Below are positions 1 to 64,000 of a stretch of 64,000 bases of DNA, one piece after another. The notes beneath the pieces were generated by a model. It was not told the DNA's origin. It saw only the letters and a list, made by a program, of their open reading frames with translations, and did not search any database. The stretch comes from a virus (lineage: Duplodnaviria > Caudoviricetes). The DNA lies in the IMG/VR virus record IMGVR_UViG_3300012953_000012, positions 32,001 through 96,000 of that record, one strand, 5' to 3'. Within the stretch, counting starts at the first letter, position 1, and each line of letters opens with the position of its first letter. The translations under genes were made by a program, and so were the position numbers.

Positions 1-151
1 AGGTAGACATCGCACTGGCTGATGTGGCTGGGGTCAAGGTCATCCAGATCGTGTCGGGAGCCTATACCTCGACGGCATTGGCCAACTGGGACACAACACA
101 CCCCACCGCCTTGCTCTGATCCGCAATCAGAAGGGCGACTTCTACACGGTC

Positions 152-3100
152 GTGTTTGATGGGGTGCCGCTCAACACCTTCGCGGTCGCTTCGGCTACCG
201 GGGCAGCGGTCTACGGTGCGGGCACCGCCTTCGTGCTCTCGACGGCCCACAAGGTCTCACTGTTCCGCCTGTCGAACATGGCCTTGTCGTCCAGCCTGAC
301 CCTTTTCACTTCGGCGTGGAACTTCATCCACGGCCTTCCGGTGTCGTTCACGGGGTCCTCGGTCCTGACCAACGACAAGATCACCACTCGCTATGGACCC
401 CTCGTCCGAGGTTGGGGTGACGCCACCCCGGCTACGAAGCAAGACGTCACGGTTCGGCTCGATGGTGGTGAGATCGACATCGCTGGGGTCAACCCCTACG
501 TCGGAGAGATCTACCCGACCTTGCCCATCCCGCTCGCTGCTGCCGGGACGTTCACGGTGGACGTGGACTACATCTGGTTCGCCAACCCGGCGATGGAGAT
601 GGCGGGCCTCAACACCCGTGGCTTGACCCTCTCAACCTGGGACCGGGCTGTCGGCCACGACGCAGAATCCGTAGCCCCCCTCCCTACAGGCAGCACCGGG
701 GCGACACGGACCAACCGCTTCCCGATGGGCGTGGCTCTCGGCCCTTACCAACGACCCTCTCCGAAGCGCATCGGGCACAAGTACATCGGCTGGCAGAAGG
801 ACTACAGCGCCCTCACCAACACACCCACCACGCTGCTTTTGAACCAGGACCCTCATGCCACCTCGGTGGGGGGCCTAAGCGCAGATTCTTTGTCCGGCAG
901 CGGGGTCTTTGATGGGGTTGGCCTCCCTCCGCAAGCCCCGACTCCGTGGATGCTGGACGGCAGTGATACAGGCTCGGCGGGGCAGGCATTCTACACGTTG
1001 GTGGACGCCTCGTCCGGCCCCTACGGCATCGGCACCGCTGCTTTCTACAAGAGGTTTGAGGACCTCGCCCTGGCTACCCATGTCACGGAGAGCGCACGGT
1101 TCCGCATCGCGGAGCACGTCGCGGATGGGGTCTTCACCGGGGTGGGCCTCGGCCTCCACGATGGTGCTCACCTGGCCTTTGTGGGTGCTCTGGTCGTAGA
1201 CGGGGTCTCGCATGTGGGCATCCTGGCTGATGCCACCATCCCCCATCTGGAGGAAGGTTGGATCATCGGGCCTTCCGCCCTGGCGACCGGGGTCACTCAA
1301 TCAGTAATCCGCATCGCCTACGAGGACTTCCCCACTGGCCTCGGGGCAGGATCACGGTTCCGCATCGCGCAAGGCAACCAGGCCGGGGTGTATACCATCG
1401 CCGACTGCGGTGTTGATCTGGACGTTGACGGCAACGTCCTCCTCACACTCGACAGCCCACTACCCGCCGACATTCAGGGCCTCGGTGACCTGACCTTCGC
1501 CATTCTCTTTGAGGTCAAGTGGGTAGACGAGTTCATCTCACTGCGGATCTCCAGTGTCTTCCCCGCCGGAAGCATGAGCGTCTTCCTGGGTGGGGCTTTG
1601 TCAGGCACCGTGGGGGAGATCCCTGAAGTCGCCCCCTTCCCTGCTCAGACTTCACTGTTGCTCCCAGCCTCCGAGAAAGGAGTCATCTTCTGGGGAAGCC
1701 TCAGTCGCCGGGCGACCTCGACCTCGATCTGGGACCTGGCGCAGTACTCCTCGACCCCACAACTGTTGACCCAGACGGCGCAGGGCATCACGGCGCTGAC
1801 TGAGATGAACGTGATCCCACAGGAGGACCCCAACGACCCCTGGTTCGTCGTCGGTGGGTTCGGCACGGGGATCATCGACGCGACCGGAGACCAACTCCTC
1901 CTGCGGTCCACCTCGGACGAAAGCCCGATTGACACGCAGTTCTACTACGAGCGCGTCGAGCCGTTCATCAACCCGAAGGTCCGGGTTGATTCCGAGGCCA
2001 CATTCAGTCTGGACTCAGCGGTCCTGGGCGTGGGGTCTGCTGCTCTGCGCGTGCGGGACACGGAACGGCAAGCCGTTGTCGAGACCGTCTGGATCGCCAC
2101 CGGTAACCTGGGACAGCACGCCCTCATCCCCCGTCGCCCACAAGCCTCGCTTTCGGGTCTGCGTTCGCCACCGGATGCTGGATGGACACCAACCTCTCCA
2201 TCCCCGCCACTTGCCAGTGTTTTCGTCCGAGGACAGACCCTGGAGTTGACCAAAACCCGTGATGATGAAGGGGCCTGGACAAAGGCCGCCCAGGAGGCAG
2301 ACGGCGCTGAGGACATTGGGGTGATTCTCAATGCTCGCTTGTCCGTTCAAGAGGCTGCCGTGGGGCTAAAGGGCATCGGCATCGGCTGGGGTGCGGAGGT
2401 ACGCCTCCCCTCATCCAACTTTGAGAAGACCATCTGGGTCTCTCTGGACCAGACGCTCGCCACGAAGGAGGTGGTCCTCCTCGACCGGCTTGAAAACAAA
2501 AGAGCCACCTTCCCGTTTGACTGGTCGGACGGGGAGTACCACGACTACCGGGTGCTCTGTGATCCTGTCGCAGACCTTGTGGTTGTGGTTGTGGATGATG
2601 TGGTGCTCGGAAGCGTGGCCTTTTCGGACTTCTCGTCCGCGATGGTCAGCGACTTCGGCACCTACCTGACAGGCAAGATCGGGTACGTCGGCAAAGGGTC
2701 GTGTAAAGCAACACTCGACTCCCTTTCTGTTGTCCCCCTACGAACCGAAGCCCTCCCCCTCCGACCGGCGCTCATCAAGACCTTCGGCGTCCGTTTGCGT
2801 CTGGGGGTTGATGGGGACATCGACTCCTACCAGTTGCCTCGGACTGACGGAACGGGGGTTCCCAACAGCCACCCTACGGCCACGTTCAAGGAGATGGACT
2901 GGACGGCTCAGTGCCGGGTGAGGATGTTCCTTGATCCCACCTGGGGCGTGTCGGTCTACCGCCCGGATCTGCCGCTGCCTCCAGGGGCCACAGAGGACTT
3001 CGCCACTGAGACCACGGACCCTTCAGCGGCCTGGATCAACGTCGAGTATCGGGATCTGCCTGTCTACAGGCTCCATCACGGCTCGGTCTCCTTCGGTGCG

Positions 3101-4372
3101 ATCAATGAGGAGGCCATCAGCCAGCAACGGTGGGACTCGGTACGCTACCGCGTCCGGGGCGGGCCAGAAGGCTTCGGCATCGCACCGCAAGGCATGGTGC
3201 TCAACCGTGCCTTCACGCTGACCAGCGGCGAGTACAACCTCGACGTCACACCCGAGACAGCGACCATCACCTCTCGGACACCCTTCCTGGTCTATGTCCC
3301 CGACAGTGACGTCTACGCGGATCGTGTGTTCGTGGTTCAGGTGGACGGCGCGGTGATCCCACCAGCCGACTACACCTTTGACAAGGCCACCCAGAACCTC
3401 CAGTTCACTTCGTCGGCTCCGCTCCCCTCCAGCCAGCACGAAGTCACGGTCACATTCGCGGTCGGCAAGCCGGTCACTCAGACCTATCTGTGCGGGCAGC
3501 CCATCGACGAGACTGTCACGGTCCTCAACGAGGGCACGCCCCCCATCCCGACAGACCTGGACCAGCCTGCTGACCGCGAAATCGAGAACGGTGGGATCAT
3601 CAACGACCCCGCAGATGTGCTCGACGAAGCCGAGAGCCTGGTGCTCAATGATCCCTACCGGGTCGTCACCTTCACGGACACCGCCGAGAGCATCTACGCT
3701 GACCTCCAGTTTTGCACGACGGAGGACGGGGATTCCGTTCACATCACGCCCGTCTGCGACGGACCTGGACCTGGTCTGGGCCTCTCCCACCTTGAGGTAG
3801 ACGGCCACTTCACGACCAACGCCTTCACGGTCCCAGAGGGGCCTGGAGGACCGTGGAAGGGGTCACCCGCCATCAAGGGGTCGGCCACCCACTTCAACCC
3901 CGCTACGGTGCTCACCGCGAGCGGAGGCAACATCCTGGGGGGCAATCTCGGACCAGGCACGGCGATCCTGTACCCCAACCAGCGGGGACCATCCGGGAAG
4001 CCCCCGGCTGGAGGCATGGGGATCAATCAGGACTTTGCCCTCCGTCTGGAGGACGTGACCCCACGCACGGAAGACCTGAGCATCGACACCACGATGGGGG
4101 ACAACGTGCCCCCGACCTTTGCAGACCCGGTGCCCAGCAACCCGGACGGTGTCCCTACACCAAACGGCAACGGGGCAGTCGCCTACAAGATGGTGGACTA
4201 CGCCACGGTTACTGCATCACGGCTCGGTCCCTGGGGCGGCTTGACTGCACTGGAGACCCGGTCCTTGCTGGCCGGGGGCGCACCCCTCAACGGCTCCGAG
4301 TTCATCCTGGAGGGCGGCACCCAGATTCCAGGCCCCGTTGTCACCGAGGGGTACATCAGGGCAGCCAACTGA
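152..4372 (+). CDS. Large virion structural protein (tail/baseplate-associated, beta-sandwich rich); probably begins upstream of the window via an apparent frameshift near 110
   Basis: 1406-aa ORF rich in G/T/P/V, strong GC3 bias, upstream of other tail genes; coding-like frame 3 runs from 3 to about 110. Confidence 0.6.
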   Translation: MFDGVPLNTFAVASATGAAVYGAGTAFVLSTAHKVSLFRLSNMALSSSLTLFTSAWNFIHGLPVSFTGSSVLTNDKITTRYGPLVRGWGDATPATKQDVTVRLDGGEIDIAGVNPYVGEIYPTLPIPLAAAGTFTVDVDYIWFANPAMEMAGLNTRGLTLSTWDRAVGHDAESVAPLPTGSTGATRTNRFPMGVALGPYQRPSPKRIGHKYIGWQKDYSALTNTPTTLLLNQDPHATSVGGLSADSLSGSGVFDGVGLPPQAPTPWMLDGSDTGSAGQAFYTLVDASSGPYGIGTAAFYKRFEDLALATHVTESARFRIAEHVADGVFTGVGLGLHDGAHLAFVGALVVDGVSHVGILADATIPHLEEGWIIGPSALATGVTQSVIRIAYEDFPTGLGAGSRFRIAQGNQAGVYTIADCGVDLDVDGNVLLTLDSPLPADIQGLGDLTFAILFEVKWVDEFISLRISSVFPAGSMSVFLGGALSGTVGEIPEVAPFPAQTSLLLPASEKGVIFWGSLSRRATSTSIWDLAQYSSTPQLLTQTAQGITALTEMNVIPQEDPNDPWFVVGGFGTGIIDATGDQLLLRSTSDESPIDTQFYYERVEPFINPKVRVDSEATFSLDSAVLGVGSAALRVRDTERQAVVETVWIATGNLGQHALIPRRPQASLSGLRSPPDAGWTPTSPSPPLASVFVRGQTLELTKTRDDEGAWTKAAQEADGAEDIGVILNARLSVQEAAVGLKGIGIGWGAEVRLPSSNFEKTIWVSLDQTLATKEVVLLDRLENKRATFPFDWSDGEYHDYRVLCDPVADLVVVVVDDVVLGSVAFSDFSSAMVSDFGTYLTGKIGYVGKGSCKATLDSLSVVPLRTEALPLRPALIKTFGVRLRLGVDGDIDSYQLPRTDGTGVPNSHPTATFKEMDWTAQCRVRMFLDPTWGVSVYRPDLPLPPGATEDFATETTDPSAAWINVEYRDLPVYRLHHGSVSFGAINEEAISQQRWDSVRYRVRGGPEGFGIAPQGMVLNRAFTLTSGEYNLDVTPETATITSRTPFLVYVPDSDVYADRVFVVQVDGAVIPPADYTFDKATQNLQFTSSAPLPSSQHEVTVTFAVGKPVTQTYLCGQPIDETVTVLNEGTPPIPTDLDQPADREIENGGIINDPADVLDEAESLVLNDPYRVVTFTDTAESIYADLQFCTTEDGDSVHITPVCDGPGPGLGLSHLEVDGHFTTNAFTVPEGPGGPWKGSPAIKGSATHFNPATVLTASGGNILGGNLGPGTAILYPNQRGPSGKPPAGGMGINQDFALRLEDVTPRTEDLSIDTTMGDNVPPTFADPVPSNPDGVPTPNGNGAVAYKMVDYATVTASRLGPWGGLTALETRSLLAGGAPLNGSEFILEGGTQIPGPVVTEGYIRAAN

Positions 4373-4373
4373 C

Positions 4374-4415
4374 AATACCGCCTCTATCTCCGTGATCCTG
4401 TGAAGAGAGCGGAGA
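4374..4415 (+). promoter_or_regulatory. Class III motif (AATAC-CGCCT-CTATC) followed by TCTCCG/CGGAGA hairpin covering the SD of the next gene
   Basis: Variant of RRTAG-N5-CTAT; arms 4387-4392 and 4410-4415; GGAG 4411-4414; ATG 4423. Confidence 0.55.
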
Positions 4416-4422
4416 CTTTCAC

Positions 4423-5274
4423 ATGGCCTGGGTAGAACAGTATTGGTGGAAGTTCCGCCACCGGGTATCGACCCTATGGGGGCGCTGCATAGAGGTCGTG
4501 ATTACCTTTTTCAACTTCATCCGCACGGACAAGGTAGGGCTCGTCGCCCCTACGATTCTGTTTATGGCCATCAGCCATGGATTCTTCTGGTCCACAGTCG
4601 TATTCCTCAATGACTGGACGACCTCGTGGTACGACGAGCGGCACCCGTCTCTCACCACGTCGGTCAGCGTGTGCATCGAAAGTCTCCCCAACGGTGTCTG
4701 TGCCAGGCTCGTGGAGCACCTGACTCTGGTCCAGAGCCGGGCACACCACCACTACGAGATCAGCCGGACCTTCCAGTCCTACCAGTTCGGGTTCCTGAGC
4801 ACATCCTTTTGGGCGGGCACCCTGCTGGCTCTGGGCATCTTCACGGTGGTTCGCAAGGGTTTCGATGACCTCGGATCATGGGGCAAGGGAATGCTGATGG
4901 GTTTGCTATGTGCGGCGGCTTTCTTTGGCGGCTTCCCGGCGCTCGTGAGCATCGACGACAACATCAAGGACAACCTCGACGGCTACAACGCTTACGACGG
5001 CATCGCCGCCGAGATCAGGACGTACATGCGGACGGGTGAGAGCGTCACCGGCAACCATGTGGACGGGGCCTCGTTCCTCCACAAGATCGACATGATGATC
5101 TCGGACCTCGATGCCCCCCGGATCCAACTCGACGCGACCCAGATGGACCTCGGCAAGAGCAGATTTCTGGAGTTGAGCCAGGAGATGGAGAGTGGGGTCA
5201 CGGCCCCCGATGCTCCAACGCCTCGCGTTATCCCGCCTATACCTTCTGAAGGGGTGGACGAGAGCACCCCATGA
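4423..5274 (+). CDS. Multi-pass membrane protein (about 3 TM segments)
   Basis: Hydrophobic stretches GLVAPTILFMAISHGFFWSTVVFL, FWAGTLLALGIFTVV, GMLMGLLCAAAFFGGFPALV; SD GGAG. Confidence 0.7.
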   Translation: MAWVEQYWWKFRHRVSTLWGRCIEVVITFFNFIRTDKVGLVAPTILFMAISHGFFWSTVVFLNDWTTSWYDERHPSLTTSVSVCIESLPNGVCARLVEHLTLVQSRAHHHYEISRTFQSYQFGFLSTSFWAGTLLALGIFTVVRKGFDDLGSWGKGMLMGLLCAAAFFGGFPALVSIDDNIKDNLDGYNAYDGIAAEIRTYMRTGESVTGNHVDGASFLHKIDMMISDLDAPRIQLDATQMDLGKSRFLELSQEMESGVTAPDAPTPRVIPPIPSEGVDESTP

Positions 5275-5405
5275 ACAACGTGATCCCATTCCCGACACCC
5301 GAGACTGTCCTCACCGACGAGGACGTGCGCTGGGTGCTGGGTGACCACACACCACAGGCCGAGATCACCGCCGGGGACTCGGAAGCCTTCTGGAGTCAAA
5401 CATGA
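5271..5405 (+). CDS. Small hypothetical protein, 44 aa (MNNVIPFPTPETV...)
   Basis: ATGA overlaps with both neighbours; read manually. Confidence 0.6.
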   Translation: MNNVIPFPTPETVLTDEDVRWVLGDHTPQAEITAGDSEAFWSQT

Positions 5406-6352
5406 ACAGCACTTCTACACTTCGACGCATCATGCGCTCCGAGGGCCTGATCAAGACCGCTGGCAGCGGTGCCAGCAACGAGGCGTACCTCGACTCCATC
5501 AGCAGCCGGATGAAGGACAAGATCCTCAAGGGCATCGCCAATCACTACGGCGTCTCGACCCAGAGGATGTACAAGGAACTGATCGACCCGGACGCCGAGG
5601 CTCTGTACGAGTACATCACCGATGGCTCCCGGATGCAGGTGTACCGCGACATGAAGTCGGGACGGTTCGCCAGCACCCGCAAGGTTGCTCACCGTCCGCA
5701 CTTCGTGACCCCGAAGGAACTCCGCAACGGCCATGCGTTCATGACCTACAAGATCGACGCCGGGAAGAACAACAGCAAGTTTTACGAAGGCAAGATCACA
5801 CCAGCCGATGACGGCACCTGGTCCTACCTGAAGCGTTGGGGTGCCTTGACGGATGCTGGTGCCAACCACCCACGAGTGGATGGTGAGAAGTACGACAAGC
5901 ACGGACTCACTGAGTCCCAGGCACAGCAGATGCTCGACAAGGAGAAGAAGAAGCGCCTCGGACCCCGTGGCTACTCCGACGCCATGAAGTCACGACCGCT
6001 GGGTCAGTACCCTGTGGGCCTCCAGCGCGACGTGGGCTTTGGGTGGGGCAAGCAGGAGATCACCAACTGCGTCCCGGCGCTGCGGAACATGTCGGACCTG
6101 ATCGTCACCGCCCTGGCAGAAGTCCAGCAGGATGATCCTGGCGACCTTCTCCGTGCCCTTGAGAGCCTTGCCGTACTCGTAGGGGACCTCCCCAGGAGCA
6201 GCATGGCGAAGGAGATCGCGAAGAAGATGCGGCCTCCCGTCCAGCGCATGAAGAAGAACCCCCGCTTCATCGACGACCCCAACCGCACGACGAAGGAGTT
6301 GATGACCCTCAAGCGGTACATCGACCGCCAGACCAAGGAGTGCAACGTCTGA
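5402..6352 (+). CDS. WGR-domain-containing protein
   Basis: NNSKFYEGKI...YLKRWGAL...AQQMLDKEKKKRLGPRGYS matches the WGR pattern. Confidence 0.65.
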   Translation: MNSTSTLRRIMRSEGLIKTAGSGASNEAYLDSISSRMKDKILKGIANHYGVSTQRMYKELIDPDAEALYEYITDGSRMQVYRDMKSGRFASTRKVAHRPHFVTPKELRNGHAFMTYKIDAGKNNSKFYEGKITPADDGTWSYLKRWGALTDAGANHPRVDGEKYDKHGLTESQAQQMLDKEKKKRLGPRGYSDAMKSRPLGQYPVGLQRDVGFGWGKQEITNCVPALRNMSDLIVTALAEVQQDDPGDLLRALESLAVLVGDLPRSSMAKEIAKKMRPPVQRMKKNPRFIDDPNRTTKELMTLKRYIDRQTKECNV

Positions 6353-6368
6353 TTTCTCGGCCACCGAG

Positions 6369-6418
6369 ACGACGAAAACGCGCCCCCGCCGACCCGAAGG
6401 TCAGTGGGGGCGCGTTCG
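6369..6418 (-). terminator. Intrinsic terminator, conserved family copy T1
   Basis: AACGCGCCCCC (6377-87) pairs with GGGGGCGCGTT (6406-16); minus-strand GACC-TTCG-GGTC tetraloop followed by TTTT; lies between convergent genes. Confidence 0.8.
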
Positions 6419-6421
6419 CGT

Positions 6422-6577
6422 TTAGGCGTTTCGGAAGCGTCGTCGGTCTTCGCGGCGAAGGCGACGGCGAGCAAGGCGTCGGGTGACACGTTTGCTGGGG
6501 TGTTCGGGAATGAGGATGCAGTAGTGTCCACGTTCACCGTAGGTGTCGCGGACGTTGAGCCGTTTGAATCGGTCCAT
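6422..6577 (-). CDS. Small Arg-rich protein, 51 aa (MDRFKRLNVRDTYG...RRLRREDRRRFRNA)
   Basis: GGAGAG SD before ATG; read manually. Confidence 0.6.
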   Translation of the reverse strand: MDRFKRLNVRDTYGERGHYCILIPEHPSKRVTRRLARRRLRREDRRRFRNA

Positions 6578-6594
6578 GTCTCTCCGGGTTGGGG

Positions 6595-6795
6595 TTAGCG
6601 GCCAGTCTCGTCTACGCCAGCCTCGGCAAGCGAGGTAGCGAGGAGCATTTCGGTGGGGGTGAGGACGAGGTCGTTGCCGTCCTCGTCAAGGATGTGGGTG
6701 GGGAACCACTGTCCCCCTCGCTGGGCGAAGGCGACAGTGATGTCGATGATCCCGCCCGGCGTGGTGCGCTGGACGGTCACGGTAGTGTCGGCCAT
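6595..6795 (-). CDS. Hypothetical protein, 66 aa (MADTTVTVQRTT...)
   Basis: GGAGG SD before ATG at 6795; phage-like codon use. Confidence 0.7.
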   Translation of the reverse strand: MADTTVTVQRTTPGGIIDITVAFAQRGGQWFPTHILDEDGNDLVLTPTEMLLATSLAEAGVDETGR

Positions 6796-6824
6796 GGGGG
6801 CCTCCTGTGATGGGGTTGAAGGGA

Positions 6825-7394
6825 TCATGCGACAGTGGCCCACTGGTTCCAGTAGTCCACGCCGCGCTGGTACTCGGCGGTGTCGAGGGGTTTGCCGTTG
6901 CCGCCCTGCTCGATGCCGAGGGCGTTCCGCATCTGGGCAGCGGGGCCGAGCGGGGCCGCTTCGGGAGCGGTCGCGCTGTTGATGGAGACGATGCCCCAAT
7001 CGGCGTCGATCTCCATCCCTTCCTTCTCCAACTGCTCGCGGGAGTAGAGGACAAGGTGCAGCCACTCGCACCGCTCGACTCGCACGGAGCCAGCGGGGAA
7101 GTGCCGGGTCAGCACAGCCAACTCGCCTTCGCGGCGAGCCTTGTACTCCGTGCGGAGAAGGGCTGCGTTGTACTTGGTGATCTTGGCAACGCCCGACAAA
7201 GCGTCGGTGAAGTTGCGGACGAAGACGTGGCGGACGAAGCCCGCCGTCTCGCCCTCAATGAAGTGACCCTCGTTGAGAGTCGCGCCGTAGACGAGGGCGT
7301 CGAAGTCCTCGACGGTGTGGCTGGCGATCTTGGTGCCAGCGAAGGTGGGGTCGAAGTGCCGACCTGCGGCGAAGGAAGTGGTCTGGATGCTCAT
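6825..7394 (-). CDS. DUF3228-family protein
   Basis: Motifs HVFVRNFT, LLRTEYKARREGELAVLTRHF, LVLYSREQL, WGIVSI, MRNALGIEQGGNG, DYW recalled as the DUF3228 signature. Confidence 0.75.
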   Translation of the reverse strand: MSIQTTSFAAGRHFDPTFAGTKIASHTVEDFDALVYGATLNEGHFIEGETAGFVRHVFVRNFTDALSGVAKITKYNAALLRTEYKARREGELAVLTRHFPAGSVRVERCEWLHLVLYSREQLEKEGMEIDADWGIVSINSATAPEAAPLGPAAQMRNALGIEQGGNGKPLDTAEYQRGVDYWNQWATVA

Positions 7395-7445
7395 GTGTGT
7401 CCTTTGGCCCTGTAGGGCACTGGGGGTGGGTGAGGGTCGCTGCCC

Positions 7446-7481
7446 TCACCTACTTACGGAAGCAGGGGGAAGTTTTAACGG
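7446..7481 (-). promoter_or_regulatory. Class I promoter-like repeat P1 (leftward)
   Basis: CCGTTAAAA-CTTCCCC-CTGCTTCCGTAAGTAGGTGA on minus strand. Confidence 0.85.
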
Positions 7482-7501
7482 CGACCCCCGAAAAAAATCC
7501 C

Positions 7502-7537
7502 CCGTTAAAACCGTCTGCTGCTTCCGTAAGTAGGTGA
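7502..7537 (+). promoter_or_regulatory. Class I promoter-like repeat P2 (rightward)
   Basis: CCGTTAAAA-CCGTCTG-CTGCTTCCGTAAGTAGGTGA; A-tract 7491-7497 upstream. Confidence 0.85.
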
Positions 7538-7589
7538 GGACCCGCACCTTCGCGCCCTCAAACCCCCAGAGCCCCATAGGAGGCTGACC

Positions 7590-7988
7590 ATGACCATCGT
7601 ATCGTTCGACTTCGACGACACGCTGGCCTGGACGCGAGTGATCCGAGACGCTGACGGCGACATCGAGGACACCGTCCCTGCTGGCGTCAACCCTCACATC
7701 ATGCCGCTGCTCCATGCAGCCCTCGACCGTGGCGACGAGGTTCACATCGTCACGACCCGCCACGCCTCTCGCTGGCGCGACATCACCCTGGCCGAACTTC
7801 GTGCCTGGGGTGTGCTCGACCGCCTTGCAGGCGTTCACTTCACCGATGGTGAGTGGAAGGCGGAAACTTTGTCCACGCTTCGGGTAGAGGTACATCACGA
7901 TGACGACCAGGATGAACTGGATCGTCTGCCGCCCGGATGCAGTGGTGTCCTGGCACCTCTACACCCGTCCTGGGGAGGTGTGCGATGA
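7590..7988 (+). CDS. HAD-superfamily phosphatase
   Basis: N-terminal VSFDFDDTL (DxD), IVTTR, K and HHDDD motifs; SD GGAGG. Confidence 0.8.
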   Translation: MTIVSFDFDDTLAWTRVIRDADGDIEDTVPAGVNPHIMPLLHAALDRGDEVHIVTTRHASRWRDITLAELRAWGVLDRLAGVHFTDGEWKAETLSTLRVEVHHDDDQDELDRLPPGCSGVLAPLHPSWGGVR

Positions 7989-8665
7989 CTGAGGAAGAGG
8001 CCAAAGCCAGACTGCTCCCCCCTGTGCAGAAGGGTGCTTTGGTGGTGGTCGTCCGTGGCCGCAAGGTGCCACGCGGCACTATGGGCGTGGTGAGGTGGGA
8101 AGGTGACGGTGACTACGGCCCCCGTGTGGGCCTCGCTGTCGAAGGCGAGGACAAACTCGTCTACACCGCCTACAAGAACGTCGATGCTGTGTACCCTGGC
8201 CTGATGCCTGGCCAGGATCCCGAGGGCGGTTGGGTCGAACTCTACGAGCGTGTGCAGCGGGAGCAACGGCTTCCGATGAAAGGGCACCGAATCGAGCACC
8301 GAGGCTCAGGCATGAAAGGCAAGGTCTTCTGGGCGCAGGGGAGCCGTATCGGCTTCAAGTCCGACAAGGGGGTCACCAACTGGTCCGACGCCCACGAGGT
8401 CTGGATGTTGTCGGGACCCATGGAGTGCCGTTTGGATTACGTCACCGAGGTTCCCGCCGTGCCTGCATTACGGGTCCTCCTTGAAGTAGACGCCCGGTCG
8501 CTTCCGGCCCCTTTCAATGAGATCCAGTACCTGGACCCCCTTCCCCAGGGCGGCTACCGAGGTTTGAATGGTCGCCAAGAGTACGTCGCCACGTTGCCTG
8601 AGGAGGTGGCCCAGCAACACCTTCCGGTTGTGGGCCACCTCCAGGATTCCGGGCGTCCTCGGTAG
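7985..8665 (+). CDS. Hypothetical protein with SH3/KOW-like repeats
   Basis: KGALVVVVRGRKVPRGTMGVVRW and GMKGKVFW patterns; ATGA overlap. Confidence 0.65.
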   Translation: MTEEEAKARLLPPVQKGALVVVVRGRKVPRGTMGVVRWEGDGDYGPRVGLAVEGEDKLVYTAYKNVDAVYPGLMPGQDPEGGWVELYERVQREQRLPMKGHRIEHRGSGMKGKVFWAQGSRIGFKSDKGVTNWSDAHEVWMLSGPMECRLDYVTEVPAVPALRVLLEVDARSLPAPFNEIQYLDPLPQGGYRGLNGRQEYVATLPEEVAQQHLPVVGHLQDSGRPR

Positions 8666-8695
8666 CCCGCCTATCGCCCCTCCACAGTCGGAGGC
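8661..8695 (+). promoter_or_regulatory. Class III motif (GGTAG-CCCGC-CTATC) plus SD-covering hairpin CCTCC/GGAGG
   Basis: Motif 8661-8675; arms 8679-8683 and 8690-8694; ATG 8700. Confidence 0.7.
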
Positions 8696-8699
8696 TTTC

Positions 8700-8843
8700 A
8701 TGGGCTGTGGCTGTCGCAAGAAGAACGGGGCGAAAAACCCAACGGCAATCAAGAAATCTGCTCCCCAGATTCGGGTTGCCCGTGCGATCCCTCGTGAGCC
8801 TGTGACGAAGCGACTCCCCCGAGGGACGCGGGTGCGCCGATGA
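8700..8843 (+). CDS. Small basic protein, 47 aa, starting MGCGCRKK
   Basis: GGAGG SD; first gene after a class III motif. Confidence 0.65.
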   Translation: MGCGCRKKNGAKNPTAIKKSAPQIRVARAIPREPVTKRLPRGTRVRR

Positions 8844-8887
8844 CGTGCCTATGCAACCGGGTACTGTGGCCCTTGATGGAGACTTGA

Positions 8888-11800
8888 ATGGCAATCCGCG
8901 ACAAGTACTTTCCTGGCTCAACCGTCAGTCGATACCTTCCGCCGGGAGAACACTCCTGGTCTGAGGCTATCTACCAGTCCGGTAAGCCAGTCCTCGACGC
9001 TGAACTGAATCTCTCCCAGGAAGTAGGGAAGGAGATCCGGCGTCTGATCCAGCACCATGAGACCCCGTCTGGGTGGCTGCGCGGACCCGTTCCGCCCTCC
9101 CTGACAGATTTCTCGTTCGGCAACCCCGCTGGAGGCTACCCCGCTGACTCCTTCTACATGGTGAACCGCACCGCCATCGTGGCTCAGATGCCCGTCACCG
9201 TGGCCTACACGGAGAACACGGAACCTCAGAACCTCATTCAGTTGTCGCCTGCGACTCTGGACAACGGCACCCCCGCCAACGTCAAGCGCACCGACTTCGT
9301 GTTCCTGGAGGTGTTCCGTGCCCTGGTGAGCCCTTCACCACACGCCTCTGGGTCCATCACCGTCCTGACGTTCCCGACCGCAGGCTCCATCACCATCAAC
9401 GGTGTGGCACTGACCCCCGCTGGCGGGCCTCGTGGCGTCGGCATCGGAGCCGACAACTACGACAACACGTTGGTGTCAGCAGCGGCCATCGCGGCGGACA
9501 TTCGGGACGCCATCAACGACTCATCCAACTCCTGGGCTGGGGTCGTCACCGCAGAGATCGACATCTCGGTTGCAGAGCAGGTGAACATCAAGGCCACGGA
9601 TGCGTTCGCCGGTGCAGCCGGTAATGCCATCGGCTTCATTGAGTCCACAGGCGGTGCCGAGTTTACCCTCGACCCTCTCGTCGGCAATCTCACGGGCGGT
9701 GTAGACACCCCGAACAAGCCGACCCAGGCCACTATCTACAGGAACGGAAACATCCTGGCCCCGGCAGGTGTGAACCTGCCCGACCGCATCGCTGATCCCA
9801 CCATCGGGACCGAGAGCACGAAGCGTGTTCAGATCCAGTACAACATCCGCAAGACCAACCAGACCGAAGCCGTCAACTTTCAGGTCACCAACGGCTTCAT
9901 CGGTGCCAACTGGATCGCAGCCACTACGGTCCCCTCTACAGCAGACTCAGAAGTCCGGGCTCAGGCTACCCAGGTCGCCCCTGTAGGGCGCTACCGGTTC
10001 GTCCCTGCTGATGGGGTCACAGTCCTTGCCTACATCGAGGTCACAGGCGTCGGAGCCATCGCGCTTGGCGACACCATCGACGTGAACGGCGTGACGCTGA
10101 CCGCAGCGAACCCCGCCGTGAACCCCGACGAGTTTGACCCTACAGGTGCTCCCGGAGCCATCGCCACCAGCATCGTCACAGCCATCACGGCCTCGGTGGG
10201 GACTGTTGCGGCCTCCGCTTCGGGATCACTCATCGCCATCGTTCCTGCCGTAAGCGGCGACAACGTGACCCTGAGCAGTGTCTTGACGACAAGCACCTCG
10301 GTCATCACGGCGGTCAACTCGGCTGTGTCGTACCAGACGGTAGACAATGGCCTCTACATCTCTGGTGACGGCACGCAGAAGGCAGCGACTGATCTCGGCA
10401 CTGTGGACGGCTACTCCTATGCCATCCCCATGTGCTTCGTCTTCCGCCGCAACGATGCCAGCACAACTGGCGGCTTCGACCCGGCAAACAACACCAACGG
10501 TGCGCTGGCGCATGACCATGCCCCCTTCAACAACACCCACCTCACAGGCGGGGCGACTGCGATCCCGGCGTCTACGTCTGACAGGCCCGACCAGCGGTTC
10601 CACGATGTCATTGTCTCAGGGGATGTCCTTGACCTTCGACGTCAAGTGTCCCCCGGCGGTGTTGACCTCAAGGCAGAACTTGAATCGCAGATGACCGCTC
10701 TTCTCGATGGTTCCATGCACACATGGGCCATCGACACTGAGGACATCACTGAACTGGGCAACTCCTCAGGGGATGTCTCGTCGGTGTACCTGGTGTGCAA
10801 CGAGATCGGTGACCAGGACAACGTCAACGGCGAAACCATCGGCAAGTGGGATCACATCCGACGCCGGTTCGCCGATCAGCCTGTCGTTGAACGCCGCATC
10901 TTCCCCATCACGTCTGACGCCCCTTCCGGGACAAACCCCGGCCTGTTCATGGACCCCACGAGGGCTGGATGGGAGGCAGGCCAGGTCATCAACATCAACC
11001 TCGGCCAACTTGACGCCTCGGGTCTGGGGGACTGGGTTCCCACGGCCTCTCCGGTGGTGGTGACGAACCAGTGGCCTGCCGGAACCACCATCACCAACGT
11101 CCTCCGAGTCGTTCACGACGACGGCAACTACGCCCTGGCCATCGACCAGAACGTCGAGACGGATCTGATTACCGGCATCGGTACGGACCACGTCCAGATC
11201 ACCCTGGCCCCGAACAACGCGCAGGCCAACGGAGGCGTGAACGGCGACCCTGGCTACGACATCGTCCCAACCGTCGCCGGTACTTCGGCTCGCCGCATCT
11301 TCGTCGAGTTGGAGATTTCGTACCCTGCCGGGGTGGGCATCTCGGCCACGCCGGACGAGATCATCGGCGGCTCCCCGACCGTGACCCCGTACCATGGCTC
11401 GGCCCTGGAGTACGACACCAGCAAACGCCCGACAGACTTTGAAGACCTCCAGCCCCCGGCCTACCGGCCCGGCTACCGTGAGGTCATGATGGAGTACATC
11501 TGCAACGATGGTCTCACAGTCCCCGTGTCGGGATCACCCATCACTGAGGAAGTGGTGAGTGGCAGTGGCATCGACCTGATCATGTCCCGCCGCTTCTACG
11601 GCATCAAGGGTGGTGCTCCTGCCCTCATGTCCGTGACAGACATCGGTGGAGGGCTCGGCGCTGTGCCGATTGACGACGCAGCCACGACATGGGGCAACTC
11701 CGCACGCAAGATCGTCCTCTCAGGGGCGGGTGTGGCTCCCGGTGTCCAGAGCAAGTGCTCCGTGGAGTACTTCGCGCAAGACCCCATCCCTGATTTCTCC

Positions 11801-12478
11801 AGCCCCGGCGACCGCTACCAGATCGCAGTCTACTTCCGTAGCAACGCGCCCCAGACGGTTGGTGTCATGGGCGGGTTCCCGGCGACTTCCCCGTTGCCGG
11901 ACACCCTGAACCTTGAGCCGTTGGTCATGTCCCGCAACCTGTGGACGAACACCACCTCCGTGGGATCACTGGACCTGGCGTTCCCCTACAGCAACCCGTC
12001 TGACCAGATCGCCGTCAACGCTGACCAGCAAACCGGCATCAACCCTCCGTTCCCTGGCGAGTGGGCTCTCATGTCCCTGGCCAAGATCAGCGTCGGTGAC
12101 TTCGACGCCGAGACGGGCCTGCTCAACCTGCATCAGATGGTCCCAGTTGACCCCAACTCGGACTTCTCCTTCTCCAGCCGTGCGTGGGATCACGAGTTCC
12201 GTGGGCACTACCGGATTGCCGATGTGAACGCCTATCGGCCTACGGCGATGGCCCAGCCGCTCTCTGGGGTCGCGACCCACAAGGTCTTCTTCCCCTTCCT
12301 GGCTCAGACCTCCGCAGACAACGTCTACTTCCGCAAGGGAGAGGTCGTGCTCGTGGTAGTCAGTCGATACGCACTTCTTGATGGAGACAACGTGGTTCGG
12401 TTCACGGATAGCGGCACAGACACCTGTGCTGCGGTGTACCGGACACGCGGGCTACTCCTTTTGGCTTCGGAGCGATAA
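8888..12478 (+). CDS. Baseplate/tail-associated structural protein (paralog of 20791..26148)
   Basis: Shared blocks KPVLDAELNLSQE, RTDFVFLEVF, TKRVQIQYNIR, DLGTVDGYSYAIPMCFVFRRN, DVLDLRR. Confidence 0.75.
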   Translation: MAIRDKYFPGSTVSRYLPPGEHSWSEAIYQSGKPVLDAELNLSQEVGKEIRRLIQHHETPSGWLRGPVPPSLTDFSFGNPAGGYPADSFYMVNRTAIVAQMPVTVAYTENTEPQNLIQLSPATLDNGTPANVKRTDFVFLEVFRALVSPSPHASGSITVLTFPTAGSITINGVALTPAGGPRGVGIGADNYDNTLVSAAAIAADIRDAINDSSNSWAGVVTAEIDISVAEQVNIKATDAFAGAAGNAIGFIESTGGAEFTLDPLVGNLTGGVDTPNKPTQATIYRNGNILAPAGVNLPDRIADPTIGTESTKRVQIQYNIRKTNQTEAVNFQVTNGFIGANWIAATTVPSTADSEVRAQATQVAPVGRYRFVPADGVTVLAYIEVTGVGAIALGDTIDVNGVTLTAANPAVNPDEFDPTGAPGAIATSIVTAITASVGTVAASASGSLIAIVPAVSGDNVTLSSVLTTSTSVITAVNSAVSYQTVDNGLYISGDGTQKAATDLGTVDGYSYAIPMCFVFRRNDASTTGGFDPANNTNGALAHDHAPFNNTHLTGGATAIPASTSDRPDQRFHDVIVSGDVLDLRRQVSPGGVDLKAELESQMTALLDGSMHTWAIDTEDITELGNSSGDVSSVYLVCNEIGDQDNVNGETIGKWDHIRRRFADQPVVERRIFPITSDAPSGTNPGLFMDPTRAGWEAGQVININLGQLDASGLGDWVPTASPVVVTNQWPAGTTITNVLRVVHDDGNYALAIDQNVETDLITGIGTDHVQITLAPNNAQANGGVNGDPGYDIVPTVAGTSARRIFVELEISYPAGVGISATPDEIIGGSPTVTPYHGSALEYDTSKRPTDFEDLQPPAYRPGYREVMMEYICNDGLTVPVSGSPITEEVVSGSGIDLIMSRRFYGIKGGAPALMSVTDIGGGLGAVPIDDAATTWGNSARKIVLSGAGVAPGVQSKCSVEYFAQDPIPDFSSPGDRYQIAVYFRSNAPQTVGVMGGFPATSPLPDTLNLEPLVMSRNLWTNTTSVGSLDLAFPYSNPSDQIAVNADQQTGINPPFPGEWALMSLAKISVGDFDAETGLLNLHQMVPVDPNSDFSFSSRAWDHEFRGHYRIADVNAYRPTAMAQPLSGVATHKVFFPFLAQTSADNVYFRKGEVVLVVVSRYALLDGDNVVRFTDSGTDTCAAVYRTRGLLLLASER

Positions 12479-12481
12479 ACC

Positions 12482-15400
12482 ATGCCTCGTAATGTAGATC
12501 CTGGAACTATCCGAGTTGGCAAGGGACTCGCCCCCGAAGGGACGGTCGAAGACAACTCGCTGCGCTACCCGGAGCGGGATGCCGATCCCCTTCGTGTTCA
12601 CATCCATGACCCCAGCCGCGCCCACATGGCGTCGAGCATCGGTATCGTAGATGAACTCGACTGCTACGTCTCTGACGAGGTTGAGGGTGCCCTCCAGGAA
12701 CTCTGTGGCAACTCCGCTGCGGGTCGCCTCAACGGCCTGATCGCAGGCGGGACCTTCAGCGAGTTGGGTTGTCTCCCCAACGGCACGGCGGGTGGTGTCC
12801 ACGCCACGTTGACCCTGTGCTCTCCTACAGAAATCCTGATGAACGGCACGGTCCTGGACGCCACGGGCCTCACTGTGTCCGTCCCTGCGGCCAACACGGT
12901 CTACTTCATCTACCTGGACACCCAGGTCAGCAGCCCGACCTACCGAGAACTGGTCGCGACCACGGGGACCCCTCCTCAGGTCGAAGTCGGTGATCCCGAC
13001 ACCACCACCGGCCCCGGCAGCATTGAAAACGTCATGCTCGCCAAGGTCACGATGGACGCAGGCGGCAACGTCGTGTCCTGGCAGGACGCACGCTTCTTCG
13101 TGCGGAACCTCGACCGCAAGGTCACTTACAGCAGCCGCCAGGGCGAGAACGTGGACGCCTGGTCCGAAGGTTGCTTCGCCAACCTTCAAGCCTTCTTCTT
13201 CTGGGCTGAGTACTACGGAGACGGTGCGCTCCCCTCCAGTAACGAGGAAGAGAAGGGCATGGTGCTGATCCGAGGGACGCACACGATCCTCTCGACGCTC
13301 AATGTGCCCACCGACCACCTCCAGTTTGTCGGCGACGGCGAAGCCATCATTGAGTTGACCGGCAACGCCGCCTTTGATGCGGTCCTGGTGGACGCGAAGA
13401 AGGACATCACCTTCCGCAACATCACCTTCCTGTGCAACGTGGCGAGCACGGGGAGCAAGGGCATCCGTGCTGCTGGAGACTTCACCGACCTCACCGTCGA
13501 GGACTGTCGTTTCCTGAGTGGGGCGCAAAACTTCAGCGTGGCCCTTCACCTTGACGCAGGCGGCGCGGTCAACGAGCGGATCACAGTCCGTGACTGCGCG
13601 ATTGAGGCTGTCGATTGCGGTGTCAATGTCGATGGCTTTGGGTCCACGTCCTCCTGGGGAACGCTGATCGAGAACTGTTCCGTCGATTCTCAGGCGGTCG
13701 CTGCGGGCTCTGTGGGCATCCAGTTGGGTGACAACCAGACCAACGGCTATGGCACCGTCCGAGGGTGCTTTGTTTCGTCTTTTGAGACCGGGATCATGGT
13801 CAAGGACACCGGCGTCACCCTGGTTGAGGGGAACACCATCCGGGACACCATCAGCGGGATCATCTACCCCAGCGATAGTGCCATTGGTCATACGGTGGTG
13901 AACAACCACATCACGCTCGGTGACAACCTCACCCTCCATGGCATCTTCTTCGGGATCGGTCACCAGAGCATCGTGATCTCGGGCAACTACATCCGCAGCC
14001 TCATTGACGGAGGTCACCCTTCGGAGCCTTACGGCATCTCCGTCCAGGGTCGCGCGGCGAGTGAGAAGGTGAACGCCCGCATTGAGAACAACCACGTCAT
14101 TGGCTTCTACGACGCCACTGCGACTATCGGGCACGGCATCTGGGTCGTGGGGACTGACGGCGTCTGTGAGGGTGTGACCATCACAGGGAACACACTTTCC
14201 CGGAACAACATCGCCGTTGAGTCCTGGATGAACGGAACCATCACGGGGAACACCGTTGAGGCAGCCACGCTCGGTATGCCTCCGGGGCCTACAGTAGGCG
14301 GGGCGATTGATCTCACCAATGCTCGCTCCTTCACGGTGAGCGGAAACACGGTCAATGCGCGGGATGTCATCCGCCATGGGGTGTACGCCCGTGTCGGCAA
14401 GGACCTGACGGTCACGGGGAACACTGTGACGCAGCCTTTCGTCACCGGAGTCCTGCTCGACTCCGGTCCCAACTTTGGTGCAATATCGGGGATGGAGAAC
14501 TTCACCGTGAGTGGAAACACGGTCGATGCCCTTCCTGATCCGGCCAACCCCTCCCTGCCTACGGCAGACGGGATCGTCATCAGCAGCACTACGGACGACG
14601 GATCTCCCGAAATCGGTGTTGTCGATGGCAACTCCGTTCGGCGTTGTCGCCACGGAATCTTGCTGACCGGCTTCGCCATCAACGTCCCGATCCGGGACGT
14701 CACGGTGTCAAACAACATCGTCTCCGAGTGCGCGAAGGACCAGGACACCTGGGACATCTGGGACTTCCAGGACGCGGGCACCTACGGAATCGGCTGCCTC
14801 TACGCGAAGAACATCATCCTCTCAGGGAACAACATTGGCAGCGTCGGCCAGGTCACGCTCGACACGGGCGCACCACTCGTCCCTGCGAACAACGTCTTTG
14901 TCCAGGCACTGTTCACCCTCAACTGCTCGGGGGTGACGGCTCAGGGGAACACCATCCGCAACTCGCTCCCTTATGGGACGGGTCGGGCCAACGACATCGC
15001 CCTGCTTGTGGGCCGCCTTGCCGGTGATGTGGAGTGCATCAACACTAAGGTCGAAGGCAACAGCATCATCATCAACGACAGTGTGGACCCCGGTAGTCAC
15101 CAGGGCATCCTGGCCTGGGCGGACGGTACGTCGGGCGTTGCCACGGCTGGCTTCATTGACTTGTCCATCTCGGACAACACGATCCACACAGTGAACGGAG
15201 CCAGCGGTTCCGGCGTCGGCACTGGGATTCACATCGTCGCTCAGGATGAGGGTGCTATCGAAGGTGCCCGCATTGAGGGCAACCAGATTGGAAACTACCT
15301 GTCCAGCGGGATCTACGTCCAAACGGGTGATGGGAGCCCTCAGGGCGACAGCAGCATGTATCGCGTGGGCGTCCGGCACAACACGCTCAGGTCCATGGGT

Positions 15401-18397
15401 GTAGCCGGACCTACGGCGGCTATCTACGTCACAGCCTTCACCGACGACGACCACATCAAGCGCATCTACATGCTCACCATCGAGGGGAACACCATCTCTA
15501 ACTCGTGGGGTCAGGGGATCTACTTCACCTGTGCAGCATCGGACACGACCACGACCGGCTTTATCGGTATGGACGCCATCACCGTAACGGACAACGAGAT
15601 CGACAGGCTTCTCTGGAACCAGGCTCAGGGCGCAGTCGGAATCGGCTTTGTCCTCGACGGAGGCACGAATGAGAGGATGAATACTGGATACCCAGCGTTC
15701 ACCACGCCGGGCCTTCAGAACTTCTCGGTGCTCAGGAACCGTGTCAGCCAGGTGGGGCGGGGCTTTGACCTGGGCGGTGACGACATCTTGTCCTGGGTCA
15801 ACTTCGCCATCGAGGACAACAACTGGTCTGGGAACGGATCTGCTCACCTCACCCCGACCACCGACTACCTCAACCGGGTGTCCCTCTCCCTCACCGACAG
15901 CACCAAGGAGATGACCCTTGAAAACTGGTCCATCTCCGGGAACAACTGCGCCATCGATCTCCAGAACCGGCAGTTGGATAACTGGCGGTTCCTGACGGAG
16001 AACGCCAATGTCTCGGTCCTCCGGGTCCAGGGCAACCAGATCAACGGCTCTGGGCTCGATGCCACACCCAACGACTATGGGCGTTCATTCTACTACCTCG
16101 GAAACAACCAGAAGAATGCGTTGGTGTCCACCGACCACAAGGAGATCCACATCTCCGGGAACACCTTTGGAGGGGGCCTCTACTGGGAGGCCAGAAACTC
16201 CAGCCTCTACAGGATGGACATCCACGGGAACCAGATCTCGGTCCCTGTCGCAGATGCTGACACCCCCACCCTGTCCCCCCTGACCCTGTGGAACAACGGC
16301 TTCGACGTTGACGGCCTCAAACTCCAGACAGTCCACGTCCGGGAGAATGCCCTGACGGGAGGGACACACAGTCTTCTCTTCATGGTTGATGACACCCAGG
16401 AGATCGAGGAGATCGCGATCTGCGGGAACGCCTTTCAGGACGCCCGTCTTCACGCGGTGTGGTTCGGCGTAGACCAGACATCCGGGGTGTCGTACCACTC
16501 AGACGTCGTCAGGAACCTCCTGATCGACGGCAACATCATCGGCAACCACGGCGCAAACTCAAGCAACCAAGCCACCGGCATCCGCTTCGCAGCGGGGCAG
16601 GCGGCCACACAGACGCTCGGGATCACGAACAACCAGGTGTACAACCAGGACCTCCAGGCGATCACCTGCTTCTTCGGCGGCTCGGTTCCGGCCTTTGGGG
16701 GAGCCTACGACAGGAACATCACCATCGAGGACAACAAGATAGACCTGTGTGGGTACACCGACGCCGCTCTCCCCTTGATCTCCCTGGAGGTGGACCCTGC
16801 GGCCAGCCTCGGGGTCAACGACGACATCAGTTCGGTCTCTGTCAGCGGCAACCAGATCAGCAACAGCGGGTGGTCCGATGGCAGTGTTGGCATCTACGCT
16901 GACTTCGCTGACTACGGAATCTGCTACGACATGCGAGTGGACGACAACACCCTGACCCAACCCTCGGGCAGCATCATCAACCCGAGTCGTTTCGGTTCGG
17001 GTGTCGAGTTGGACCTCCCCTCCGCACAGCGGCTCTCCGTGTCCCGCAACCAACTGCGGTGCAGCGGGTTCGCCGGGGGTGTGACTAAGGGCTTTGGGGT
17101 CTTCCTCCAGTTTTACCGGGGCGTGGATCCGGGATCCTCTGAACCTGGCATCTCTGGGATCGCCCTGGACGACAACATCATCAGCCTTGACGACGATTCT
17201 GATGGGGGCATCAACTGGGCGGTACTGGCGACCGAGGACATGCAGATTCGGGACTTCAGTGTCTGCCGCAACCAGATCCGCGCCAGGACCGCCAACATAG
17301 TCAGCACCGGGATTCGGTTCGTCGGTGAGGACGGAGCAGGGGACTACTCAGGCTACTTGCAGAACGTCCACATCAACGACAACCTCATCTCAAACTTGCG
17401 GACGGCGGTGGAGTTGCGCCAGTCCGAGTTGGACATGCTCCATGACGGACTTCTTCTGCGGAACTGCGGGATGGACGGCAACAACGTCTATGAGTGCTCC
17501 ATCCAGGGACTCGTCTGGAAGACAGGGGCGGTGAACGCCAACTCGGGCAACATTCATGGTTTCTCGGCAAGCCGGAATCAGGTGACGACGACTCGCCGTG
17601 GAGACCAGAGCAGTGCGGCCAACCCCCTGCTCGGCGTTTACTTCGGTCGAGGGTTTTTGTCGGGCGTCGGCTCGGTCAACATGCACTCGATCTCTGTCGA
17701 TGACAACCAGATTTACCTGGCCAACCCCGACGACCAGGGCACTGAATGGACGGGTATTCATCTGCAACTGTCTGCGGTCAACAATGACGGCGGGGGGCCT
17801 GTCCCCAGCGCCATGACCACCATCAGTTGTGACAGGAACCACATCCGAAACACAGGCTACAACGCCATTGACTTTGAGATGATGGGCTATACCGAGCAGA
17901 ACGCTCAGGGTGACCTGACCAATGTCACCAAGGTCAAGAACGCCTCCTGCTCGGGCAACCTGATCATTGGCGGGACGGAGATGGTAACCACTATTCACCG
18001 GGGCCTTCTCCGAATCGATCTCCAGAACGCCGTCCTTCAACAGTTCACCCTCCAGGGGAACAACGTCGAAACCGTCTTTGCAGACGGTCTGGGCGAGGCT
18101 TTGGTGGTCGCCACCTTGTACCTCCCCCCCAACCCTCCCGTGAACAATAACGACGACAACCAGTACTGGTCAGTGCAAAGCAACGTCATCACCCATGGCT
18201 CAGACGGCAACGAGCATGTCATCGCAGTCATGGACGGAGGGTCAGGTGTCACGGGCTGGCACTATGGACCTCCAGTGCAGGGAATCGTCACGGGGAACCT
18301 CAACACCTCCGACACGAATGCTTCCGACGACTTCAATGGCGCGTACTGGACCTTCGGGGGGACCAGCATCCAGTCCAACAACCTCGTGATCCCGTAG
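12482..18397 (+). CDS. Giant tail spike/fibre with long right-handed parallel beta-helix (pectin-lyase-like repeats)
   Basis: N-terminal HIHDPSRAHMASSI...VEGALQEL fibre-anchor motif; dozens of I/V-x-G/D-N-x-I/V repeats. Confidence 0.85.
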   Translation: MPRNVDPGTIRVGKGLAPEGTVEDNSLRYPERDADPLRVHIHDPSRAHMASSIGIVDELDCYVSDEVEGALQELCGNSAAGRLNGLIAGGTFSELGCLPNGTAGGVHATLTLCSPTEILMNGTVLDATGLTVSVPAANTVYFIYLDTQVSSPTYRELVATTGTPPQVEVGDPDTTTGPGSIENVMLAKVTMDAGGNVVSWQDARFFVRNLDRKVTYSSRQGENVDAWSEGCFANLQAFFFWAEYYGDGALPSSNEEEKGMVLIRGTHTILSTLNVPTDHLQFVGDGEAIIELTGNAAFDAVLVDAKKDITFRNITFLCNVASTGSKGIRAAGDFTDLTVEDCRFLSGAQNFSVALHLDAGGAVNERITVRDCAIEAVDCGVNVDGFGSTSSWGTLIENCSVDSQAVAAGSVGIQLGDNQTNGYGTVRGCFVSSFETGIMVKDTGVTLVEGNTIRDTISGIIYPSDSAIGHTVVNNHITLGDNLTLHGIFFGIGHQSIVISGNYIRSLIDGGHPSEPYGISVQGRAASEKVNARIENNHVIGFYDATATIGHGIWVVGTDGVCEGVTITGNTLSRNNIAVESWMNGTITGNTVEAATLGMPPGPTVGGAIDLTNARSFTVSGNTVNARDVIRHGVYARVGKDLTVTGNTVTQPFVTGVLLDSGPNFGAISGMENFTVSGNTVDALPDPANPSLPTADGIVISSTTDDGSPEIGVVDGNSVRRCRHGILLTGFAINVPIRDVTVSNNIVSECAKDQDTWDIWDFQDAGTYGIGCLYAKNIILSGNNIGSVGQVTLDTGAPLVPANNVFVQALFTLNCSGVTAQGNTIRNSLPYGTGRANDIALLVGRLAGDVECINTKVEGNSIIINDSVDPGSHQGILAWADGTSGVATAGFIDLSISDNTIHTVNGASGSGVGTGIHIVAQDEGAIEGARIEGNQIGNYLSSGIYVQTGDGSPQGDSSMYRVGVRHNTLRSMGVAGPTAAIYVTAFTDDDHIKRIYMLTIEGNTISNSWGQGIYFTCAASDTTTTGFIGMDAITVTDNEIDRLLWNQAQGAVGIGFVLDGGTNERMNTGYPAFTTPGLQNFSVLRNRVSQVGRGFDLGGDDILSWVNFAIEDNNWSGNGSAHLTPTTDYLNRVSLSLTDSTKEMTLENWSISGNNCAIDLQNRQLDNWRFLTENANVSVLRVQGNQINGSGLDATPNDYGRSFYYLGNNQKNALVSTDHKEIHISGNTFGGGLYWEARNSSLYRMDIHGNQISVPVADADTPTLSPLTLWNNGFDVDGLKLQTVHVRENALTGGTHSLLFMVDDTQEIEEIAICGNAFQDARLHAVWFGVDQTSGVSYHSDVVRNLLIDGNIIGNHGANSSNQATGIRFAAGQAATQTLGITNNQVYNQDLQAITCFFGGSVPAFGGAYDRNITIEDNKIDLCGYTDAALPLISLEVDPAASLGVNDDISSVSVSGNQISNSGWSDGSVGIYADFADYGICYDMRVDDNTLTQPSGSIINPSRFGSGVELDLPSAQRLSVSRNQLRCSGFAGGVTKGFGVFLQFYRGVDPGSSEPGISGIALDDNIISLDDDSDGGINWAVLATEDMQIRDFSVCRNQIRARTANIVSTGIRFVGEDGAGDYSGYLQNVHINDNLISNLRTAVELRQSELDMLHDGLLLRNCGMDGNNVYECSIQGLVWKTGAVNANSGNIHGFSASRNQVTTTRRGDQSSAANPLLGVYFGRGFLSGVGSVNMHSISVDDNQIYLANPDDQGTEWTGIHLQLSAVNNDGGGPVPSAMTTISCDRNHIRNTGYNAIDFEMMGYTEQNAQGDLTNVTKVKNASCSGNLIIGGTEMVTTIHRGLLRIDLQNAVLQQFTLQGNNVETVFADGLGEALVVATLYLPPNPPVNNNDDNQYWSVQSNVITHGSDGNEHVIAVMDGGSGVTGWHYGPPVQGIVTGNLNTSDTNASDDFNGAYWTFGGTSIQSNNLVIP

Positions 18398-18405
18398 GAG
18401 GACCC

Positions 18406-19371
18406 ATGCTGAACACACCCATCATCACATACGTTGGCAGATACGAGGATGCCGCCTCCATGGCGGCCCCAGCATCTGTGCTGTCCGCCCAGGGGTGGTT
18501 GTCCCACCGCGCGGGACCGGAGCACGCAGAGGTGGAGATCACTCCCGCCGACGCCCAGAACCGCCGGAATGCGGTGCTTGCTGCCATCGTGGCGAAGATC
18601 CCCGCTGGGATCACGCGGGTGCTGGACATTGGTTGCGGCAACGGTGACCTCGCCGAGGCCCTTCACGCGACCCGTCCTGAGGTGAACTACCGGGGCATAG
18701 ACATCTCCATGGAGGCCATCGCCGCAGCCAACACCAACCTGGAGTCCTCCCCCGGAAACCTTCCTGCAAACGTCGAGTTGCAGACGGCAAACCTCACGGA
18801 GTACCTGCTTGCAGGGGTGGATGACTGGGACTTCATTGTCTCCTCTCGCTGTGTCTTTCGGGAGACTCGCAGATCTGGCGACCGCGCCCTTCTCCGACTC
18901 ATCGACAGCAAGGCTCCCAAGGGGTGGTTCATCTACGGAACCCACTGGCGTATGCTCCGTCCCGATCTTCAGTACGTCATGCAGGAAGCGTTGACCAACA
19001 GCACCGACCCCACCGAGCACTACTTCAAAGGTGCTCAGTCCTTTCTGAATGTCGCTGCGGCGTTCGTCGGGTACGAGAAAGAGCACCCGGCCTACATCAT
19101 CAGGGGGGCCTCCGTGGCTCCTGCGCCTGATCCCGGCAAGTACCAGAAGTTCGATGTGATGAAGAACGGCAAGTTTGAGGAGGCCCGCGCACAAGGGACC
19201 CTCAAGTACGACTCAGGCATGACGGAGTACAAGAGTGCTACGTTCGACGCCCAGGGGCAGTTCACGGGAGAGGTGGTTGTGAGCAAAGCGTCCGCCCCCG
19301 CGAAGGCCAACCTTGCGGACGTGGAGTCACAGAAGACCAACCTTCAGAACCTCAAACAGATCGCGGGGTAG
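18406..19371 (+). CDS. Class I SAM-dependent methyltransferase domain protein in the tail operon
   Basis: RVLDIGCGNGDL (motif I), YRGIDIS (motif II), WDFIVS. Confidence 0.8.
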   Translation: MLNTPIITYVGRYEDAASMAAPASVLSAQGWLSHRAGPEHAEVEITPADAQNRRNAVLAAIVAKIPAGITRVLDIGCGNGDLAEALHATRPEVNYRGIDISMEAIAAANTNLESSPGNLPANVELQTANLTEYLLAGVDDWDFIVSSRCVFRETRRSGDRALLRLIDSKAPKGWFIYGTHWRMLRPDLQYVMQEALTNSTDPTEHYFKGAQSFLNVAAAFVGYEKEHPAYIIRGASVAPAPDPGKYQKFDVMKNGKFEEARAQGTLKYDSGMTEYKSATFDAQGQFTGEVVVSKASAPAKANLADVESQKTNLQNLKQIAG

Positions 19372-19380
19372 GACACCAAC

Positions 19381-20556
19381 ATGAGAATCTTCACCGACAT
19401 CGCCAGCCATGACACGACAGGGGTCGCTCCGGGCGGGCGTATCGTTCGTACCGACTCCACCCCCGTGCAAGGGGAGGAGACCCCGATCAACGGTCAGTGG
19501 GTCTTCCCCGTCCCCGAAGGCGCAGCACTGACGGTGGATTCGACCTCCTTCTGGTTCCCCCAGGAGGACCTCAACTCGATCCCCTCACGAACGGCATCCG
19601 AGTTGCTGATCCGCTACCCGATGTACGACCACATCATCTACAACTTCTACCTCGACAACGGGGACACGGACGCCTTCGATCTGACCAACCCCACGCCGAT
19701 GCCAACAGTTGCGACCACTACCCCGCCGATGCCTACCATCCTGGGGGCCAGCACGGTGCCGCGCTGCCAGTTGGGAGGCCCTACAGGCGCTCCCTCAGTC
19801 GGCATGGTCCCCAACTCCCTGGGAGTCCTGCCTCGGACGGAGGGCCGCCCCAACAACCTTTTCGGCTCGCTCGTCACGGCGATGATCGATCTGTGGTACT
19901 TCAACCCCTGCTACATCGAGGTCAATGATCCGGTCACCCTCAACCCCGGTGACATTGTATCCCTCGACGCCCTCCCTCTTGAGGCGATAGCAGGTGTTCG
20001 CGTCTCTGGCGACGACAACTTCTCTCTGAGCAGCGGAACCGCTGCGGGCATCGCGGCGGACATCGTGGCTGCGATCAACGACCCGCTCAACTCCTTCTCG
20101 ACACTGGTGCTGGCGACGATTGACCCCACGGTCCCGAGCCGCATCCAACTGCGTCCCGTGCCTCCGACCAACACCCAGATCACTGTCGCCGCTGCTGGTG
20201 GGGTCACCGGGTTCACTCTCGTCGAGTCCCATCCTGGCACCGACGAAGTGATGATGTGGTGGAAGATCAACCGCATGACGGTGACCGAGGACCAGGGCAA
20301 CACTCAGGCTACGACCCCGATTGGCAACACCCCAGCCATCAAGAGCCTTGTCGAGATCAATGAGGAAGACCCCGACCTGCTGGTTTACGCCAGCGTGGAT
20401 GACGGAAACTCCTGGTATCGCATCCCCTACCTTGAGCCGATTGACTTGATCAACGCGGGCACCGAGTTGCGGGTAGCATTCATCAACCTCGGCACTGACA
20501 AGATCTATGTCGAGGGCTTCTGCGTCCTGTTCCCTGACCTCTTGCCTCCGCTGTAG
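19381..20556 (+). CDS. Tail/baseplate-associated structural protein
   Basis: In tail operon; shares the GIAADIVAAINDPLNSF module with 8888..12478. Confidence 0.6.
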   Translation: MRIFTDIASHDTTGVAPGGRIVRTDSTPVQGEETPINGQWVFPVPEGAALTVDSTSFWFPQEDLNSIPSRTASELLIRYPMYDHIIYNFYLDNGDTDAFDLTNPTPMPTVATTTPPMPTILGASTVPRCQLGGPTGAPSVGMVPNSLGVLPRTEGRPNNLFGSLVTAMIDLWYFNPCYIEVNDPVTLNPGDIVSLDALPLEAIAGVRVSGDDNFSLSSGTAAGIAADIVAAINDPLNSFSTLVLATIDPTVPSRIQLRPVPPTNTQITVAAAGGVTGFTLVESHPGTDEVMMWWKINRMTVTEDQGNTQATTPIGNTPAIKSLVEINEEDPDLLVYASVDDGNSWYRIPYLEPIDLINAGTELRVAFINLGTDKIYVEGFCVLFPDLLPPL

Positions 20557-20558
20557 CC

Positions 20559-20723
20559 ATGCACCACATCTCCATCCACGACCTGAAAGGCGATGAGCGC
20601 CGCCGCTGGGCAGAGGCCCGCAAGGCCGCCTATCGCAAGGTATTGCGGGATCGGGGGGCGTCTGACCAGCAGCGCAGGGAAGCCCGAGCCAAGTTGAACG
20701 CCATCGACCGCCCTTCCCGGTAG
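20559..20723 (+). CDS. Small basic helical protein, 54 aa (MHHISIHDLKGDERRRW...)
   Basis: Fills the gap between structural genes; read manually. Confidence 0.55.
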   Translation: MHHISIHDLKGDERRRWAEARKAAYRKVLRDRGASDQQRREARAKLNAIDRPSR

Positions 20724-20733
20724 TCCGGCTATC
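20719..20733 (+). promoter_or_regulatory. Class III motif (GGTAG-TCCGG-CTATC)
   Basis: Exact spacing match; 58 nt upstream of the 1785-aa structural gene. Confidence 0.7.
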
Positions 20734-20790
20734 AGGTCCACCGGGGTAAGGGTGAGGCTTGCCTGATCCATCGCTTACGGAGACATAGAC

Positions 20791-23700
20791 ATGGCCCAAG
20801 ACTTCGGAAACGGCGTGAGCCGCACACTGTCGGCCATCCAGCGTCAGTTTCAGACGGTGGTTTGGCAGGCATCAAAGCCCCCGCTCGACTCCGAACTGAA
20901 CCTGATGTCGCAGATGGAGATGAACCGCCTGGCTGAGGTGGTGCGTTCCCAGATGCACTCAGGGTTCCTGTTGGACCCGATGAACGCGGATGCGGACTTC
21001 GTGACCGGCAAGGACTGGTCAAACTGGTTCAAGTTGGGGCGTCCCTCCACCAACGAGGTTGCGCCCATGATGTGGGCCAACGTCAATGGTTGGCTCGTGC
21101 CTGTCACGGGAACTGGGGTGAGCGACGGTGATCCCAGCAACCGGGTCAACCTGTTCCAACCCCCGGCGACCGAAGCGCGGGTGGACTTTGTGTTCCTGGA
21201 GGTCTGGCAGGCCCAGATCGCTCCGAACCCCAGCACGGCAGGCAAGCCCTCAGCCAGCACCATCTACAAGTACGGCAACACTCAGTTTGGCGGGACCAAC
21301 TTCCCGGACGAGATGAAAGACCCCACCATGGGGTTTGAGACCACTGAGCGTGTCCAGATTCAGTACCGCATCCGCACCTACGGCTCGGGAACCGGACTCG
21401 GGGACGCTGTGGACCTCGCACAGTACCCGGACGGCCTCGATGATCCCAACGTGCTCGCACAAGGGGCGATGGCCTCTCCTGTGGTTGGCTACGTCTGGTC
21501 CAACATGGGTGACGAGTTGGGCGACCGTGGACTCTGGCGTTCCGGGACCGGCGACAGCAACAGCCGGACAGACCTCGGCACAGTGGACGGCTACGTCTAC
21601 GCCATTCCGATCTGTGCAGTCTTCCGCCGCAACAGCAGCGCCTTCGTTGCTCGCACTGCTTCGGGGAATGCCAACCAGAACGGCGGCCTCGACAGAAACC
21701 CAGTTTCCGGGACCATCACGGATCCCCTGCAAGCCACCCGGACGTTCACTCCGGTCACCCTGACCAACGCCCTGGCGGCAGACACGACAGGCGTGATCTC
21801 AGTCACCGGGCTGCCCAACTCGGGCCTCGACAACGTGAACATCAACTGGTCCTCCATGGCTCTGGAGATCGGTGGCGAGATCATGGTCATCCAGGCAGTC
21901 AACGCCGCGACGGGCCAGATCCAGATCGCCTCGACCACAGACACCACGAACCCGTGGACCGGCGCACTCCTCACGCCCACGCCAGGTCGGGGGCGCTTCG
22001 GCACCCAGGCCGCGCCTCATGTGGCAGGCAGCCAGATTCACTTCTTCAACTTCCGCCCCGACGCACGCTTCTCAGACGAAATCGCAGCGAGCGACATCCT
22101 GGATCTCCGACGCGGGGTCACAGGTGGCGAGTGGTCTTACGAAGACCTCCTGAAGCACAACCTCGGTCGAGTCCTTGATGGCTCCCTCAAGTCCTCCTAC
22201 AAGCAGGGCAGTGGGACGAACACACAAGGCACTGAGATCATCGAAGTGGACTCCTACATCGGCAAGTACGCCTCCCCCATCCCGAACCAGACGGAGCACC
22301 TGGACGGCTTCGACAGCATCCGTGAGGTCTTCTCGGACAGTGCGGTCGTCCAGAACGATGTCAGCATCTTGCTGAACGTCGTCGGAAACACCCCCACGCT
22401 CTCAACGAACAGTTGGGGCGCTGGCGCACCCTTCACGGTGAGCGGGAGCGTCCCGGCAGGCACGGGATCATCGTGGGAGAACGGTTCGATCATCGAGATC
22501 GACATGGGCAGGGCACGCGAAACCTCCGACACCGAAGCCCCCTTCATGCGCTTCGTGGCCCCTCAGGAGTACTGGCTGTCTCGTGACGAGATGATCGTGC
22601 TCGGGGGAGCACTTCACGGAAGCCAGTCTCCCTTCCTCATGCGCTTCGTTGGTGAGGATGCGGCAACCGGAGCCACGGAACCCTATGCGTGGGCACTTCC
22701 CTCCCCTGCCTATGGGTCGGCGGCGGTGAACCACCCCGGCCCCATGTTCCCGATGGTGGATGGGGGCTTTGAGTACCCTTACATCGTGCTCGGGGGTCTG
22801 GCCAACGGCACAACCCTCCCGGCTGATTCGGCTGCTGTGGTCACGAGCGCCCTACCTGCGGCGGTGGTTGCTCTCGGCATCCCGGCTCTCGACTTCGACT
22901 CCTCTGCCCCTGGTAGCAACTGGTACAACACCAGTGTCGATGATCTCAGCACTGAGGGGATCACGAACCTGCTTCTGCATGGCACCCGGAACCTCTACGA
23001 CCTGCTCACCAACGGCGGGCGTGATCCGTCCGGGGCGTCATCTGAGTTGTACATCACCATGGCCGACTCTACGAACCCAGGCAACAACGGTTGCTTCCGG
23101 GTCATTGGAGCCGGAACCGCAGGCTACACCTGGCACAACGCGCCGGACGGGCAGAGCATTGTCGTCGAGCGTGTGGGAGTCCTCCCAGACGCGATGGTCC
23201 CCACTGCCCAGGTGACGGTGAAGTTCCGCACGCAGTACACGAACACGGCGGACACTGGCATGGCCATTGTCCTCACGGACCTCGCAGGCACTCTGGGAGG
23301 CGCGGCGAACCCATGGGGCGCTGCACCATCCATCTCCGACTCGTACAACGGAGACATGGTGCTCGACACCAGCCTCCTCTACGGCCCTTCACGAGGGGCG
23401 ATGGCTCGGGTTGCTACGCGCCTCGACCGCTTCGCGGCGGTCGCTCCTGCCAGCACGGTCCTTCGTGAAGCCCCTGAGAATATCGACCCCGACAGCGTGG
23501 AGTTCCGCACCCGGACAGGCGTGCCGCAGGACGAGTACTACTATCCAGCGCAGCCCGTCCCCACCTGGAACCGTCTGCCCAGCCTGGGAGCACATGCCCC
23601 CAACGCACCCGCCTACGGTGAGGGTCGCTACAACTTTGAGTCCCGTCGTGAAGCAGAACTCTTCGCAGACGAGGGTTCCAAGTCGGTCATCTTCCGCCCC

Positions 23701-26148
23701 TTCCAACAGTTGGACATGTCCTGGGCGTTGAAGGTCACGGGGACCGATCAGTTGCCTTCCAACTACGACGCTTCCGGCGGCAGCGGCCCTGTGATGGGTG
23801 GCGCTGGTCTGTTCCAGTGGGGGTCCATTATCGGACTGCCTCCTGAGTACATGCCTCGCTTTGGCCGCCAGGACATCCCTGTGCGGGCCACGGCGGGAAC
23901 GAGCGGCCCTTACATCGGCATCAACCACCTGTTTGGAGACTCCGAGACCGCCACCGACGTGGTCCGGGATGTCATCGGTGGAGCCAACACCACGGCCCCT
24001 GCGGTGACCAACTCGATCCTGCGGATCAGCACTGCCCTGGGCATCGACTACGGCGGTTGGAGCGTGGCCGACTCATCCTTCCAAGGACGGCTCTACGAGG
24101 ACGTGAACGCACGGTCTTCGGACATCAACAAACCTCTCCGTGGCATCCAGTTGCCTCCTTACGTCGGCATCGCTCGGGTCTACGGCGTCTACGAGGCTGC
24201 GGACTACGCAGCCAACGGTGGCGCGTGGGAGGACGAAGGCTTCACCTTGAAGACCTCGGGATCCATCGGGACCAACCTGCTCCGCACGGATGCGGACAAG
24301 CAGACGATGTACATCATCAAGGACGGTGCAGCCGATGTCCTCGCAGGACACGACGCGCATACCTACCTGGTCCCTGAGGAAGCCATCGACATCCAGAAGA
24401 TCGCCGGATGGACCTCGGCCTCCACCTTCGCGACCTACGACTACGTCGTCGAGGTCGCCGTCTTCGCGTTCGCAGAAGGCTTCATCAACAAGAACAACTA
24501 CGTCCTGCTCCGCTCGGACGCTGCTGCTGGCCTGGCAGCCAACCTGCTTTCAGGCGGGCGCATGATCATCCCAGCAGCGATGCAGTCCTCTGTGTCGAGC
24601 GGAACAGACGGCTACTCGGCCTTCACCCGGACGGTGTACCAGGGTGACCCCTACATGACCCGCAACGGCCCGACCTTGCAGACGGCGGACTACCAGAACC
24701 GCTATGGCAAGGTCCCCGTGACGGATGCCAACGCGGTCAACGCACCGCTCCAGCAGTACGACACGGACAATGGCCAGATCCCTGAGATCCCCAACGCCCG
24801 CGCTCTGGAAGTGCTGGCCACGGTGGATTTCTGGACCACGCTGGGCACCGGCAAGATGGGCGGTCCTGTCTACACGAGCACCCCCACTGATCCCGGCTAC
24901 CTGACCGCTTCCGGGACTCGCCTCCCGGAGTCTGCGACCCAGAACCCGTGGCAGCCCCACGCCCGAGCATTCTCGACCCCCCAGCCCGCCAGTGCAGGCT
25001 ACGCCTCGATGGGTGTGGTCATGGACAACCGCGCGGTGATGGTTGACCAGGCTGTCGTGATCCGGCGCGGCGACAGTGTGGCTACCTTCGCCTACGCCTC
25101 GTTTACGGGAGCAACCGTCCAGGAAGACATGTCTCTTCTGGCGGCCCTCATCAACTCGTCCGACATCGCGTGGGCGGAAATCGGGGTCTGGGCAGCCGCC
25201 GCAGGACCGACCTGCCGCATCTACGCTCGGATGCCCGGCAAGGAGGGAAGCGAGACCGTCGTGTCGCTGACTCCCGCGACGGGCACCCCGACTGTCATGA
25301 CCGGGCTCCGGTTGACCGTCAACACCACCTACGGTGCGTTGCCAGTCACAGGGTCGGTCCAGACTGTTGCAGCCCTTACCGGCTACACAGAGGTCCCTGC
25401 CAACGCCAAGCAGACGCACAGTGCCCCGACCCCAATGCGCCTCACCGGCATGACTGACCGACTCCCGCTCGGCATCCTGGTGAACGATTCTGACTTCATT
25501 GGCGAAGACCCGCTCCGCAAGGGAATGGCCTACGAGGTCCGCAGCGGTGGTGGTGACCAGTCCACGCAGGCTGTGACCACCTTCTCGGCAGAAGGCCAGG
25601 AGAACACCCGCCTCAGTGGTCCGGGTGGGATCATGGGCATGGCTGATGGGGCAATCCTTCAATACACCGCCTACAACGCTGCCTCAGCCCCCGATGGGGT
25701 CAAGCAGTTCCGCCTCTACCGTGGTGGTGGCTCGGCCTACGTCGTGTCGCCCCAAGCCGCTGGCGGCCCTGTGGACATCATCTCGGGCGGTTTCAGTGAG
25801 GGTGATGATCCTGTGCTGAAAGGTGCTGCTCTGGTCGGTCGGGCCTACCTGGTCCGCAACGGCTACGAGGAAGCGTTCACCGGCAACGTCACTCGGTCCT
25901 ACGGGGACGAGGTACAGATGGTCATTGTGACCAACGCGGTGTACGGCGAGGGTCTCGACTGCGACAGCGGCTACACCCTCGATGGGATCATCAGCCCCAC
26001 CGACTACGGCAAGGGCTACGCGGCATCTGACCGATACCGTCTGGAAGGCAAGCCCCTGGTCAAGAGCCGGGCTGCTCTCCCTGACCCCAACATCCCGCTG
26101 GCTCCGTACCCGCCGGAAGACCCCGCAGACGACGATCCGTGCCCGTGA
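20791..26148 (+). CDS. Large baseplate/tail structural protein (paralog of 8888..12478)
   Basis: KPPLDSELNLMSQ, RVDFVFLEVW, TERVQIQYRIR, DLGTVDGYVYAIPICAVFRRN, DILDLRR blocks. Confidence 0.75.
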   Translation: MAQDFGNGVSRTLSAIQRQFQTVVWQASKPPLDSELNLMSQMEMNRLAEVVRSQMHSGFLLDPMNADADFVTGKDWSNWFKLGRPSTNEVAPMMWANVNGWLVPVTGTGVSDGDPSNRVNLFQPPATEARVDFVFLEVWQAQIAPNPSTAGKPSASTIYKYGNTQFGGTNFPDEMKDPTMGFETTERVQIQYRIRTYGSGTGLGDAVDLAQYPDGLDDPNVLAQGAMASPVVGYVWSNMGDELGDRGLWRSGTGDSNSRTDLGTVDGYVYAIPICAVFRRNSSAFVARTASGNANQNGGLDRNPVSGTITDPLQATRTFTPVTLTNALAADTTGVISVTGLPNSGLDNVNINWSSMALEIGGEIMVIQAVNAATGQIQIASTTDTTNPWTGALLTPTPGRGRFGTQAAPHVAGSQIHFFNFRPDARFSDEIAASDILDLRRGVTGGEWSYEDLLKHNLGRVLDGSLKSSYKQGSGTNTQGTEIIEVDSYIGKYASPIPNQTEHLDGFDSIREVFSDSAVVQNDVSILLNVVGNTPTLSTNSWGAGAPFTVSGSVPAGTGSSWENGSIIEIDMGRARETSDTEAPFMRFVAPQEYWLSRDEMIVLGGALHGSQSPFLMRFVGEDAATGATEPYAWALPSPAYGSAAVNHPGPMFPMVDGGFEYPYIVLGGLANGTTLPADSAAVVTSALPAAVVALGIPALDFDSSAPGSNWYNTSVDDLSTEGITNLLLHGTRNLYDLLTNGGRDPSGASSELYITMADSTNPGNNGCFRVIGAGTAGYTWHNAPDGQSIVVERVGVLPDAMVPTAQVTVKFRTQYTNTADTGMAIVLTDLAGTLGGAANPWGAAPSISDSYNGDMVLDTSLLYGPSRGAMARVATRLDRFAAVAPASTVLREAPENIDPDSVEFRTRTGVPQDEYYYPAQPVPTWNRLPSLGAHAPNAPAYGEGRYNFESRREAELFADEGSKSVIFRPFQQLDMSWALKVTGTDQLPSNYDASGGSGPVMGGAGLFQWGSIIGLPPEYMPRFGRQDIPVRATAGTSGPYIGINHLFGDSETATDVVRDVIGGANTTAPAVTNSILRISTALGIDYGGWSVADSSFQGRLYEDVNARSSDINKPLRGIQLPPYVGIARVYGVYEAADYAANGGAWEDEGFTLKTSGSIGTNLLRTDADKQTMYIIKDGAADVLAGHDAHTYLVPEEAIDIQKIAGWTSASTFATYDYVVEVAVFAFAEGFINKNNYVLLRSDAAAGLAANLLSGGRMIIPAAMQSSVSSGTDGYSAFTRTVYQGDPYMTRNGPTLQTADYQNRYGKVPVTDANAVNAPLQQYDTDNGQIPEIPNARALEVLATVDFWTTLGTGKMGGPVYTSTPTDPGYLTASGTRLPESATQNPWQPHARAFSTPQPASAGYASMGVVMDNRAVMVDQAVVIRRGDSVATFAYASFTGATVQEDMSLLAALINSSDIAWAEIGVWAAAAGPTCRIYARMPGKEGSETVVSLTPATGTPTVMTGLRLTVNTTYGALPVTGSVQTVAALTGYTEVPANAKQTHSAPTPMRLTGMTDRLPLGILVNDSDFIGEDPLRKGMAYEVRSGGGDQSTQAVTTFSAEGQENTRLSGPGGIMGMADGAILQYTAYNAASAPDGVKQFRLYRGGGSAYVVSPQAAGGPVDIISGGFSEGDDPVLKGAALVGRAYLVRNGYEEAFTGNVTRSYGDEVQMVIVTNAVYGEGLDCDSGYTLDGIISPTDYGKGYAASDRYRLEGKPLVKSRAALPDPNIPLAPYPPEDPADDDPCP

Positions 26149-26162
26149 TCGAGGAGTGAGCC

Positions 26163-26696
26163 TTGACCCCACTACAATCACTTGAGCATCTGACAGACAA
26201 GGTTTGGGACTCCTGGTCCGGCGAACGCCTCTCTGGCGGCGTGGGGGAGTTCGACTCCTTCCACGCTCTCGCGTATGACCTCGGGATGGCGATGAACCTC
26301 TCCGACGACATCCCCCTGAGCAACGCTGGCGCGAAGATCTCGCGTTCCGTCCAGTCGTTGGAGAAGCAGACCCGCTCGTGGCGCATGGCTGTGAACCTCT
26401 CTCAAGAGGGGCACGAGATGGACATCGGCAGGTGGGTTGGCGATCTGGAGAAGACGAAGGGCAAGATCATCGCCATCCAGACCGCTCTGGAGAGAGCGGA
26501 GCGGAAGATGCCTTCTGCTCGGGCATCCGGCGAGTACATGAGTTCCGGCCTGGATGCCGACGACTTCAAGAAGGCGTATCTGGCAGGAGAGCACACCAAG
26601 AAGTTGATCGACGAGGCCGTCAAGGCGGCCAGGAAGGTGCCGCGCACCGCCTCGGTGAGCCGCGTTGCCTTTCGCTACGCCTCCAAGAGCATGTGA
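26163..26696 (+). CDS. Helical hypothetical protein with C-terminal RTASVSRVAFRY motif (candidate internal virion protein)
   Basis: Coiled-coil-like; follows the structural gene in the same unit. Confidence 0.6.
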   Translation: MTPLQSLEHLTDKVWDSWSGERLSGGVGEFDSFHALAYDLGMAMNLSDDIPLSNAGAKISRSVQSLEKQTRSWRMAVNLSQEGHEMDIGRWVGDLEKTKGKIIAIQTALERAERKMPSARASGEYMSSGLDADDFKKAYLAGEHTKKLIDEAVKAARKVPRTASVSRVAFRYASKSM

Positions 26697-26723
26697 GTGA
26701 CCCCAAACGGGTACAGGTAGGGC

Positions 26724-27512
26724 ATGACTACACTTCAGCCCTACCGTAGAACTCTCGTCACCAAGGACACCTATGACGCCATGCGTCGGGTGGAGTTGGC
26801 TGCGAAGGAGTACGGCAGCATCCAGGTCGAGTACGACGGGGTGTCTGCCGAGCACGCCTCCTGGGATGGGGTCAAGCAAGACCCTGGCCCTCTGGACCTG
26901 CCTCCTCACTTGTCCATGCGGCCCACGGGCCGTGAGGTCTACTTGAGCCTGGCGGGCCTGGATGATCCCATGCAGCGCCTGGCTGTGCTCTGGAGCATCG
27001 TGGTGCCTCTGGGGTTCATGCCCTGGGACCGCTACCCGGTGCCCTCGGACACGAGCCATGTGTTCCACTACGCCGGGCCATGGTCCACGGTCGCTGATTT
27101 CTTGCACGGGGAGGGGCGTGGTGATCTCGCGTGGCCGTCCATGTGCTGCGCGGCACAGATCGAGGTCGGCAGGTGGGGCGGCAACCACACTACGGAACGC
27201 ACCATCCAGACGCACATGCACCGGCTGGGCATCCACTGTGGGCCTGTGGACGGCAACATTGGCCCGGTCACCATCTCAGCGATGAAGGCCCTCGGCCTCA
27301 GCGGCCTGGAGAGCCTGAAGGCTGCGGAGGCCCTGGTGAACATGAGCACCCCGCCTGTGCGCCCACAAGCACGCCAACAGGGTCATGTCGTCCTCGGTGG
27401 TGTGTCTATGCAAGCCTTCACATCAGGAGGCGTCCACACGGTGGAAACCCGCAACGGCTACGCTCTGACAGTAGACGGGCCGGGACGCTTGATTCTGACT
27501 GTAGGTGAGTGA
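26724..27512 (+). CDS. Peptidoglycan-binding-domain protein with degenerate M15 peptidase-like N-terminus (endolysin-like)
   Basis: IQTHMHRLGIHCGPVDGNIGPVTISAM fits PG_binding_1; SMRPTGREV and SHVFHY lie where M15 SxHxxGxAxD and ExWH motifs would be. Confidence 0.55.
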   Translation: MTTLQPYRRTLVTKDTYDAMRRVELAAKEYGSIQVEYDGVSAEHASWDGVKQDPGPLDLPPHLSMRPTGREVYLSLAGLDDPMQRLAVLWSIVVPLGFMPWDRYPVPSDTSHVFHYAGPWSTVADFLHGEGRGDLAWPSMCCAAQIEVGRWGGNHTTERTIQTHMHRLGIHCGPVDGNIGPVTISAMKALGLSGLESLKAAEALVNMSTPPVRPQARQQGHVVLGGVSMQAFTSGGVHTVETRNGYALTVDGPGRLILTVGE

Positions 27513-28162
27513 TGAAGACCAGCAGCGTCCCCTTGTACTTCCCGGACGGCATCCCCGAGTCGGTGCAGCGCATTGTGGACCCGGACCAGATCCACAAGTT
27601 GGTCGCAGTAGGTCTGAAAGGCATGGAGGACGACTGGTCGAGGCTGGGCAAGAAGGCAGACGAGGTGACACGGGGAGTCCGACCCTGGTGGAAGCGTCTG
27701 TTCGGAGACTCCCTGGAAGTGGATGTCGCCCATGTGATGAACGCGCTCTACAGGCCGATGAAAACGTGGCCCGGCAATCTCACCGCCGAGCAAAAGGACG
27801 ACCTCAACATCATCCGCTACCTGCGGCAGTACGTCGCGGCGGACAACTACCGCCTCACCTCCGTGCAACGCGCCCACCCACCGGGCGAAGACGAGATGGC
27901 TAAGGCATTCAAGATGCTCGCCAAGGACGCCCGCCCCGTCGCGGATCGGGTTGAGGACGTCTTCCAGAGGATGATCACCGATGTGGGGGAGGACATTGAA
28001 CCTCTCTGTGAGGCTGTCTACGGAGAGGAGTGCCCGCCTGGTGAAGGTGAGCGCGTGGCGATGGCGGATGTCCGTGATCTGGTCCGCATCGGCAGGTTCC
28101 CTTCGATGACCCCCACAGGGACCAGAGTCATGAAAGCCCTCTGGACTGCTATCCACCGCTGA
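27512..28162 (+). CDS. Hypothetical protein
   Basis: Long ORF with phage codon bias, overlapping upstream stop. Confidence 0.7.
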   Translation: MKTSSVPLYFPDGIPESVQRIVDPDQIHKLVAVGLKGMEDDWSRLGKKADEVTRGVRPWWKRLFGDSLEVDVAHVMNALYRPMKTWPGNLTAEQKDDLNIIRYLRQYVAADNYRLTSVQRAHPPGEDEMAKAFKMLAKDARPVADRVEDVFQRMITDVGEDIEPLCEAVYGEECPPGEGERVAMADVRDLVRIGRFPSMTPTGTRVMKALWTAIHR

Positions 28163-28164
28163 AC

Positions 28165-28193
28165 GGGGGGCAGCGGCGACACCTTGTCGGGTA
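28165..28193 (+). promoter_or_regulatory. Class II promoter-like motif GGGGGG-N17-CGGGTA
   Basis: 21 nt between end of G-run and TA; upstream of SNF2 helicase. Confidence 0.65.
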
Positions 28194-28208
28194 CTCCTAC
28201 TCACAGGA

Positions 28209-29801
28209 GTGATCCCGATGCCTACCGTCCATGAACGACTGAAGGAAGTCCGCGAGCGACAAGACCTCGCCCTTCCCTGCCCGCCAAACTTCCGAGAGAC
28301 CTTCCTCAAACGCGATGGGAGCGAAGCACCGCTGGTGTTGCGTCCCTACCAGCAGCAGATGGTCGTCCACCTCATGGCGATGAAGCGGTTCGTGGTCGGT
28401 GACGACTGCGGACTGGGGAAGACCATCGAGAGCATCGCTGCGTTGTGCCAGTTGTGGAAGCGTGATCCCGACATGAAGGTGATCGTCCTCACGAAGAAAT
28501 CCAGCGTGCCTCAGTGGGAGTCCGAGTTTGAGCGGTTCACGACTGGGGTCAATGTGTTCATGGCGGTGGGGACTCCGAAGAAGCGGGCGAAGGCACACGA
28601 CGCCTGGGAGCAATCCACAGGCCCGACTGTGCTGATCCAGGGCTACTCGTCCGCGTGCAACGACTTCGGCACCCTCCAGCACTGGGAGGGCTACACCTTG
28701 ATCATGGACGAGGTGACGGTGGTGAAGACCCCAACCACCCGCGTCCACAAGATCTGTCGCCACTATGGTGGTCAGGCAGACCGGGTGTGGGGGCTCACGG
28801 CGACGTTGATCAAGAACAACCTCATGGAGGGCTACGGCATCTACAAGGTCGTGGTCCCGACGCTGTTCCCCATGTCGAAGAACGGCTTCATGAACAACTA
28901 CTGCATCACCCGGATGCAGCGGGTCGCGAACGGACGCCAGGTGCCGATGATCGTCGGCTACAACGCACGAGACATCGAACGGTTCCGGGATGAGATCGAC
29001 CACTACTACCTGGGCCGCCCGAAGCACCTGGTCGCCAAGGACCTTCCGGTGCTGACCACGAAGACCGTGCGTGTCGGCCTCACGAAGTTTCAACACGAGA
29101 AGTACCAGGAAGCCCTGTCCGGGCTGCTGGAGTTGGGCGACGGGGACGAGCGGGAGACGACCCAGTTGACCGCGTTGATCTACTGCCAGGAGATCGTGAA
29201 CCACCCCGCGCTGATCGAGTACCCCGACTACACCTCCGAGAAACTGGACGCCCTGCTGGACATGGTGACCGAGGGTGGCGACCTGCATGATCAGAAGGTC
29301 ATCGTGTTCACCCGGTTCAAGGAGATGGTCAACACGGCGATGCCCGTGCTGGAGAGGGCCAAGATCAAGTGCGTCCGGGTCACGGGTGACGAGAACGAAG
29401 CCCAGCGCAAGGCGGCCATGAACGCCTTCCAGGACCCCAACGACGACACGCGAGTGATCTTCATCACCATGGCTGGCGGCGATGCCATCAACCTCCAGGC
29501 TGCGAAGGCGATGGTCTTCTACGACAGCCCCTGGTCGGCTGGCGACTACCTCCAGATCGTGGGGCGCATGATCCGCATCGGGTCGGATCACGACGCCTGC
29601 TACGCCATCCACCTGGTGTGCAGGGACACCATCGACGAGCGGGTGCAACAGGTCGTCCGCAAGAAGATGGGCCTGATTGAACAGGTGCTCGGTGAACGGG
29701 TCAAGGGAAACAAGGGCGAGGACGTGGTATTCAAGGCCGGGTCCGAGGTCCGGGACATCTTTGACGCCATGGTGCAGGACGCTCGACCGGGAGGGGGGTG
29801 A
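28209..29801 (+). CDS. SNF2-family (SF2) helicase/ATPase
   Basis: LRPYQ, GDDCGLGKT (Walker A), IMDE (Walker B), GLTAT, GGDAINLQAA, QIVGRMIRIG. Confidence 0.92.
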   Translation: MIPMPTVHERLKEVRERQDLALPCPPNFRETFLKRDGSEAPLVLRPYQQQMVVHLMAMKRFVVGDDCGLGKTIESIAALCQLWKRDPDMKVIVLTKKSSVPQWESEFERFTTGVNVFMAVGTPKKRAKAHDAWEQSTGPTVLIQGYSSACNDFGTLQHWEGYTLIMDEVTVVKTPTTRVHKICRHYGGQADRVWGLTATLIKNNLMEGYGIYKVVVPTLFPMSKNGFMNNYCITRMQRVANGRQVPMIVGYNARDIERFRDEIDHYYLGRPKHLVAKDLPVLTTKTVRVGLTKFQHEKYQEALSGLLELGDGDERETTQLTALIYCQEIVNHPALIEYPDYTSEKLDALLDMVTEGGDLHDQKVIVFTRFKEMVNTAMPVLERAKIKCVRVTGDENEAQRKAAMNAFQDPNDDTRVIFITMAGGDAINLQAAKAMVFYDSPWSAGDYLQIVGRMIRIGSDHDACYAIHLVCRDTIDERVQQVVRKKMGLIEQVLGERVKGNKGEDVVFKAGSEVRDIFDAMVQDARPGGG

Positions 29802-29805
29802 TGGA

Positions 29806-29833
29806 GGGGGTAGGGAGGCCCCTCAGTCCGGTA
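29806..29833 (+). promoter_or_regulatory. Class II promoter-like motif GGGGG-N18-CGGTA
   Basis: 21 nt spacing to TA; heads the loader/DnaB/primase-ZBD operon. Confidence 0.65.
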
Positions 29834-29856
29834 AGACAATGAAACAGGAGAGCCCT

Positions 29857-30195
29857 ATGGATGACCCCAACACAACCCTCGATGCCCTTAGGCGAAGCGC
29901 CGATAAAGCCGCTGTTCAGCGTGTGGTCGTCGTGATCCGCGCCGAGACTGACGGTACGACTGAACTCCTCAACTCCTACGATGGGGTGCGCGTCTATGAC
30001 AACGGCGCAGTGGACCCCCGTGTCACGATGGGTGGCCCACTGCCCGTGTTCGCCCGATGGTCGGACTGCGAGTCCTATCTGTTGGAGGACCCCGGCAAGC
30101 GGAGACCGTGCCTCCTTTCCTATGACGAGGCCCAGAGGGTCTTCAAGACCTCCTTCGCGGACTACACCGACTACATCACGGAGCACACCGAATGA
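29857..30195 (+). CDS. Hypothetical protein
   Basis: GGAG SD before ATG 29857; coupled to next gene. Confidence 0.65.
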   Translation: MDDPNTTLDALRRSADKAAVQRVVVVIRAETDGTTELLNSYDGVRVYDNGAVDPRVTMGGPLPVFARWSDCESYLLEDPGKRRPCLLSYDEAQRVFKTSFADYTDYITEHTE

Positions 30196-30917
30196 GTGCC
30201 CCCAGCCCAGAGTGCAGGATCTGTGGGGGGAGTGGGATGGTCGAAGCACCGCCTGACCCACCCCACCCCCCATCGTTCGACAGGTGTGAGTGTACGCTCC
30301 GTAAGGACATCCTCACCAACGTCGAGCGCGGATACCCCGGCCTCTCGGTGGCACCTGTCATTGAGAAGACCCCGCTTCTCGGCCACCACGCCGAGAACGT
30401 CTGGGTCACGACCGGGCAGACCTTCTTCTCCCACCTTCGGCATGTGGCGGTGCGTCAACCGGCAACGTGGTCATTCAAAGTGATCTCGGACGCGGAGTTG
30501 GTCACCGCATGGCTCGCCACGGCGGGTCTGGGGAGCGGTGAGATCATCGACCCGGATGCCTACAAGGTGAGCACAAAGTACATGACCATCCCAGACCTGG
30601 TGTCACCGCCGGACCTGGTGGTGATCCGCATGGGGATCAAGGTGGCCCGCAACGTCGCTGCCCCAGAAGTATTGGCCGAGGCTCTCAACACCCGGCTCCA
30701 CGCCCGTAAGCCCACCTGGGTGTGGGACACCAAGGCTTCCCCTTTGGATGCCGGGAGCCTGTTTTGGTCTACTGAGGTTGCTTCGACCCTGTCCTCATTC
30801 AAGCGCCTCGGGGGCAACGGTGGCGGCGGGATGCCCCCCGGCGGCCCGAAACCCGCTACGAAGAAGCCAAAGCGAGGGGGTATGTCCCGCAAGAAGACTC
30901 TGCGAGGTGGGGGATGA
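30192..30917 (+). CDS. DnaC/IstB-like helicase-loader homolog with N-terminal Cys cluster and no intact P-loop
   Basis: CRICGGSG...CEC; PDLVVIRMG at the Walker B position; EALNTRLHARKPTWV as in DnaC; immediately upstream of DnaB. Confidence 0.6.
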   Translation: MSAPSPECRICGGSGMVEAPPDPPHPPSFDRCECTLRKDILTNVERGYPGLSVAPVIEKTPLLGHHAENVWVTTGQTFFSHLRHVAVRQPATWSFKVISDAELVTAWLATAGLGSGEIIDPDAYKVSTKYMTIPDLVSPPDLVVIRMGIKVARNVAAPEVLAEALNTRLHARKPTWVWDTKASPLDAGSLFWSTEVASTLSSFKRLGGNGGGGMPPGGPKPATKKPKRGGMSRKKTLRGGG

Positions 30918-32395
30918 AGGTACTCCTGCGATCCTCGTTCCGTGATGGGACGAAGGACAACCCGACGCTGTTCCTGCGGAACGCACAGTCACTCCGGGAC
31001 TCCGGGCTCGGGTTCGACCTCCCCGAAGACGGGGCCATCTGGGCCTACGTCACAGACTTCATCGACCAGCATCATCACGTCCCGGACGCTTCGACGATCC
31101 GAGGGCACTTTGACCGGGTCAACCAGGTCCCTGTGGTGGACCGGCTGGACATGCTCTGCGTCGAGAAACCGCGCACTCAGGGCGACTTCCTGCAACTGCT
31201 GGAGTCCCGCGTCCAGGACCGTCGCATCCGTGTGGTCACGGAGGTACTGCGGGAAGCCGCACGCATCGTAGACACTGGGGTCACCATCAAGGAAGGCTAC
31301 GAGGAGCGCATCCTCCGTGGTCCGGCCCACGCTGTCCGCTACGTCCTCGACAACAGCCACCGGGTCATCACCCCGGTCAACGGTGTCCGGCTCACCGGTG
31401 ACGTGACCTCGGACGGCGATGCCTTCCTCAAGGAGTACGAGCGGGTGGAGAACGACCCGCTCGCAGGCATCGGTCAGTTTAGCGGCCTGCGCCAGATGGA
31501 CGTGGCCTTGAAGGGCGCGAAGCGCGGCGAGTTGTGGACCCATGCGGCGTTCACGGGCGGGCTCAAGTCCACGCTGTCGATGAACTGGCACTACAACCAG
31601 GCGGTCTACTACCAGCACAGCAGCGTCCTATTCTCGCTGGAGATGCCCTACCAACAGGTGCGGCGCATCATCTACGCCATCCACTCCAGCCACGAGAAGT
31701 TTGCCCAGGCCCGCAAGGATCTGGGCATCAGCAAGAGCCTCGACTACAGCAAGATCAGGGACGGAGAACTCAGCGCCAACGAGAAGAAGTTCATGGCCGA
31801 GCACGTCGTCCCAGACTTCAATGACCCCACGAACAACTACGGCCACATCCACATCGAGGTCGCTGACCCGGACAAGAGCGACTTCAACGTGAATGACCTC
31901 CGCTCGCGGTGCGAACTGCTGTACTCCAAGGACCCTGCGATCCGCATGGTCACGGTGGACCACGCCGGGCTGATGCAGAGCCGTGGAAAGTACCGGAGCA
32001 CCACCGAGAAACTGAACGAGGTCCTTCGTGATCTCAAGCGTCTCGCTATGTCGTTCAACCGAGGGGCGGGCATCGCGGTCATCGCTCTGTTCCAGATCAG
32101 CCGAGAAGGCTACAAGGCCGCCGAGAAGAACGGCGGTCGGTACAACCTGACTCACCTGTCCTATGCAAACGAGGCCGAGCGTTCGTCTGACATCGTGACG
32201 GCAGGGTGGGTGGACACCGAGTTGCGGGAGTCGAACCTGGTCAAGATCCAGTGCCTCAAGTCCCGTGACAACGCACCGTTCCAGGACTTCTACGCCGGGG
32301 TGTTGTGGCCCTGCCGCCGGTTGATCACCACCAACGATGTCACGCCGCAGACCGCACAGCGTGTAGGACAGGACATCGACCTGGGAGACCTGTAA
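30914..32395 (+). CDS. dnaB: Replicative DNA helicase, DnaB family
   Basis: AFTGGLKST (Walker A variant), LFSLEM, MVTVDHAGL, IALFQISR, NEAERSSDIV, IQCLKSRD. Confidence 0.88.
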   Translation: MKVLLRSSFRDGTKDNPTLFLRNAQSLRDSGLGFDLPEDGAIWAYVTDFIDQHHHVPDASTIRGHFDRVNQVPVVDRLDMLCVEKPRTQGDFLQLLESRVQDRRIRVVTEVLREAARIVDTGVTIKEGYEERILRGPAHAVRYVLDNSHRVITPVNGVRLTGDVTSDGDAFLKEYERVENDPLAGIGQFSGLRQMDVALKGAKRGELWTHAAFTGGLKSTLSMNWHYNQAVYYQHSSVLFSLEMPYQQVRRIIYAIHSSHEKFAQARKDLGISKSLDYSKIRDGELSANEKKFMAEHVVPDFNDPTNNYGHIHIEVADPDKSDFNVNDLRSRCELLYSKDPAIRMVTVDHAGLMQSRGKYRSTTEKLNEVLRDLKRLAMSFNRGAGIAVIALFQISREGYKAAEKNGGRYNLTHLSYANEAERSSDIVTAGWVDTELRESNLVKIQCLKSRDNAPFQDFYAGVLWPCRRLITTNDVTPQTAQRVGQDIDLGDL

Positions 32396-33036
32396 TGCGT
32401 ATGGTCCACGTCCTGCGGAAGCCCTTGTCCGAAGGGACAGTCGCCTCCAACGTCCTCAAGCACGGTTGTGGTGGTTTGAACATCGACGCTTCCCGTATCT
32501 CCAGCACCGGAGATCACATGCGTCCCTTCCAGCCCACGAACAACGACCGTGAGGTCTACGGGGTTCAGGCTGGGTTTCAGCCTACCAACCACAAGGGAGG
32601 CCGTTGGCCTGCCAATGTGATCCTCCAGCACCTCGACGGTTGTCGGTGCGATGGGGTCAAGAGGGTGAAGGCGTGTGGCGGGACGAGGACGTTCACGCGG
32701 TCCACAGCAAAGGATAGAAACGGGCAGACTGGGGCTGCTTACGGTGCGGAGTCGCGCCCCGAAGGAACCGAGCACGTCAACTACGCCGACGCAGAAGGCA
32801 AGGAAACCATCGCCAACTGGATCTGTGAACCCGGCTGTCCCGTTGCTCGGCTGGATGAACAGACAAAACTCTCGCAAAGCAGCAGACCCAACCGGGTCTC
32901 TGGGCAGTTCACTCAGCCCGGTCAGAAGGGTCTTATCTACGGCAACGGCTTCGGCGGTGTGTTGTCTCCCACTTACAACGACAAGGGGGGAGCCAGTCGC
33001 TTCTACAAGCAGGTAGGCGGCAAGGCCGATGGGTAG
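32395..33036 (+). CDS. Stand-alone internal (variable) region of a phage N6/N4 DNA methyltransferase, no catalytic motifs
   Basis: RKPLSEGTVASNVLKHGCGGLNIDASRI, GRWPANVIL, GGASRFY; no DPPY and no FxGxG. Confidence 0.65.
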   Translation: MRMVHVLRKPLSEGTVASNVLKHGCGGLNIDASRISSTGDHMRPFQPTNNDREVYGVQAGFQPTNHKGGRWPANVILQHLDGCRCDGVKRVKACGGTRTFTRSTAKDRNGQTGAAYGAESRPEGTEHVNYADAEGKETIANWICEPGCPVARLDEQTKLSQSSRPNRVSGQFTQPGQKGLIYGNGFGGVLSPTYNDKGGASRFYKQVGGKADG

Positions 33037-33661
33037 GGCAAAGGCGGCAGCAGACCGCATCCGAGCCGAAGTACCCATCGTGGACGTGCTCTATGAGTAC
33101 GGCTACCACGTCCACCCAGACGGAGACGACCGGGAGCAGCAGTTTTCGTGTGATCTCCACGGCGACGGGGCTGACACGAAGCCCTCGGCCCGCGTGTACC
33201 CGGAGTCGGCCTCGTTCCACTGCTTCGCTTGCGGTAGATCACGGGACGCCATCACCCTCGTCCGAGAAAAGGAAGGCATCGACTTCTGGCCTGCCGTGAA
33301 GGCGCTGGAGGGCCGCTACGGTCTTGACCCCCTGCCATGGGAAGGACCCGAAGAGCCCCGCAAGGACAAGGCCGTCCACAAGATCAATGAGGCTCTGGAA
33401 CACACCGCCGAGACCCCGGAACAGTTGCTCAACAGGATCTCCCGGATCATCGACTCGTGTTGCCGAGAGCGCAGCATTCCGGCTGAGAGGTGCGCGGCCT
33501 TCTGGGAGGCACACGACAAGGTAGACACGGCCTGGCGTGAAAACGCGGCCCCCGAAGCCACTGTGAAGGCGGCTGCGAGCAAGGTCCTTCGCACCGTTCG
33601 TGAATACCTGGGGGTAGCCTCCGCTCAGACATCGGTACATCCCTCTGAGGAGAGCACATGA
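33029..33661 (+). CDS. Primase-type CHC2 zinc-finger domain protein without TOPRIM
   Basis: FSCDLHGD...KPSARVY...FHCFACGRSRDAITLV...DFWPAVKAL. Confidence 0.8.
   Translation: MGRAKAAADRIRAEVPIVDVLYEYGYHVHPDGDDREQQFSCDLHGDGADTKPSARVYPESASFHCFACGRSRDAITLVREKEGIDFWPAVKALEGRYGLDPLPWEGPEEPRKDKAVHKINEALEHTAETPEQLLNRISRIIDSCCRERSIPAERCAAFWEAHDKVDTAWRENAAPEATVKAAASKVLRTVREYLGVASAQTSVHPSEEST
33610..33637 (+). promoter_or_regulatory. Class II promoter-like motif GGGGG-N18-CGGTA
   Basis: 21 nt spacing to TA; inside the 3' end of the ZBD gene, upstream of polA. Confidence 0.65.
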
Positions 33662-36417
33662 ACATTCTGGAAAGCCTCAAAGAGATCAGCCGCCCAAAGG
33701 TCGCCAAAAAGCCGTGGATGGAGGCCGTAGATCTACGGCTCGCCACTGTGGATGACCTGGACACCATCGCACAGGAGTGCATCGACGCAGGCATCTACGC
33801 CCTGGACCTGGAAACGACGGGTCTGGACCAGCGAGCCTTTGCGGGCGGGTCTGGACGCAAAGAGACGGTGGACAAGATCGTCGGCTACTGCATCGCCCCC
33901 AGCCCGGAGAAGGGTTGGTACATCCCCGTCCGGCACAGGGCTGAAGGGGCAGCAGCAAACGTCCCGCCACGCCTTGCGGTGGACCTGGTCAACCGCATCC
34001 AGGAGACCGGGGCGCAGGTCGTCTTCCACAACGCCAAGTTCGACCAGAAGTTCCTCGACTACGAGCCCTCAGGCCGGGCCGGGGATTGGGATGACAACAC
34101 AACGTGGCACGACACCATGATTCTGGCCTACCTGCGGAACACCCGCACACGGGCGAAGGGTCTCAAGCCCCTGTCGAAGAATGAACTCGACCGGGAGATG
34201 ATCGAGATCAAGGAGTTGTTCCCACCCGAGGCCGTCAAGGCGAAGAAACTCGACTTCTCGACCCTGGACCCCACCTGGGAGCCTGTCGTCTGGTACGCAG
34301 CGGCAGACGCCGTGAACACCCTGGCGCTGTTCCACATCCTCCACCCCTCGGTCGTGGAGAAAGACAATCAGGGCCGCCACCAGAAGGGCATCTACAAGTT
34401 GGAGAAGGCGTGCCTGCGAGCAACCATGTGGATGGAACAGAACCGCATCAACATCGACCGTGACCGTCTGGAAGGGTTGATGCGCCTGGGCCAAGATGAG
34501 TGGTGGGGGTGCATCAACGAGGTCTACGACGAAGCCTCCACCATGCTGGAGCGCGACGTCCGCCCCTCGTGGGTCAAGGAGATGCAGACCGGCTACGACC
34601 CCAACACTCTGGACCCCAACTACATGGAGGTCCGAGAGCGGGCGATGGTGGGGTCACAGGACAAGGCGTTGGAGCCTATCGAGAGGTCTGTGCCTCGGCT
34701 CGATGACCCCCGCAGGCAGGAGAGCGTCGAGTTCCCAGCGGTCTACGACGTGACCATCCCCGCCAACCTCGGGATCATGCTGCGGGAGATGGGGGTTAAG
34801 GGCCTGGCGGTGACCGAAAAATCCGGCCAGGTCAAGACGAGCAAGGACGAGTTGGACCGCGTGATCTCGGAGGCTGGTGACCAGTTCCCGTTCATGGCGA
34901 AGGTCAAGCGGTTCCGTGAGGTCAGCAAAGGGTTGGGCACGTTCCTGTTCCCGATCTGGTGGGACACGACGCCCGAGCGCAGTCCGGGGGGCTGTGTGTG
35001 GGCCAACTTCAACGGGCAGAAGGTAGACACGGGCCGTTTCAGCACCCCGACCCCACGAGACAAGCACAAGGATCGCTTCATGGGTCAGGTTCGGTGGGGC
35101 GTCCACATGACCCCAGCGACCTACGACAAGTCCAAGCCCGAGTGCGTCCGGCGCATCCGGGAGGTCGTCACAGCGCGTCCTGGGCACGTCCTGTTCGCCA
35201 TCGACTACAGCGGCGTCGAGTTGCGGATCGTCACCAACCTGAGCGGCGAGCCGAAGTGGATCAACGAGTTTTTCCGGTGCTCCAGTTGCGAGCACACCTT
35301 CCCACGGGACGCCCGCCCGCCTCCCTTCTGCCCCGAGTGTGGGTCCGACAAGATCGGTGATCTCCACAGCCTCACGGCCATCGGTGTCTTCGGGGACGAG
35401 ATCAAGGGCACGGGTGAGTTCAAGCAGCGCCGCCAGGAGGCAAAGGCCCTCAACTTCGCCATGGCCTACGGTGGGGGTGGTTCCGCTGCCCAGCGTGCTG
35501 TCGGTGTGGACCGGGAGGAAGGCTGGCGCATCAAGAACCAGTACGACAAGACCTACAAGGTGCTGCGGAAGTGGTGGAAGAAGCAGCACCTGACTGCCCG
35601 CAAGCAGAAGTACGTCACGACCGCCTACGGTCGGAAGTACCCCCTTCCCGACATCGACCACGAGATGGGTGGCTTCCGGTCGAAGGCCGAGCGCAACAGC
35701 GTCAACGGACCTGTCCAGGGCACTTCTGCCGACATCATGAAGTTGGCGATGGCGAAGTTGTACCGGGCCTTCAAGAACCGAGACTGGCTCGACCTGGTGC
35801 TCATGACCATCACCATCCACGATGAGTTGGTCTTTGAGATTGACGAGCGGATCGCTGGTGAGGCCGTTGAGGTCATCGAGAAGATCATGGTGGACGATGC
35901 CGCGAAGGGTCTCCAGTGGCTCGTACCGCTCAAGGTGGATGTGGAGTTTGGCGACAACTGGACCGTGCCCTTCAACCTGACCGAGATGACCTGGAACCAG
36001 GGCGGCGGGAAGTGGACGGAGCACTGGGCCAAGGTGTTCCCGAAGCACTACCAGCACTACCTCTCGTGTGGTGGGGATCCCGTCAGCGGGGTGGAGGCCC
36101 CCACGGATGATCTCGCGACAACCACAGAGAAGGGTGTCCCTCTCCGAGATGTCAGCGAGGCCGAGATTGGAATCCGGTCACCTGACCGAACCAGCCCAGC
36201 CCGGAAGCCTGAAAAGGAAGGCACGTCCTACGTCTACCGTTTGCGGTCCTTGGACGCCCGGAATGCTGAGTGCCTGGCCCGCGTGATCCTGCGTTGTGAG
36301 GGTCGAGGCACCGATACCTTGTTTGTACGAGACAACAGAGGGAACGACCTCCTGGAGCGGCCCGTGCGGGTCGCTTACGAGGAGTTTCGTGTGATCGCCG
36401 ACTACGAGGGCCTGTGA
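33658..36417 (+). CDS. polA: DNA polymerase family A with 3'-5' exonuclease
   Basis: ALDLETTGL, FHNAKFD, YAAADA; motif A AIDYSGVELR, motif B RQEAKALNFAMAYG, motif C TIHDELVFE. Confidence 0.95.
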   Translation: MNILESLKEISRPKVAKKPWMEAVDLRLATVDDLDTIAQECIDAGIYALDLETTGLDQRAFAGGSGRKETVDKIVGYCIAPSPEKGWYIPVRHRAEGAAANVPPRLAVDLVNRIQETGAQVVFHNAKFDQKFLDYEPSGRAGDWDDNTTWHDTMILAYLRNTRTRAKGLKPLSKNELDREMIEIKELFPPEAVKAKKLDFSTLDPTWEPVVWYAAADAVNTLALFHILHPSVVEKDNQGRHQKGIYKLEKACLRATMWMEQNRINIDRDRLEGLMRLGQDEWWGCINEVYDEASTMLERDVRPSWVKEMQTGYDPNTLDPNYMEVRERAMVGSQDKALEPIERSVPRLDDPRRQESVEFPAVYDVTIPANLGIMLREMGVKGLAVTEKSGQVKTSKDELDRVISEAGDQFPFMAKVKRFREVSKGLGTFLFPIWWDTTPERSPGGCVWANFNGQKVDTGRFSTPTPRDKHKDRFMGQVRWGVHMTPATYDKSKPECVRRIREVVTARPGHVLFAIDYSGVELRIVTNLSGEPKWINEFFRCSSCEHTFPRDARPPPFCPECGSDKIGDLHSLTAIGVFGDEIKGTGEFKQRRQEAKALNFAMAYGGGGSAAQRAVGVDREEGWRIKNQYDKTYKVLRKWWKKQHLTARKQKYVTTAYGRKYPLPDIDHEMGGFRSKAERNSVNGPVQGTSADIMKLAMAKLYRAFKNRDWLDLVLMTITIHDELVFEIDERIAGEAVEVIEKIMVDDAAKGLQWLVPLKVDVEFGDNWTVPFNLTEMTWNQGGGKWTEHWAKVFPKHYQHYLSCGGDPVSGVEAPTDDLATTTEKGVPLRDVSEAEIGIRSPDRTSPARKPEKEGTSYVYRLRSLDARNAECLARVILRCEGRGTDTLFVRDNRGNDLLERPVRVAYEEFRVIADYEGL

Positions 36418-36713
36418 TGGACAACGAAGAACTCACCCAACAACTGACCCGGCTGACGCATACCGTCACGGAGTTACTTCTGTGGGTTCAGGAGGCCGAG
36501 TCGAAGGAGGTGTTGCCCCCAGGCACCCTCCGGGAAGCCCATCGCGTTGCTGAACGGGGGCGCGTCGTGAGTAGGATCAAGACCATGCGCGAGACGCTGG
36601 ACATGATCGACCAGGCCGATGATCTGACCAGCCTCCGGGTATCTTTGAGGGACTCCCTGAAACAACTGGAGGGTCGTGTGGATTCTATGAGAGGGGCACA
36701 TGGGAAGACGTAA
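36417..36713 (+). CDS. Hypothetical helical protein
   Basis: TGATG overlap with polA stop. Confidence 0.65.
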   Translation: MDNEELTQQLTRLTHTVTELLLWVQEAESKEVLPPGTLREAHRVAERGRVVSRIKTMRETLDMIDQADDLTSLRVSLRDSLKQLEGRVDSMRGAHGKT

Positions 36714-37044
36714 ACCCCTGGAACCACTACAGGCTGACGGGGCCGTCTACGAGTGCGCCCACAAGGACAGGTGGCCTCCGATTGAGGTCATCGCGTACCA
36801 GGCAGAACTGATCGACCCTCTTCCTCCTGGTGTTCCCATCGCTGAAGCCTTCCGAGGGGTCCTCTCGGACGTGACTCACCAACGCATCCGCACCTGGGAG
36901 CAGGTGTGCGGTCAGCGCGAAATGTCCCTACAGAAGTGCCCCGGCTGCCGATTCAGCCTCAAGGACGGGACCTCCACTACCGTTGTAGGGACGGGGTTGA
37001 CCCACACGATCCACACCCCACACCCCAAGAAGAAGCGACAGTAG
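36700..37044 (+). CDS. Hypothetical protein with Cys cluster
   Basis: GAGGGG SD; C-x7-C-x2-C. Confidence 0.6.
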   Translation: MGRRKPLEPLQADGAVYECAHKDRWPPIEVIAYQAELIDPLPPGVPIAEAFRGVLSDVTHQRIRTWEQVCGQREMSLQKCPGCRFSLKDGTSTTVVGTGLTHTIHTPHPKKKRQ

Positions 37045-37071
37045 GGGGAGGGGGAGAGTATCTTTCGGGTA
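37044..37071 (+). promoter_or_regulatory. Class II promoter-like motif GGGGG-N17-CGGGTA
   Basis: 21 nt spacing to TA. Confidence 0.65.
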
Positions 37072-37097
37072 TTACAGGGCTCACCAGAGGTAGCATT

Positions 37098-37661
37098 ATG
37101 ACCCCCATGACTGACATCTTCTTCGTGGACGAGGACCCCACCCTGTGCGCTCAAGTGCTTTCAGACCAGCATGTTCGGACGCAGGTGGCACAAGTCGGAG
37201 CGGTTTTGGCCGCTTCTTTGTCCCACAGAGGGGTCGCAGGTGGACCGATCCTCAGCAAAGCCACCCGCCGATCCGGCGTGCGTGCGAACACCGCTGCAAT
37301 CGCCTGGGCCAACGAGAACTGGGATCACTTCATGTGGCTCGTCTTCTTCGGCATGGCCGTCATGGAGGAGCACGACCACCGATTCGGGGTCATGCACCCC
37401 TCAAGCGCAGTTGTCCTCGCAGCAGGCAACGTCGGCCATCTGTTGCATGAGGGGGATCCGCTCATCCCTGCGACCTGGCCGACAACTCAGGCGTCCCGCG
37501 AGTACATCAACCGCTACGACTTCACCCCGTTCAACGCCTACCAGAACGTCCTCCGTGACCTCTACGAGGTCTGGGCTGAGGGCGATGACTGCGCGACCTG
37601 GACCAACACCTACCCGCCCAACTGGTTGTCGGATGTAGGGGAAGTGCTGCACACCGACTGA
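37098..37661 (+). CDS. Pyrimidine-dimer DNA glycosylase (T4 endonuclease V-like) homolog
   Basis: IFFVDEDPTLCAQVLSDQHV resembles the family N-terminus; WANE..HFMWL and FGVMHPS also fit. Confidence 0.7.
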   Translation: MTPMTDIFFVDEDPTLCAQVLSDQHVRTQVAQVGAVLAASLSHRGVAGGPILSKATRRSGVRANTAAIAWANENWDHFMWLVFFGMAVMEEHDHRFGVMHPSSAVVLAAGNVGHLLHEGDPLIPATWPTTQASREYINRYDFTPFNAYQNVLRDLYEVWAEGDDCATWTNTYPPNWLSDVGEVLHTD

Positions 37662-37664
37662 CGC

Positions 37665-37679
37665 GGTAGTCCTACTATA
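37665..37679 (+). promoter_or_regulatory. Class III motif (GGTAG-TCCTA-CTATA)
   Basis: Exact spacing match in an intergenic gap; TAG here is not a stop codon. Confidence 0.65.
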
Positions 37680-37730
37680 GGACCGGGAGGGTGGAGTCTC
37701 CATGTCGCCAACCCTTCGCAGAGCCGTCTG

Positions 37731-38063
37731 ATGCCCCGCATCTACACAAAGGTCATCCCAGTGAGGACCGTGGTCGATGTAGTGAAGCGCGACCCGCAGT
37801 GGTCGAACGCTGAGGACGCCCCCACGATCTCAATCAAGGTCAAGGTGACCTTTGAGACAGTCTTCACGGAGCACAAAGAAGCCCTGTGGTTGGAGGGTGA
37901 TGTGCAGGTGTGGCCCGACCGTGGGGTGGACATCCTCGCACTGGAGCCGCAGTACGGCACCGTCATCGGCCCCCGCGTGGCTACGGTCCTGGACATTTAT
38001 GAGGACGCGCTTCGACAGGCGTTCAAGGACACCAATCTGAACATCCTGGGGGTGGCACCGTGA
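37731..38063 (+). CDS. Hypothetical protein
   Basis: Preceded by 9-codon ORF 37702..37731 with TGATG overlap. Confidence 0.65.
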   Translation: MPRIYTKVIPVRTVVDVVKRDPQWSNAEDAPTISIKVKVTFETVFTEHKEALWLEGDVQVWPDRGVDILALEPQYGTVIGPRVATVLDIYEDALRQAFKDTNLNILGVAP

Positions 38064-39142
38064 GCACAAGGAAGCGCCTGACCCGACAAGCCGCCTCCCT
38101 CTCGCTCGGCGGGCGGGATCTGCCCCTGGAAGCAGACCTGAAAGCGGATGTGGCCTACGACCATGAGTTGGTCGGCAAGGACGTTGAGGTCTCCAGCATC
38201 GCTGGGGGAACCTTGCACCCTTACAGGGACAGGAAGGCTGTGATCCAGGGGGTCATCACTCGCTTCGGTGAGATCGTCGGATACCAGGTCACTGTGGGCG
38301 GGAAAGTGCATCATGGTCCCGCCAAGGACTTCTATGTGGACCGTTCGGTGGTGGAGGGCGTCCAGCCGCCGACCGCAACCTCAGTTGCCCTTCGTGAAGG
38401 GTTGTCGCACTGGGGTCAGCAACGCACCTACTGGCACACGCAAGCCGCCGGGCTGGAGTCGATGGCTTTCGCCGTGGCTTCCGTGACCCCACAGGCGGTG
38501 GCCCAACATTACGAGTGGGGTTGGGACTTCGCTGTTCCTGATCTCATGCCGGGGGGCTGCACAACAGTCCGGTGCCCGGCGTTCCAGCACAACGACTTCT
38601 GGACTGTGACCACATCGGTCTTCCCTCTCCGTGGGGGCCTGCAACCCAAAGCCCCGCTGATCGAAGACCACTGGCAGCGCACCTTCATGTGGACATTAGC
38701 CATCGCGGACGGCATGTCGAACCTCGACACCGACCCCTGGCCCTGGAAGAGGGCTGTGGCCAGCATCAAGGCCCGAATGTTGGCCACGGAGCAGGTGCTG
38801 GTGCCCTTGTTGAACGAGTGCTTGAACGAGTGCCTGGAAGCCCGGCGAGAAATCTCAGGGTCAGCGCCCGACCTCGTGCCGGGATCAGTCTCGGTGGGCT
38901 TCTCGTCGGTGCGCCTGAAACCCAACACCATCGGCCTGACGGAACCGCCGACAGATCGCCGTCCCTACACGGTGATCTCCATCGCCCCCCAGGCTGCCAG
39001 GTCACGCCACTACTTGCGGCAGGTGGTCTTGCACGAGTGCATCCACATCGCTGTAAACAACGGAAGCGGGGAGAAGCCTCACAACGACCTGTTTGACGCT
39101 ATTGCGGAGCGTGTGGGGTTGGAGCCAAAGCACAGGGACTAA
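38060..39142 (+). CDS. Protein with C-terminal SprT-like zinc metalloprotease domain
   Basis: VVLHECIHIAV...KPHNDLF (HExxH plus downstream His). Confidence 0.75.
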   Translation: MSTRKRLTRQAASLSLGGRDLPLEADLKADVAYDHELVGKDVEVSSIAGGTLHPYRDRKAVIQGVITRFGEIVGYQVTVGGKVHHGPAKDFYVDRSVVEGVQPPTATSVALREGLSHWGQQRTYWHTQAAGLESMAFAVASVTPQAVAQHYEWGWDFAVPDLMPGGCTTVRCPAFQHNDFWTVTTSVFPLRGGLQPKAPLIEDHWQRTFMWTLAIADGMSNLDTDPWPWKRAVASIKARMLATEQVLVPLLNECLNECLEARREISGSAPDLVPGSVSVGFSSVRLKPNTIGLTEPPTDRRPYTVISIAPQAARSRHYLRQVVLHECIHIAVNNGSGEKPHNDLFDAIAERVGLEPKHRD

Positions 39143-39157
39143 GGGGATTTTCTGCGA

Positions 39158-39187
39158 GGGGGGTGGGATCACTGCGCCGGTTCGGTA
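39158..39187 (+). promoter_or_regulatory. Class II promoter-like motif GGGGGG-N19-CGGTA
   Basis: 22 nt spacing to TA (one longer than the other copies). Confidence 0.55.
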
Positions 39188-39225
39188 GTACCAAGCACCT
39201 GCTTGAACCCGTTCCCGGCAAGACC

Positions 39226-40803
39226 ATGAAGATCGGCATCGTCTCCGCACAGAAACACTGCAAGACCCACCTTCGCCAGTTGGCTTCGGATGGTCACGAG
39301 GTCTACTGCCTGGGCGCAAAACCCAAGCAGATACCTCCTTCCTACGATGTGCTCATCGTCCGCATCGCCTCGATGCGGCACTGTGACTCCTACAAGGAGT
39401 GGGCGAAGACCACGGGGCGTCCAGTGATCTACGAGGATGGCCTATCGGGTGCGCGGCGTGAACTGGCGAAGATCCAGTCCCAGGCCACGACGCCGCAGTT
39501 GGCCACCGCAACGATCTCCGTTCAGGATGTCCTGGACCAGATGGTGGAGTGGGGCAGTGTCCTGCTTGACGCCCGCCCTCTCTCCAACAACCGCGACATA
39601 TCACGCCACCTGAGTACCTTGCTGCGAGAGCAGTTTCCTTCAATGGCTTCCAACTCAAAGGCACTGGTCGCCAGCGTAGTGGCTCGGTTGAGCAACCCGT
39701 CCACGGGCGGTGCTGTGCTGACCGAAGCACCGCCAGAGCCCTACACCACCCCCTACACCGCTACCGTTACCGAATCCGAGGCCCAGGAGCCCCCTGTGAT
39801 TGAACCTACCCAGAACACCCCCTACCCCGCCGGTCTTGAGGGTTGGTGCAAGGTCTACACCCAATCAAAGTTGAAGGTTGCCTACAAGCAGGCGGTTGAG
39901 GGCCTGGACCTCATGGAGAAGGGGAAGCAAGGTCTTCCGTCGAGGGATGACCTCTGCCGCGAGTTCAAGAAGGCGGAAAAGGGGCGTCGGATGACGAACA
40001 CTGTCGCCAAGAAGATGGTCTCTCTCGTCAAGGGCAAGCCGTTGGCCTATGTGATGCTCGTGTACCTGGCGATGCCCGAAGACCACCTCTTCGTGAAGCA
40101 GGCATTCTGCGCCACCTACAAGCAGATCACCGGCAAGGGATCGGACACGCGCCTCTGGCGGGCCGTGGAGTGGTATCTGGGCCGCACCGAGCCGGTCCAC
40201 GAACCTACGATCATCACGCCCCCGGCAGCGAAGACGGAGCCACAAGGCATCCAGCCCGGAAAGGTGTTGCCCCCTCTTCCACCAGGCTTCCTGGTCCTTC
40301 GACCAGGCACGGCGAGCCAGCCGTTCCCCCCGCCTCCCACTGTGGGAGATCCTGGCTCCCGACCGGCGGTGGAAGCCCGTGTGCTCTCGGATTCGGACAG
40401 GAACACCGAGGACATCCTGGGGATCATCGAAGACTTCGCAGACTTCAAGAATCAGTTCCAGAAGTGGAAGGGCCACATGATCTCTCAGGCGGACACCACA
40501 GAGCAGAATCTGGAAGAGGCCATCAAAGCGGGGCTCGACCCTCGCACCAACGCCAAGTTGGCTCAGATGGAGAAGCGGATCGGCGACCTGTTCGCCACCC
40601 AGTTGAAAAACTTCAAGCATGAGATCAACCGCACCCTTGAACCCCGAGTCAAAGCACTGGAGGACAGTTCGGGTCTCGCGCTCGATGCGGAGCGGCAGCC
40701 GTCCGGTGACTTGTCCTCCAACCCGTTCGACGCGCTGGAGCAGGTGAAGGCTGCGCTCAAGGCGGCTGGATTCAAGGGCACCCTCACCCTCACCATCGAG
40801 TAA
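39226..40803 (+). CDS. Large hypothetical protein; N-terminal flavodoxin-like/DUF2325-like domain, C-terminal coiled coil
   Basis: MKIGIVSAQ...YDVLIVRIAS...GRPVIY pattern; likely start ATG 39226. Confidence 0.55.
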   Translation: MKIGIVSAQKHCKTHLRQLASDGHEVYCLGAKPKQIPPSYDVLIVRIASMRHCDSYKEWAKTTGRPVIYEDGLSGARRELAKIQSQATTPQLATATISVQDVLDQMVEWGSVLLDARPLSNNRDISRHLSTLLREQFPSMASNSKALVASVVARLSNPSTGGAVLTEAPPEPYTTPYTATVTESEAQEPPVIEPTQNTPYPAGLEGWCKVYTQSKLKVAYKQAVEGLDLMEKGKQGLPSRDDLCREFKKAEKGRRMTNTVAKKMVSLVKGKPLAYVMLVYLAMPEDHLFVKQAFCATYKQITGKGSDTRLWRAVEWYLGRTEPVHEPTIITPPAAKTEPQGIQPGKVLPPLPPGFLVLRPGTASQPFPPPPTVGDPGSRPAVEARVLSDSDRNTEDILGIIEDFADFKNQFQKWKGHMISQADTTEQNLEEAIKAGLDPRTNAKLAQMEKRIGDLFATQLKNFKHEINRTLEPRVKALEDSSGLALDAERQPSGDLSSNPFDALEQVKAALKAAGFKGTLTLTIE

Positions 40804-40809
40804 ACCCGC

Positions 40810-41244
40810 ATGAACCGATCCTACATCGAAGGGATGATTAGCGAGATCATCATCAACGCTCCCAGTCCGAATGTATGGAGCGAAGGCGAGTACGAGGTCA
40901 GGGACTACCGGGGAACCGTCGAAGTACGCTTCTCTGGCTTCTCGGACCTCTGCGAGTTCGTCAACGCCGTTGAGAGGCGGGGTTGGGTAGCGACCATCAA
41001 GTCCGACGCCCGACGCCTTCTGTTCGGCGTGACCTTCGACATCCCGGCAGGCGAGGACCACGAGGGTTTGGCCTTGTTCGTGAGTGTGCGAGCCATGAAC
41101 ACCACCCTCCGAGCCTTGAAGAAGACGTACCCGGAAGTCACCCAAGAGTTCAACGCCCTTCTCGCCGCAGACGGCAAGACTTGGCAATCCGCCGCCCCTC
41201 CCCGCTGGATTCAAGGGCACCCTCACCATCGAGTAAACCCATGA
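40810..41244 (+). CDS. Hypothetical protein
   Basis: Co-directional operon, codon bias. Confidence 0.65.
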   Translation: MNRSYIEGMISEIIINAPSPNVWSEGEYEVRDYRGTVEVRFSGFSDLCEFVNAVERRGWVATIKSDARRLLFGVTFDIPAGEDHEGLALFVSVRAMNTTLRALKKTYPEVTQEFNALLAADGKTWQSAAPPRWIQGHPHHRVNP

Positions 41245-41567
41245 CCCCCACCTATGCCGTCAAGGACGGCAGGTACTCCTACACGCACATCACGGGCGAG
41301 GTCTTCGACACCGGACCCGAGATGGCGATGGTCTTCGACGTGCATGACGATCCAAGCCGCTCGATCCGCGTGACCTTGCACAAACATGGCCCTGTGGACA
41401 AGGTGACGCACTGGTACGAGGCCGCCATGGCCGCTTACAAGGAAAGCGGGCACCTTGAATGGGCTGAGGGCTTCATTCTCGTCACCGGGAAACTCGACGT
41501 GGACGAGGTGAACAAGGCCCTTGCGATCACAGGCTACTGCCCGTCGTTCCTGCCGGAAGGTGCGTGA
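41241..41567 (+). CDS. Hypothetical protein (MTPTYAVKDG...)
   Basis: ATGA overlap with upstream gene. Confidence 0.65.
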   Translation: MTPTYAVKDGRYSYTHITGEVFDTGPEMAMVFDVHDDPSRSIRVTLHKHGPVDKVTHWYEAAMAAYKESGHLEWAEGFILVTGKLDVDEVNKALAITGYCPSFLPEGA

Positions 41568-41608
41568 TGGGACTCTCTCTCCGTGTCTACCTCTACTGGA
41601 CGTGACCC

Positions 41609-42427
41609 GTGTACATTCCGAACAAGGTCCACCACTTCCTTCGCCCTCCCACCAAGGCGAACGGGGTTCCGTGCTCCCCCTCTTTCCCTGTGTCGGCGGC
41701 GTTGAAGTCTTCGGCAGCGACGTGGAACAACGCTCGCAAGTGGGCAGAGAAGGGGGCGGGTGAGCCCGACCAGCCCGAGGTCGTCTGCGAGAACCCCCCG
41801 CGAGGTGGCTACCGTATCGTCGGAGCCGAGCAGCGTGGTCAGGGTGGTCGAGCGTGGCAGGTTGTCACCCCTGACTACTTCCTCGTGGATCTCCGCGAAG
41901 ATGTGTTCCTCCCCATCCTTCTGGAGAAGGGCTTGCCCGCAACGGGGGTCATCGACGCCGAGTTTCAGTGGTGCGTGAACGGCTCCCAACTGCGATTGGA
42001 GCAGGTCGGTTCCAAGTCCCACGCGAAGTACGTCTCCGAAGACGAGTGGCATGGCCGAAAGAAGGCTCGTCCGAAGAAGAAGTACGTCGGCGTCCGTGAT
42101 CTCGTGGTCGGACAGGCGTATGCGTTTGAGGGTCACGGCGTCCCCTCACACAAGAGGTATCTCGGTCGAGTCCGCATCAAGGGCAAGATCAAGACCCTGT
42201 GGACCAGAGACGCAGCCGTGGACTTCGCCTCCCGCTCCGGTATCTGTTGGGGCCATTATCTTATGGTGATGACCGGATCCAAGGCTATCCGCAAAGCCCC
42301 CGTGACGCGGGGATGTATCAACTGCATCGACCCCTCCAAGTTCGATGTGGAGCGCATCCTTGATGGCAGTGCTCTCTTTGATGGCATCGGGCAGCAGTTT
42401 GCGCCCGAACAAGTGGAAGTGCTGTGA
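41609..42427 (+). CDS. Hypothetical protein
   Basis: Long ORF in operon. Confidence 0.65.
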   Translation: MYIPNKVHHFLRPPTKANGVPCSPSFPVSAALKSSAATWNNARKWAEKGAGEPDQPEVVCENPPRGGYRIVGAEQRGQGGRAWQVVTPDYFLVDLREDVFLPILLEKGLPATGVIDAEFQWCVNGSQLRLEQVGSKSHAKYVSEDEWHGRKKARPKKKYVGVRDLVVGQAYAFEGHGVPSHKRYLGRVRIKGKIKTLWTRDAAVDFASRSGICWGHYLMVMTGSKAIRKAPVTRGCINCIDPSKFDVERILDGSALFDGIGQQFAPEQVEVL

Positions 42428-42795
42428 GTCTTTCCAATCTGATTCAGCAGAGCGGCATCGGCGGCTCTCCGACCTGCACCTGCATGGTCTGTGGCAAGCA
42501 GGCCAAGGCGGTGACGGAGAACTGGGAGCACCCCACGGCCTTCTCCCCGCCTGACGGGTGGCACTGGATCGAGAAGGAAATGTGGGTCGAGGAAGGATAC
42601 TGCTGCGGCTGTATCCCCGCAGGCTGGAGGAAGCACTGTAGCGGCCAGTGGATCAAGCCCGGTTTCACTGGGGTTCAACAGATCAACGAGGGGCGATGGC
42701 TCACAGGCGTTGGGGTCTACGACGATCTGGTCGTCGCCATCAACGCCTGTGAAGAACGAGCCGACGAGATCCGCTCGTTCAAGGGGGTACTGTGA
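42424..42795 (+). CDS. Cys/Trp-rich hypothetical protein
   Basis: CTCMVC, YCCGC; GTGA overlap. Confidence 0.6.
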   Translation: MSLSNLIQQSGIGGSPTCTCMVCGKQAKAVTENWEHPTAFSPPDGWHWIEKEMWVEEGYCCGCIPAGWRKHCSGQWIKPGFTGVQQINEGRWLTGVGVYDDLVVAINACEERADEIRSFKGVL

Positions 42796-43115
42796 CTGAG
42801 AAGAACACACCACCATGGCAGCAGGAGCACCCCAACTACGCGGGCTGGTTCGCTGAGTACGGCGGAGACAACTGGGGAGAAGTGGGCGAGATCGTTCACC
42901 CACCGACCGCCGAAGGCCGACATGCTGCCCAAGAAGAGGCCCAAGAGTTTCAGGACTACTACGCATCCAAGACCGACGACGAGGGCTACATCGCGGAGTT
43001 GTACTCGACGGCGGCTCCGCTCGCGTTGAGCGCGGGCGGCTTCTTCGCCATGTGTGACTGCTGCGACTGGGGCTACACCGAACTCGACAGCGTCGGCTGG
43101 ATGGGTGGTGTGTAG
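42792..43115 (+). CDS. Acidic hypothetical protein
   Basis: GTGA overlap; MCDCC. Confidence 0.6.
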   Translation: MTEKNTPPWQQEHPNYAGWFAEYGGDNWGEVGEIVHPPTAEGRHAAQEEAQEFQDYYASKTDDEGYIAELYSTAAPLALSAGGFFAMCDCCDWGYTELDSVGWMGGV

Positions 43116-43316
43116 ATGGGATGGAAGATTCGACCAGACTGTGTGATCGAGGGGTGTGACTCCGAACAGGCCGTAGGGCGACAGTGGTGTCGGGATCATG
43201 ATCCCGAACGCTGCCAGGCGGCGGTGAGCATCACCACGCACTCCCACACCCAGGACCGCTGCCGCAACCGCGCCAAGCCAGGTCAACGCTTCTGCAAGAC
43301 CCACTTGAAGGGTTGA
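43116..43316 (+). CDS. Small zinc-finger-like protein
   Basis: Two C-x4-C...C-x2-H type clusters. Confidence 0.6.
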   Translation: MGWKIRPDCVIEGCDSEQAVGRQWCRDHDPERCQAAVSITTHSHTQDRCRNRAKPGQRFCKTHLKG

Positions 43317-43349
43317 GGGTAGGGTGAACCCTACCCATCGGAGGACACA

Positions 43350-43751
43350 ATGGCAAAAGGCAAGATCAAGCGCGTAGCGAACCTCGACCCCCAGAAATGG
43401 GAGAACGAGTCGTACCTGTTCGTGAAGGTGGAGGGCTCCTGGTCAGCACAGGCCGAGGAATACCTGCTGCTCACGGACCACGAGGTCACCGAGGCCAGCG
43501 ACCGGGCCAGCAAGAACACCGAGGACGTGCCTGACCTCAAGCGTGGGGTCTTCACCCGCGTGGACAACCGAGACAAGCACGCCGCCGCAGACGACTACTA
43601 CATCGCCTTCCAGGTGCGGGACGCGGACGGCAACGACGTGGACCTGATGTTCACCGAGGAGGCGATGGACCGCATCCGCAAGCGGGTCGAAGCCAACGCC
43701 GAAGACGTGGAGGCAAACAAGACTGGCTGGCTGGCAGACCTGTTCGACTAA
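43350..43751 (+). CDS. Acidic protein with internal tandem duplication
   Basis: Two similar ~55-aa halves; GGAGG SD. Confidence 0.7.
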   Translation: MAKGKIKRVANLDPQKWENESYLFVKVEGSWSAQAEEYLLLTDHEVTEASDRASKNTEDVPDLKRGVFTRVDNRDKHAAADDYYIAFQVRDADGNDVDLMFTEEAMDRIRKRVEANAEDVEANKTGWLADLFD

Positions 43752-43760
43752 GGAGCGACC

Positions 43761-43982
43761 GTGAGCAAGAACATCAAGATCATCGAGGGCAAGGACGGCA
43801 ACGACGTCGAGGTCGTGACCCGATCCGCTTCAAAGAAGCGATTGGCGCGACACCCAGACAAAGACAAGCGCCCGCTGTTCGGCGGTCCCGAGTCCGTCCT
43901 CGGTGGGCGGGTCCAGAAGGATCTGGACAACGCGCTGATGTACGCCTCGCTCGACGCGCTCATGAACCCGCAGGGGGAGTGA
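43761..43982 (+). CDS. Hypothetical protein
   Basis: AAGGAG SD before GTG. Confidence 0.65.
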   Translation: MSKNIKIIEGKDGNDVEVVTRSASKKRLARHPDKDKRPLFGGPESVLGGRVQKDLDNALMYASLDALMNPQGE

Positions 43983-44428
43983 TGTCCGACGACAAGCCCC
44001 ACACCACTATGTTCCCCATCGACCACGGCGGTGTGCTCACTGCCGCAGCCAAGGCGGCGGGATTCGTAGAGATCGCCTCGACGCCCGCCATCAACCACGG
44101 CGAGATCAAGGGGAGAAGGGGGGTCACGATGACTCACCCATGGGAAGACCCCAACCTCATGCCGCTGTACCAAGTCCAGTTGGAGACGCGGGACTTGCTC
44201 GTGTCCTACGAGATCGCCACCCCGGACTTCGACTATGTGGAGATCGCCATGGCCCACCTGCGAGAGCGGCTGCGTGATCCCCACGTCCCCATCCACTACG
44301 GCGGTGGTGGCGACATTGGCTACCACCCCATCGGTGACGGCAAGCCTGTGGTCATCGAGTGGAAGGTGACGACGGGCACCCTGAGCAAGAAGTCCAACAA
44401 CGACGAAAACGCGCCCCCCAGACCGTGA
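43982..44428 (+). CDS. Hypothetical protein
   Basis: GGGGAG SD; 3' end runs into terminator T2. Confidence 0.6.
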   Translation: MSDDKPHTTMFPIDHGGVLTAAAKAAGFVEIASTPAINHGEIKGRRGVTMTHPWEDPNLMPLYQVQLETRDLLVSYEIATPDFDYVEIAMAHLRERLRDPHVPIHYGGGGDIGYHPIGDGKPVVIEWKVTTGTLSKKSNNDENAPPRP

Positions 44429-44449
44429 GGTCCAGGGGGCGCGTTCGTC
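44400..44449 (-). terminator. Intrinsic terminator, conserved family copy T2
   Basis: ACGACGAAAACGCGCCCCC identical to T1 over 19 nt; GACC-GTGA-GGTC loop; GGGGGCGCGTTCG arm. Confidence 0.8.
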
Positions 44450-44455
44450 ATGGGA

Positions 44456-44653
44456 TTAGCGGGGGCGCAGCATCGCCACGCACTCGGCGTGGTGTTGGCG
44501 GGAGTCAGGCCCACGAAGGTCACCCTTCTCAGCCATGCACGCCATGATGGCGTACCGGGCTTCGTCGTTGGGCTTCACTACCTTCTGGTAGTAGACGCCC
44601 ACTCCGACGAGGAGGGCAAAGATGGTGGCAGCAGCAGCAATACGATCAGTCAT
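44456..44653 (-). CDS. Small membrane-anchored protein with two Cys (65 aa)
   Basis: N-terminal TM IAAAATIFALLVGVGVYY; sole gene between P3 and T2. Confidence 0.7.
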   Translation of the reverse strand: MTDRIAAAATIFALLVGVGVYYQKVVKPNDEARYAIMACMAEKGDLRGPDSRQHHAECVAMLRPR

Positions 44654-44692
44654 GTGATCTCCGTTTCAGCAGTGGTGGAGGGGAACCCCCTC

Positions 44693-44727
44693 CACCTACT
44701 TACGGAAGCAGCACCCCCTTTTAACGG
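44693..44727 (-). promoter_or_regulatory. Class I promoter-like repeat P3 (leftward, unpaired)
   Basis: CCGTTAAAA-GGGGGTG-CTGCTTCCGTAAGTAGGTG. Confidence 0.85.
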
Positions 44728-44739
44728 GGCGGGATCAAA

Positions 44740-45135
44740 CTACTTGCCCAGAGCGCCCGACACCGCTGCCTTGAAGAACAAGGCACCGAAGGTGCCGAGG
44801 AGATGCCCGGCCTTCTTGACTGCCTGACGGGCCGACTTCTTTTCGGCTCGTTCGGCATTCTGGAGGGCAGCCACAGCATCACTCGCGACACGAGGGCTGG
44901 CCCAATCGATCTTCGGGGTCTCGCCTCGCAGCATCTTGTTGATCTCACGCTTCGCGATCTTGACGCCCTCAGGGCCGAGATTCTCAACGGCGTCAGCCAT
45001 CAAGGAGAGCACGAGCGCCTTCGTGGGGTCATCGGCATCGGAAGCCAGTGCGTCCAGTTCCTCCTGAGCCTTCGCGACGGCAGCGTTGCCGACCAGTGGG
45101 ATCAGGGACTCCAGGGTGCTTGAAAAGTCAGACAT
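44740..45135 (-). CDS. Helical Ala-rich protein with hydrophobic C-terminus
   Basis: GAGGA SD; C-terminal LLGTFGALFFKAAV. Confidence 0.65.
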   Translation of the reverse strand: MSDFSSTLESLIPLVGNAAVAKAQEELDALASDADDPTKALVLSLMADAVENLGPEGVKIAKREINKMLRGETPKIDWASPRVASDAVAALQNAERAEKKSARQAVKKAGHLLGTFGALFFKAAVSGALGK

Positions 45136-45138
45136 GGC

Positions 45139-45537
45139 TCAGTCCTCCTCGGCGGGTTCGGGTGAGGCGGCAGGTGCAGCGGGGAGCGGGCAAGACAAGG
45201 GAGCGATTTCTGGCGGTTGCTCAGACGGCTCTGCCTCGATCATCCCAGCGTTCCACAGGCTCATGGACTTGTGCCACTCATGGCGAGCCTCGATGGTCAG
45301 CACGAAGTCCGCAGCCTTCTCGCACTCGGGGTCAGAGAACTGGGGTCCCTCGGCATCCGACTCGCAGGAGCAGTGCTCTTCGATGAAGGTCCGAAGGTAC
45401 TTGGCCTGCTGGGTAGCCCAGTTGTCGTACTGGTCGAGTTCGGCCTGATAGACACGGGCGTCCCGCAGGACGGTCTTGTGGGCGCACCCGGCTGTCAGAC
45501 TGACAGCGACGAGAAGCGCGGTGATTTCTGCTTTCAT
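45139..45537 (-). CDS. Lipoprotein (possible spanin-like lysis component)
   Basis: MKAEITALLVAVSLTAG-C lipobox; Cys pairs; Pro-rich tail. Confidence 0.7.
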   Translation of the reverse strand: MKAEITALLVAVSLTAGCAHKTVLRDARVYQAELDQYDNWATQQAKYLRTFIEEHCSCESDAEGPQFSDPECEKAADFVLTIEARHEWHKSMSLWNAGMIEAEPSEQPPEIAPLSCPLPAAPAASPEPAEED

Positions 45538-45541
45538 GGCG

Positions 45542-45611
45542 ATTCGCCTCCAACGATGGTTCACCGGACTATACCGGCGACACATCGTTGGAGGCGAATA
45601 GAGGGGCTACC
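45542..45611 (-). promoter_or_regulatory. Class III motif (GGTAG-CCCCT-CTATT) plus 17-bp hairpin covering the SD of the lipoprotein gene
   Basis: Motif 45611-45597; arms 45583-45599 and 45542-45558 perfectly complementary; GGAGG 45551-45547. Confidence 0.8.
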
Positions 45612-45918
45612 ACCAGTGGTGGTCAGGGTGGGAATCCAACTCGGCAACGTAGGCGGCCACGGCGGCAGCATCCCGAGCAGCCTCGATGGCTCCCACAGCC
45701 CGCTCCAGGGCAGCGTAGCGAGCGGGGTGCTCCAGGATCATGTCGGGGTCGAGGTCGATGCCGAAGGCGTCCTTGAGGGACACCGTTTCAATCTCGGCCT
45801 CTTCGCCGGGTTGGTCCCAGGTCGCAGCGCAACCAGGGGAGTAGGTCAGGGAGCCGGTCACGATGCCCATTCCGGGCAGGGTCACAGCGTCTTCGGTGGT
45901 CAGGGTCACAGTAGGCAT
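45607..45918 (-). CDS. Hypothetical protein (MPTVTLTTEDAV...)
   Basis: GGAG SD before ATG 45918. Confidence 0.65.
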   Translation of the reverse strand: MPTVTLTTEDAVTLPGMGIVTGSLTYSPGCAATWDQPGEEAEIETVSLKDAFGIDLDPDMILEHPARYAALERAVGAIEAARDAAAVAAYVAELDSHPDHHWW

Positions 45919-45943
45919 GGGGTCTCCAGGGTGGGGGTCAACA

Positions 45944-45994
45944 ACGCCGAAAATGCCCCCCGCCAACGTCGCTACTGTCGCGGGGGGGTCGCAT
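45944..45994 (-). terminator. Diverged copy T3 of the terminator family
   Basis: ACGCCGAAAATGCCCCCC...GGGGGGG.CGCAT; downstream of the P4-driven gene. Confidence 0.5.
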
Positions 45995-46017
45995 GAACAC
46001 GGTCGCTGCGGGACGCA

Positions 46018-46275
46018 CTACAGTAGTGCTGCCAGCCCAGCGAACGGGTTGTAGGTGAGGTCACTCCAGGTGTCGGCAGGGGGAAGCGGTCCTTGATACG
46101 GAGGCCGGGTCATGTCCGCGATCTCTTCGTAGAGGAAGTCCGCCAGAGCCACCATGCCAGCCTCGTCGTCCGACGCGGGGAAGATGACTCTGCCCCGAGG
46201 TCGGATGCCGTAGGTATCCTTGTAGACGTCGGAGTAGAGGGAGTACGCCTGGTCAAGGCGGGTTTGGGGGGTGAT
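46018..46275 (-). CDS. Small phage protein (YSDVYKDTYGIRPR family); start codon uncertain, possibly ATC
   Basis: Recognisable phage motif; GGAG is 5 nt before ATC at 46275. Confidence 0.55.
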   Translation of the reverse strand: MTPQTRLDQAYSLYSDVYKDTYGIRPRGRVIFPASDDEAGMVALADFLYEEIADMTRPPYQGPLPPADTWSDLTYNPFAGLAALL

Positions 46276-46479
46276 GAAAACTCCAGTTGGGGTTGATGGG
46301 GAAGGGGAACAGGAAGGGAATGTCGGACCGCCCAAGGATACGAACCTCGGACCACGACTCACTCGTTGGAGCGAGCGTCAACACATCGCCCTGCTGCTCC
46401 AACAGCAAGGATCAACGTCGGTTGTCGTGGTGACCGTCACGGCCATAAGGGAGGCAGCATCGTCGTCGCTGCCTCCTTG

Positions 46480-46514
46480 CATCTACTTACGGAAGCAGAC
46501 GAGAGTTTTAACGA
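46480..46514 (-). promoter_or_regulatory. Class I promoter-like repeat P4 (leftward)
   Basis: TCGTTAAAA-CTCTCGT-CTGCTTCCGTAAGTAGATG; A-tract 46525-46531. Confidence 0.85.
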
Positions 46515-46600
46515 GAAGGAGGCCAAAAAAAGATTCGGGTGCCTGTGAATGCCCATGGTCCCTCGGTTTTCGGGAGGTAGGGAAAAAACTCGGAGGGTGG

Positions 46601-46636
46601 CCGTTAAAAGTGCCTCCTGCTTCCGTAAGTACATGA
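46601..46636 (+). promoter_or_regulatory. Class I promoter-like repeat P5 (rightward)
   Basis: CCGTTAAAA-GTGCCTC-CTGCTTCCGTAAGTACATGA; A-tract about 46583-46588. Confidence 0.85.
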
Positions 46637-46685
46637 CACCCCCTCTCCCCTTCCCCGTGCCGCCCAGCGGCCAACCGGAGCACCC

Positions 46686-47279
46686 ATGACTTACAACCCC
46701 AACAGCCTGACTGACCGCCGCAACCTGGCGACCGCTCTCTGCGCTCGCCTCACCGAGTGCGGCTTCACCCCCGTCACCCGCAAGGGGACGAAGGAAGCCA
46801 TCTACTCCCGTCCTGTGGATGGCACGGACGGCACCATCAAGGTGCTGGTCTACACCAGCGTCGTCCCTGTCCGGGGCGGCTTCGCCGTCCGCAAGGAAGG
46901 CAAGGACGCCATCCGCGTCTGCGCCGTCTACACCGGCAAGGGCGGCAAGGAACGCGGCATCGCCCGTGCCGACAAGCGGGTCAACCGCACTGGCACCATC
47001 GAGGCCACTGTCGAGCGCACCTACCAGCGGATGCGCGACGTCTACAAGACCGCCGCAACCTGCGAGCGGTGCCGCTGTGGCGCTCCGAAGTTCGTGAGCA
47101 AGAAGGGCAACGAGGTCTGTGCTGACCTGTGCTTCCTCTCGGACAGCGAGCGCAACCGCCCGGCCCCGCGCCATCCTCGTCGGTCCTACGGTCGGGGCTA
47201 CCGGCCTCGTCGGCGTCGGTCGTCCTACGTTTCGACGTCCTACGACATCGAGTGCGCTCTCAACGGGGTGGCCCCATGA
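46686..47279 (+). CDS. Basic hypothetical protein with C-terminal Cys4 cluster and Arg-rich tail
   Basis: CERCRCGAP...CADLC; GGAG SD. Confidence 0.7.
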   Translation: MTYNPNSLTDRRNLATALCARLTECGFTPVTRKGTKEAIYSRPVDGTDGTIKVLVYTSVVPVRGGFAVRKEGKDAIRVCAVYTGKGGKERGIARADKRVNRTGTIEATVERTYQRMRDVYKTAATCERCRCGAPKFVSKKGNEVCADLCFLSDSERNRPAPRHPRRSYGRGYRPRRRRSSYVSTSYDIECALNGVAP

Positions 47280-47458
47280 TCCGCCACCTGACCGCCCTGT
47301 TCCATCGGGCACGCTGCGACCGTGCCGTGTTGATCCCGATGCTCGACAAACTCACCCCCCTGGAGCAGCAAGCCTTGTGGCGACTGCTCCAGTCCGTTCA
47401 AGACGACGCCCAGCGCGACGGTGCCCGCAAGGGTGCCCGCCAGCCGTGGCGTCGATGA
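47276..47458 (+). CDS. Small hypothetical protein (MIRHLTALF...)
   Basis: ATGA overlap. Confidence 0.6.
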   Translation: MIRHLTALFHRARCDRAVLIPMLDKLTPLEQQALWRLLQSVQDDAQRDGARKGARQPWRR

Positions 47459-47488
47459 TCCCCCACCCCACACGCCAGGAGGTATCCC

Positions 47489-48352
47489 ATGGCTGACATC
47501 AACAAACTCATTGAGCAGTTCGCTGCCGGGGTCAAGTCCTCTACTCGTGAGGACGTGACCAGCGGCAACCTGGAAGGCTTCAAGGACTTCAACCTGTCCG
47601 CGAAGCCCGCAACCCCCCGCAAGACCACCACGCCCACTGTGACCCCGCTGGAAGCCGCCCAGGCAGTCCGCGAGGCTGTGGCCGCGAAGGGCGGTCGCCG
47701 TCCGAAGGTCACCTACTGGAAGCCCGTCGCCGCGAAGACCCTGGGCATCAGCAAGTTGTTCGCCAAGCGATGGCAGGCTGTCCTGGACGCCGGGATCGAC
47801 GCGGGCCTGTTCCGCATCGACACCGAGACCCTGGCTCACCCCATCCTCGTCGCGCTCGACCCTGAGCCGGAACCCGAGGTCGAGGAGCCGGTTGCCGTGA
47901 CCCGCCCCCGCGTGGTCGAGGACAACGACGACTTCGACTACGACCGCTCCTGGCCTCCCGAAGGCTGGGTCGCCCCTGTGACACTCCCTTGTGGCCACAT
48001 GAACCACAAGGGCCACGGAGTCACCGAGGACGACCCGAAGCAGGTCGCCGCCCGTGCGGAAGGCTTCTGCTGCGCTGCTGCGAAGCAGAACGCGCAGCAG
48101 GTCGCCCGGCTGAACCCCGGCACGTCTGGACGGAACGTCCACCTTCACGTCAACTGGCGTGTCCGTGGGCTGACCCATCCGGTCCCCAAGGCTTTGCGCC
48201 GCTCCCCTGAGCGGGAAGCCAGCGGTGGCTTCCCCGGCCTCTGCTGTGATCCCGAGTCCGGCCTCTACATCGGAGGTCTGGGCAACAACTGTCGCCACTA
48301 CCACACCGGCTCTGAACGCTGTGTGATCCATGCACCGAAGGAGGTCAAGTGA
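47489..48352 (+). CDS. Hypothetical protein with Cys/His-rich C-terminus
   Basis: AGGAGG SD. Confidence 0.7.
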   Translation: MADINKLIEQFAAGVKSSTREDVTSGNLEGFKDFNLSAKPATPRKTTTPTVTPLEAAQAVREAVAAKGGRRPKVTYWKPVAAKTLGISKLFAKRWQAVLDAGIDAGLFRIDTETLAHPILVALDPEPEPEVEEPVAVTRPRVVEDNDDFDYDRSWPPEGWVAPVTLPCGHMNHKGHGVTEDDPKQVAARAEGFCCAAAKQNAQQVARLNPGTSGRNVHLHVNWRVRGLTHPVPKALRRSPEREASGGFPGLCCDPESGLYIGGLGNNCRHYHTGSERCVIHAPKEVK

Positions 48353-48624
48353 TGTCTGCTGTTCAACCCCTCGTGGCTGTAGCCACGATCCCCGTCCCGA
48401 CCGGCTGGCGGTTCGTCCTGGAGGACGACATGCCCAGCATCGAGCGTGACGTGGGAGACTTCACCCTCACCGTTGGTTTGGACGACGGCAAGTGGCGCTG
48501 GTGGCTCTGCCCCCGTGGCCACAGCGGTGCCGTCCCAAGCCCCGGCAGCGGTGCGGACATGGTGGACGCCATCTGGCAGGTCTTCGACGCCCTCGCCCGC
48601 CGCCTTGATGGAGGTGGAGCATGA
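48349..48624 (+). CDS. Hypothetical protein
   Basis: GGAGG SD, GTGA overlap. Confidence 0.6.
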   Translation: MMSAVQPLVAVATIPVPTGWRFVLEDDMPSIERDVGDFTLTVGLDDGKWRWWLCPRGHSGAVPSPGSGADMVDAIWQVFDALARRLDGGGA

Positions 48625-48839
48625 CCCGCTGTGACCGCTGCCCGAAGCCCCTCGGCGTCCATCGGGTGTCGTGGTTCAACCTCGACACCATCTGCACTCG
48701 CTGTCAGGCCCAGGAAGAAGCCCACCCCGACTACGCCTATGCCCGCGATGTAGAACGCAAGCGGGTACAGGTTGGTGACTACAACTTCGTTGGAGTCGGC
48801 TGGCCTGGAGTCAACGGCAGGGTGCTCCGCACCCGGTAG
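48621..48839 (+). CDS. Conserved small phage zinc-binding protein (CDRC...FNLDTICTRC...GDYNF.G.G)
   Basis: Recognisable phage family pattern. Confidence 0.65.
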   Translation: MTRCDRCPKPLGVHRVSWFNLDTICTRCQAQEEAHPDYAYARDVERKRVQVGDYNFVGVGWPGVNGRVLRTR

Positions 48840-48872
48840 ACGGGCTATCGCCTCCGACTGTTCGGAGGCGAT
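48835..48872 (+). promoter_or_regulatory. Class III motif (GGTAG-ACGGG-CTATC) plus 11-bp hairpin covering the SD
   Basis: ATCGCCTCCGA-CTGT-TCGGAGGCGAT (48847-48872); GGAGG 48864-48868. Confidence 0.8.
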
Positions 48873-48876
48873 GCTC

Positions 48877-50046
48877 GTGAGCCGTGAGATCCAGATAGGA
48901 CACCCGTGCCCGCACCTCATCATTGAGGAGGTGGTCGCGTTAGGGGCGGATAAGAAATCACTGTCCACCCGTGCGCCTGTGTCATCAGCCAACAGCGTCA
49001 GGATCCTGGTCAACAATCAGGTCTATGTGCCGCCTGGGGGCCTCTACTCCAAAGCCATTCTTTCGGGAAGCGTGGGTCCTTACCGCATTGAGAAATGCGT
49101 GGGGTTCGCAGGACCGGAAGGCAACACTCTCACCGTGACGGCCTCGCAAGGGACTGTGACCGTTGACCTCCCCCTGTCGCAACGCCTCAGCGTGGATCGG
49201 CTGGTCCGCGCCTTGAAGTTGACGCCTCTGGATGGTCTGGTTGGGATCACCAGCGTCAACGGCTCGGTGACGTTCACGGACAACCACGCCACAGGCTCGG
49301 AGTCCGTGGTCAAGGTCAGCGGCGACGGTGCCGATTCTTTGGGTTTCGTTCAACGGGGGGCTCGCGGGCGAGAAATCTATCCGGGGTGGACCCTGGTTTC
49401 GCGACCGGACGTGCTTCCGAGTGCTGATCTGCGCGGGCTGTTCCCTGTTCCTGCCCGGTATCCTCGCTTCAAGAAGCCGGTTCCCAACGGGTCGGACTTC
49501 AAGGTCACCTACACCGCGATGCCCGAGAGGTGTCCCCGGTGCCAGGCCACCTACATCGAGAACGACTACCGCTTCAACCAGATGGGCGAGGTACGGACCA
49601 TCATCAACGAAGACCTCCTCTATCAGGCGTGCTTGAAAGCGATCCTGACGAGGAAGGGGTCGAACCCGTACCACACAGGCTATGGATCCTCCATCATGAC
49701 CCGTGTCGGGCGCAAGCGGATGGCAGCAGCCGCTGGAGCCATCCGGCAGGACATTATCCAGGCACTCCGAGGGGTCCAGGGCATTCAAGGAGGTCAGCGG
49801 AAGTTCCAGCAGGTGACTGACCGAGAGAGGCTGTACCGCGTCGAGGATGTGTCCGTGACCCCCACGGATGATCCCACGGTCGTGCGTGTCGGTGTGGTCG
49901 TCGTCAACGGCAGCAACCAACCTGTATCGCTGAACATCGTCTACTCGGCTCCGGGGGCGATAGCCCTCGCTGGGTCCAACGGTCAGTCCCTCGGGGTCTC
50001 GGGTCTGTCGCAATCCCAAACACGACGCTTCCTGATGGACGGGTAG
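48877..50046 (+). CDS. Baseplate wedge protein with C-terminal gp25/W-like domain
   Basis: LYQACLKAILTRKGSNPYHTGYGSSI...IIQAL...RVEDVSV...VVRVGVVV is gp25-like; precedes baseplate J. Confidence 0.75.
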   Translation: MSREIQIGHPCPHLIIEEVVALGADKKSLSTRAPVSSANSVRILVNNQVYVPPGGLYSKAILSGSVGPYRIEKCVGFAGPEGNTLTVTASQGTVTVDLPLSQRLSVDRLVRALKLTPLDGLVGITSVNGSVTFTDNHATGSESVVKVSGDGADSLGFVQRGARGREIYPGWTLVSRPDVLPSADLRGLFPVPARYPRFKKPVPNGSDFKVTYTAMPERCPRCQATYIENDYRFNQMGEVRTIINEDLLYQACLKAILTRKGSNPYHTGYGSSIMTRVGRKRMAAAAGAIRQDIIQALRGVQGIQGGQRKFQQVTDRERLYRVEDVSVTPTDDPTVVRVGVVVVNGSNQPVSLNIVYSAPGAIALAGSNGQSLGVSGLSQSQTRRFLMDG

Positions 50047-50055
50047 AGGTAAGGC

Positions 50056-53000
50056 ATGTCAGACACATTGATCTACAGCCCGGACGGCAAACTCACGCAA
50101 ACGGTCAACTTCAGCACCACGCGGCAGACCCGATTCTTTGAGGGGGTCCTCCCTCAGGACGCTGCGGAAGTGCTGGTCTCCATCAACGGGAGTGGGTTTT
50201 CCAGTGATGAGAGCCTGGTCCAGTGGGGGGACGGGGTGTGGACCATCCCCAGCCCGCTCTATGAGCCGGACGGGTTGGTCCTCCTGGAGGGAGTCAACAC
50301 GGTCGAGATCAAAGCCATCCTCGGCAACGGCTCCGCGACCCCGACAGCCAGCGCGACGGTTCGCCTCACCACTGACCAGGATGTGCTCCTGACCGTGGGG
50401 TCACCGACCAACATTTCCATGACGCAGGAGAACGACACCGTCACCGTGCGGGCCGAAGCCCCTGAGACAGCAGACGGGTTCCAGGGCATGAACTACTACG
50501 CCTCGGCAAACGCCGGGGGAGGGGTCAGCGGCTACACCCGGATCAACGTGTCGCTGGTGGCCGATGGCCTCGCCCGGCAGGAGGTCCAGCAGTTTGCCGC
50601 ACAAGCGGTGGACCTCCCCGTGCAAGTGGATGCTGACGGCAACCCGACAGCCGATCCGATGTACTACCGCCTCACAGGCCGACAGGAGGACGAAGACGAA
50701 GGGGTGCTCGTCACCGACTACAATGAGCGGTACGAGGTCCCTGAGACAGCCCGGACCATCCGCTTGAACATGACCTTGGACCAGGTGCGGGACGTGGTCT
50801 CCTACGACTTCACCCACAACCGCTCAGGCTCCCCGCAGTCCACCCCGGCGACCGTCCGGGTGAGTGAGTTTGTCAACCTGAGCCCCTCTTCGCCCCTCTA
50901 CTACGTCGTCACAGCAGTCTTCTACGACCGGGTGACGGACACTGAGTACGAGTCGGCATACTCAGCCGAGGTTGTAGGCCAGCCTATGCAGGTGACGACG
51001 GCCATCGGATCGATCCCAACGGTCTCTCGTCAGAACATCGTCACGCAGTTCGTCAGGGCCATCTTCCGATCCAACCCTCAGATCAAGGTCGAGGCCGGGT
51101 CAGTGCTCCGGGACACGGTGATCGATCCGTACTCCTCCGAGAGTGAGCGGCTGCGGTTCCTGCTGGATTTCTACCAGCGTGCGAGAACCCCGACACTACT
51201 CCTCCAGATCGATGACCCCACCGCCAGTGGGACCAGCATCCCTGTGGCACAGTCCTCCTACAAGCAAGCACTCCAGTCGGCGCTGTACCTGGACAATGCC
51301 CTCGCCACACAAGGGCTGATTGACTCGGCCTTTGAGTCGTATGCCAGCAACTTCGGCCTTCAGCGGAAGTCCGGGATCGGTGCGCGTGGTGAGGTGCTGT
51401 TTTTCACCCGCACCAAACCACAGTCCTCCCTCGTGATCCCGTTGGGGACGATTGTGTCTGGCGGGGGTTCCAACTTCGCCACCTCAAGGGCCGCATCCAT
51501 CTCGTCGGCCCAGATCGCTTCCTACTACAACCCGGTCAACGGCTACTATCAGATCTCAGTGCCGGTCCAGGCCACGACAACAGGGTCGAACACCAACGTC
51601 GGCACCGGCCAGATCACGAGCGTGATCTCCACCCTCGGTGTCTCCCTGTCCGTCACCAACCTGGCAGCGATGATTGGGGGGCGGGATGGGGAGTCGAACC
51701 TCTCATTGACGGCGCGAGTCCAGAACCGCCTGGCCTCTGTGGACTCGGGAACGGAGCGTGGGTACTTGCAGACAGCAGCGGACGTTCCGGGCGTGGTCAA
51801 GGCCAATGTCGTGGCAGCGGGCAACCCCCTCATGCAGCGCGATCTCAATGCAGACGGGCAACACATGGGCGGCAAGGTGGACATCTGGGTGCAAGGCACC
51901 AATCTGGCATCGTTGACTGACAACTTCGCCTTCACCTTTGAGATCGCCCAGGACATCCAGTTTCAGATCCTCAGTGTGCCGGACCTGACGTTCCGGGCGT
52001 TGGACCCTGACCTGTCATCGGCTGACCCCATCGTTGAGATGCTGGATGACCCGGACATCGGGTATGAGATGAGAAACGCATCCACGGGCGAGGTCTTTGA
52101 TCTCGCTGGGGTCAAGGTGCTTTCCTATGACACCATCCAGTTGGACACCTCGGTCTCTCAGCCAGCCGTGGACCTCACCGACGTGGTCCTGGCCTCGTAC
52201 CGGCGGCGAACAGGAAGTAAGTTTGTCCTCCTGCGGCAGCCTGCTGAGGAGATCGTCTCTGTCGTGGGGTCGGTCAGCGGGACTCTCCCTACTGATTCCT
52301 ATCTCCTGAACCACCCCGATGCCCCCCTCGCTTACGGGCGCTCCACCCTGGCCGAGGACTCCCTTCAGATCGACGGTTACAGGGACGCGAATGGCAACAC
52401 CATTCCCAGCGGGGACAGCATCACGGTGACGGACGAGCCTCATGTCATGGTCGGCCAGTACGCTGAGTTCCTGGACAGCCTGGGGGCCAACTACTTGACC
52501 ATCGTGGTCAAGAGCGCGGACGGACTCATCACCTACAACGGACCCAACGACCCTTCCGGTGCGCCGGACTACCAGGTGACCCTGGGGACGCAGACCGTAG
52601 CAGTGAGCATCACCCGGACAGACGCGAGCACGATCCCCAACGGGGCTTCCGTGCTGGTCTCCTACGAGCACGACGAGAACTTCACCGTCACCTACACTAC
52701 GAATCTCATTGTCTCCACCACCCAGAACGCGGTTGACTTGCAGAAGCACGCGACCGCTGATGTAGTGGTGAAGGACGCCATCCCGGCCCCTCTCGACATT
52801 GAGGCAACGGTGGTCGTGCGGCAGGGGCGTGAGACCTCAAAGGTGGACGCGGACCTGCGAACCAACATGGCCACCTTCTTCACCAATCTGCGCCTGGGTG
52901 ATCCCGTCCGGCAGTCGGACATCATCGACGTCATCGAGCAGACCAGTGGAGTCTCGTATGTGGTGGTCCCCCTGAACCTGTTGGCCCGCTCGACTGGAAG

Positions 53001-53517
53001 CACAGTCGTTCGGGAAGACATTTCCACGGACACCGTGTCGGAGAGCGTCCTGCTGACGTCCCTCTCGTCCAACCAAAGCATCGTCTACATCCTCACTGAG
53101 AACCTCTCAGCGGCTACCGTCAACGGTGGTGGGGGAGCCGGTGAGTTCCGGGCCGTCTTCCAGGACGAGGTCGAGATGAACCTGCTTCCGGCAGCCGCCA
53201 CACTGGTGACACTGGGCACGGAACCCGGCTCATCCTACATCGTCGGAAGTGATGGTGTGGTGATCGAAGGGTACTCGGATGACGAGACCTTGAAGACGCA
53301 AGGCTACGTTACGGACAAGGCCATCACCCAGCAGCGCAGGGCACTGACCGCGAACCGGGTGTTGGTATCTGTCACCCCTGGTGATGCTCCCACAGAGCAC
53401 CAGTACGCTACCACCTATGTGGTGGGGGAGGGCGCTGGAGCCAGGAACGTCGAGCCTGGTGGTGCGGAGTACTGCACCGAAGGCTTCCTCACATTCACCT
53501 ACGACGAGGATCGGTGA
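50056..53517 (+). CDS. Baseplate J-like (gp6/gp47-type) protein with N-terminal Ig/Fn-like extension
   Basis: GSVLRDTVIDP, ARGEVLFF, VIPLGTIV, VPVQATTTGSNTNVGTGQI, GGRDGESNLSLTARV...SGTERGY. Confidence 0.88.
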   Translation: MSDTLIYSPDGKLTQTVNFSTTRQTRFFEGVLPQDAAEVLVSINGSGFSSDESLVQWGDGVWTIPSPLYEPDGLVLLEGVNTVEIKAILGNGSATPTASATVRLTTDQDVLLTVGSPTNISMTQENDTVTVRAEAPETADGFQGMNYYASANAGGGVSGYTRINVSLVADGLARQEVQQFAAQAVDLPVQVDADGNPTADPMYYRLTGRQEDEDEGVLVTDYNERYEVPETARTIRLNMTLDQVRDVVSYDFTHNRSGSPQSTPATVRVSEFVNLSPSSPLYYVVTAVFYDRVTDTEYESAYSAEVVGQPMQVTTAIGSIPTVSRQNIVTQFVRAIFRSNPQIKVEAGSVLRDTVIDPYSSESERLRFLLDFYQRARTPTLLLQIDDPTASGTSIPVAQSSYKQALQSALYLDNALATQGLIDSAFESYASNFGLQRKSGIGARGEVLFFTRTKPQSSLVIPLGTIVSGGGSNFATSRAASISSAQIASYYNPVNGYYQISVPVQATTTGSNTNVGTGQITSVISTLGVSLSVTNLAAMIGGRDGESNLSLTARVQNRLASVDSGTERGYLQTAADVPGVVKANVVAAGNPLMQRDLNADGQHMGGKVDIWVQGTNLASLTDNFAFTFEIAQDIQFQILSVPDLTFRALDPDLSSADPIVEMLDDPDIGYEMRNASTGEVFDLAGVKVLSYDTIQLDTSVSQPAVDLTDVVLASYRRRTGSKFVLLRQPAEEIVSVVGSVSGTLPTDSYLLNHPDAPLAYGRSTLAEDSLQIDGYRDANGNTIPSGDSITVTDEPHVMVGQYAEFLDSLGANYLTIVVKSADGLITYNGPNDPSGAPDYQVTLGTQTVAVSITRTDASTIPNGASVLVSYEHDENFTVTYTTNLIVSTTQNAVDLQKHATADVVVKDAIPAPLDIEATVVVRQGRETSKVDADLRTNMATFFTNLRLGDPVRQSDIIDVIEQTSGVSYVVVPLNLLARSTGSTVVREDISTDTVSESVLLTSLSSNQSIVYILTENLSAATVNGGGGAGEFRAVFQDEVEMNLLPAAATLVTLGTEPGSSYIVGSDGVVIEGYSDDETLKTQGYVTDKAITQQRRALTANRVLVSVTPGDAPTEHQYATTYVVGEGAGARNVEPGGAEYCTEGFLTFTYDEDR

Positions 53518-54482
53518 TGGGCGACGAACTTCATGTCTACGACTTCGACGGGACTCTGTTCCGCAGTCCCCACGCCCCAGCGGTGTGGGACGGCGATTGG
53601 TGGAGTGATCCCGCGAGCCTGCTGCCTCCGTGCGTACCTGAGAAGCCTGGCCCAGCCTGGTGGATTTCTCCGACCGTGGGATCAGCCAAACAGTCGATCT
53701 CCAACTCGGATGTCTTCGCCATTATGATGACCGGACGCCGGGACGCATCTGCCTTCCGCTACCGGGTGCCGGAACTGCTGAAGCAAAAGGGACTCAACTT
53801 CGACGCGGTGCATCTGGCGCAAGGGTCAGGCGACTCGCTGATGGGCAAGATCAAGACCATCAGCAAGTACCTCGCCCGTTACCCGAACATCGACACGGTG
53901 CGGATCTGGGACGACCGGGGGAGCCACCTCCGCAAGTTCAAGAGCCTCCTGGAGCGTGAGGGCTACACTGTCCACATCGACCATGTCCGGGCGAAGTCAG
54001 CCGATCCGCTGTGCAGCGAGATGGACTTCGCTCAGAAGGACACTCCGAAGCAGAAGCCTTCCTACATCGGGGTCTTCCTGGACGCCCGAAGCAAGGCTGC
54101 TCTCGTGAATGAATACAACCTGGCCCACGACAAGGTGAAGACCGACCATGTGACCCTGGGGTTCAAGTTGACCCCAGACCTGGAAGCCATGATCGGGCAG
54201 CCCGTCAAGATGCAGGTGGTCGGCTACGCTGACGATGATCTCGGACAGGCGGTCGCCGTGGACCTTCCGGGCGATGTCCCCTTCGCGAAGAAGGGCATCC
54301 CGCATGTGACCCTGACGCACGACAGGTCAGTGGGGCCGAAGTACAGCAACCAACTACTGGCGGGTGGTCACGACGGAAAGCGCGGACCTGCCTTGACTGG
54401 GATCATCGACACGTTCCCACGGAGGCTCACTCGCAGAACGGCATCGGCGGCTCGGGTGGCTGCACTGCATAAGCGTCGTTGA
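53517..54482 (+). CDS. HAD phosphatase (Swiss-army-knife RNA-repair type) fused to 2H phosphoesterase
   Basis: VYDFDGTLFRSP, MTGR, IWDDR; two HxT motifs DHVTLGF and PHVTLTH. Confidence 0.8.
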   Translation: MGDELHVYDFDGTLFRSPHAPAVWDGDWWSDPASLLPPCVPEKPGPAWWISPTVGSAKQSISNSDVFAIMMTGRRDASAFRYRVPELLKQKGLNFDAVHLAQGSGDSLMGKIKTISKYLARYPNIDTVRIWDDRGSHLRKFKSLLEREGYTVHIDHVRAKSADPLCSEMDFAQKDTPKQKPSYIGVFLDARSKAALVNEYNLAHDKVKTDHVTLGFKLTPDLEAMIGQPVKMQVVGYADDDLGQAVAVDLPGDVPFAKKGIPHVTLTHDRSVGPKYSNQLLAGGHDGKRGPALTGIIDTFPRRLTRRTASAARVAALHKRR

Positions 54483-54843
54483 TCTCTGCCACGCGAGGAT
54501 CATCGACCCCCAGACCCCGGCACCACGACACTCCCTTGTAGGTGTCAGTCGGTGTCCAGTGGCAACGAGCCTCACCACGCTTGCCCTTCTTCAAGGCTCG
54601 CTCTGCTTTGAGGGCTTCGGAGCGGTCAGCGTAGGGTCCGTAGATGGCCTTCAGTTTCCATGGGCGGTGCTTGCTCGTGTAGCGGCCTCCCCCGACGATC
54701 TCCCCGTTGTGCTGCCGTAGGCGGCGCTTCGGGTCGGTGGTCATGCCGACGTAGTGGAACCCTGGCAGGGGTTTGCCTCGCTTGCCAACGCGAACCTGCT
54801 GGCTCTGGATGACGTAGACGAAGTACGGCTTGGGGTCACCCAT
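54427..54843 (-). CDS. GIY-YIG nuclease, SLX1-like
   Basis: YFVYVIQS...HYVGMTTDPKRRLRQHNGEIVGGGRYTSKHRPW...EALKAE. Confidence 0.88.
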   Translation of the reverse strand: MGDPKPYFVYVIQSQQVRVGKRGKPLPGFHYVGMTTDPKRRLRQHNGEIVGGGRYTSKHRPWKLKAIYGPYADRSEALKAERALKKGKRGEARCHWTPTDTYKGVSWCRGLGVDDPRVAEINDAYAVQPPEPPMPFCE

Positions 54844-55198
54844 CGTCCTTCCCTGTTGCTGGTCGAGGCACCGCGCTCTCTACGTCCACGACAGCACGAG
54901 CAGTCTTCGCTGCACGGCCTCGCCTGACAGACGCAGCACGAATCTGAGACCCCACAGGGCCAGCGTCGATCTCACAAGCCACGGAGCAGAAGTGCTGTGG
55001 CTTGACATCGTAGTGGGCGTAAGGCCGACCACAGACGAGACAGTCAGAGGTCGCCATAGCCATCAGTAGACGCAACGCACGACAGCAAGCGTCACAAGGC
55101 CACCCACCACCATCGGAAACACCGTACCGAGACGGGTGAGGAAACCGGGGGTGAACAGGTCTGGGGGGAGGTGGGGGGACATCAGAGGCAGGCTCCAT
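54836..55198 (-). CDS. Cys-rich hypothetical protein
   Basis: CDACC, CLVCG, FCSVAC; start uncertain. Confidence 0.45.
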   Translation of the reverse strand: MEPASDVPPPPPRPVHPRFPHPSRYGVSDGGGWPCDACCRALRLLMAMATSDCLVCGRPYAHYDVKPQHFCSVACEIDAGPVGSQIRAASVRRGRAAKTARAVVDVESAVPRPATGKDDG

Positions 55199-56090
55199 CT
55201 CGCCACACCGCCGCGACCTCACGGATCATGCGGAGCATCCGGGCGACCAATGCAGGGGTCTCGCCAATCTCAGCAGCGATTTCTGACTTCCGGTAGCCGT
55301 TCACCATCAACCTGGTGCAGAGTGCGGCTACGTTGGGGTCATAGTCCCTCACCCATGCTTCGTGTCGGACCCGGTCGGTCAGACGCTGGGTAGCGGAAGC
55401 CATCTCCGAGAAGTCGTGCTGTCCCGCATCCACGGTCGCCAGATCGGCACAGGACACATCCTCCATGACCCCTTCGACATTCAGCACTCCAAACTGCTCG
55501 TTTCGGCTGAGACGGGAGTACCGGCGTCGGTAGTTGCTCACGATGCAACCGCAGACCATGTGGACGTAGTGGCCGAAGGAAGACTTGCTGGGGTCGAACG
55601 GGCACTTGCCGTTGTTTCGTACCAGCAGCCCTTTGTAGATCTCCTGGAGGACATCCTCGGGGTCGTAGCCGTACTTGATCACCCGCCTACCGTAGCCTGC
55701 GTAAAACAACTTGCGGACCTCGTGGCCCCGCTTCGCCAGGTCGATACCAGGTGCTTTGGCGATACTCAGTGCCGGGCTGGTCCTGATCTTTGGGACCGTC
55801 TTCTCGACGGTGATCTGCGGGCCGAACATCGTCAGGGTGTCCAGCGTCAAGGCAGGTTCAGGGCGTCGATGGCCCCCACGGCGGAAGTACCTGTCGAATG
55901 TGATCTTCGGATCACGGTGGTGGGGACCTGGTCGGGGGTCGCGGTTGACCAGTGCCATGATGGTCTTCCGGGCGCTCGGGTAACGGACGGAACCACTCGG
56001 CCACTGCACCAGAAATCCATTGGGGTCAGCCACAACCGGGTGGCCTCCGTGTTCAGTGCGGGCGTAGTAAGTTCCTTCCGTTCTCAGCAT
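55182..56090 (-). CDS. Phage sigma-70/ECF-like RNA polymerase sigma factor with N-terminal extension
   Basis: Region 2-like DPEDVLQEIYKGLL...FDPSKSSFGHYVHMV...NYRRR; region 4-like GYRKSEIAAEIGETPALVARML. Confidence 0.75.
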   Translation of the reverse strand: MLRTEGTYYARTEHGGHPVVADPNGFLVQWPSGSVRYPSARKTIMALVNRDPRPGPHHRDPKITFDRYFRRGGHRRPEPALTLDTLTMFGPQITVEKTVPKIRTSPALSIAKAPGIDLAKRGHEVRKLFYAGYGRRVIKYGYDPEDVLQEIYKGLLVRNNGKCPFDPSKSSFGHYVHMVCGCIVSNYRRRYSRLSRNEQFGVLNVEGVMEDVSCADLATVDAGQHDFSEMASATQRLTDRVRHEAWVRDYDPNVAALCTRLMVNGYRKSEIAAEIGETPALVARMLRMIREVAAVWRDGACL

Positions 56091-56154
56091 TGGCGATCTC
56101 CAGCGATGTCAAAGGGTGGGGCAAAATCACTCAGGGTGGTTGGTTATCCCACAA

Positions 56155-56183
56155 TACCGACACCAAGTGAAGCGTGACCCCCC
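56155..56183 (-). promoter_or_regulatory. Class II promoter-like motif GGGGGG-N18-CGGTA upstream of the sigma gene
   Basis: 21 nt spacing to TA on minus strand. Confidence 0.65.
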
Positions 56184-56209
56184 ACTATCAAGTCTTGACG
56201 GTGGGGTCG

Positions 56210-56224
56210 AATAGTTGCCCTATA
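56210..56224 (+). promoter_or_regulatory. Class III motif (AATAG-TTGCC-CTATA)
   Basis: Perfect ATAG-N5-CTAT palindrome in a divergent intergenic region. Confidence 0.6.
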
Positions 56225-56329
56225 CGCCCTCTCCCGGAGAGAGGTTTTGCCCACAAAAACCGTTGCACCTTCACCCGAGGGCGTGGCTCTGCGGCGCATC
56301 GACCGAAAACATCAGCCCGGAGCCTTTTC

Positions 56330-57577
56330 ATGCCTGACCCCACTCCGAGTCAGATCCAGCAAGCCCAGTCCAACATCAGCAACCTGATGGACTGGATCAA
56401 CCATCTGCACAACTACGAGCAGGACGTGATCAACGAGGTCTACGACCAACTGACCGTGTCCTCGCAGCACGATCCGGGGCAGGACTTCATCACCGCGATG
56501 ATGGAGGGAACGCTCAAGAGCATCGGGGCACTCCCTTTCCCAGGTGCGGGGGTGATCGCAGGGTTCACCAGCGCCTTCTTCAGCGTCTACTCCAAGACCA
56601 CGCCGCCCAGCCTCAAGGCTCAGTTTGCCTCGGTGTGGGCACGCTTCAACGCGACTTTTCTCCAGGCCAACCAGGACCTGTCGGACATCTACGCCGACGT
56701 AGCGGGGCACTGGAACGACACCTACACCGACCCTTCGGGCACCGAGTACACCATCTCCCAGATGGGGACAGGCGTGATCAGCGTCCCAGCGGACACGGCA
56801 CCTGAGTACCAGACCATGACAGACACGGCTGTGGCTGCGTACCGGGTCAGCCTCACCAGGTCCCAGATCGGAGGCAAGTGGAAGGTCCTTCAAGACACCT
56901 GCGGCATGAACATGCCTGGCTGGGACGACACGGACGCGAAGAACTGGATCCCAGGCTTCGTGAAGGACCACCCCGCCTTCTACATCCGCTACAGCAGCAT
57001 CCCCGGTGCGTGTTGCACCCCAGGGTCCGAGCAGGTCTACGAGGACCTCATCGGGCAGAGCCAACCCAACGTCTTCAATGACGGAAGCCCTGCCCCTGCC
57101 TCCTTGATGGACTGGCTCTGCAAGACGGACCAGTTTGGCAACGTCACCAACGCCAATGGCCTGGTGACCCGAGATGAGTTGTTCAACGGATGGGACGGTG
57201 CCCTCAAGACAGAAGGCTACTGCATCCCTTCCCCTGCCCCTCCGGTCCCGGTGGCTGACCCCAGCGAGCAGGACCTACGGGACGCGAAGCGTTGGCACAG
57301 GTTGTTCAAGCGCCACAAGAGACGCCGCCTGGAGTGGGGTGTCGTGAAGCGAGCCTACTCGGACGGTGACTTCTTCCATGCGCTGATGCGTGACCCCAGG
57401 GACGCGCTGGCCGACCACCTGGGAGTACCTTTCCCGGCGGGAGCCACCGTCGAGATCATCCGGGAAGAGCCCGGTCAGTACAAGTTGGTCCTGCCCCTGG
57501 CGGGTATTGACTTCAAGAAGTTCAAGAAGCACAAGAAGGGCTGGCTCCAGCGCCTGTTGGGATGGATAAAGAGATGA
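56330..57577 (+). CDS. Helical giant-virus-like/Cry-like domain fused to a C-terminal NHLP-leader (nitrile hydratase-like) domain
   Basis: IGALPFPGAGVIAGFTSAFF helix; C-terminal RRLEWGVVKRAYSDGDFFHALMRDPRDAL...GVPFPAGATVEIIREEPGQYKLVLP. Confidence 0.6.
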   Translation: MPDPTPSQIQQAQSNISNLMDWINHLHNYEQDVINEVYDQLTVSSQHDPGQDFITAMMEGTLKSIGALPFPGAGVIAGFTSAFFSVYSKTTPPSLKAQFASVWARFNATFLQANQDLSDIYADVAGHWNDTYTDPSGTEYTISQMGTGVISVPADTAPEYQTMTDTAVAAYRVSLTRSQIGGKWKVLQDTCGMNMPGWDDTDAKNWIPGFVKDHPAFYIRYSSIPGACCTPGSEQVYEDLIGQSQPNVFNDGSPAPASLMDWLCKTDQFGNVTNANGLVTRDELFNGWDGALKTEGYCIPSPAPPVPVADPSEQDLRDAKRWHRLFKRHKRRRLEWGVVKRAYSDGDFFHALMRDPRDALADHLGVPFPAGATVEIIREEPGQYKLVLPLAGIDFKKFKKHKKGWLQRLLGWIKR

Positions 57578-58584
57578 AGATTGGAATCTGGCACGAAGCA
57601 ATCGTTGGCAAACCCGCCACGGACGAGGACACCTTCAAGGACTACGCCGGGAAGTACGTCCAGTTCATCAAGGACAACGGCCTCAAGCGAGCCTTCTTCA
57701 TCCTGATGTGCCCAGACACCCCGGCAGGCACCTACGCGAAGCAGGGCTGGCTCCAGAAGTACTGGCTTGAGCAACTGCCTGCCGACTGCGAGGCCGGACT
57801 GGTGATGGACACCGAGGCTCAGTGGCCGTGGCCCGGAGCCGCGAAGACCTTTGATCCCGGCGACACGATGGAGATGGCCTTCCGGTTCGTCGATGCGATG
57901 AACAAGTCGTCGAGTGGCAAGCAGATCACCTGCCTGGCCTTCGACTACGAGAACGTCAACGTCTACTACGGCGCACAAGGCGAGGCGTGGATCGAGAAAC
58001 TGTGGAAGCAGTACTGGCCCAACGTGCCTCTCGACTACGGCTACGCACCGAAGGGTCCGCCTCCCAACGACCAGGGCAACCACTCCTACCCGGAGATCTA
58101 CTGGGTGGGTGAGATGGCTGACTGCGGTTGCACGGGCGACGAAGGCCCCAACTGCCGGTGCCCCAACACCCCCTACTGCAAGTACAACGGCGACCCCGAT
58201 GCTCTGTTGGCAGGGCCTCTGGGCGAGTACATCGAGAACCACAAGGCGTGGCTCTCCCAGGACAACGTGTGGCCCATGTTCAGCCTGGAGTCACTGTCGA
58301 AGCCCGCGTGCATCGCCGCTCCGTACACGTCCCACAACGCTTGTGGGATCATGGACGCTTTCGGCACCTGGTCGAAGGCGGACTTCCTGAAGTTCCTGGA
58401 TGCCGTGGAAGCGAAGTACGGGATCAAGCAGGCCATGATGTACGAGTGGCAGTACGTTCCCGAGAAATGGCTCACTGAGGCTGAGGTCACGGAGTACCAG
58501 GACGCCGAAGAGGTCGGTTTCTGGGGTCTGCTCAAGATGCTGTGGGGCCTGTTCACCGGCTGTTTCAAGAGAGGCAACGGGTGA
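57574..58584 (+). CDS. Putative TIM-barrel glycoside hydrolase-like (GH18-like) protein
   Basis: TCLAFDYE resembles DxDxE; Trp/Tyr/Cys-rich; ATGA overlap. Confidence 0.4.
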   Translation: MKIGIWHEAIVGKPATDEDTFKDYAGKYVQFIKDNGLKRAFFILMCPDTPAGTYAKQGWLQKYWLEQLPADCEAGLVMDTEAQWPWPGAAKTFDPGDTMEMAFRFVDAMNKSSSGKQITCLAFDYENVNVYYGAQGEAWIEKLWKQYWPNVPLDYGYAPKGPPPNDQGNHSYPEIYWVGEMADCGCTGDEGPNCRCPNTPYCKYNGDPDALLAGPLGEYIENHKAWLSQDNVWPMFSLESLSKPACIAAPYTSHNACGIMDAFGTWSKADFLKFLDAVEAKYGIKQAMMYEWQYVPEKWLTEAEVTEYQDAEEVGFWGLLKMLWGLFTGCFKRGNG

Positions 58585-58585
58585 C

Positions 58586-58720
58586 GTGGATGACTTCTGG
58601 GACGCACTGCTGAGAGGGTTGGCTGGAGATAGCAACGACCGAGAGGTCACGAAGTACTTCGTGTGGGCCGGGTCGGTCGTGATCCTCGGCCTCGTAGGGC
58701 TGCTGCTGTACACGTCCTGA
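58586..58720 (+). CDS. Small protein with C-terminal TM helix (44 aa)
   Basis: MDDFWDALL...YFVWAGSVVILGLVGLLLYTS; read manually. Confidence 0.55.
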   Translation: MDDFWDALLRGLAGDSNDREVTKYFVWAGSVVILGLVGLLLYTS

Positions 58721-58721
58721 G

Positions 58722-59486
58722 TCAGACCTGGATCTGACTGCCGCGCTCCTGCTCTCGGATGATGGCGGCCTCGATGCGTGACCAGTCGTCCTTGTGGATG
58801 ATGGTGACGCGGTGGAACATCGGGTAGCCGTTGACGCCACGAGGGAAGGAATCTTCCATGCGGCCCATGATCTCGCCAATGTCATGCCCCCACTCTGCGA
58901 AAACCTCGTCGTGGCGGGCGATCCAGTCCTTGATGGCGGTCTTGCGGGCCTCGACAGCCTCGGCGTGTTGGGGGAGGCTGGCCTTCCACGCTTCGACCGC
59001 AGCGTCGTGCGCCTCGTCAATCTCGTGACGAGTGCGGGTCTCCTCGTCCAGCGCCACCTGCCACGCCATTGAGTCGTCCTCCCATGCACGGATGCGGGCG
59101 TCGTTCGCAGCCTTGATCTCGGCGCGAATCTCGGCGATCTCGTCCTCGGTGATGTCGCCGTACTCGTAGTCGCTGACCGTCTGGTCGGGGACCTTCACCA
59201 GGACGGGCTTCTCGGGAGGGTCACCCACGGGGTCCGGGTAGCCGGGATGGGCAGGCTTGTCGGGCTCGTCGGGCAGCGACTCAGGAGGCTCGGCTGATCC
59301 CAGCACGGCCTCCCGGATTTCTCGCGGAACCTCACAGGCCCCCATCGCCACCGGCAGCATACACATGTTGCGGGTGGTGACGGGGATCTCCTGGCTGAAC
59401 ATGACCTTGCACGCGAGACGGTCCAGGACGATCTCGCGCATCTCGTCCCCGGTCAGTCGAGGGATGGGCATCCGAAGTTTGGTCAT
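58722..59486 (-). CDS. Hypothetical protein with acidic coiled-coil insert
   Basis: C-terminal PRGVNGYPMF phage motif; start ATG 59486. Confidence 0.65.
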   Translation of the reverse strand: MTKLRMPIPRLTGDEMREIVLDRLACKVMFSQEIPVTTRNMCMLPVAMGACEVPREIREAVLGSAEPPESLPDEPDKPAHPGYPDPVGDPPEKPVLVKVPDQTVSDYEYGDITEDEIAEIRAEIKAANDARIRAWEDDSMAWQVALDEETRTRHEIDEAHDAAVEAWKASLPQHAEAVEARKTAIKDWIARHDEVFAEWGHDIGEIMGRMEDSFPRGVNGYPMFHRVTIIHKDDWSRIEAAIIREQERGSQIQV

Positions 59487-60232
59487 GGGGCCACCACCTC
59501 TACGCCAGTGCGGTCTGCGGCGACCGTGCGAAGGCGCTCTGCTTGATCCCGGAAGGTCGAGGCCATCCGACGCAACTCGGGAGGGAGTGTGTCGTACTGA
59601 GCCAGGAGCGGGGCCGCACCAGCAGGCATGAACGCGGCAAGATCGACCTCGTCGCCCATGAGCCACTTCATCAGGCCCTGGTACTTGCCCTGGCAGATCC
59701 GGTAGTTCATCAGGGTGATGCAGGGGTCCGACGCCATGAGGGCCATGCTCGGGTTCCCCTTCGGGTCCACGAACGAGACACGGGTGACGGCTTCGGGCGG
59801 GATCACGCCCCCGTGGGCGCAGTTGCCCAACCCCTCGATGCTGTCTTCCCAGTGGTGCCCGAACCGCCACAGGTTCTCGCGGAACCATGCCGTGCGGATC
59901 GCCATCGGAGCCCCGTTGACGCCCCATTCCTCGGGGAGATCTTGTCCACGGGTGACCTGCTCCAGCCAGTCCTCGTCGGGGTACAGGTGGTCACACCCGG
60001 TCCCGTCGTCGGGCAAGAGGTCGGTGTCGATCTCGATGATCGCCCACCGCTCACCGTCCAGGGTCGCGTTCATGGCGAAGTACCCGGCGTATGCCGTGGT
60101 GAGGTAGACGTAGTGTTCGCTGGAAGGGTGGTCCTCCCAGGTGCTCTCGACCCCCGACTCAAAGCGGGGGGACAGTCCTTCGGTCATGGCGAGCCTTGCG
60201 ACCCGCTCCGATGTTCCGTGGTAAAGTTTCAT
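59483..60232 (-). CDS. ADP-ribosyltransferase-fold protein (Tpt1/KptA NAD-lobe or DarT-like)
   Basis: MKLYHGTS...GLSPR...YVYLT...AIIEIDT...VIPPEAV. Confidence 0.7.
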   Translation of the reverse strand: MKLYHGTSERVARLAMTEGLSPRFESGVESTWEDHPSSEHYVYLTTAYAGYFAMNATLDGERWAIIEIDTDLLPDDGTGCDHLYPDEDWLEQVTRGQDLPEEWGVNGAPMAIRTAWFRENLWRFGHHWEDSIEGLGNCAHGGVIPPEAVTRVSFVDPKGNPSMALMASDPCITLMNYRICQGKYQGLMKWLMGDEVDLAAFMPAGAAPLLAQYDTLPPELRRMASTFRDQAERLRTVAADRTGVEVVAP

Positions 60233-60744
60233 CAGATCAACTCCATGGCGTGTTCACGAAGACCGTGAGGTAGAGCGTCCCGGTTGTCCTCGATGGCCGA
60301 GGCTTCAAGCAACCGGATGCTGTCGTCGGGGCGGCTGGTGAGCCACGACTTCACGGTCTCGACCCGCTCAAGGTCCGGCTCCATCAAGTCCTCGTCCGAG
60401 AGGTCAACCTTCCCTCCGAGTCGAGCGGCAAGATTGTGCAGGAGCCACCACTGGACCCACCAGTCGAAGGTGCCGCAGAAGACCCCAAGGTCCATGCTGT
60501 TCCCACCCCACAGGGTCGGTTCATAGCCCCACTCCCACAGGATCATGCAGAAGCGGTCCTCCGACCAACCGGGAGGGGGGGACGTGTAGGTGATCCCCAC
60601 ACCCCACTCGCCGTTCTCGGCTCGGAAGCATTGAACAAAGAAGACGCCGGGGAACTTGCGAGCGATCAGATCCGAGACAGCACCAGCCACCTCATGCGTT
60701 CTCGCCTTCACAGGCGTGCGGATTCCGTATGTGTTTCCCATCAC
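60232..60744 (-). CDS. Hypothetical protein (Trp-rich)
   Basis: Coupled operon. Confidence 0.6.
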   Translation of the reverse strand: MMGNTYGIRTPVKARTHEVAGAVSDLIARKFPGVFFVQCFRAENGEWGVGITYTSPPPGWSEDRFCMILWEWGYEPTLWGGNSMDLGVFCGTFDWWVQWWLLHNLAARLGGKVDLSDEDLMEPDLERVETVKSWLTSRPDDSIRLLEASAIEDNRDALPHGLREHAMELI

Positions 60745-60956
60745 GCACCCCCTTCGGCGACAGGAGCCATCTCAGATACATGCACAGACGAGATCCCTGC
60801 GACCGGAGAGCCGGAGGGGAAGCGAACGCTGTAGCAATCTCGGTGGCTTGGGTAGCGGTTACCGTCAATCACTTTCGTGACGACCCCGGCGACATCCAAC
60901 CCGAGTACGTCGGAGACAATGACTCTGTCTCCGACCTTGTACTTCTTTTCAGGCAT
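60741..60956 (-). CDS. Small SH3/KOW-like protein
   Basis: KYKVGDRVIV...GVVTKV...YSVRF. Confidence 0.65.
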   Translation of the reverse strand: MPEKKYKVGDRVIVSDVLGLDVAGVVTKVIDGNRYPSHRDCYSVRFPSGSPVAGISSVHVSEMAPVAEGGA

Positions 60957-61564
60957 TACTCACCCCCTTCCGTGACAGCGTTGGCCAGGGCGGGGCCACT
61001 TTCCGTGACAGCGGAGACTTGAGCGATCCACTCGCGGCGGCGCTTGGTCAGGTTGCGGTAGTGGTCCGTGGCCATGAGGGCTTCGTCGTGATCCCAGCGG
61101 ACCCACGCCTTGTAGAGCCAGATGCGGGACACCCACCAGCCATCGGTTCGGTCCTCCAGCGGCTGGCGGCGGATCTCGTCAACCCACTCGTCCTTGGCGG
61201 CTTCAAGGGGCAAGCCCAGCCGATGCCATGCGGTGATGACGGTGAAAAGGAGGCCAGCGAGCAGCCCGTAGAGCGCCCACAGGCCGATCATGTAGATGAA
61301 GTCCGCCGCCTGGACGACGAACATGCCGCGCCAGCCCTTCTCGCGGATGGCGTTGACCTCGTACTTGATGATCTTGTACGAGAGGGCGATCACGATGTAG
61401 CCCCAGAGTACAGGTCGGCAGTACGTCTCCCAGATGCCAGCGGCGATAGGGGAGTTGGCCAACAGGTGGAACGATGCGCCGAACACCAGCGCGTAGAGGG
61501 GGACCTTCCACGCGGCCTCAATCAGGAGGCCACGGATGGTGGGTTCTTGTTTGGAGTCAGACAC
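60956..61564 (-). CDS. Membrane protein (about 3 TM)
   Basis: Hydrophobic segments; GGAG SD before GTG. Confidence 0.65.
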   Translation of the reverse strand: MSDSKQEPTIRGLLIEAAWKVPLYALVFGASFHLLANSPIAAGIWETYCRPVLWGYIVIALSYKIIKYEVNAIREKGWRGMFVVQAADFIYMIGLWALYGLLAGLLFTVITAWHRLGLPLEAAKDEWVDEIRRQPLEDRTDGWWVSRIWLYKAWVRWDHDEALMATDHYRNLTKRRREWIAQVSAVTESGPALANAVTEGGE

Positions 61565-61697
61565 TTTGGTCTCCAGCAGAGGGGCGAGGGGAGCGGGTGA
61601 GGACAGAGCGGAGCCACACCCCGACGAGCGGGGTGTGGGCCAGGATCACGGCGAGTGCAGCCCACTCGCCGTGGCAGTTGGTCAGGTGCATGTGCAT
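61557..61697 (-). CDS. Small hydrophobic protein, 46 aa (MHMHLTNCHGEWAALAVIL...)
   Basis: TGATG overlap with upstream gene; read manually. Confidence 0.55.
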   Translation of the reverse strand: MHMHLTNCHGEWAALAVILAHTPLVGVWLRSVLTRSPRPSAGDQSV

Positions 61698-62110
61698 CAC
61701 AGATCCCACAGTTCGTTGAAGGTGGGCTGACGACCCAACTCCGCGAGTAGGCGGCGCTTTTCAGCGTTGAGCCGACGCGCAGCAGCACGGACCTGGGAAG
61801 CGGAACGCTCGCCATCCCACGACAGGTTTTCGGGGGACAGGCGGGACTCGACCCGGCGCAGGTCCTGGATGATGAGGACATCGGGGCGCTTCGCCTTCGG
61901 GGCGGGAGCCGCGCCGTTGGCAGGGCGGACCAGGGACGGGTGGACACGCCACTTCGTTCCGGCCTTGCGGATGCGGGACTGACCTCGCTCACCCATCTGC
62001 TCGATGCTGATGGACTTGCGGTTGACACGCTTGACGATGCCTCGGGTCTGCTCGCCGTTGGGGCGACCGAAGATCACTTCGTCGCCAATGTTGAAAGAGG
62101 GGGTGGACAT
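61697..62110 (-). CDS. SH3-like N-terminus plus LSPENLSWDGE phage domain
   Basis: FNIGDEVIF...GIVKRVNRKSISI; first gene after P6. Confidence 0.7.
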   Translation of the reverse strand: MSTPSFNIGDEVIFGRPNGEQTRGIVKRVNRKSISIEQMGERGQSRIRKAGTKWRVHPSLVRPANGAAPAPKAKRPDVLIIQDLRRVESRLSPENLSWDGERSASQVRAAARRLNAEKRRLLAELGRQPTFNELWDL

Positions 62111-62150
62111 GGGACTCTCCAGGGTTGGCCGCTCAGTGCGGCACACGGGT

Positions 62151-62186
62151 TCACCTACTTACGGAAGCAGCCGCAGGTTTTAACGG
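62151..62186 (-). promoter_or_regulatory. Class I promoter-like repeat P6 (leftward)
   Basis: CCGTTAAAA-CCTGCGG-CTGCTTCCGTAAGTAGGTGA. Confidence 0.85.
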
Positions 62187-62218
62187 GCAGGGCTGGACTT
62201 TCTTTTTTTCGGAGGTGC

Positions 62219-62254
62219 CCGTTAAAAGTGCCCCCCGCTTCCGTAAGTAGGTGA
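62219..62254 (+). promoter_or_regulatory. Class I promoter-like repeat P7 (rightward)
   Basis: CCGTTAAAA-GTGCCCC-CCGCTTCCGTAAGTAGGTGA; T-tract between P6 and P7. Confidence 0.85.
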
Positions 62255-62298
62255 ACCCCCTTCCACTCAGTGCCCCACAGGGGCCAACAGGAGATCCC

Positions 62299-62931
62299 GT
62301 GACTACCATTCGACCCTTTGACCGCGCTGCTGACCACGTCGCCGCTACCGCTCGTCGCCTTCCAGCGAACTTCGGCTGGCGGCGTGTGACCGTTTCCCTG
62401 GAGGACCGCGAAGCCGTGGTCCGCTTCATGGCCAACGCCGTCACCTGGCGCGAACTCAACTCGTGGCAGGGTGAGCGGGTCGGCAACGACGCTGCCCCCT
62501 GGCACATGGTCCAGGACGCCGAGCGAGGCTGGCGCGACTTTGGCGACTTCCTCTCCGGGATCGCTTTCCGCGACGTCCTCGGTCGCTGCCTTGAACTGGG
62601 CGGCAGCCAGGGCTGGGCTGACTGTGTGCCCAGTTGCTCCAGGGACGCGACTGCCGAAGAGATCATCGAGGCCACGAAGGCTGCGATCATCGAGGCCAAC
62701 GAAGAGGGCGAGATCGACGAGGACGACCTTGCGGTCCTGTCCCTCCCTCCCGCCGTCCTGGTGGCCGTCCACATTCGGATGGAAGCCCGCTTCATGGAGG
62801 CCATCCGTGAGGACCCCGAGTTGATCATCGACGGCTCCGTGGGGAGCATCCAGCGCGACATCCAGGCCCGTTGGGGTCGGATGCTTGAGTGGCTCACGGC
62901 TTCGGAGGCACAGGAGGCCGTCAGTGCTTGA
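62299..62931 (+). CDS. Acidic hypothetical protein
   Basis: AGGAG SD before GTG 62299. Confidence 0.65.
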   Translation: MTTIRPFDRAADHVAATARRLPANFGWRRVTVSLEDREAVVRFMANAVTWRELNSWQGERVGNDAAPWHMVQDAERGWRDFGDFLSGIAFRDVLGRCLELGGSQGWADCVPSCSRDATAEEIIEATKAAIIEANEEGEIDEDDLAVLSLPPAVLVAVHIRMEARFMEAIREDPELIIDGSVGSIQRDIQARWGRMLEWLTASEAQEAVSA

Positions 62932-63217
62932 CCCCACCACCGCCGGGGTCGTGTCCCTGTTCCTTCCGGGGCTGGGGCAACTGCTCACAGGCAAGCCGGG
63001 CCGAGCCCTCTACTTCGGGTTCCTGGCCCTGTTCGTCTGGACGGTGACCTTCGCCGTCTTCGGCTGGGTCATCAACGTCCTGGCCGCGCTCGATGCGTGG
63101 CACCGCGCCCAGCCTGAGATTGAGCCGGTGCCCGTTAAAAGTGCCCCCTGCTTCCGTAAGTATGTGGAGGCCCCTGCTTCCAACGTCATCCCCTTTCCAC
63201 ACCCCGACACGCACTGA
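62924..63217 (+). CDS. TM2-domain-like membrane protein
   Basis: AGVVSLFLPGLGQLLTGKPGRALYF pattern; AGGAGG SD. Confidence 0.65.
   Translation: MLDPTTAGVVSLFLPGLGQLLTGKPGRALYFGFLALFVWTVTFAVFGWVINVLAALDAWHRAQPEIEPVPVKSAPCFRKYVEAPASNVIPFPHPDTH
63132..63167 (+). promoter_or_regulatory. Class I promoter-like repeat P8 (inside a coding sequence)
   Basis: CCGTTAAAA-GTGCCCC-CTGCTTCCGTAAGTATGTGG. Confidence 0.85.
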
Positions 63218-63237
63218 GCGTGCAAGGAGACACCCCT

Positions 63238-63735
63238 ATGACTATGCAAACCACAACCCGAATGGCTGACATCCGCTCTGCCAACGGTGACGGACGCGCC
63301 TTCTGCGTCCGCTACGAGTACAGCGGCTACAACGGAGCGAACGCCAGCGGTCGCTCCAGCAAGTTTTGGTGCTACGAGCGCCCGTCCCAGGGAGCACCGA
63401 TCCAGGTGCGCTACGGCAAGATCGGCTCCCACGGTCAGGTCCGCAACCGAGGCATCGACCTCTGGGACGCCCGTGAACGCGCCGACAAGAAGGCGAACAA
63501 GGGCTACGCGCTGACCTCGATGCAGGCCGAGCCTGCGCCCCCTCCCCGTCCGATCCAGGAGTGGGTTGCGAAGCCGCCCTTCTCCGAGTGGGCTGCCGCC
63601 ATGCCCGCCCCCTTCAACGCCATCGCCCACATCGACAGCGACGGCTTTGCTGTGGACAACCGTGGTCGTCTGGTCTGCCAGATGGACCTCAAGGAAGCCA
63701 CCCGTATCCGCACGTCCTACGACATGTGCGAGTAG
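63238..63735 (+). CDS. WGR-domain protein
   Basis: SSKFWCY...VRYGKIGSHGQ...ARERADKKANKGY. Confidence 0.75.
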   Translation: MTMQTTTRMADIRSANGDGRAFCVRYEYSGYNGANASGRSSKFWCYERPSQGAPIQVRYGKIGSHGQVRNRGIDLWDARERADKKANKGYALTSMQAEPAPPPRPIQEWVAKPPFSEWAAAMPAPFNAIAHIDSDGFAVDNRGRLVCQMDLKEATRIRTSYDMCE

Positions 63736-63746
63736 GAGACACCACC

Positions 63747-63980
63747 ATGGACACCATCTACACCGACCACGACCAGTGCGTGGCCTTCGGGGTCAAGTAC
63801 TTCGGCCCCGCCACCCTCACCGTCGCCGCCGACGCCCTGCTCCGCAGCAAGGGCAACGGCTACGACGAGCAGCACACCACCTTCCTGCGTGGGCTGGGTG
63901 AGAGCACCCTCTCCCTCGTCCGCATGAGCAACGACCCCATCGGCCCCGGCTGGTGGCGGGTGGTGGGGGTGCTGGCATGA
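63747..63980 (+). CDS. Small hypothetical protein
   Basis: AGGAG SD before ATG 63747. Confidence 0.65.
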   Translation: MDTIYTDHDQCVAFGVKYFGPATLTVAADALLRSKGNGYDEQHTTFLRGLGESTLSLVRMSNDPIGPGWWRVVGVLA

Positions 63981-64000
63981 TCACCATCCACCAACGTGAG

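What the first reader, a model, noticed from the sequence alone, without database searches (positions are those of the whole stretch)
4374..56224. Class III motif RRTAS-N5-CTAT marks structural and putative late transcription units
Seen: seven copies with fixed spacing at 4374(+), 8661(+), 20719(+), 37665(+), 45611(-), 48835(+) and 56210(+). They precede tail genes, the baseplate pair, a lipoprotein and other islands. In four copies the TAG is also the stop codon of the upstream gene; in the others it is not, and the N5-CTAT spacing holds either way. TAG-N5-CTA is palindromic. Inference: either a late-sigma promoter or the site of a dimeric late activator.
Basis: partly seen in the sequence, partly recalled or inferred. 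Interest (0 to 1): 0.7.

Follow-up and report, generated by a model that had tools for sequence, protein, structure and literature searches.

The report
Compact giant-phage promoter CGGTAG-N5-CTAT
A 15-base two-part DNA signal (CGGTAG, five free bases, CTAT) sits just upstream of the capsid, baseplate, fibre and many other gene groups of an uncultured marine giant phage and its relatives. It is most likely the phage's own late promoter, but the protein that reads it is not identified.

Summary
All seven copies are at the stated coordinates (0.27 expected by chance). In four of them the TAG is the upstream stop codon.

The motif is larger and more widespread than described. The consensus is CGGTAG-N5-CTAT, with about 37 copies in the 205-kb contig. 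All lie outside coding sequence and point at the next gene. It was the top hit of an unbiased dyad search here and in a relative sharing 56% protein identity.

Orthologous genes keep the motif while the N5 and flanks change (Fisher p 9e-12). It stands before the major capsid gene. It heads 12 outward directions of divergent regions. Nothing is conserved in the 40 bases upstream. The ribosome-binding site never starts closer than about 14 bases after CTAT.

I read it as a self-sufficient, -35-less phage promoter for virion and accessory genes, with transcription starting about 10-12 bases after CTAT. The conservation is asymmetric, so a dimeric activator is not supported.

The neighbouring sigma gene has an ECF fold with a variable region 4. 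That fits the lineage-recoded class I promoters better than this motif.

This scan had already noted the motif in another window of this genome and in another genome.

The parts
8660..8674 (+). Class III copy CGGTAGCCCGCCTAT. Its TAG is the stop codon of gene 7985-8665. It is followed about 25 nt later by a small ORF (8700-8843, begins MGCGC), then the 1196-aa and 1971-aa (beta-helix fibre) genes.
   Evidence: The orthologous site is kept in G2 as CGGTATCCCTTCTAT and in G3 at 60304. Beta-helix domain.
20718..20732 (+). Class III copy CGGTAGTCCGGCTAT. Its TAG is the stop codon of 20559-20723. It heads the 1785-aa gene 20791-26148.
   Evidence: The orthologous copies in G1, G2, G3 and G5 have similar distances to the start codon (58, 59, 64, 63 and 62 nt).
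37664..37678 (+). Class III copy CGGTAGTCCTACTAT, 1.2 kb after the polA gene. It heads 37731-38063 and the SprT-like gene 38060-39142.
   Evidence: In G1 the N5 is fully replaced (CGGGG) while CGGTAG and CTAT are kept. The orthologues in G3, G4 and G5 also carry a copy.
45598..45612 (-). Class III copy on the minus strand (TGGTAGCCCCTCTAT). Its TAG is the stop codon of 45607-45918(-). It heads 45139-45537(-). A 17-bp hairpin follows that holds the ribosome-binding site.
   Evidence: The copy is identical in G1.
48834..48848 (+). Class III copy CGGTAGACGGGCTAT. Its TAG is the stop codon of 48621-48839. It heads the gp25-like gene (48871-50046) and baseplate J (50056-53517).
   Evidence: A copy is kept at the same place in 11 of 17 related loci, down to 41% baseplate-J identity. 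Three more loci carry a CGGTGC variant there. The remaining three (L043, L047, L048) were not resolved.
56209..56223 (+). Variant copy GAATAGTTGCCCTAT in the divergent region between the sigma-like gene and 56330-57577. It points at the latter.
   Evidence: Kept in G1 as TTAGTTGCTCTAT. No CGG.
4374..4387 (+). Weakest listed copy (AATACCGCCTCTAT: TAC, no CGG), upstream of 4423/4498-5274.
   Evidence: Not kept in G2. The gene block behind it is absent at this place in G3. A member of that block (5402-6352) has its own copy in G3. Status uncertain.
27395..27409 (+).
   Evidence: The same variant is kept in G1 (CGGTGGTGTGCCTAT). Possible internal promoter.
55182..56090 (-). 302-aa ECF-type sigma-like gene with an added N-terminal beta domain.
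   Evidence: TIGR02937 E 8.7e-4 over residues 115-271. Family of 793 proteins, some named sigma-24 by JGI. AlphaFold pLDDT 84.6; the top Foldseek hits are mainly ECF sigmas, E 2e-3 to 3e-2. Region 2 is near invariant and the C-terminus variable.

Best explanation
CGGTAG-N5-CTAT is a self-contained, -35-less promoter specific to this clade of uncultured marine giant phages. It starts the transcription units that hold the virion genes (capsid, head protease, baseplate, fibres, very large structural proteins) and a set of accessory genes, probably late in infection.

Shown:
- where the motif is;
- its orientation;
- its conservation across relatives;
- its sorting by gene class.

Inferred:
- CTAT works like a -12/-10 element and CGGTAG like a -24 box.
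- RNA synthesis starts about 10-12 nt after CTAT, at a G-rich, C-poor stretch (often GGTAGG). Many late mRNAs would then begin almost at their ribosome-binding site.
- The enzyme is probably host core polymerase carrying a phage-made specificity factor. That factor is not identified.
- The fast-evolving 429-aa sigma-like protein with a C-terminal winged helix (genome 188076-189365) is the candidate left by elimination, or a factor encoded on the missing half of the genome.
For: 1. Excess and placement.
- 7 copies in the window against 0.27 expected.
- Genome-wide, CGGT-N7-CTAT has 29 hits. 27 lie outside coding sequence and each has a co-oriented gene downstream. The reversed control gives 1 hit.

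2. Found without prior choice.
- Among all 4-mer-gap-4-mer dyads in upstream regions, GTAG-N5-CTAT ranks first in this genome (20 upstream, 21 in the genome, 0.05 expected).
- CGGT-N7-CTAT ranks first in relative G3 (36 of 45). It also appears in G4 and G5.
- Anchoring on CTAT alone recovers CGGTAG at -11 to -6.

3. Conservation.
- Aligned orthologous sites keep CGGTAG and CTAT while N5 and flanks change.
- In 138 orthologue pairs with G3 (56% amino-acid identity), 18 have the motif in both, 8 in G0 only, 6 in G3 only and 106 in neither (Fisher 9e-12).
- With G5 the counts are 8/6/0/76 (4e-8). Distances to the start codon are similar.

4. It stands where a promoter is required.
- It heads 12 outward directions in the 17 divergent intergenic regions.
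- Back-to-back pairs lie only 10 bp apart in G3 and G5, and 20 bp apart here. That leaves no room for other upstream elements.
- There is no conservation in the 40 nt upstream across 126 sites.
- There are no sigma-70-consensus promoters in 44-58 kb of the window (0 against 1.9 expected).

5. Gene class.
- By nearest upstream motif, class III covers 109 genes (121 kb), including 12 of the 13 genes of 800 aa or more.
- It covers the major capsid protein (phrog_2522, E 2e-54), head protease, gp25-like, baseplate J and the beta-helix fibre.
- SNF2 helicase, DnaB and PolA lie behind class II.

6. Start-site inference.
- The distance from CTAT to the start codon has a sharp floor at 22 nt and a mode of 24-32 nt (48 of 113).
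- The Shine-Dalgarno core begins 14-16 nt after CTAT in 43 of 126 sites.
- Even sites with long leaders have the G-rich stretch at +12 to +18.
Against: - No transcript start has been measured. Timing is inferred from gene content alone.
- No reader has been found. The contig is only about 46% complete by CheckV.
- Only 5 of 37 sites have a terminator-like hairpin upstream, so most would be internal promoters within read-through arrays.
- Some non-structural genes also follow the motif: an endonuclease, a HAD RNA-repair gene and a SprT-like gene.
- The fixed distance to the ribosome-binding site could also suit an RNA-level operator.
- The start-site register rests on indirect arguments. Ribosome-site-locking hairpins, which would support it, are not more common than in shuffled leaders (21 of 81 against 15.8 +/- 3.1).
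Confidence: 0.72

Rival explanations
1. The motif is a promoter, but it is read by a phage-encoded non-canonical RNA polymerase (single-subunit T7-like, or a divergent multisubunit or two-barrel enzyme) and not by host core plus a phage factor.
For: - The motif is compact (15 bp) and self-sufficient, with no -35.
- From my own knowledge, SP6 and K11 promoters contain TAG-N6-CTAT, and marine T7-like phages use promoters of about 15 bp.
- Many very large ORFs have no family match.
- Half of the genome is missing.
Against: - PF00940 has no match in G0, G2, G3, G4 or G5. The control genomes were also silent, so this is weak evidence.
- No beta-prime-type DFDGD motif occurs in any called protein of G0 or G3.
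- Promoters of known single-subunit polymerases are conserved across their whole length. Here N5 is free.
- Two sigma-like proteins are encoded, which suggests the host core is used.
Confidence: 0.13
2. The motif is an operator for a phage DNA-binding regulator. This could be an activator next to weak promoters, or a repressor site of the 'stoperator' kind that blocks elongation. The promoters themselves would lie elsewhere.
For: - Like mycobacteriophage L5 stoperators (my knowledge), it is an asymmetric element of about 14 bp.
- It has many copies in short intergenic gaps.
- It is always in one orientation relative to transcription and often overlaps stop codons (10 TAG stops).
- TAG/CTA is a short inverted repeat.
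Against: - It is absent from the class I and class II units and tracks gene class. Stoperators are spread through all operons.
- It is the only recurrent motif in several divergent regions.
- Back-to-back pairs 10 bp apart leave no room for separate promoters upstream.
- Its information content (about 14 bits from the CTAT-anchored profile, about 19 bits; my sums) matches or exceeds the about 13.4 bits I calculate are needed to specify 37 sites in 2 x 205,564 positions.
- The palindrome does not extend, and it is broken in conserved variants.
Confidence: 0.1
3. The motif acts in RNA: a processing site or a translational operator in the 5' leader of read-through transcripts, placed at a fixed distance from the ribosome-binding site.
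For: - The distance to the Shine-Dalgarno sequence is fixed.
- Most copies lie between co-directional genes with no terminator upstream, so they are probably transcribed by read-through.
Against: - Copies at the heads of divergent units, and the 10-bp back-to-back pairs, would not be transcribed from any visible upstream promoter.
- There is no conserved secondary structure. N5 is free, and the 3-bp TAG/CTA arms cannot form a stable stem.
- Hairpins downstream are no more frequent than in shuffled leaders.
Confidence: 0.05

Closest known systems
Phage T4 late promoters (TATAAATA, read by gp55 with gp33 and the gp45 clamp)
   Same: - Short promoter with no -35 element.
- Placed before late and virion genes, often inside gene arrays and overlapping the end of the upstream gene.
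- In T4, a few downstream genes have ribosome-site hairpins that late transcripts would lack. A similar arrangement is seen here at the baseplate gene and at 45598(-).
   Different: - The sequence is unrelated and two-part (6 + 4 conserved bases split by 5 free ones).
- The upstream box lies about two helical turns from the inferred start.
- No gp55, gp33 or clamp link was identified. I had no family accession for gp55, so this was not properly tested.
Bacterial sigma-54 promoters (-24 TGGCAC, N5, -12 TTGC)
   Same: - Same length and spacing: a hexamer with GG at its 2nd and 3rd bases, five free bases, then a tetramer.
- If the last T of CTAT is set to -12, the GG falls at -25/-24 and the G-rich onset at +1.
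- No -35 element.
   Different: - The hallmark GC at -13/-12 is AT here.
- No sigma-54 DNA-binding or core-binding domain, and no enhancer-binding AAA+ activator, is encoded in five related contigs.
- The host is unknown.
Phage-encoded sigma cascades on host core (phiEco32 gp36, SPO1 gp28 and gp33/34)
   Same: - A phage-specific promoter class that sorts genes by function.
- Two sigma-like proteins are encoded on the contig.
   Different: - Those sigmas read -35/-10 or extended -10 promoters.
- Here the only well-supported sigma (302 aa, ECF fold) has a variable region 4. That matches the lineage-recoded -35 of the class I promoters, not this constant motif.
Stoperators of mycobacteriophage L5 and other cluster A phages
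   Same: - Asymmetric, about 14 bp.
- Dozens of copies.
- Short intergenic gaps, single orientation, overlap with stop codons.
   Different: - Restricted to one gene class.
- Fixed distance to the ribosome-binding site.
- Stands alone at the heads of divergent units.
Promoters of T7-like single-subunit polymerases (SP6, K11: TAG-N6-CTATAG)
   Same: - Contains TAG and CTAT in the same order.
- Compact and self-sufficient.
   Different: - Spacing is N5, not N6.
- The middle is not conserved.
- No polymerase gene was found (the control was uninformative).

Membership tests
T4-type late promoter | Single -10-region octamer TATAAATA and nothing else | tested here: not met
   The conserved bases are CGGTAG and CTAT, separated by 5 free bases.
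T4-type late promoter | No -35 element | tested here: met
   No information in the 40 nt upstream across 126 sites. Back-to-back pairs lie 10 bp apart.
T4-type late promoter | gp55-like minimal sigma, gp33 co-activator and sliding clamp encoded by the phage | not tested
   I had no family accession for gp55 or gp33, and the contig is about 46% complete.
Sigma-54 (-24/-12) promoter | GG at -24 and GC at -12, with fixed spacing | tested here: not met
   The GG and the spacing are present, but the -13/-12 bases are AT in all 126 sites. The site definition required CTAT, so this is by construction.
Sigma-54 (-24/-12) promoter | Sigma-54 protein and an AAA+ enhancer-binding activator available | tested here: inconclusive
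   PF04552, PF04963 and PF00158 have no match in five related phage contigs, and the controls did respond. A host sigma-54 cannot be excluded because the host is unknown.
Sigma-70 / ECF-type -35/-10 promoter | Two boxes 16-18 bp apart | tested here: not met
   The boxes are 5 bp apart and nothing is conserved further upstream. No sigma-70 consensus sites occur in 44-58 kb.
T7-like single-subunit polymerase promoter | Phage-encoded PF00940 polymerase | tested here: inconclusive
   No match in five contigs, but the controls also gave none and the genomes are partial.
T7-like single-subunit polymerase promoter | Continuous conservation over about 17-23 bp up to the start site | tested here: not met
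   N5 and the bases after CTAT are free.
Stoperator (cluster A mycobacteriophages) | Asymmetric intergenic sites in one orientation relative to transcription | tested here: met
Stoperator (cluster A mycobacteriophages) | Spread through early and late operons alike; bound by the immunity repressor | tested here: not met
   By nearest-upstream-motif assignment, the replication genes and the small-gene islands fall under classes II and I, and no class III site lies between genome 146.7 and 172.6 kb. One CDS-internal copy at 59395 lies beside the replication block. No repressor or integrase was looked for.

The most novel reading that the evidence does not exclude
A new kind of promoter recognition in giant phages. 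A 15-bp two-box element has the geometry of sigma-54 promoters (GG at -24, a second box at -12, start 12 nt later). It would be read by a factor that is not sigma-54 and needs no upstream element. The resulting late mRNAs would begin at their ribosome-binding site. A sigma-like protein with an extra winged helix (the 429-aa protein), or a factor not yet seen, would supply the second DNA contact.
Probability: 0.18. Interest if true: 0.75.

Novelty: new variant of a known kind. Interest (0 to 1): 0.52.

Why it matters
Nothing is known experimentally about how the phage-G-related giant phages of the ocean schedule their genes. This motif gives a sequence-only way to split their genomes into a virion/accessory programme and the rest: here 109 genes and 59% of the contig. 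That helps annotate hundreds of genes that have no family match.

Its constancy across lineages contrasts with the class I promoters, whose -35 box is rewritten from lineage to lineage. That contrast points to two different recognition systems in one phage.

A minimal 15-bp orthogonal promoter could also be useful as a tool.

Tried and rejected
- **Close cultured relatives.** Megablast of 20 kb against the phage collection found nothing.
- **Annotation of downstream genes.** Pfam and PHROGs on about 60 proteins were mostly blank.
- **Relatives from one protein.** A single-protein search with the gp25-like gene found none. An alignment of baseplate J was needed.
- **Palindrome extension.** Positions 2 and 4 of N5 are complementary in 13 of 28 sites, against about 12 expected from composition (my count). 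I rejected any symmetry beyond TAG/CTA.
- **Ribosome-site-locking hairpins as general support for the start site.** 21 of 81 against 15.8 +/- 3.1 in shuffled leaders. Not significant. Only a few strong cases stand out: the baseplate gene, with a compensatory change in G1, and 45598(-).
- **Terminators upstream of sites.** 5 of 37. My detector was lenient, so this is uninformative.
- **Polymerase and sigma-54 searches.** Sigma-54 domains and activators, T7-like polymerase and a beta-prime catalytic motif were all absent.
- **Distant relatives.**
  - LR745208.1 (485 kb) has an 86%-identical capsid protein but only 62 orthologue pairs at 41% identity. It lacks the CGG box and keeps only a weak T-A-N6-CTAT.
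  - Tunturiibacter phage Tunturi_5 and Bacillus phage G show no enrichment. Tunturi_5 has one copy before its capsid operon.
- **A contig with a 45%-identical sigma.** L084 has no copy in 21 kb of early-type genes.
- **The 429-aa protein.** The fold search gave only weak sigma and winged-helix matches (E 0.1 or worse), so its sigma nature stays a lead (Atlas score 0.93).
- **Literature.** Three searches found no description of the motif.

Full report
**What the window is.** The window is bases 32001-96000 of a 205,564-bp IMG/VR virus record. The record is 62% G+C, linear, and about 46% complete by CheckV. Its major capsid protein is 86% identical to that of a 485-kb uncultured phage. It is 50% identical to Tunturiibacter phage Tunturi_5 and 41% to Bacillus phage G. 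Few of its proteins match any family.

**The observation.**
- In four, the TAG is the stop codon of the upstream gene.
- The pattern had been loosened after the fact, so I tested it without prior choice. Among all 4-mer-gap-4-mer dyads in upstream regions, GTAG-N5-CTAT ranks first. It occurs 20 times upstream and 21 times in the whole genome, against 0.05 expected.
- Anchoring on CTAT alone gives 50 upstream occurrences against 7.3 expected, and recovers C-G-G-T-A-G at -11 to -6.
- Genome-wide, CGGT-N7-CTAT has 29 hits. 27 lie outside coding sequence and all point at the next gene. The reversed pattern has 1 hit.
- Taking CGGT-N7-CTAT or TAG-N5-CTAT gives 37 sites.
- The TAC matches inside genes are Tyr-codon noise.
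56210 is a conserved variant. 4374 is weak and not conserved.

**Relatives.** I collected relatives through polA and through an alignment of baseplate J.
- G1 (about 80% nucleotide identity) and G2 (about 70%) are syntenic. At aligned orthologous sites, CGGTAG and CTAT persist while N5 and the flanks change. At 37664, for example, N5 is TCCTA here and CGGGG in G1.
- The copy before the gp25-like baseplate gene is kept in 11 of 17 loci, down to 41% baseplate-J identity. Three more loci carry a CGGTGC variant.
- In G3 (297 kb, 56% mean protein identity), the unbiased search again puts CGGT-N7-CTAT first, at 36 of 45 occurrences. G4 and G5 have it too.
- Orthologous genes share the motif far more often than chance. 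G0 against G3: 18 both, 8 G0 only, 6 G3 only, 106 neither (Fisher 9e-12). G0 against G5: 8/6/0/76 (4e-8). Distances to the start codon are similar.
- The core shared by all these lineages is the asymmetric CGGT-N7-CTAT, not the TAG/CTA palindrome.
- More distant phages lose it. LR745208.1 keeps only a weak T-A-N6-CTAT. Tunturi_5 and phage G show no enrichment.

**Why a promoter.**
- There is no conservation in the 40 nt upstream across 126 sites from five genomes.
- The motif heads 12 outward directions in the 17 divergent intergenic regions. The three motif classes together cover 24 of the 34 directions.
- Back-to-back divergent pairs are separated by only 10 bp in G3 and G5, and by 20 bp here. 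Nothing else can sit upstream of them.
- No sigma-70-consensus site occurs in 14 kb of the window.
- The motif carries about as much information as is needed to pick its sites. I sum about 14-19 bits, against about 13.4 bits needed.

**Gene class.**
- By nearest upstream motif, class III covers 109 genes (121 kb) and 12 of the 13 genes of 800 aa or more.
- These include the major capsid protein (phrog_2522, E 2e-54), head protease, gp25-like, baseplate J, the beta-helix fibre and an orthologue of a Tunturi_5 virion protein.
- SNF2 helicase, DnaB, PolA and the sigma-like gene lie behind class II. The small-gene islands lie behind class I.

**Where transcription probably starts (inferred).**
- The distance from CTAT to the start codon has a floor at 22 nt and a mode at 24-32 nt.
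- The Shine-Dalgarno core begins 14-16 nt after CTAT in 43 of 126 sites, and rarely closer.
- Sites whose start codon is 40 nt or more away still carry a G-rich, C-poor stretch at +12 to +18, often GGTAGG.
- The simplest reading is a start about 10-12 nt after CTAT.
- This puts GG at about -25/-24 and the AT of CTAT at -13/-12, which is the geometry of sigma-54 promoters. The sigma-54 domains and its activators are absent from five contigs.
- A few genes (the baseplate gene and 45598(-)) have strong hairpins that lock the ribosome-binding site. Their 5' arm lies between CTAT and the inferred start, as at some T4 late genes. As a general feature this is not significant.

**Who reads it (open).**
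- The 302-aa neighbour is an ECF-type sigma. Its region 2 is near invariant and its C-terminal region variable.
- The class I promoters are ECF-like, and their -35 differs between G0, G3, G5 and LR745208.1. That sigma therefore fits class I better than this constant motif.
- A second, fast-evolving 429-aa protein looks sigma-like with a C-terminal winged helix, but the evidence is weak.
- No phage polymerase was detected.

**Comparison and novelty.**
- The motif works like a T4-type late promoter: short, no -35, internal to gene arrays. It is not a member of that family, nor of the sigma-54, ECF or T7-like families.
- I found no paper describing it.
- Earlier notes of this scan describe the same motif in another window of this genome and in another genome.

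Noticed in passing
window 8700-8843 (+): A small 47-aa basic ORF beginning MGCGC lies about 25 nt after the class III copy at 8660. The same MGCG start follows the orthologous copies in G2, G3 and G5. My gene caller missed it. It has no signal peptide or lipobox, so 'lipoprotein' is doubtful.
   Followed up: partly
window 7453-7530, 44699-44726, 46486-46629, 62158-62247, 63133-63160 (genome 39453 onward): Class I promoter: 16 near-identical copies of CGTTAAAA-N-CTGCTTCCGTAAGTA, often as divergent pairs. Relatives have the same -10 (CCGTA) but a different -35 (G3 GTTCAACT, G5 GGGGTTCC, LR745208.1 CTAAAA).
   Followed up: partly
window 53515 (end of baseplate J); G1 28763(-), G2 52657(+): In G1 and G2 a class III copy overlaps the stop codon of baseplate J. 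Here the HAD RNA-repair gene follows directly with no copy. In G3 the orthologue of that HAD gene sits elsewhere with its own copy.
   Followed up: no
whole contig: TAG is used as the stop codon in 70 of 219 called genes, which is high for a 62% G+C genome. 10 of these TAGs are part of a class III motif.
   Followed up: partly
LR745208.1 (485 kb uncultured phage): Its major capsid protein is 86% identical to this phage's, yet only 62 reciprocal best hits exist, at a mean of 41% identity. Either the capsid gene is unusually constrained or it was exchanged.
   Followed up: no
window 54836-55222 (-): A 128-aa ORF overlaps the end of the sigma-like gene. A gene of about 127 aa follows the sigma homologue in two other contigs (L084, L085). 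It is a possible sigma partner and has no family match.
   Followed up: partly
class II sites, e.g. window 28165, 29806, 33610, 37044, 56155(-): The -10-like box of class II (CGGGTA/CGGTA), the upstream box of class III (CGGTAG) and the stretch at the inferred class III start (GGTAGG) all share GGTA. I have no explanation.
   Followed up: no
genome 188076-189365 (-), outside the window: A 429-aa sigma-like protein with a Pro/Ala/Glu-rich disordered linker and a C-terminal winged helix. It is only 37% and 26% identical to its G3 and G5 orthologues. It is divergent from a gene that carries two tandem class III copies.
   Followed up: partly

Follow-up and report, generated by a model that had tools for sequence, protein, structure and literature searches.

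The window analysed here is a 64-kb stretch of a Caudoviricetes record of 205,564 bp, itself a 46%-complete fragment that holds about five copies of the peptide tag described below. An initial annotation had reported a nine-residue peptide, R-x-A-S-x-x-[RK]-V-A, shared by three otherwise dissimilar proteins of the window, and we confirmed RFASTRKVA, RTASVSRVA and RTASAARVA in both position and reading frame. An all-against-all BLASTP comparison found no other similarity among the carriers. The first firm copy, P-R-T-A-S-V-S-R-V-A-F-R-Y-A-S-K-S-M (26640..26693, plus strand), is the C-terminal tail of a 177-aa helical-bundle protein (carrier 1, 26163..26696, plus strand), with RTASVSRVA at 26643, 17 residues before the end of the ORF. 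Carrier 1 belongs to no known family: it had no Pfam, PHROG or PDB-fold match, a Foldseek search of its model against the PDB returned generic helical bundles only, and tblastn against 50,697 phage records gave no match. It is directly preceded by an ORF of 1785 aa (20791-26148) whose start lies 72 nt downstream of a promoter-like motif, GGTAG-N5-CTAT (20719..20732, plus strand), which heads the unit 20791-26696.

The second firm copy, R-R-T-A-S-A-A-R-V-A-A-L-H-K-R-R (54432..54479, plus strand), is the C-terminal tail of a HAD_SAK_1 phosphatase-like enzyme of the ‘Swiss Army Knife’ RNA repair family (carrier 2, 53514..54482, plus strand; Pfam PF10307, E 2.8e-20), with RTASAARVA at 54435, 15 residues before the end of the 322-aa ORF. 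Carrier 2 follows a Baseplate_J gene (50056-53517) as the last gene of a baseplate unit headed by another GGTAG-N5-CTAT (48835..48848, plus strand). The third copy, R-F-A-S-T-R-K-V-A (5663..5689, plus strand), sits at the junction between an N-terminal module and a WGR-like domain in a 316-aa protein (ORF 5402-6352) and is doubtful. Lysine replaces arginine before V-A, the downstream residues are H-R-P-H-F without the aromatic-Ala pair, and the orthologous module of the relative G002 reads Q-R-L-A-A-S-K-N-A-A-G-Y-A at this spot. No exact GGTAG-N5-CTAT was found upstream of it, and the window is better read as holding two firm copies and one doubtful one. The WGR copy is either a decayed copy or chance, with about even odds for chance. 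A fourth copy of the nine residues lies beyond the window, at residues 3-11 of an ORF of 152 aa.

A scan of the proteome of the whole 205,564-bp record (190 ORFs, 60.6 kaa) found R-x-A-S-x-x-[RK]-V-A four times against 0.017 expected, a value obtained analytically and again as the mean over 300 residue shuffles. Arg, Ala, Val and Ser are abundant residues in this genome, whose G+C content is 62%, and such a peptide could arise there by chance. Indeed, nine-residue patterns with six fixed positions common to three proteins do appear in shuffled proteomes (4-16 each, against 47 in the real one), so the peptide is less exceptional than its raw expectation implies, and the WGR copy is not conserved in G002. 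However, at seven fixed positions shared by at least three proteins, three patterns were found in the real proteome and none in 12 shuffled ones; one of these is RTAS..RVA and two derive from another tag of this genome, a helical hairpin considered below. The extension of the motif past the nine residues is an independent sign of non-randomness, with RVA..YA occurring four times in the record against about 0.075 estimated from residue frequencies. In G002, a syntenic relative of 297 kb whose capsid protein is 94% identical, there are 37 matches to R[VI]A..[YFWH], compared with 5.9 expected (shuffle maximum 15), a six-fold excess, and a stricter core written as a DNA pattern occurs 16 times against 0 for the reversed control. 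All six IMG/VR matches to a DNA pattern for the N-terminal form were true copies. Together with the conservation of the tag in orthologues, these results refute chance for the tag as a whole, and we regard it as very improbable. A strict DNA pattern for R-T-A-S-x-x-R-V-A-x-R-Y-A recovered only the near relative from IMG/VR, being too narrow to show how rare the tag is. A metagenome scan gave three true matches plus 11 short, off-frame chance matches, and a PSSM trained on six copies found those copies again and nothing more.

The peptide in the initial annotation is real, but its nine residues are the upstream edge of a longer helical tag. The full motif is [RK/P]-x-[A/P]-S-x-x-R-V-A-x-R-[YFWH]-A, with a conserved core, S-x-x-RVA-x-R-[YFWH]-A, that runs downstream, and R-x-A-S is the internal and C-terminal flavour of the upstream linker. 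In a logo of 36 copies, counted relative to the RVA, serine occupies position −3 in 29, arginine position +4 in 23 and lysine or arginine position −6 in 13. The layout suggested by these sequences is a short flexible linker ending in serine, a basic amphipathic helix of 10–12 residues and often a proline-containing linker after it; the conserved serine is likely the helix N-cap. In the AF2 model of carrier 1, the bundle extends to residue 156 and is followed by a loop (157–164) and a separate short helix at residues 165–176, of lower confidence. The model of the 152-aa carrier places a helix at residues 7–17, although that model is poor (mean pLDDT 40.8). In G002, where one doubtful match was removed to leave 35 copies, the RVA falls within the first 15 residues of the protein in nine cases (1.3 expected) and within the last 25 residues in six (2.2 expected), the remaining 20 being internal; giant proteins hold 2–5 copies each. 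The nine N-terminal copies, at residues 7–14, have P-S where the others have A-S.

Several known short motifs were considered as identities for the tag and dropped. The logo, set against the respective consensus sequences, did not support a basophilic-kinase site (R-x-x-S), ClpX degrons, a PP1-type RVxF motif (wrong aromatic spacing) or a Tat signal (neither twin arginines nor a hydrophobic stretch). Clamp-binding motifs were dropped as well, since neither the DNA polymerase nor the helicases carry the tag. The partial look-alikes listed in the initial annotation, IKTA-GS and TRQA-AS, match only the four-residue [KR]-x-A-[SADG], a low-information pattern, and do not count as tag copies.

Gene ends and module boundaries, where the copies lie, are also the places at which one would expect recombination joints, and a DNA-level element such as a recombination linker, promoter or terminator might be translated there by accident. 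The codon positions refute this. Pairwise identity among copies is 0.60 at codon positions 1 and 2 and 0.32 at position 3, the copies differ at synonymous sites with all synonymous codons in use (arginine alone is encoded by five different codons), and they are always in frame inside coding sequence. Selection is on the peptide, not the DNA, and we consider an accidental translation vanishingly improbable.

The tag of carrier 1 is kept in eight homologues down to 59% identity, with R, T, A, S, V, R and A invariant, and in three of them a further domain of about 115 aa follows, so that the tag comes to lie at a module junction. The 152-aa and 177-aa families retain the tag down to 59% identity; the closest homologue of the 152-aa carrier was found on a 258-kb Tara scaffold. 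The HAD_SAK_1 tail is kept in the 54%-identical G002 orthologue. A 53%-identical HAD orthologue from another phage lineage ends in ...K-R-A-stop where the tail starts and has an N-terminal extension instead. In a 326-aa family, the modules between tag copies have been swapped. Conservation in orthologues holds for the two firm copies and not for the WGR copy. As the initial annotation had proposed, this is a portable peptide on unrelated proteins; it is selected at the peptide level and biased to termini and junctions, both here and in relatives. About 24 carriers were found in the 297 kb of G002, most of them without an orthologue in this record. In LR745208.1 (capsid protein 86% identical), Tunturi_5 and phage G, the tag was at control level and absent. 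From these sequences, the tag bearers appear to be a sub-clade of uncultured, phage-G-related megaphages of roughly 450–550 kb.

What the carriers are gives some indication of what the tag is for. Their recognizable domains are ART-PolyVal (twice), a PolyA_pol-type nucleotidyltransferase, Peptidase_C39_2 and HAD_SAK_1, with weak matches to NUDIX, ParB_N and SWIM. These are single Pfam matches, most modules have none, and some of the proteins reach 850–1519 aa. GGTAG-N5-CTAT occurs exactly five times in the window against 0.05 expected, 19 times in the whole record, mostly 40–50 nt before start codons, and 29 times in G002. It precedes head-module, giant-protein and baseplate genes as well as each of the record's four carriers of the other tag, and in most tag-carrier units it stands before the carrier or at the head of the unit. 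The description of the carriers as late fits this shared promoter-like motif, but lateness is inferred from the motif, and one family, that of the 152-aa carrier, always lies directly behind ribonucleotide reductase genes (in this record with its own promoter motif). The record encodes an HK97-fold capsid protein, from a family of 2070 clusters, and a head maturation protease, whereas portal and terminase were not found in this 46%-complete fragment. The first ORF of the record was considered as a portal and rejected; it is related to a protein combining HAD_SAK_1 with a type IB topoisomerase. A G002 head-module protein with HAD_SAK_1 and Topoisom_I has no copy of the tag.

Alternatively, the carriers may dock through the tag on a hub other than the capsid, for instance a chaperone, an AAA+ translocase, nucleic acid, a host-takeover complex or a compartment built by the phage. 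Its position independence resembles that of clamp- and hub-binding short motifs, the helix is arginine-rich, as nucleic acid binding might call for, and besides the family tied to ribonucleotide reductase some carriers adjoin replication genes. Furthermore, LR745208.1 lacks the tag in spite of its 86%-identical capsid protein, so that a conserved capsid-protein receptor is not an obvious fit. However, no core protein of replication or transcription is tagged, and the carriers are variable accessory genes that encode effector-type domains and have their promoter-like motif in common with head and baseplate genes. The element upstream of the helix also matches sites conserved in head proteins. 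On this evidence we consider a non-capsid hub unlikely.

The upstream element was followed through the head modules of three genomes; apart from the capsid protein, the proteins of these modules are about 40–67% identical. The tetrapeptide [KR]-x-A|[SAG] recurs at conserved positions in the N- and C-terminal regions of the protease, at the N-terminus and in the C-terminal tail of the scaffold and at the N-terminus of the capsid protein. The scaffold-like protein contains an excess of it (12 versus 3.2 and 12 versus 4.3), as do several carriers, and [KR]-x-A-S stands upstream of nine of the 26 internal or C-terminal tag copies. Because it matches these positionally conserved sites, [KR]-x-A|S is probably a prohead-protease site, and the prohead protease probably cuts upstream of the tag. 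The assignment of the protease to the head maturation family rests on one PHROG match; PDB sequences, Pfam and NCBIfam gave no match. In each of the three genomes, a conserved head-module protein of 191 aa includes an RVA-x-A-[YF] helix. When residues 141–177 of carrier 1 were modelled against the capsid protein (48-row alignment), the complex scored 0.00, a value that speaks neither for nor against binding.

The tag might be a processing signal only, that is, an extended recognition site or exosite of the maturation protease with no addressing role. The upstream tetrapeptide would be expected of such a signal, as would copies at module junctions and their repetition in giant proteins. In contrast, the best-conserved residues lie 3–9 positions downstream of the putative cut on a helix face, which would be an unusual protease subsite. 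A cut at the nine copies near the N-terminus, with P-S for A-S, would be useless, and the C-terminal copies leave nothing downstream to release. We regard this explanation as quite unlikely. Cleavage logic does not appear uniform in any case, since the N-terminal copies have no consistent cleavage site downstream and cleavage of the 152-aa protein at A|S would take off five residues only.

The promoter-like motif common to carriers and head or baseplate genes, the polyvalent-effector domains and the match to [KR]-x-A|S together suggest, by context, a link between the tag and the virion. Its purpose is most likely the loading of carriers into the virus head. The best reading, which we hold to be evenly poised between right and wrong, is a dock-then-cleave capsid address tag on accessory enzymes. 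The nine-residue peptide would be the internal and C-terminal form of a portable, position-independent docking tag that marks accessory or effector proteins produced alongside virion proteins. The tag would dock its carriers on a conserved component of the assembling head, perhaps the scaffold core or inner shell, and the docked carriers would then be enclosed and delivered with the DNA. After docking, the prohead protease may cut at [KR]-x-A|S at internal and C-terminal tags, and this cut would either release the cargo from its anchor or split multi-domain cargo into its modules. A more sweeping version, in which any S-x-x-RVA-x-R-[YFW]-A module is docked on a conserved head component and cut at [KR]-x-A|S, each genome having some 24 cargo proteins or more, is tentative and, judged from the sequences, somewhat improbable. 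In that version the docking helix would also be built into the 191-aa head protein; it resembles a motif in the C-domain of the protease. The cargo would include ADP-ribosyltransferases, nucleotidyltransferases and RNA-repair enzymes, and the logic would be like that of the herpesvirus scaffold tail.

Should the tag prove to be an address label, sequence alone would reveal which proteins these uncultured giant phages inject, and tagged proteins of unknown role would become candidate host-takeover or anti-defence effectors. Cargo loading directed by short peptides, for which T4 is the only case understood in detail, would then have arisen differently in the phage-G lineage, in a form that is position-independent and multi-copy and follows a different cleavage rule. 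A 13-residue tag active at either protein end would be useful for bringing foreign proteins into large capsids. In addition, a testable cleavage rule for a protease family without a Pfam model follows from the positional conservation of [KR]-x-A|[SAG].

The T4 capsid-targeting sequence (CTS) directs IPI-III and Alt into the prohead scaffolding core (PMC3012670), and Alt is a packaged ADP-ribosyltransferase (PMC5512222). The CTS is a short peptide on unrelated, fast-evolving accessory or anti-defence proteins that include an ADP-ribosyltransferase (PMC3012670, PMC5512222). The present tag is similar in this, and its nine N-terminal copies are leaders at a fixed distance. Unlike the CTS, it is N-terminal in only nine of 35 copies, C-terminal in six and internal in 20, with several copies in one protein. 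The two do not resemble each other in sequence, and the tag is likewise unlike the Glu-specific sites cut in phiKZ-like phages. No Leu/Ile-x-Glu site of the T4 prohead protease type was found adjoining tag copies, the candidate being [KR]-x-A|S instead. Furthermore, T4 has a handful of CTS carriers, compared with the roughly 24 tag carriers, the putative cargo, in the 297 kb of G002.

For polyvalent proteins, packaging, injection and proteolytic processing have been predicted (Iyer, Burroughs, Anantharaman, Aravind 2017; PMC5512222). The carriers resemble them in having ART-PolyVal, HAD_SAK, nucleotidyltransferase and peptidase domains, some strung together, but many tag carriers are single-domain or of unknown fold. 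The work on polyvalent proteins defines domain architectures, whereas the tag is a short inter-domain peptide, and a term search of Iyer et al. 2017 (PMC5512222) found no such tag.

In both C-terminal copies of the window, the layout is that of the herpesvirus scaffold. There, an Ala|Ser M-site with the consensus (V/L/I)-x-A|S lies just upstream of a short C-terminal capsid-docking helix, which is removed by the assemblin-type protease. The phage scaffold-like protein likewise has a conserved [KR]-x-A|[AS] just before its C-terminal tail. In contrast to the M-site, the residue two before the alanine is K/R in 13 of 36 tag copies and otherwise variable, not V/L/I, and the tag is also found at N-terminal and internal positions and on cargo, not just on a scaffold.

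A further comparison lies within the same genomes, in the helical-hairpin tag of about 35 residues. The present tag is a single helix with about 13 conserved residues, lacks the second helix P-x-G-S-x-E-R-x-x-I-L and is limited to a narrower sub-clade. Both tags occur in the same variable islands with the same promoter-like motif, and both start [KR]-T...A-[AS] and continue R-[VIS]-A-L-(I)-R-[YL]-A-S. In one G002 protein, P-R-T-A-S stands immediately before a copy of the hairpin tag.

The initial annotation had singled out a nine-residue peptide, R-x-A-S-x-x-[RK]-V-A, in three putative late proteins of the window, and all three copies were confirmed. RFASTRKVA (5663–5689) lies inside a 316-aa ORF (5402–6352) with a sub-threshold WGR match at residues 115–154; RTASVSRVA starts at 26643, 17 residues short of the stop of a 177-aa ORF (26163–26696); and RTASAARVA starts at 54435, 15 residues short of the stop of a 322-aa ORF (53514–54482) that encodes a HAD_SAK_1 enzyme (Pfam, E 2.8e-20). 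Comparison of the carriers bore out that they share no other similarity. A fourth copy was found outside the window, at residues 3–11 of a 152-aa ORF. Motifs were counted in the 190 ORFs of the whole virus record (205,564 bp, 62% G+C, 46% complete by CheckV), of which the window is bases 32,001–96,000; the ORFs were called with a codon-usage model, and the whole-proteome scan against shuffled sequence placed the peptide above chance, with four copies observed versus 0.017 expected. Because the pattern was defined post hoc, all 9-mer patterns with seven fixed positions in at least three proteins served as an unbiased control. Three such patterns occur in the real proteome versus none in 12 shuffled proteomes: two belong to the long tag, a separate helical-hairpin tag of about 35 residues, and the third is RTAS..RVA. 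With six fixed positions, 47 patterns were found versus 4–16 in shuffled proteomes, so that chance patterns do arise. The likeness extends beyond the 9-mer into x-[RE]-[YH]-A, and RVA..YA occurs four times versus roughly 0.075 expected, as estimated from residue frequencies. Chance as the source of the tag as a whole appears extremely improbable.

Tracing carrier homologues brought up a syntenic relative, IMGVR_UViG_3300025141_000016 (hereafter G002; 297 kb), whose capsid protein is 94% identical. There, R[VI]A..[YFWH] is present 37 times versus 5.9 in shuffles (shuffle maximum 15), and a stricter core, searched as a DNA pattern, 16 times versus none for the reversed control. The logo of 36 copies reads K/R/P, x, A/P, S (29/36), A/P, x, R, V, A, x, R (23/36), Y/F/W/H, A/L, often with Pro a few residues past the core. 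R-V-A-x-R-Y-A is therefore the conserved core, and R-x-A-S is only its upstream edge. In the AF2 model of the 177-aa protein, a helical bundle (residues 3–156, mean pLDDT 84) is followed by a loop, K-V-P-R-T-A-S, and then by a separate helix at residues 165–176, modeled with lower confidence; the model of the 152-aa protein is poor and has a helix at residues 7–17. In our reading of the tag, a linker with a Ser N-cap leads into a short basic amphipathic helix, on which the conserved S, V, Y and A, R, R occupy adjacent faces. That the copies mark a DNA element is a reading to which we give virtually no credence. Every synonymous codon for R-V-A is in use across the copies, and pairwise identity is 0.60 at codon positions 1 and 2 versus 0.32 at position 3; the tag is therefore a peptide.

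For placement counts one doubtful hit was dropped, leaving 35 copies. RVA falls within the first 15 residues in nine of these (1.3 expected) and within the last 25 in six (2.2 expected). P-S stands ahead of the core in 6/9 N-terminal copies versus 2/26 others (p = 0.0012), and nine of the 26 internal or C-terminal copies have the [KR]-x-A-S form.

The tag is conserved among orthologues. In the 177-aa family no substitution affects its R, T, A, S, V, R and A in homologues down to 59% identity, and in three members a domain of about 115 aa follows, so that the ‘C-terminal’ tag is there a junction tag. The short form of this family (26163–26696, compared with the homologues P0003, P0007 and P0009) ends just past the tag; the long form has about 290 aa, and its extra C-terminal domain has no counterpart in this record. 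In the 152-aa family, M-[IN]-R-T-A-S-x-x-R-V-A-L-x-[YH]-A is likewise invariant down to 59% identity. In every case the gene sits some 37 nt downstream of ribonucleotide reductase genes (L001:5535–5993, minus strand; L012:3001–3456; L013:3001–3456), which are class II-like in this record and L012 and class I NrdA/NrdB in L013, and a conserved gene of about 115 aa comes after it; a redoxin was ruled out because the protein has no cysteine.

The proposal that the peptide is portable among diverse enzymes gained support from the HAD enzyme. Its tail is present in the G002 orthologue (54% identity), and a 53%-identical orthologue from another lineage reads K-R-A-stop exactly where the tail would start and has an N-terminal extension instead. 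In that lower-G+C phage lineage (L015:2860–3957) the extension is Lys-rich and helical, about 45 residues long, and the next gene (L015:3954–4529) encodes what we take to resemble an Fe/Mn superoxide dismutase, itself extended at the C-terminus; these may belong to another tag system serving the same cargo. Modules between copies also vary: in the 326-aa family the G002 version has 850 aa with three copies (residues 12, 106 and 491), another version has 515 aa, and the inter-copy modules differ between versions. For most G002 carriers this record has no orthologue, and they are located in variable islands adjoining long-tag carriers.

The copy in the WGR-like ORF departs from this conservation. 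It is the weakest, with the aromatic-Ala missing, and the orthologous module in G002 has Q-R-L-A-A-S-K-N-A-A-G-Y-A in its place; for this copy alone, chance and true kinship seem to us equally credible. The N-terminal module of this protein recurs in a 476-aa G002 protein (L038:824–2254), joined to a Fusello_VP2-like domain, not WGR, and flanked by two long-tag copies. P-R-T-A-S precedes the second of these, which suggests kinship between the short tag and the long one.

Among the carriers, Pfam identified ART-PolyVal twice, in a 445-aa protein tagged at its N-terminus and between two tag copies in a 1247-aa protein. Further domains are a PolyA_pol-type nucleotidyltransferase, Peptidase_C39_2 and HAD_SAK_1, with weak matches to NUDIX, ParB_N and SWIM; no replication core proteins were among the carriers found. 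Such domains are those of polyvalent proteins. In the prediction of Iyer and colleagues these travel inside the capsid, are injected and undergo proteolytic processing, the packaged ADP-ribosyltransferase Alt of T4 being the prototype (PMC5512222). Many non-structural enzymes were also reported in phage G particle proteomes in a preprint, where contamination is possible (10.1101/2024.12.16.628780).

A promoter-like motif is common to head genes and most carrier units. We counted GGTAG-N5-CTAT 19 times in this record, 29 times in G002 and five times in the window (0.05 expected), at 8661–8674, 20719–20732, 37665–37678 and 48835–48848 on the plus strand and at 45598–45611 on the minus strand. 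Mostly 40–50 nt ahead of start codons, it precedes head-module genes, giant proteins, the baseplate unit and all four long-tag carriers of this record, precedes the 152-aa and 593-aa carriers as well, and acts like a phage-specific, probably late promoter. All three window carriers had been assigned to units headed by a class III motif; GGTAG-N5-CTAT heads the units containing the 177-aa and HAD carriers, and no exact copy was found ahead of the WGR gene.

The N-terminal form, searched as a DNA pattern, gave six loci in IMG/VR, all true copies and representing two proteins, and 14 hits in JGI metagenomes, of which three were true, one on a 552,571-bp contig. The capsid-protein family is very large and unusually conserved, with 2070 clusters, the best 120 of which are at least 87% identical. 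The longest ORF for the capsid protein (L005:6841–7833) begins 40 codons too early; the true start is the Met of M-S-V-x-N at genome position 6961, because all 120 homologues listed are 289–293 aa and begin there. Capsid relatives in the phage-record collection are the uncultured phage LR745208.1 (86%), Tunturiibacter phage Tunturi_5 (50%) and Bacillus phage G (41%). In a DNA-pattern search of these three the tag was not above control level; it is therefore limited to a sub-clade.

The head module comprises a head maturation protease (PHROG), an acidic scaffold-like protein and an HK97-fold capsid protein. Position-conserved [KR]-x-A-[SAG] sites are present in this record, G002 and LR745208.1: near residue 25 and past the catalytic region of the protease, near residues 11–18 and directly ahead of the C-terminal tail of the scaffold, and as K-L-A-A-S near the capsid N-terminus. 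Head-module proteins other than capsid are only about 40–67% identical across the three genomes, yet these positions are kept. The scaffold-like protein contains more copies of this tetrapeptide than expected (12 versus 3.2 and 12 versus 4.3), as do several carriers; the tetrapeptide is probably a prohead-protease site, with the cut placed after its Ala. The very acidic 504-aa scaffold-like protein (genome 4560–6074, L005, outside the window, between the protease and capsid genes) has 12 [KR]-x-A-[SADG] sites versus 3.2 expected, K-K-A-S repeats included, each with a short basic helix before and an acidic run after; in G002 and LR745208.1 the sites are kept and the intervening sequence is not. 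A conserved 191-aa head-module protein has an RVA-x-A-[YF] helix in all three genomes, and the protease C-domain a conserved Y-R-[VT]-A-L. The G002 head module opens with a 1255-aa protein (L023:14816–18583) combining HAD_SAK_1 with a eukaryotic-type topoisomerase IB catalytic core, possibly a packaged topoisomerase. It has a partial counterpart here (genome 58–1998), and the Tunturi_5 gene in its place is annotated ‘DNA ejection protein’.

From these sequence relationships we propose that cargo would be made together with virion proteins, dock via the tag helix on a conserved component of the head and become enclosed; the prohead protease would then cut where [KR]-x-A-S precedes the helix, splitting multi-module cargo or releasing cargo from its anchor. 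As a whole, this putative mechanism stands in even balance for us; against it count a phage that lacks the tag although its capsid protein is 86% identical, and the metabolic context of the 152-aa family. Docking on a non-capsid hub would be another reading of the same helix; with a promoter-like motif shared by carriers and head and baseplate genes, and with polyvalent-type domains among the carriers, we consider it unlikely. The cleavage step taken alone seems to us less likely than not, and its logic is not uniform for N-terminal copies. That the tag is purely a processing signal would accord with the tetrapeptide ahead of some helices; the conserved core lies downstream of it, and we regard this reading as rather improbable.

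In its proposed working the tag resembles the T4 capsid targeting sequence (PMC3012670), but it lacks that sequence's defining N-terminal position and Glu cleavage site. With the long tag of the same genome it has a sequence theme in common. The herpesvirus scaffold combines an M-site with a capsid-binding tail, and the tag is alike in layout.

Follow-up and report, generated by a model that had tools for sequence, protein, structure and literature searches.

Promoter-terminator units at sites of gene flux in an uncultured marine giant phage, and their likeness to gene-shuffling cassettes

The evidence leans towards reading three leftward promoter-terminator units of an uncultured marine giant phage as ordinary phage transcription units and regulatory signals at hotspots of gene flux, not as a dedicated shuffling system. 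Two of the units are old and fixed and one swaps its cargo, and thus the pattern looks like ordinary phage genome mosaicism. On the best reading, the flux hotspots resemble morons or hyperplastic regions. The units lie in a 64,000-nt window (the whole stretch of DNA analysed) of a 205,564-bp record, G0, that was compared with about 15 related phage contigs; G1 and G2 denote records that are ~95% and ~80% identical to it. Promoter and terminator activity is predicted from sequence at all units. Megablast of window positions 6000-12000 against GenBank phages gave no match, an Rfam search of the window matched no family, and DUF3228 was the sole function assigned by Pfam and PHROGs among all cargo genes.

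Predicted promoters and terminators of the units

The class I motif is CGTTAAAA-N7-CTGCTTCCGTAAGTA, usually with a T/A run ~15 nt upstream. Its core, CTGCTTCCGTAAGTAG, occurs eight times in the window at no more than one mismatch (0.24 expected), and there are ~16 good copies of the motif in the record. Eight of these are in a 10-kb early island (record 160.8-171.0 kb); the remainder are at operon borders, ahead of small genes without a family match. Most copies combine the A/T run with the promoter, and several have a leader hairpin. Those at and beside the three units are as follows (window coordinates, here and below, unless the record is named):

7447-7481 (core 7450-7465), minus strand: P1, class I promoter, divergent from P2, with an A7 tract between the two
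7503-7534, plus strand: P2, class I promoter, opening a rightward gene series
44693-44727 (core 44696-44711), minus strand: P3, class I promoter, within a leftward gene series
46480-46514 (core 46483-46498), minus strand: P4, class I promoter, positional orthologue of a G2 promoter in another lineage version
46602-46633, plus strand: P5, class I promoter, divergent from P4

Orthologous promoters keep their positions among relatives, and their sequence is rewritten per lineage: CGTTAAAA in G0, G1 and L026, CGTTAATC in L028, L032, L047 and L049, GGTTGGAGC in G2, L048, L052 and L055, and GGGTTCAAC in L029 and L030. At the P3 position, every relative read there has a promoter in its own lineage's version. 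Promoter cores match between lineages at 16-28 of 36 nt; the flanks are 80-95% identical. A scan of viral contigs for the class I promoter (N7 spacer) matched the G1 record only, and window positions 1-20000 contain no sigma-70 consensus site. Because promoter positions are conserved while the sequences change with the lineage, likeness among the copies of one genome points to shared recognition, not to recombination, and because promoters differ between lineages they are unable to supply homology for between-lineage exchange. From the conserved positions and lineage-specific rewriting we infer that the copies are alike because a single lineage-specific transcription factor would have to read all of them.

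The terminators assigned to the units are:

6350-6421, unstranded: T1, two-hairpin bidirectional terminator element (predicted), main hairpin 6377-6416
44400-44447, unstranded: T2, T1 paralogue, main hairpin 44408-44445
45944-45990, minus strand: T3, putative weak terminator, 8-bp G/C stem and 16-nt loop, then UUUUCGGCGU

In T1 the box TGATTTCTC is accompanied by a small hairpin, by the tail ACGACGAAAAC and by the main hairpin. The initial annotation was right that T1 and T2 share sequence: a 19-mer is exact at 6369 and 44400 (0.01 expected in the window), and the common sequence amounts to ~75 nt, including the stop codon, the box, the inner GACC/GGTC stem, the tail and, in the T2 of L026, L028 and L032, the left flank. 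UUUUCGUCGU comes after both on the minus strand. The two are strong hairpins that are nearly identical, with folding energies of -41 to -53 kcal/mol and z scores of -4.9 to -7.0. On the minus strand both have AAAA before the hairpin and TTTT after it, and both lie at convergent junctions, where by position they also terminate the ends of the rightward operons. They thus combine the GC hairpin, both-side tracts and convergent setting predicted of bidirectional intrinsic terminators, and probably stop transcription from both sides of convergent units. The L028 copy of T2 is symmetric (A6 and T5). The T1 core matches at 49/49 positions in L047, L048 and L052, and the inner stem is paralogue-specific, T1 and T2 each retaining its own. 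Conservation of the two elements is not exceptional: their orthologues are kept about as well as the flanks.

The likeness of T3 to T1 and T2 is limited to a G-run 3' arm and the tail TTTTCGGCGTTGTTG, and its fold does not improve on that of shuffled sequence (z -0.85). Motif counts and folds therefore bear out the promoters, T1 and T2 of the three units as proposed; T3, only loosely alike, would be a weak member of the terminator family at best. This family extends beyond the three copies first described, since other class I units end in terminators whose tails are related, at record ~160163, 160895, 170941 and 171250. Scanning viral contigs for the terminator pattern gave G2 and, by chance, the unrelated L011, and nothing else.

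Gene content among relatives

The gene contents given earlier stand: three genes in P1-T1, one membrane protein in P3-T2 and one small gene in P4-T3. The genes of the units and their neighbours are:

5402-6352, plus strand: WGR-like gene, 316 aa, last gene of a rightward operon; its stop TGA begins T1
6422-6577, minus strand: Arg-rich ORF, 51 aa, last gene of the P1 unit
6595-6795, minus strand: 66-aa gene, syntenic with DUF3228 in six genomes
6825-7394, minus strand: DUF3228 gene, 189 aa (E 7e-49), first gene of the P1 unit
43982-44428, plus strand: 148-aa gene, in G0 only, inserted just ahead of T2
44456-44653, minus strand: c65, 65-aa single-pass membrane protein, sole gene of the P3-T2 unit
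44740-45918, minus strand: three leftward genes of 131, 132 and 103 aa (a class III unit in the initial annotation)
46018-46335, minus strand: c3, the gene carried by the P4 unit; an apparent ATC start at 46275 gives 85 aa, a TTG start at 46335 gives 105 aa
46276-46306, minus strand: C-rich leader and ribosome-site module CCCTTCCCCATCAACCCCAACTGGAGTTTTC, common to an unrelated gene at record ~162566-162595

Judged by synteny, P1-T1 is an ancient, fixed unit. DUF3228 and the 66-aa gene come after a WGR-domain gene in 6/6 genomes (G0, G1, L047, L048, L049 and L052), the last five having orthologues of the 316-aa WGR-like gene. The 51-aa ORF is found in G0, G1 and L048 (tblastn), reads through in L052 and is absent from L047 and L049. 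In L038 and L041 the c65 unit encodes a relative of the C-terminal half of the 66-aa gene product. The DUF3228 locus is fixed, and at least four allele classes with ~70% identity are swapped among lineages at it; the divergent patch stops just within the transcribed leader adjoining P1. Exchange of such alleles in otherwise near-identical genomes fits diversifying pressure, for example from host interaction. G1 has an extra 147-aa gene ahead of T1. We considered whether this is the G0 148-aa gene ahead of T2, moved together with its terminator, and rejected this as the proteins are not similar. Paralogous WGR genes occur in other contexts in L050 and L051, which are uninformative on the synteny of the P1 unit.

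P3-T2, by the same measure, is also ancient and fixed. The c65 protein has an N-terminal hydrophobic helix, and its gene adjoins the 131-aa gene, with a promoter between, in G0, G2, L026, L028, L032, L029 and L030; it is also beside that gene in L033, L038 and L041, which makes ten genomes, inverted ones included. The block 132-131-P-c65-T is in the opposite orientation in L029-type relatives, and the ends of the 1-kb inversion between L038 and L041 have no inverted repeat longer than 8 nt. T2 in L026, L028 and L032 lies directly after the 133-aa gene, with its left flank TGATTTC(T/G)CG complete. The final ~13 codons of the G0 148-aa gene run into old intergenic and terminator sequence.

Among the three units, only P4-T3 appears to be a truly variable array of small gene modules. 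Cargo behind P4, whose position is conserved, differs among G0, G2 and L053, which contain different combinations of small leader-gene-terminator modules. The c3 gene is present in G0 and L053 and absent from G2, T3 travels with it, and leader, c3 and T3 form a clean 385-nt insertion. A paralogous relationship of c3 to the gene at record 162350-162562 was rejected, as BLASTP found no similarity and only the 30-nt leader/start region is common. In the early region, a block of two class I promoters, two terminators and four genes is replaced in L055, a G2-type phage; an odd 430-nt L055 segment contains no tRNA. The replaced blocks at P4-T3 and in the early region start at the conserved C-rich leader and stop at a terminator tail, and no chimeric promoter or terminator copy was identified at either. 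Terminator-promoter composites occur at record ~160.81-160.90 kb and 170.90-170.99 kb, and in L038 and L041 a homologue of the G0 early-region 165-aa gene belongs to another class I unit. Given the P4 cargo differences and the early-region replacement, modular flux is real at some class I sites. Different cargo behind a positionally conserved promoter, as shuffling would have it, was seen at P4-T3 (G0, G2, L053); at P1-T1 (six genomes) and P3-T2 (ten genomes) the cargo is fixed and syntenic, the very outcome that the initial annotation had named as counting against its proposal.

Ordinary units or shuffling cassettes

Over 88 kb, G0 and G1 differ by ~40 divergent patches and 11 indels; G0 and G2 differ by 24 gaps over 65 kb, most of them far from class I signals. 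Variation lies inside or touches all three units, an enrichment that is suggestive and not clearly above that at intergenic sites in general. Conserved ends had been proposed to serve as recombination joints. This gains no support from the indels adjoining T1 (in G1) and T2 (in G2), where microhomology is 3 nt and 1 nt, respectively, the signal is on one side only, and no chimeric P or T is present at the junctions. Beyond the window, direct repeats that comprise a late promoter and ribosome site stand on either side of one indel (record 103124-103989).

If these are ordinary transcription units, each would start from one of the class I promoter copies that belong to the phage itself and end at a Rho-independent terminator of a design reused by the phage group, T1 and T2 being old paralogues of a single ~75-nt two-hairpin element. 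Gene insertion or loss would be least harmful at operon ends and in promoter-proximal leaders, so that gain, loss, allele replacement and inversion would pile up beside the signals. The events would be illegitimate (microhomology) recombination and homologous recombination between co-infecting relatives, filtered by selection, and recombination between repeated P or T copies would be unnecessary for those seen. Counting against this reading are the leader-to-terminator-tail block ends, which are exactly what recombination in conserved segments would yield, the edge of the DUF3228 patch at the P1 leader, the direct-repeat indel, and the dispersed paralogous terminators (T1, T2, record 160163 and 160895), which need a copying mechanism.

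Some of these features would be accommodated by a system like the promoter-early stem-loop (PeSL) cassettes, a mechanism documented in T4-like phages (PMC2839356, PMC4122927), which we consider unlikely here. The 36-nt promoter, C-rich leader and ~70-nt terminator module would be portable homology, and recombination between copies would excise, insert, swap and invert cassettes, each with its own expression signals. The modules are indeed repeated (~16 promoters and at least 4-6 related terminators, some joined in the composites), the P4-T3 cargo is modular and includes the clean insertion, and the L055 replacement has its edges in leader and terminator tail; the 165-aa homologue in another class I unit and the patch boundary at P1 fit as well. 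However, the three flagged units have neither a chimeric P/T junction nor repeats on both sides of a differential gene, cargo is syntenic at two of them, the lineage-specific promoters offer no homology for between-lineage exchange, repeats are absent at the inversion end points, and most indels are away from class I signals. Rather doubtful, too, is a jumbo-phage PeSL counterpart in this marine group with the lineage promoter, a C-rich leader with an apparent ATC start and a ~70-nt two-hairpin GATTTCTC-box terminator as joints; if it is true, cassettes are added, lost, exchanged and inverted via these joints, which could also homogenise the promoters of a genome.

Two further alternatives concern T1 and T2 themselves. 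The element with its GATTTCTC box may, beyond termination, be a binding or processing site that marks unit borders (for a termination/antitermination factor or an RNase, or acting at the DNA level), its spread reflecting that function. The ~75 nt common to T1 and T2 take in the stop codon and box, all three intergenic GATTTCTC copies in the record adjoin family terminators (~0.3 expected from the intergenic share), and tetraloops and internal loops are unaltered in several orthologues. We think this improbable, as T1 and T2 are not clearly better conserved than the neighbouring coding sequence, the box is in either orientation or only partial, the window has no Rfam family, and two-way use already limits stem change. 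Convergence of T1 and T2 on a simple GC-rich terminator, in place of common descent, is highly improbable: the unrelated viral contig L011 has AAAAACGCGCCCCCC...GGGGGCGCGTT by chance, but extended homology, including the inner stem, the tail ACGACGAAAAC and the flank seen in L026, L028 and L032, together with the rarity expected of the 19-mer, makes convergence the disfavoured explanation.

Read as ordinary units at flux hotspots, these loci bear on the organisation and turnover of accessory genes in poorly known uncultured marine giant phages of ~258 kb. The comparison distinguishes the fixed features (where the units lie, and the core cargo genes DUF3228 and c65) from the moving parts (the P4 array, the cassettes of the early region and small genes next to terminators), and offers concrete junctions for testing regulatory-repeat recombination outside T4-like phages.

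Comparison with known systems

PeSL cassettes occur in RB49, phi1 and other T4-like phages (Arbiol et al. 2010, PMC2839356; Comeau et al. 2014, PMC4122927). Each is an intergenic composite of ~100 bp in which an early promoter is combined with an A/T-rich tract and a stem-loop terminator/attenuator (PMC2839356). The promoter is identical to the host sigma-70 consensus; the ~50 copies in RB49 and phi1 cluster ahead of orphan genes in variable regions, excised mini-circles can be detected physically, and the motif flanks genes that differ between close relatives, the other genome having one chimeric motif instead (PMC2839356, PMC4122927). The units described here are similar in their repeated early-type promoter, A/T-rich upstream tract and nearby GC stem-loops, in their position ahead of small function-unassigned genes, in the adjacency of some differential genes to the signals, in the composites at two early-region sites, and in the many copies (~16) in the early island and at operon borders before genes without a family match. 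They are unlike PeSL in that the promoter departs from the sigma-70 consensus and changes from lineage to lineage, the terminator at P1, P3 and P4 is at the far end of the unit and separate from the promoter, copies number ~16 as opposed to ~50 in RB49 and phi1, and no differential gene at these units has two flanking copies where a relative has a single chimeric one.

Morons of lambdoid and other tailed phages are reportedly autonomous promoter-gene-terminator insertions. Like them, the units are self-contained, with a predicted promoter and terminator of their own (T3 weak), are set between or against main operons, and have function-unassigned, probably accessory cargo; the module of leader, c3 and T3 is present (G0, L053) or absent (G2) between otherwise collinear relatives. 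Unlike morons, P1-T1 and P3-T2 are conserved in all relatives found (6/6 and 10/10 genomes) and are not recent additions, and the c3 module has a leader and terminator without its own promoter. As the phage is an uncultured jumbo phage, prophage expression, as with morons, is not at issue.

In T7, T3 and SP6, and in phage sigma cascades, promoter sets co-evolve with the polymerase or sigma factor. The class I motif differs from the T7, T3 and SP6 sets in its bipartite, -35/-10-like layout with a UP-like tract. It resembles them in its near-identical copies within a genome and in the systematic differences between sister phages at orthologous positions.

Terminators and promoters of the three leftward units

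The G0 record (IMG/VR virus, 205,564 bp, 62% G+C) was compared with two related virus records, both fetched whole. G1 (141 kb, ~95% DNA identity to G0) spans window positions 1-21056 and bridges both ends of G0, and G2 (68 kb, ~80% identity) spans 17-83 kb of the window. About 15 further related loci (L026-L053) were gained by a metagenome scan and contig look-ups. In addition, a 258,585-bp contig encodes a G1-type protein and fits the genome size implied by the overlap of G0 and G1. It is probably a near-complete genome of a G0-type phage that was binned with a bacterium. This contig, which carries a WGR protein (P0004, 88% identical), was deposited as a Planctomycetaceae MAG, a weak hint as to the host.

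Features compared, window coordinates
6369-7481, minus strand: unit P1-T1, with genes for a 189-aa DUF3228 protein and for 66-aa and 51-aa proteins
44400-44727, minus strand: unit P3-T2, with a gene for a 65-aa membrane protein
45944-46514, minus strand: unit P4-T3, with the small gene c3

The initial annotation described each unit as running from a class I promoter (P) to a copy of one terminator family (T), and proposed that such conserved ends allow gene shuffling. The observation is largely right. Eight copies of the predicted promoter core are present in the window (0.24 expected), and independent gene calls confirmed three, one and one genes. The only family match among the cargo proteins is DUF3228. 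Support for the shuffling reading is limited to one unit of the three, and there only in the sense that cargo varies; a mechanism acting via conserved ends is unproven.

An exact 19-mer (0.01 expected) is common to T1 and T2, as are the inner GACC/GGTC stem and the 3' arm, and each has a strong predicted fold. T3 resembles them only in a G-rich arm and tail, and its predicted fold is no better than that of shuffled sequence. At best, T3 is a marginal member of the family. T1 and T2 each sit at the convergence of a rightward operon and a leftward unit, and these predicted terminators probably work in both directions. In L026, L028 and L032, T2 is immediately 3' of a 133-aa gene and starts TGATTTC(T/G)CG; T1 has the same start after the WGR gene, so the shared element is ~75 nt long. 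The inner stem is paralogue-specific and is kept by T1 and by T2 across all orthologues, which argues that the duplication is old. Related arms and tails occur in terminators of other class I units (record positions 160163, 160895, 170941 and 171250), and each of the record's three GATTTCTC boxes that fall between genes adjoins a member of the family, which appears to be wider and older than initially recognized. Exceptional conservation of T1 and T2 was looked for, and the level is about equal to that of the flanks.

The full class I motif is CGTTAAAA-N7-CTGCTTCCGTAAGTA, in most cases with a T/A run upstream. About 16 good copies are present in the whole record, frequently paired back-to-back and divergent. 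Promoters at orthologous positions differ by lineage, with at least four versions, and only 16-28 of 36 nt are identical between lineages, compared with 80-95% identity of the flanks. Given the conserved positions and the lineage-specific rewriting, the likeness of promoters within a genome seems best explained by reading by one lineage-specific factor. T7-type promoter sets are a precedent for one factor reading all like promoters of a genome. The same rewriting implies that promoters provide no homology for exchange between lineages. In L048 (~9120-9160) and L052 (~9090-9130), an additional leftward gene, metallophosphatase-like, has its stop codon directly after the -35 box GGTTGGAGCG of the rightward partner promoter. 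Thus, the promoter seems to have been split by an insertion, before whose second junction both contigs stop.

Fixed units P1-T1 and P3-T2

Variation of cargo between the same ends was also proposed, and relatives are syntenic at two of the units. The order WGR gene, T1, 66-aa gene, DUF3228 gene is found in G0, G1, L047, L048, L049 and L052, with WGR proteins 67 to 89% identical. Variable features are a 145-150-aa rightward gene directly before T1 (G1, L047, L052), the 51-aa gene directly after T1, and additional leftward genes past P1 (L047, L048, L052). Junction microhomology at the G1 insertion before T1 is limited to TCT.

DUF3228 itself occurs in at least four allele classes (~70% identity) among the six genomes, distributed independently of the flanks. 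The proteins of G0 and G1 are 69% identical between flanks that are 99-100% identical, and a patch of 60-90% identity at this gene covers window 6880-7411. The locus looks like a diversifying or often-exchanged one. Since ~40 such divergent patches, many within long genes, occur over the 88 kb that G0 and G1 have in common, the DUF3228 patch is best read as part of general mosaicism.

At P3-T2, the 65-aa gene adjoins a 131-aa gene with the promoter between them in G0, G2, L026, L028 and L032. L029 and L030 have the same arrangement in a block that is inverted as a whole. By tblastn, L033 has the 65-aa gene immediately 3' of the 131-aa gene and on its strand, whereas L038 and L041 have it beside that gene on the opposite strand. 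P3-T2 is therefore the old terminal part of a gene block rather than an insert, and it came to lie against a rightward operon when the block was inverted. Two rightward genes before T2, of 73 aa and 148 aa, were gained later: L026, L028 and L032 have neither, and G2 lacks the 148-aa gene. The junction of the 148-aa gene has 1 nt in common, and its reading frame now extends into T2.

The variable P4-T3 site and rearrangements elsewhere

Cargo does vary at P4-T3. The divergent pair of P4 and the rightward class I promoter P5 is at the same position in G2, and everything between the P4 leader and the leftward 103-aa gene is different.

Content of the P4-T3 site in three genomes
G0: 200-nt leader, c3, T3
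G2: 118-aa gene, degenerate second promoter, 47-aa AbrB-like gene
L053: G2 backbone with a clean 385-nt insertion (C-rich leader, c3 and T3) and a further 137-aa gene

The site is a true variable array, with leader-gene-terminator modules behind a single promoter. The C-rich leader is followed by GGAG and an apparent ATC start (GGAGTTTTC-ATC-ACC) at window 46275 (-), G0 record 162562 (-) and L053 ~106. No ATG, GTG or TTG is present at the expected distance in these three genes, of which c3 is one. Reading frames upstream of the ATC differ between the two G0 copies, so the shared stretch is leader and not coding. Both c3 (window 46018-46060) and the unrelated 118-aa G2 gene at the same site (L010 ~10555-10590) end in ...(Y/H)(N/S)PFAGL..., possibly a common short C-terminal motif.

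In the early region, L055 (14278-14708) has 430 nt in place of G0 record 162587-160166, a block of four genes with two promoters and two terminators. One border of this replacement falls in a C-rich leader and one in a terminator tail; the rest of the region is collinear. L055 is a G2-type phage, and its 430-nt segment is without an obvious gene and includes a tRNA-T-arm-like GGGGGTTCAACTCCCCC; ARAGORN found no tRNA in it. L038 (11645-12623) and L041 (11638-12765), metagenome phages ~90% identical, have a divergent two-gene module of ~1 kb in opposite orientations. The inversion is clean, with breakpoints exactly at gene borders and no inverted repeats found at its ends. The first gene of this module is a homologue of a G0 early-region gene (record 160234-160731).

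Past the window end, G2 lacks an 866-bp gene (G0 record 103124-103989, window-equivalent 71124-71989) that in G0 lies between direct repeats of a late-type promoter and ribosome site (CTAT(A/G)G ... CCTGTAGGAGG ... ATG). This is the clearest indel in these genomes between repeated regulatory sequences, and it involves another promoter class. Also beyond the window, simple gene calling gave nothing over ~1 kb downstream of a class I promoter (G0 record 171010-172060). This stretch contains many hairpins and GGGATCAC repeated three times; it is replaced in part in G1.

Comparison with PeSL cassettes and morons

PeSLs are composite motifs of a sigma-70 promoter and a stem-loop, with ~50 per genome; they flank differential genes, and mini-circles have been demonstrated (PMC2839356). 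The G0 group resembles this system in copy distribution and in some replacement borders. It differs in the promoter type of the class I units, in the layout of the three units, where the terminator lies at the far end and not with the promoter, and in the absence of the signature in which a gene flanked by two copies is replaced by one. The moron concept does not fit the fixed units P1-T1 and P3-T2, but it suits the module of c3 and T3.
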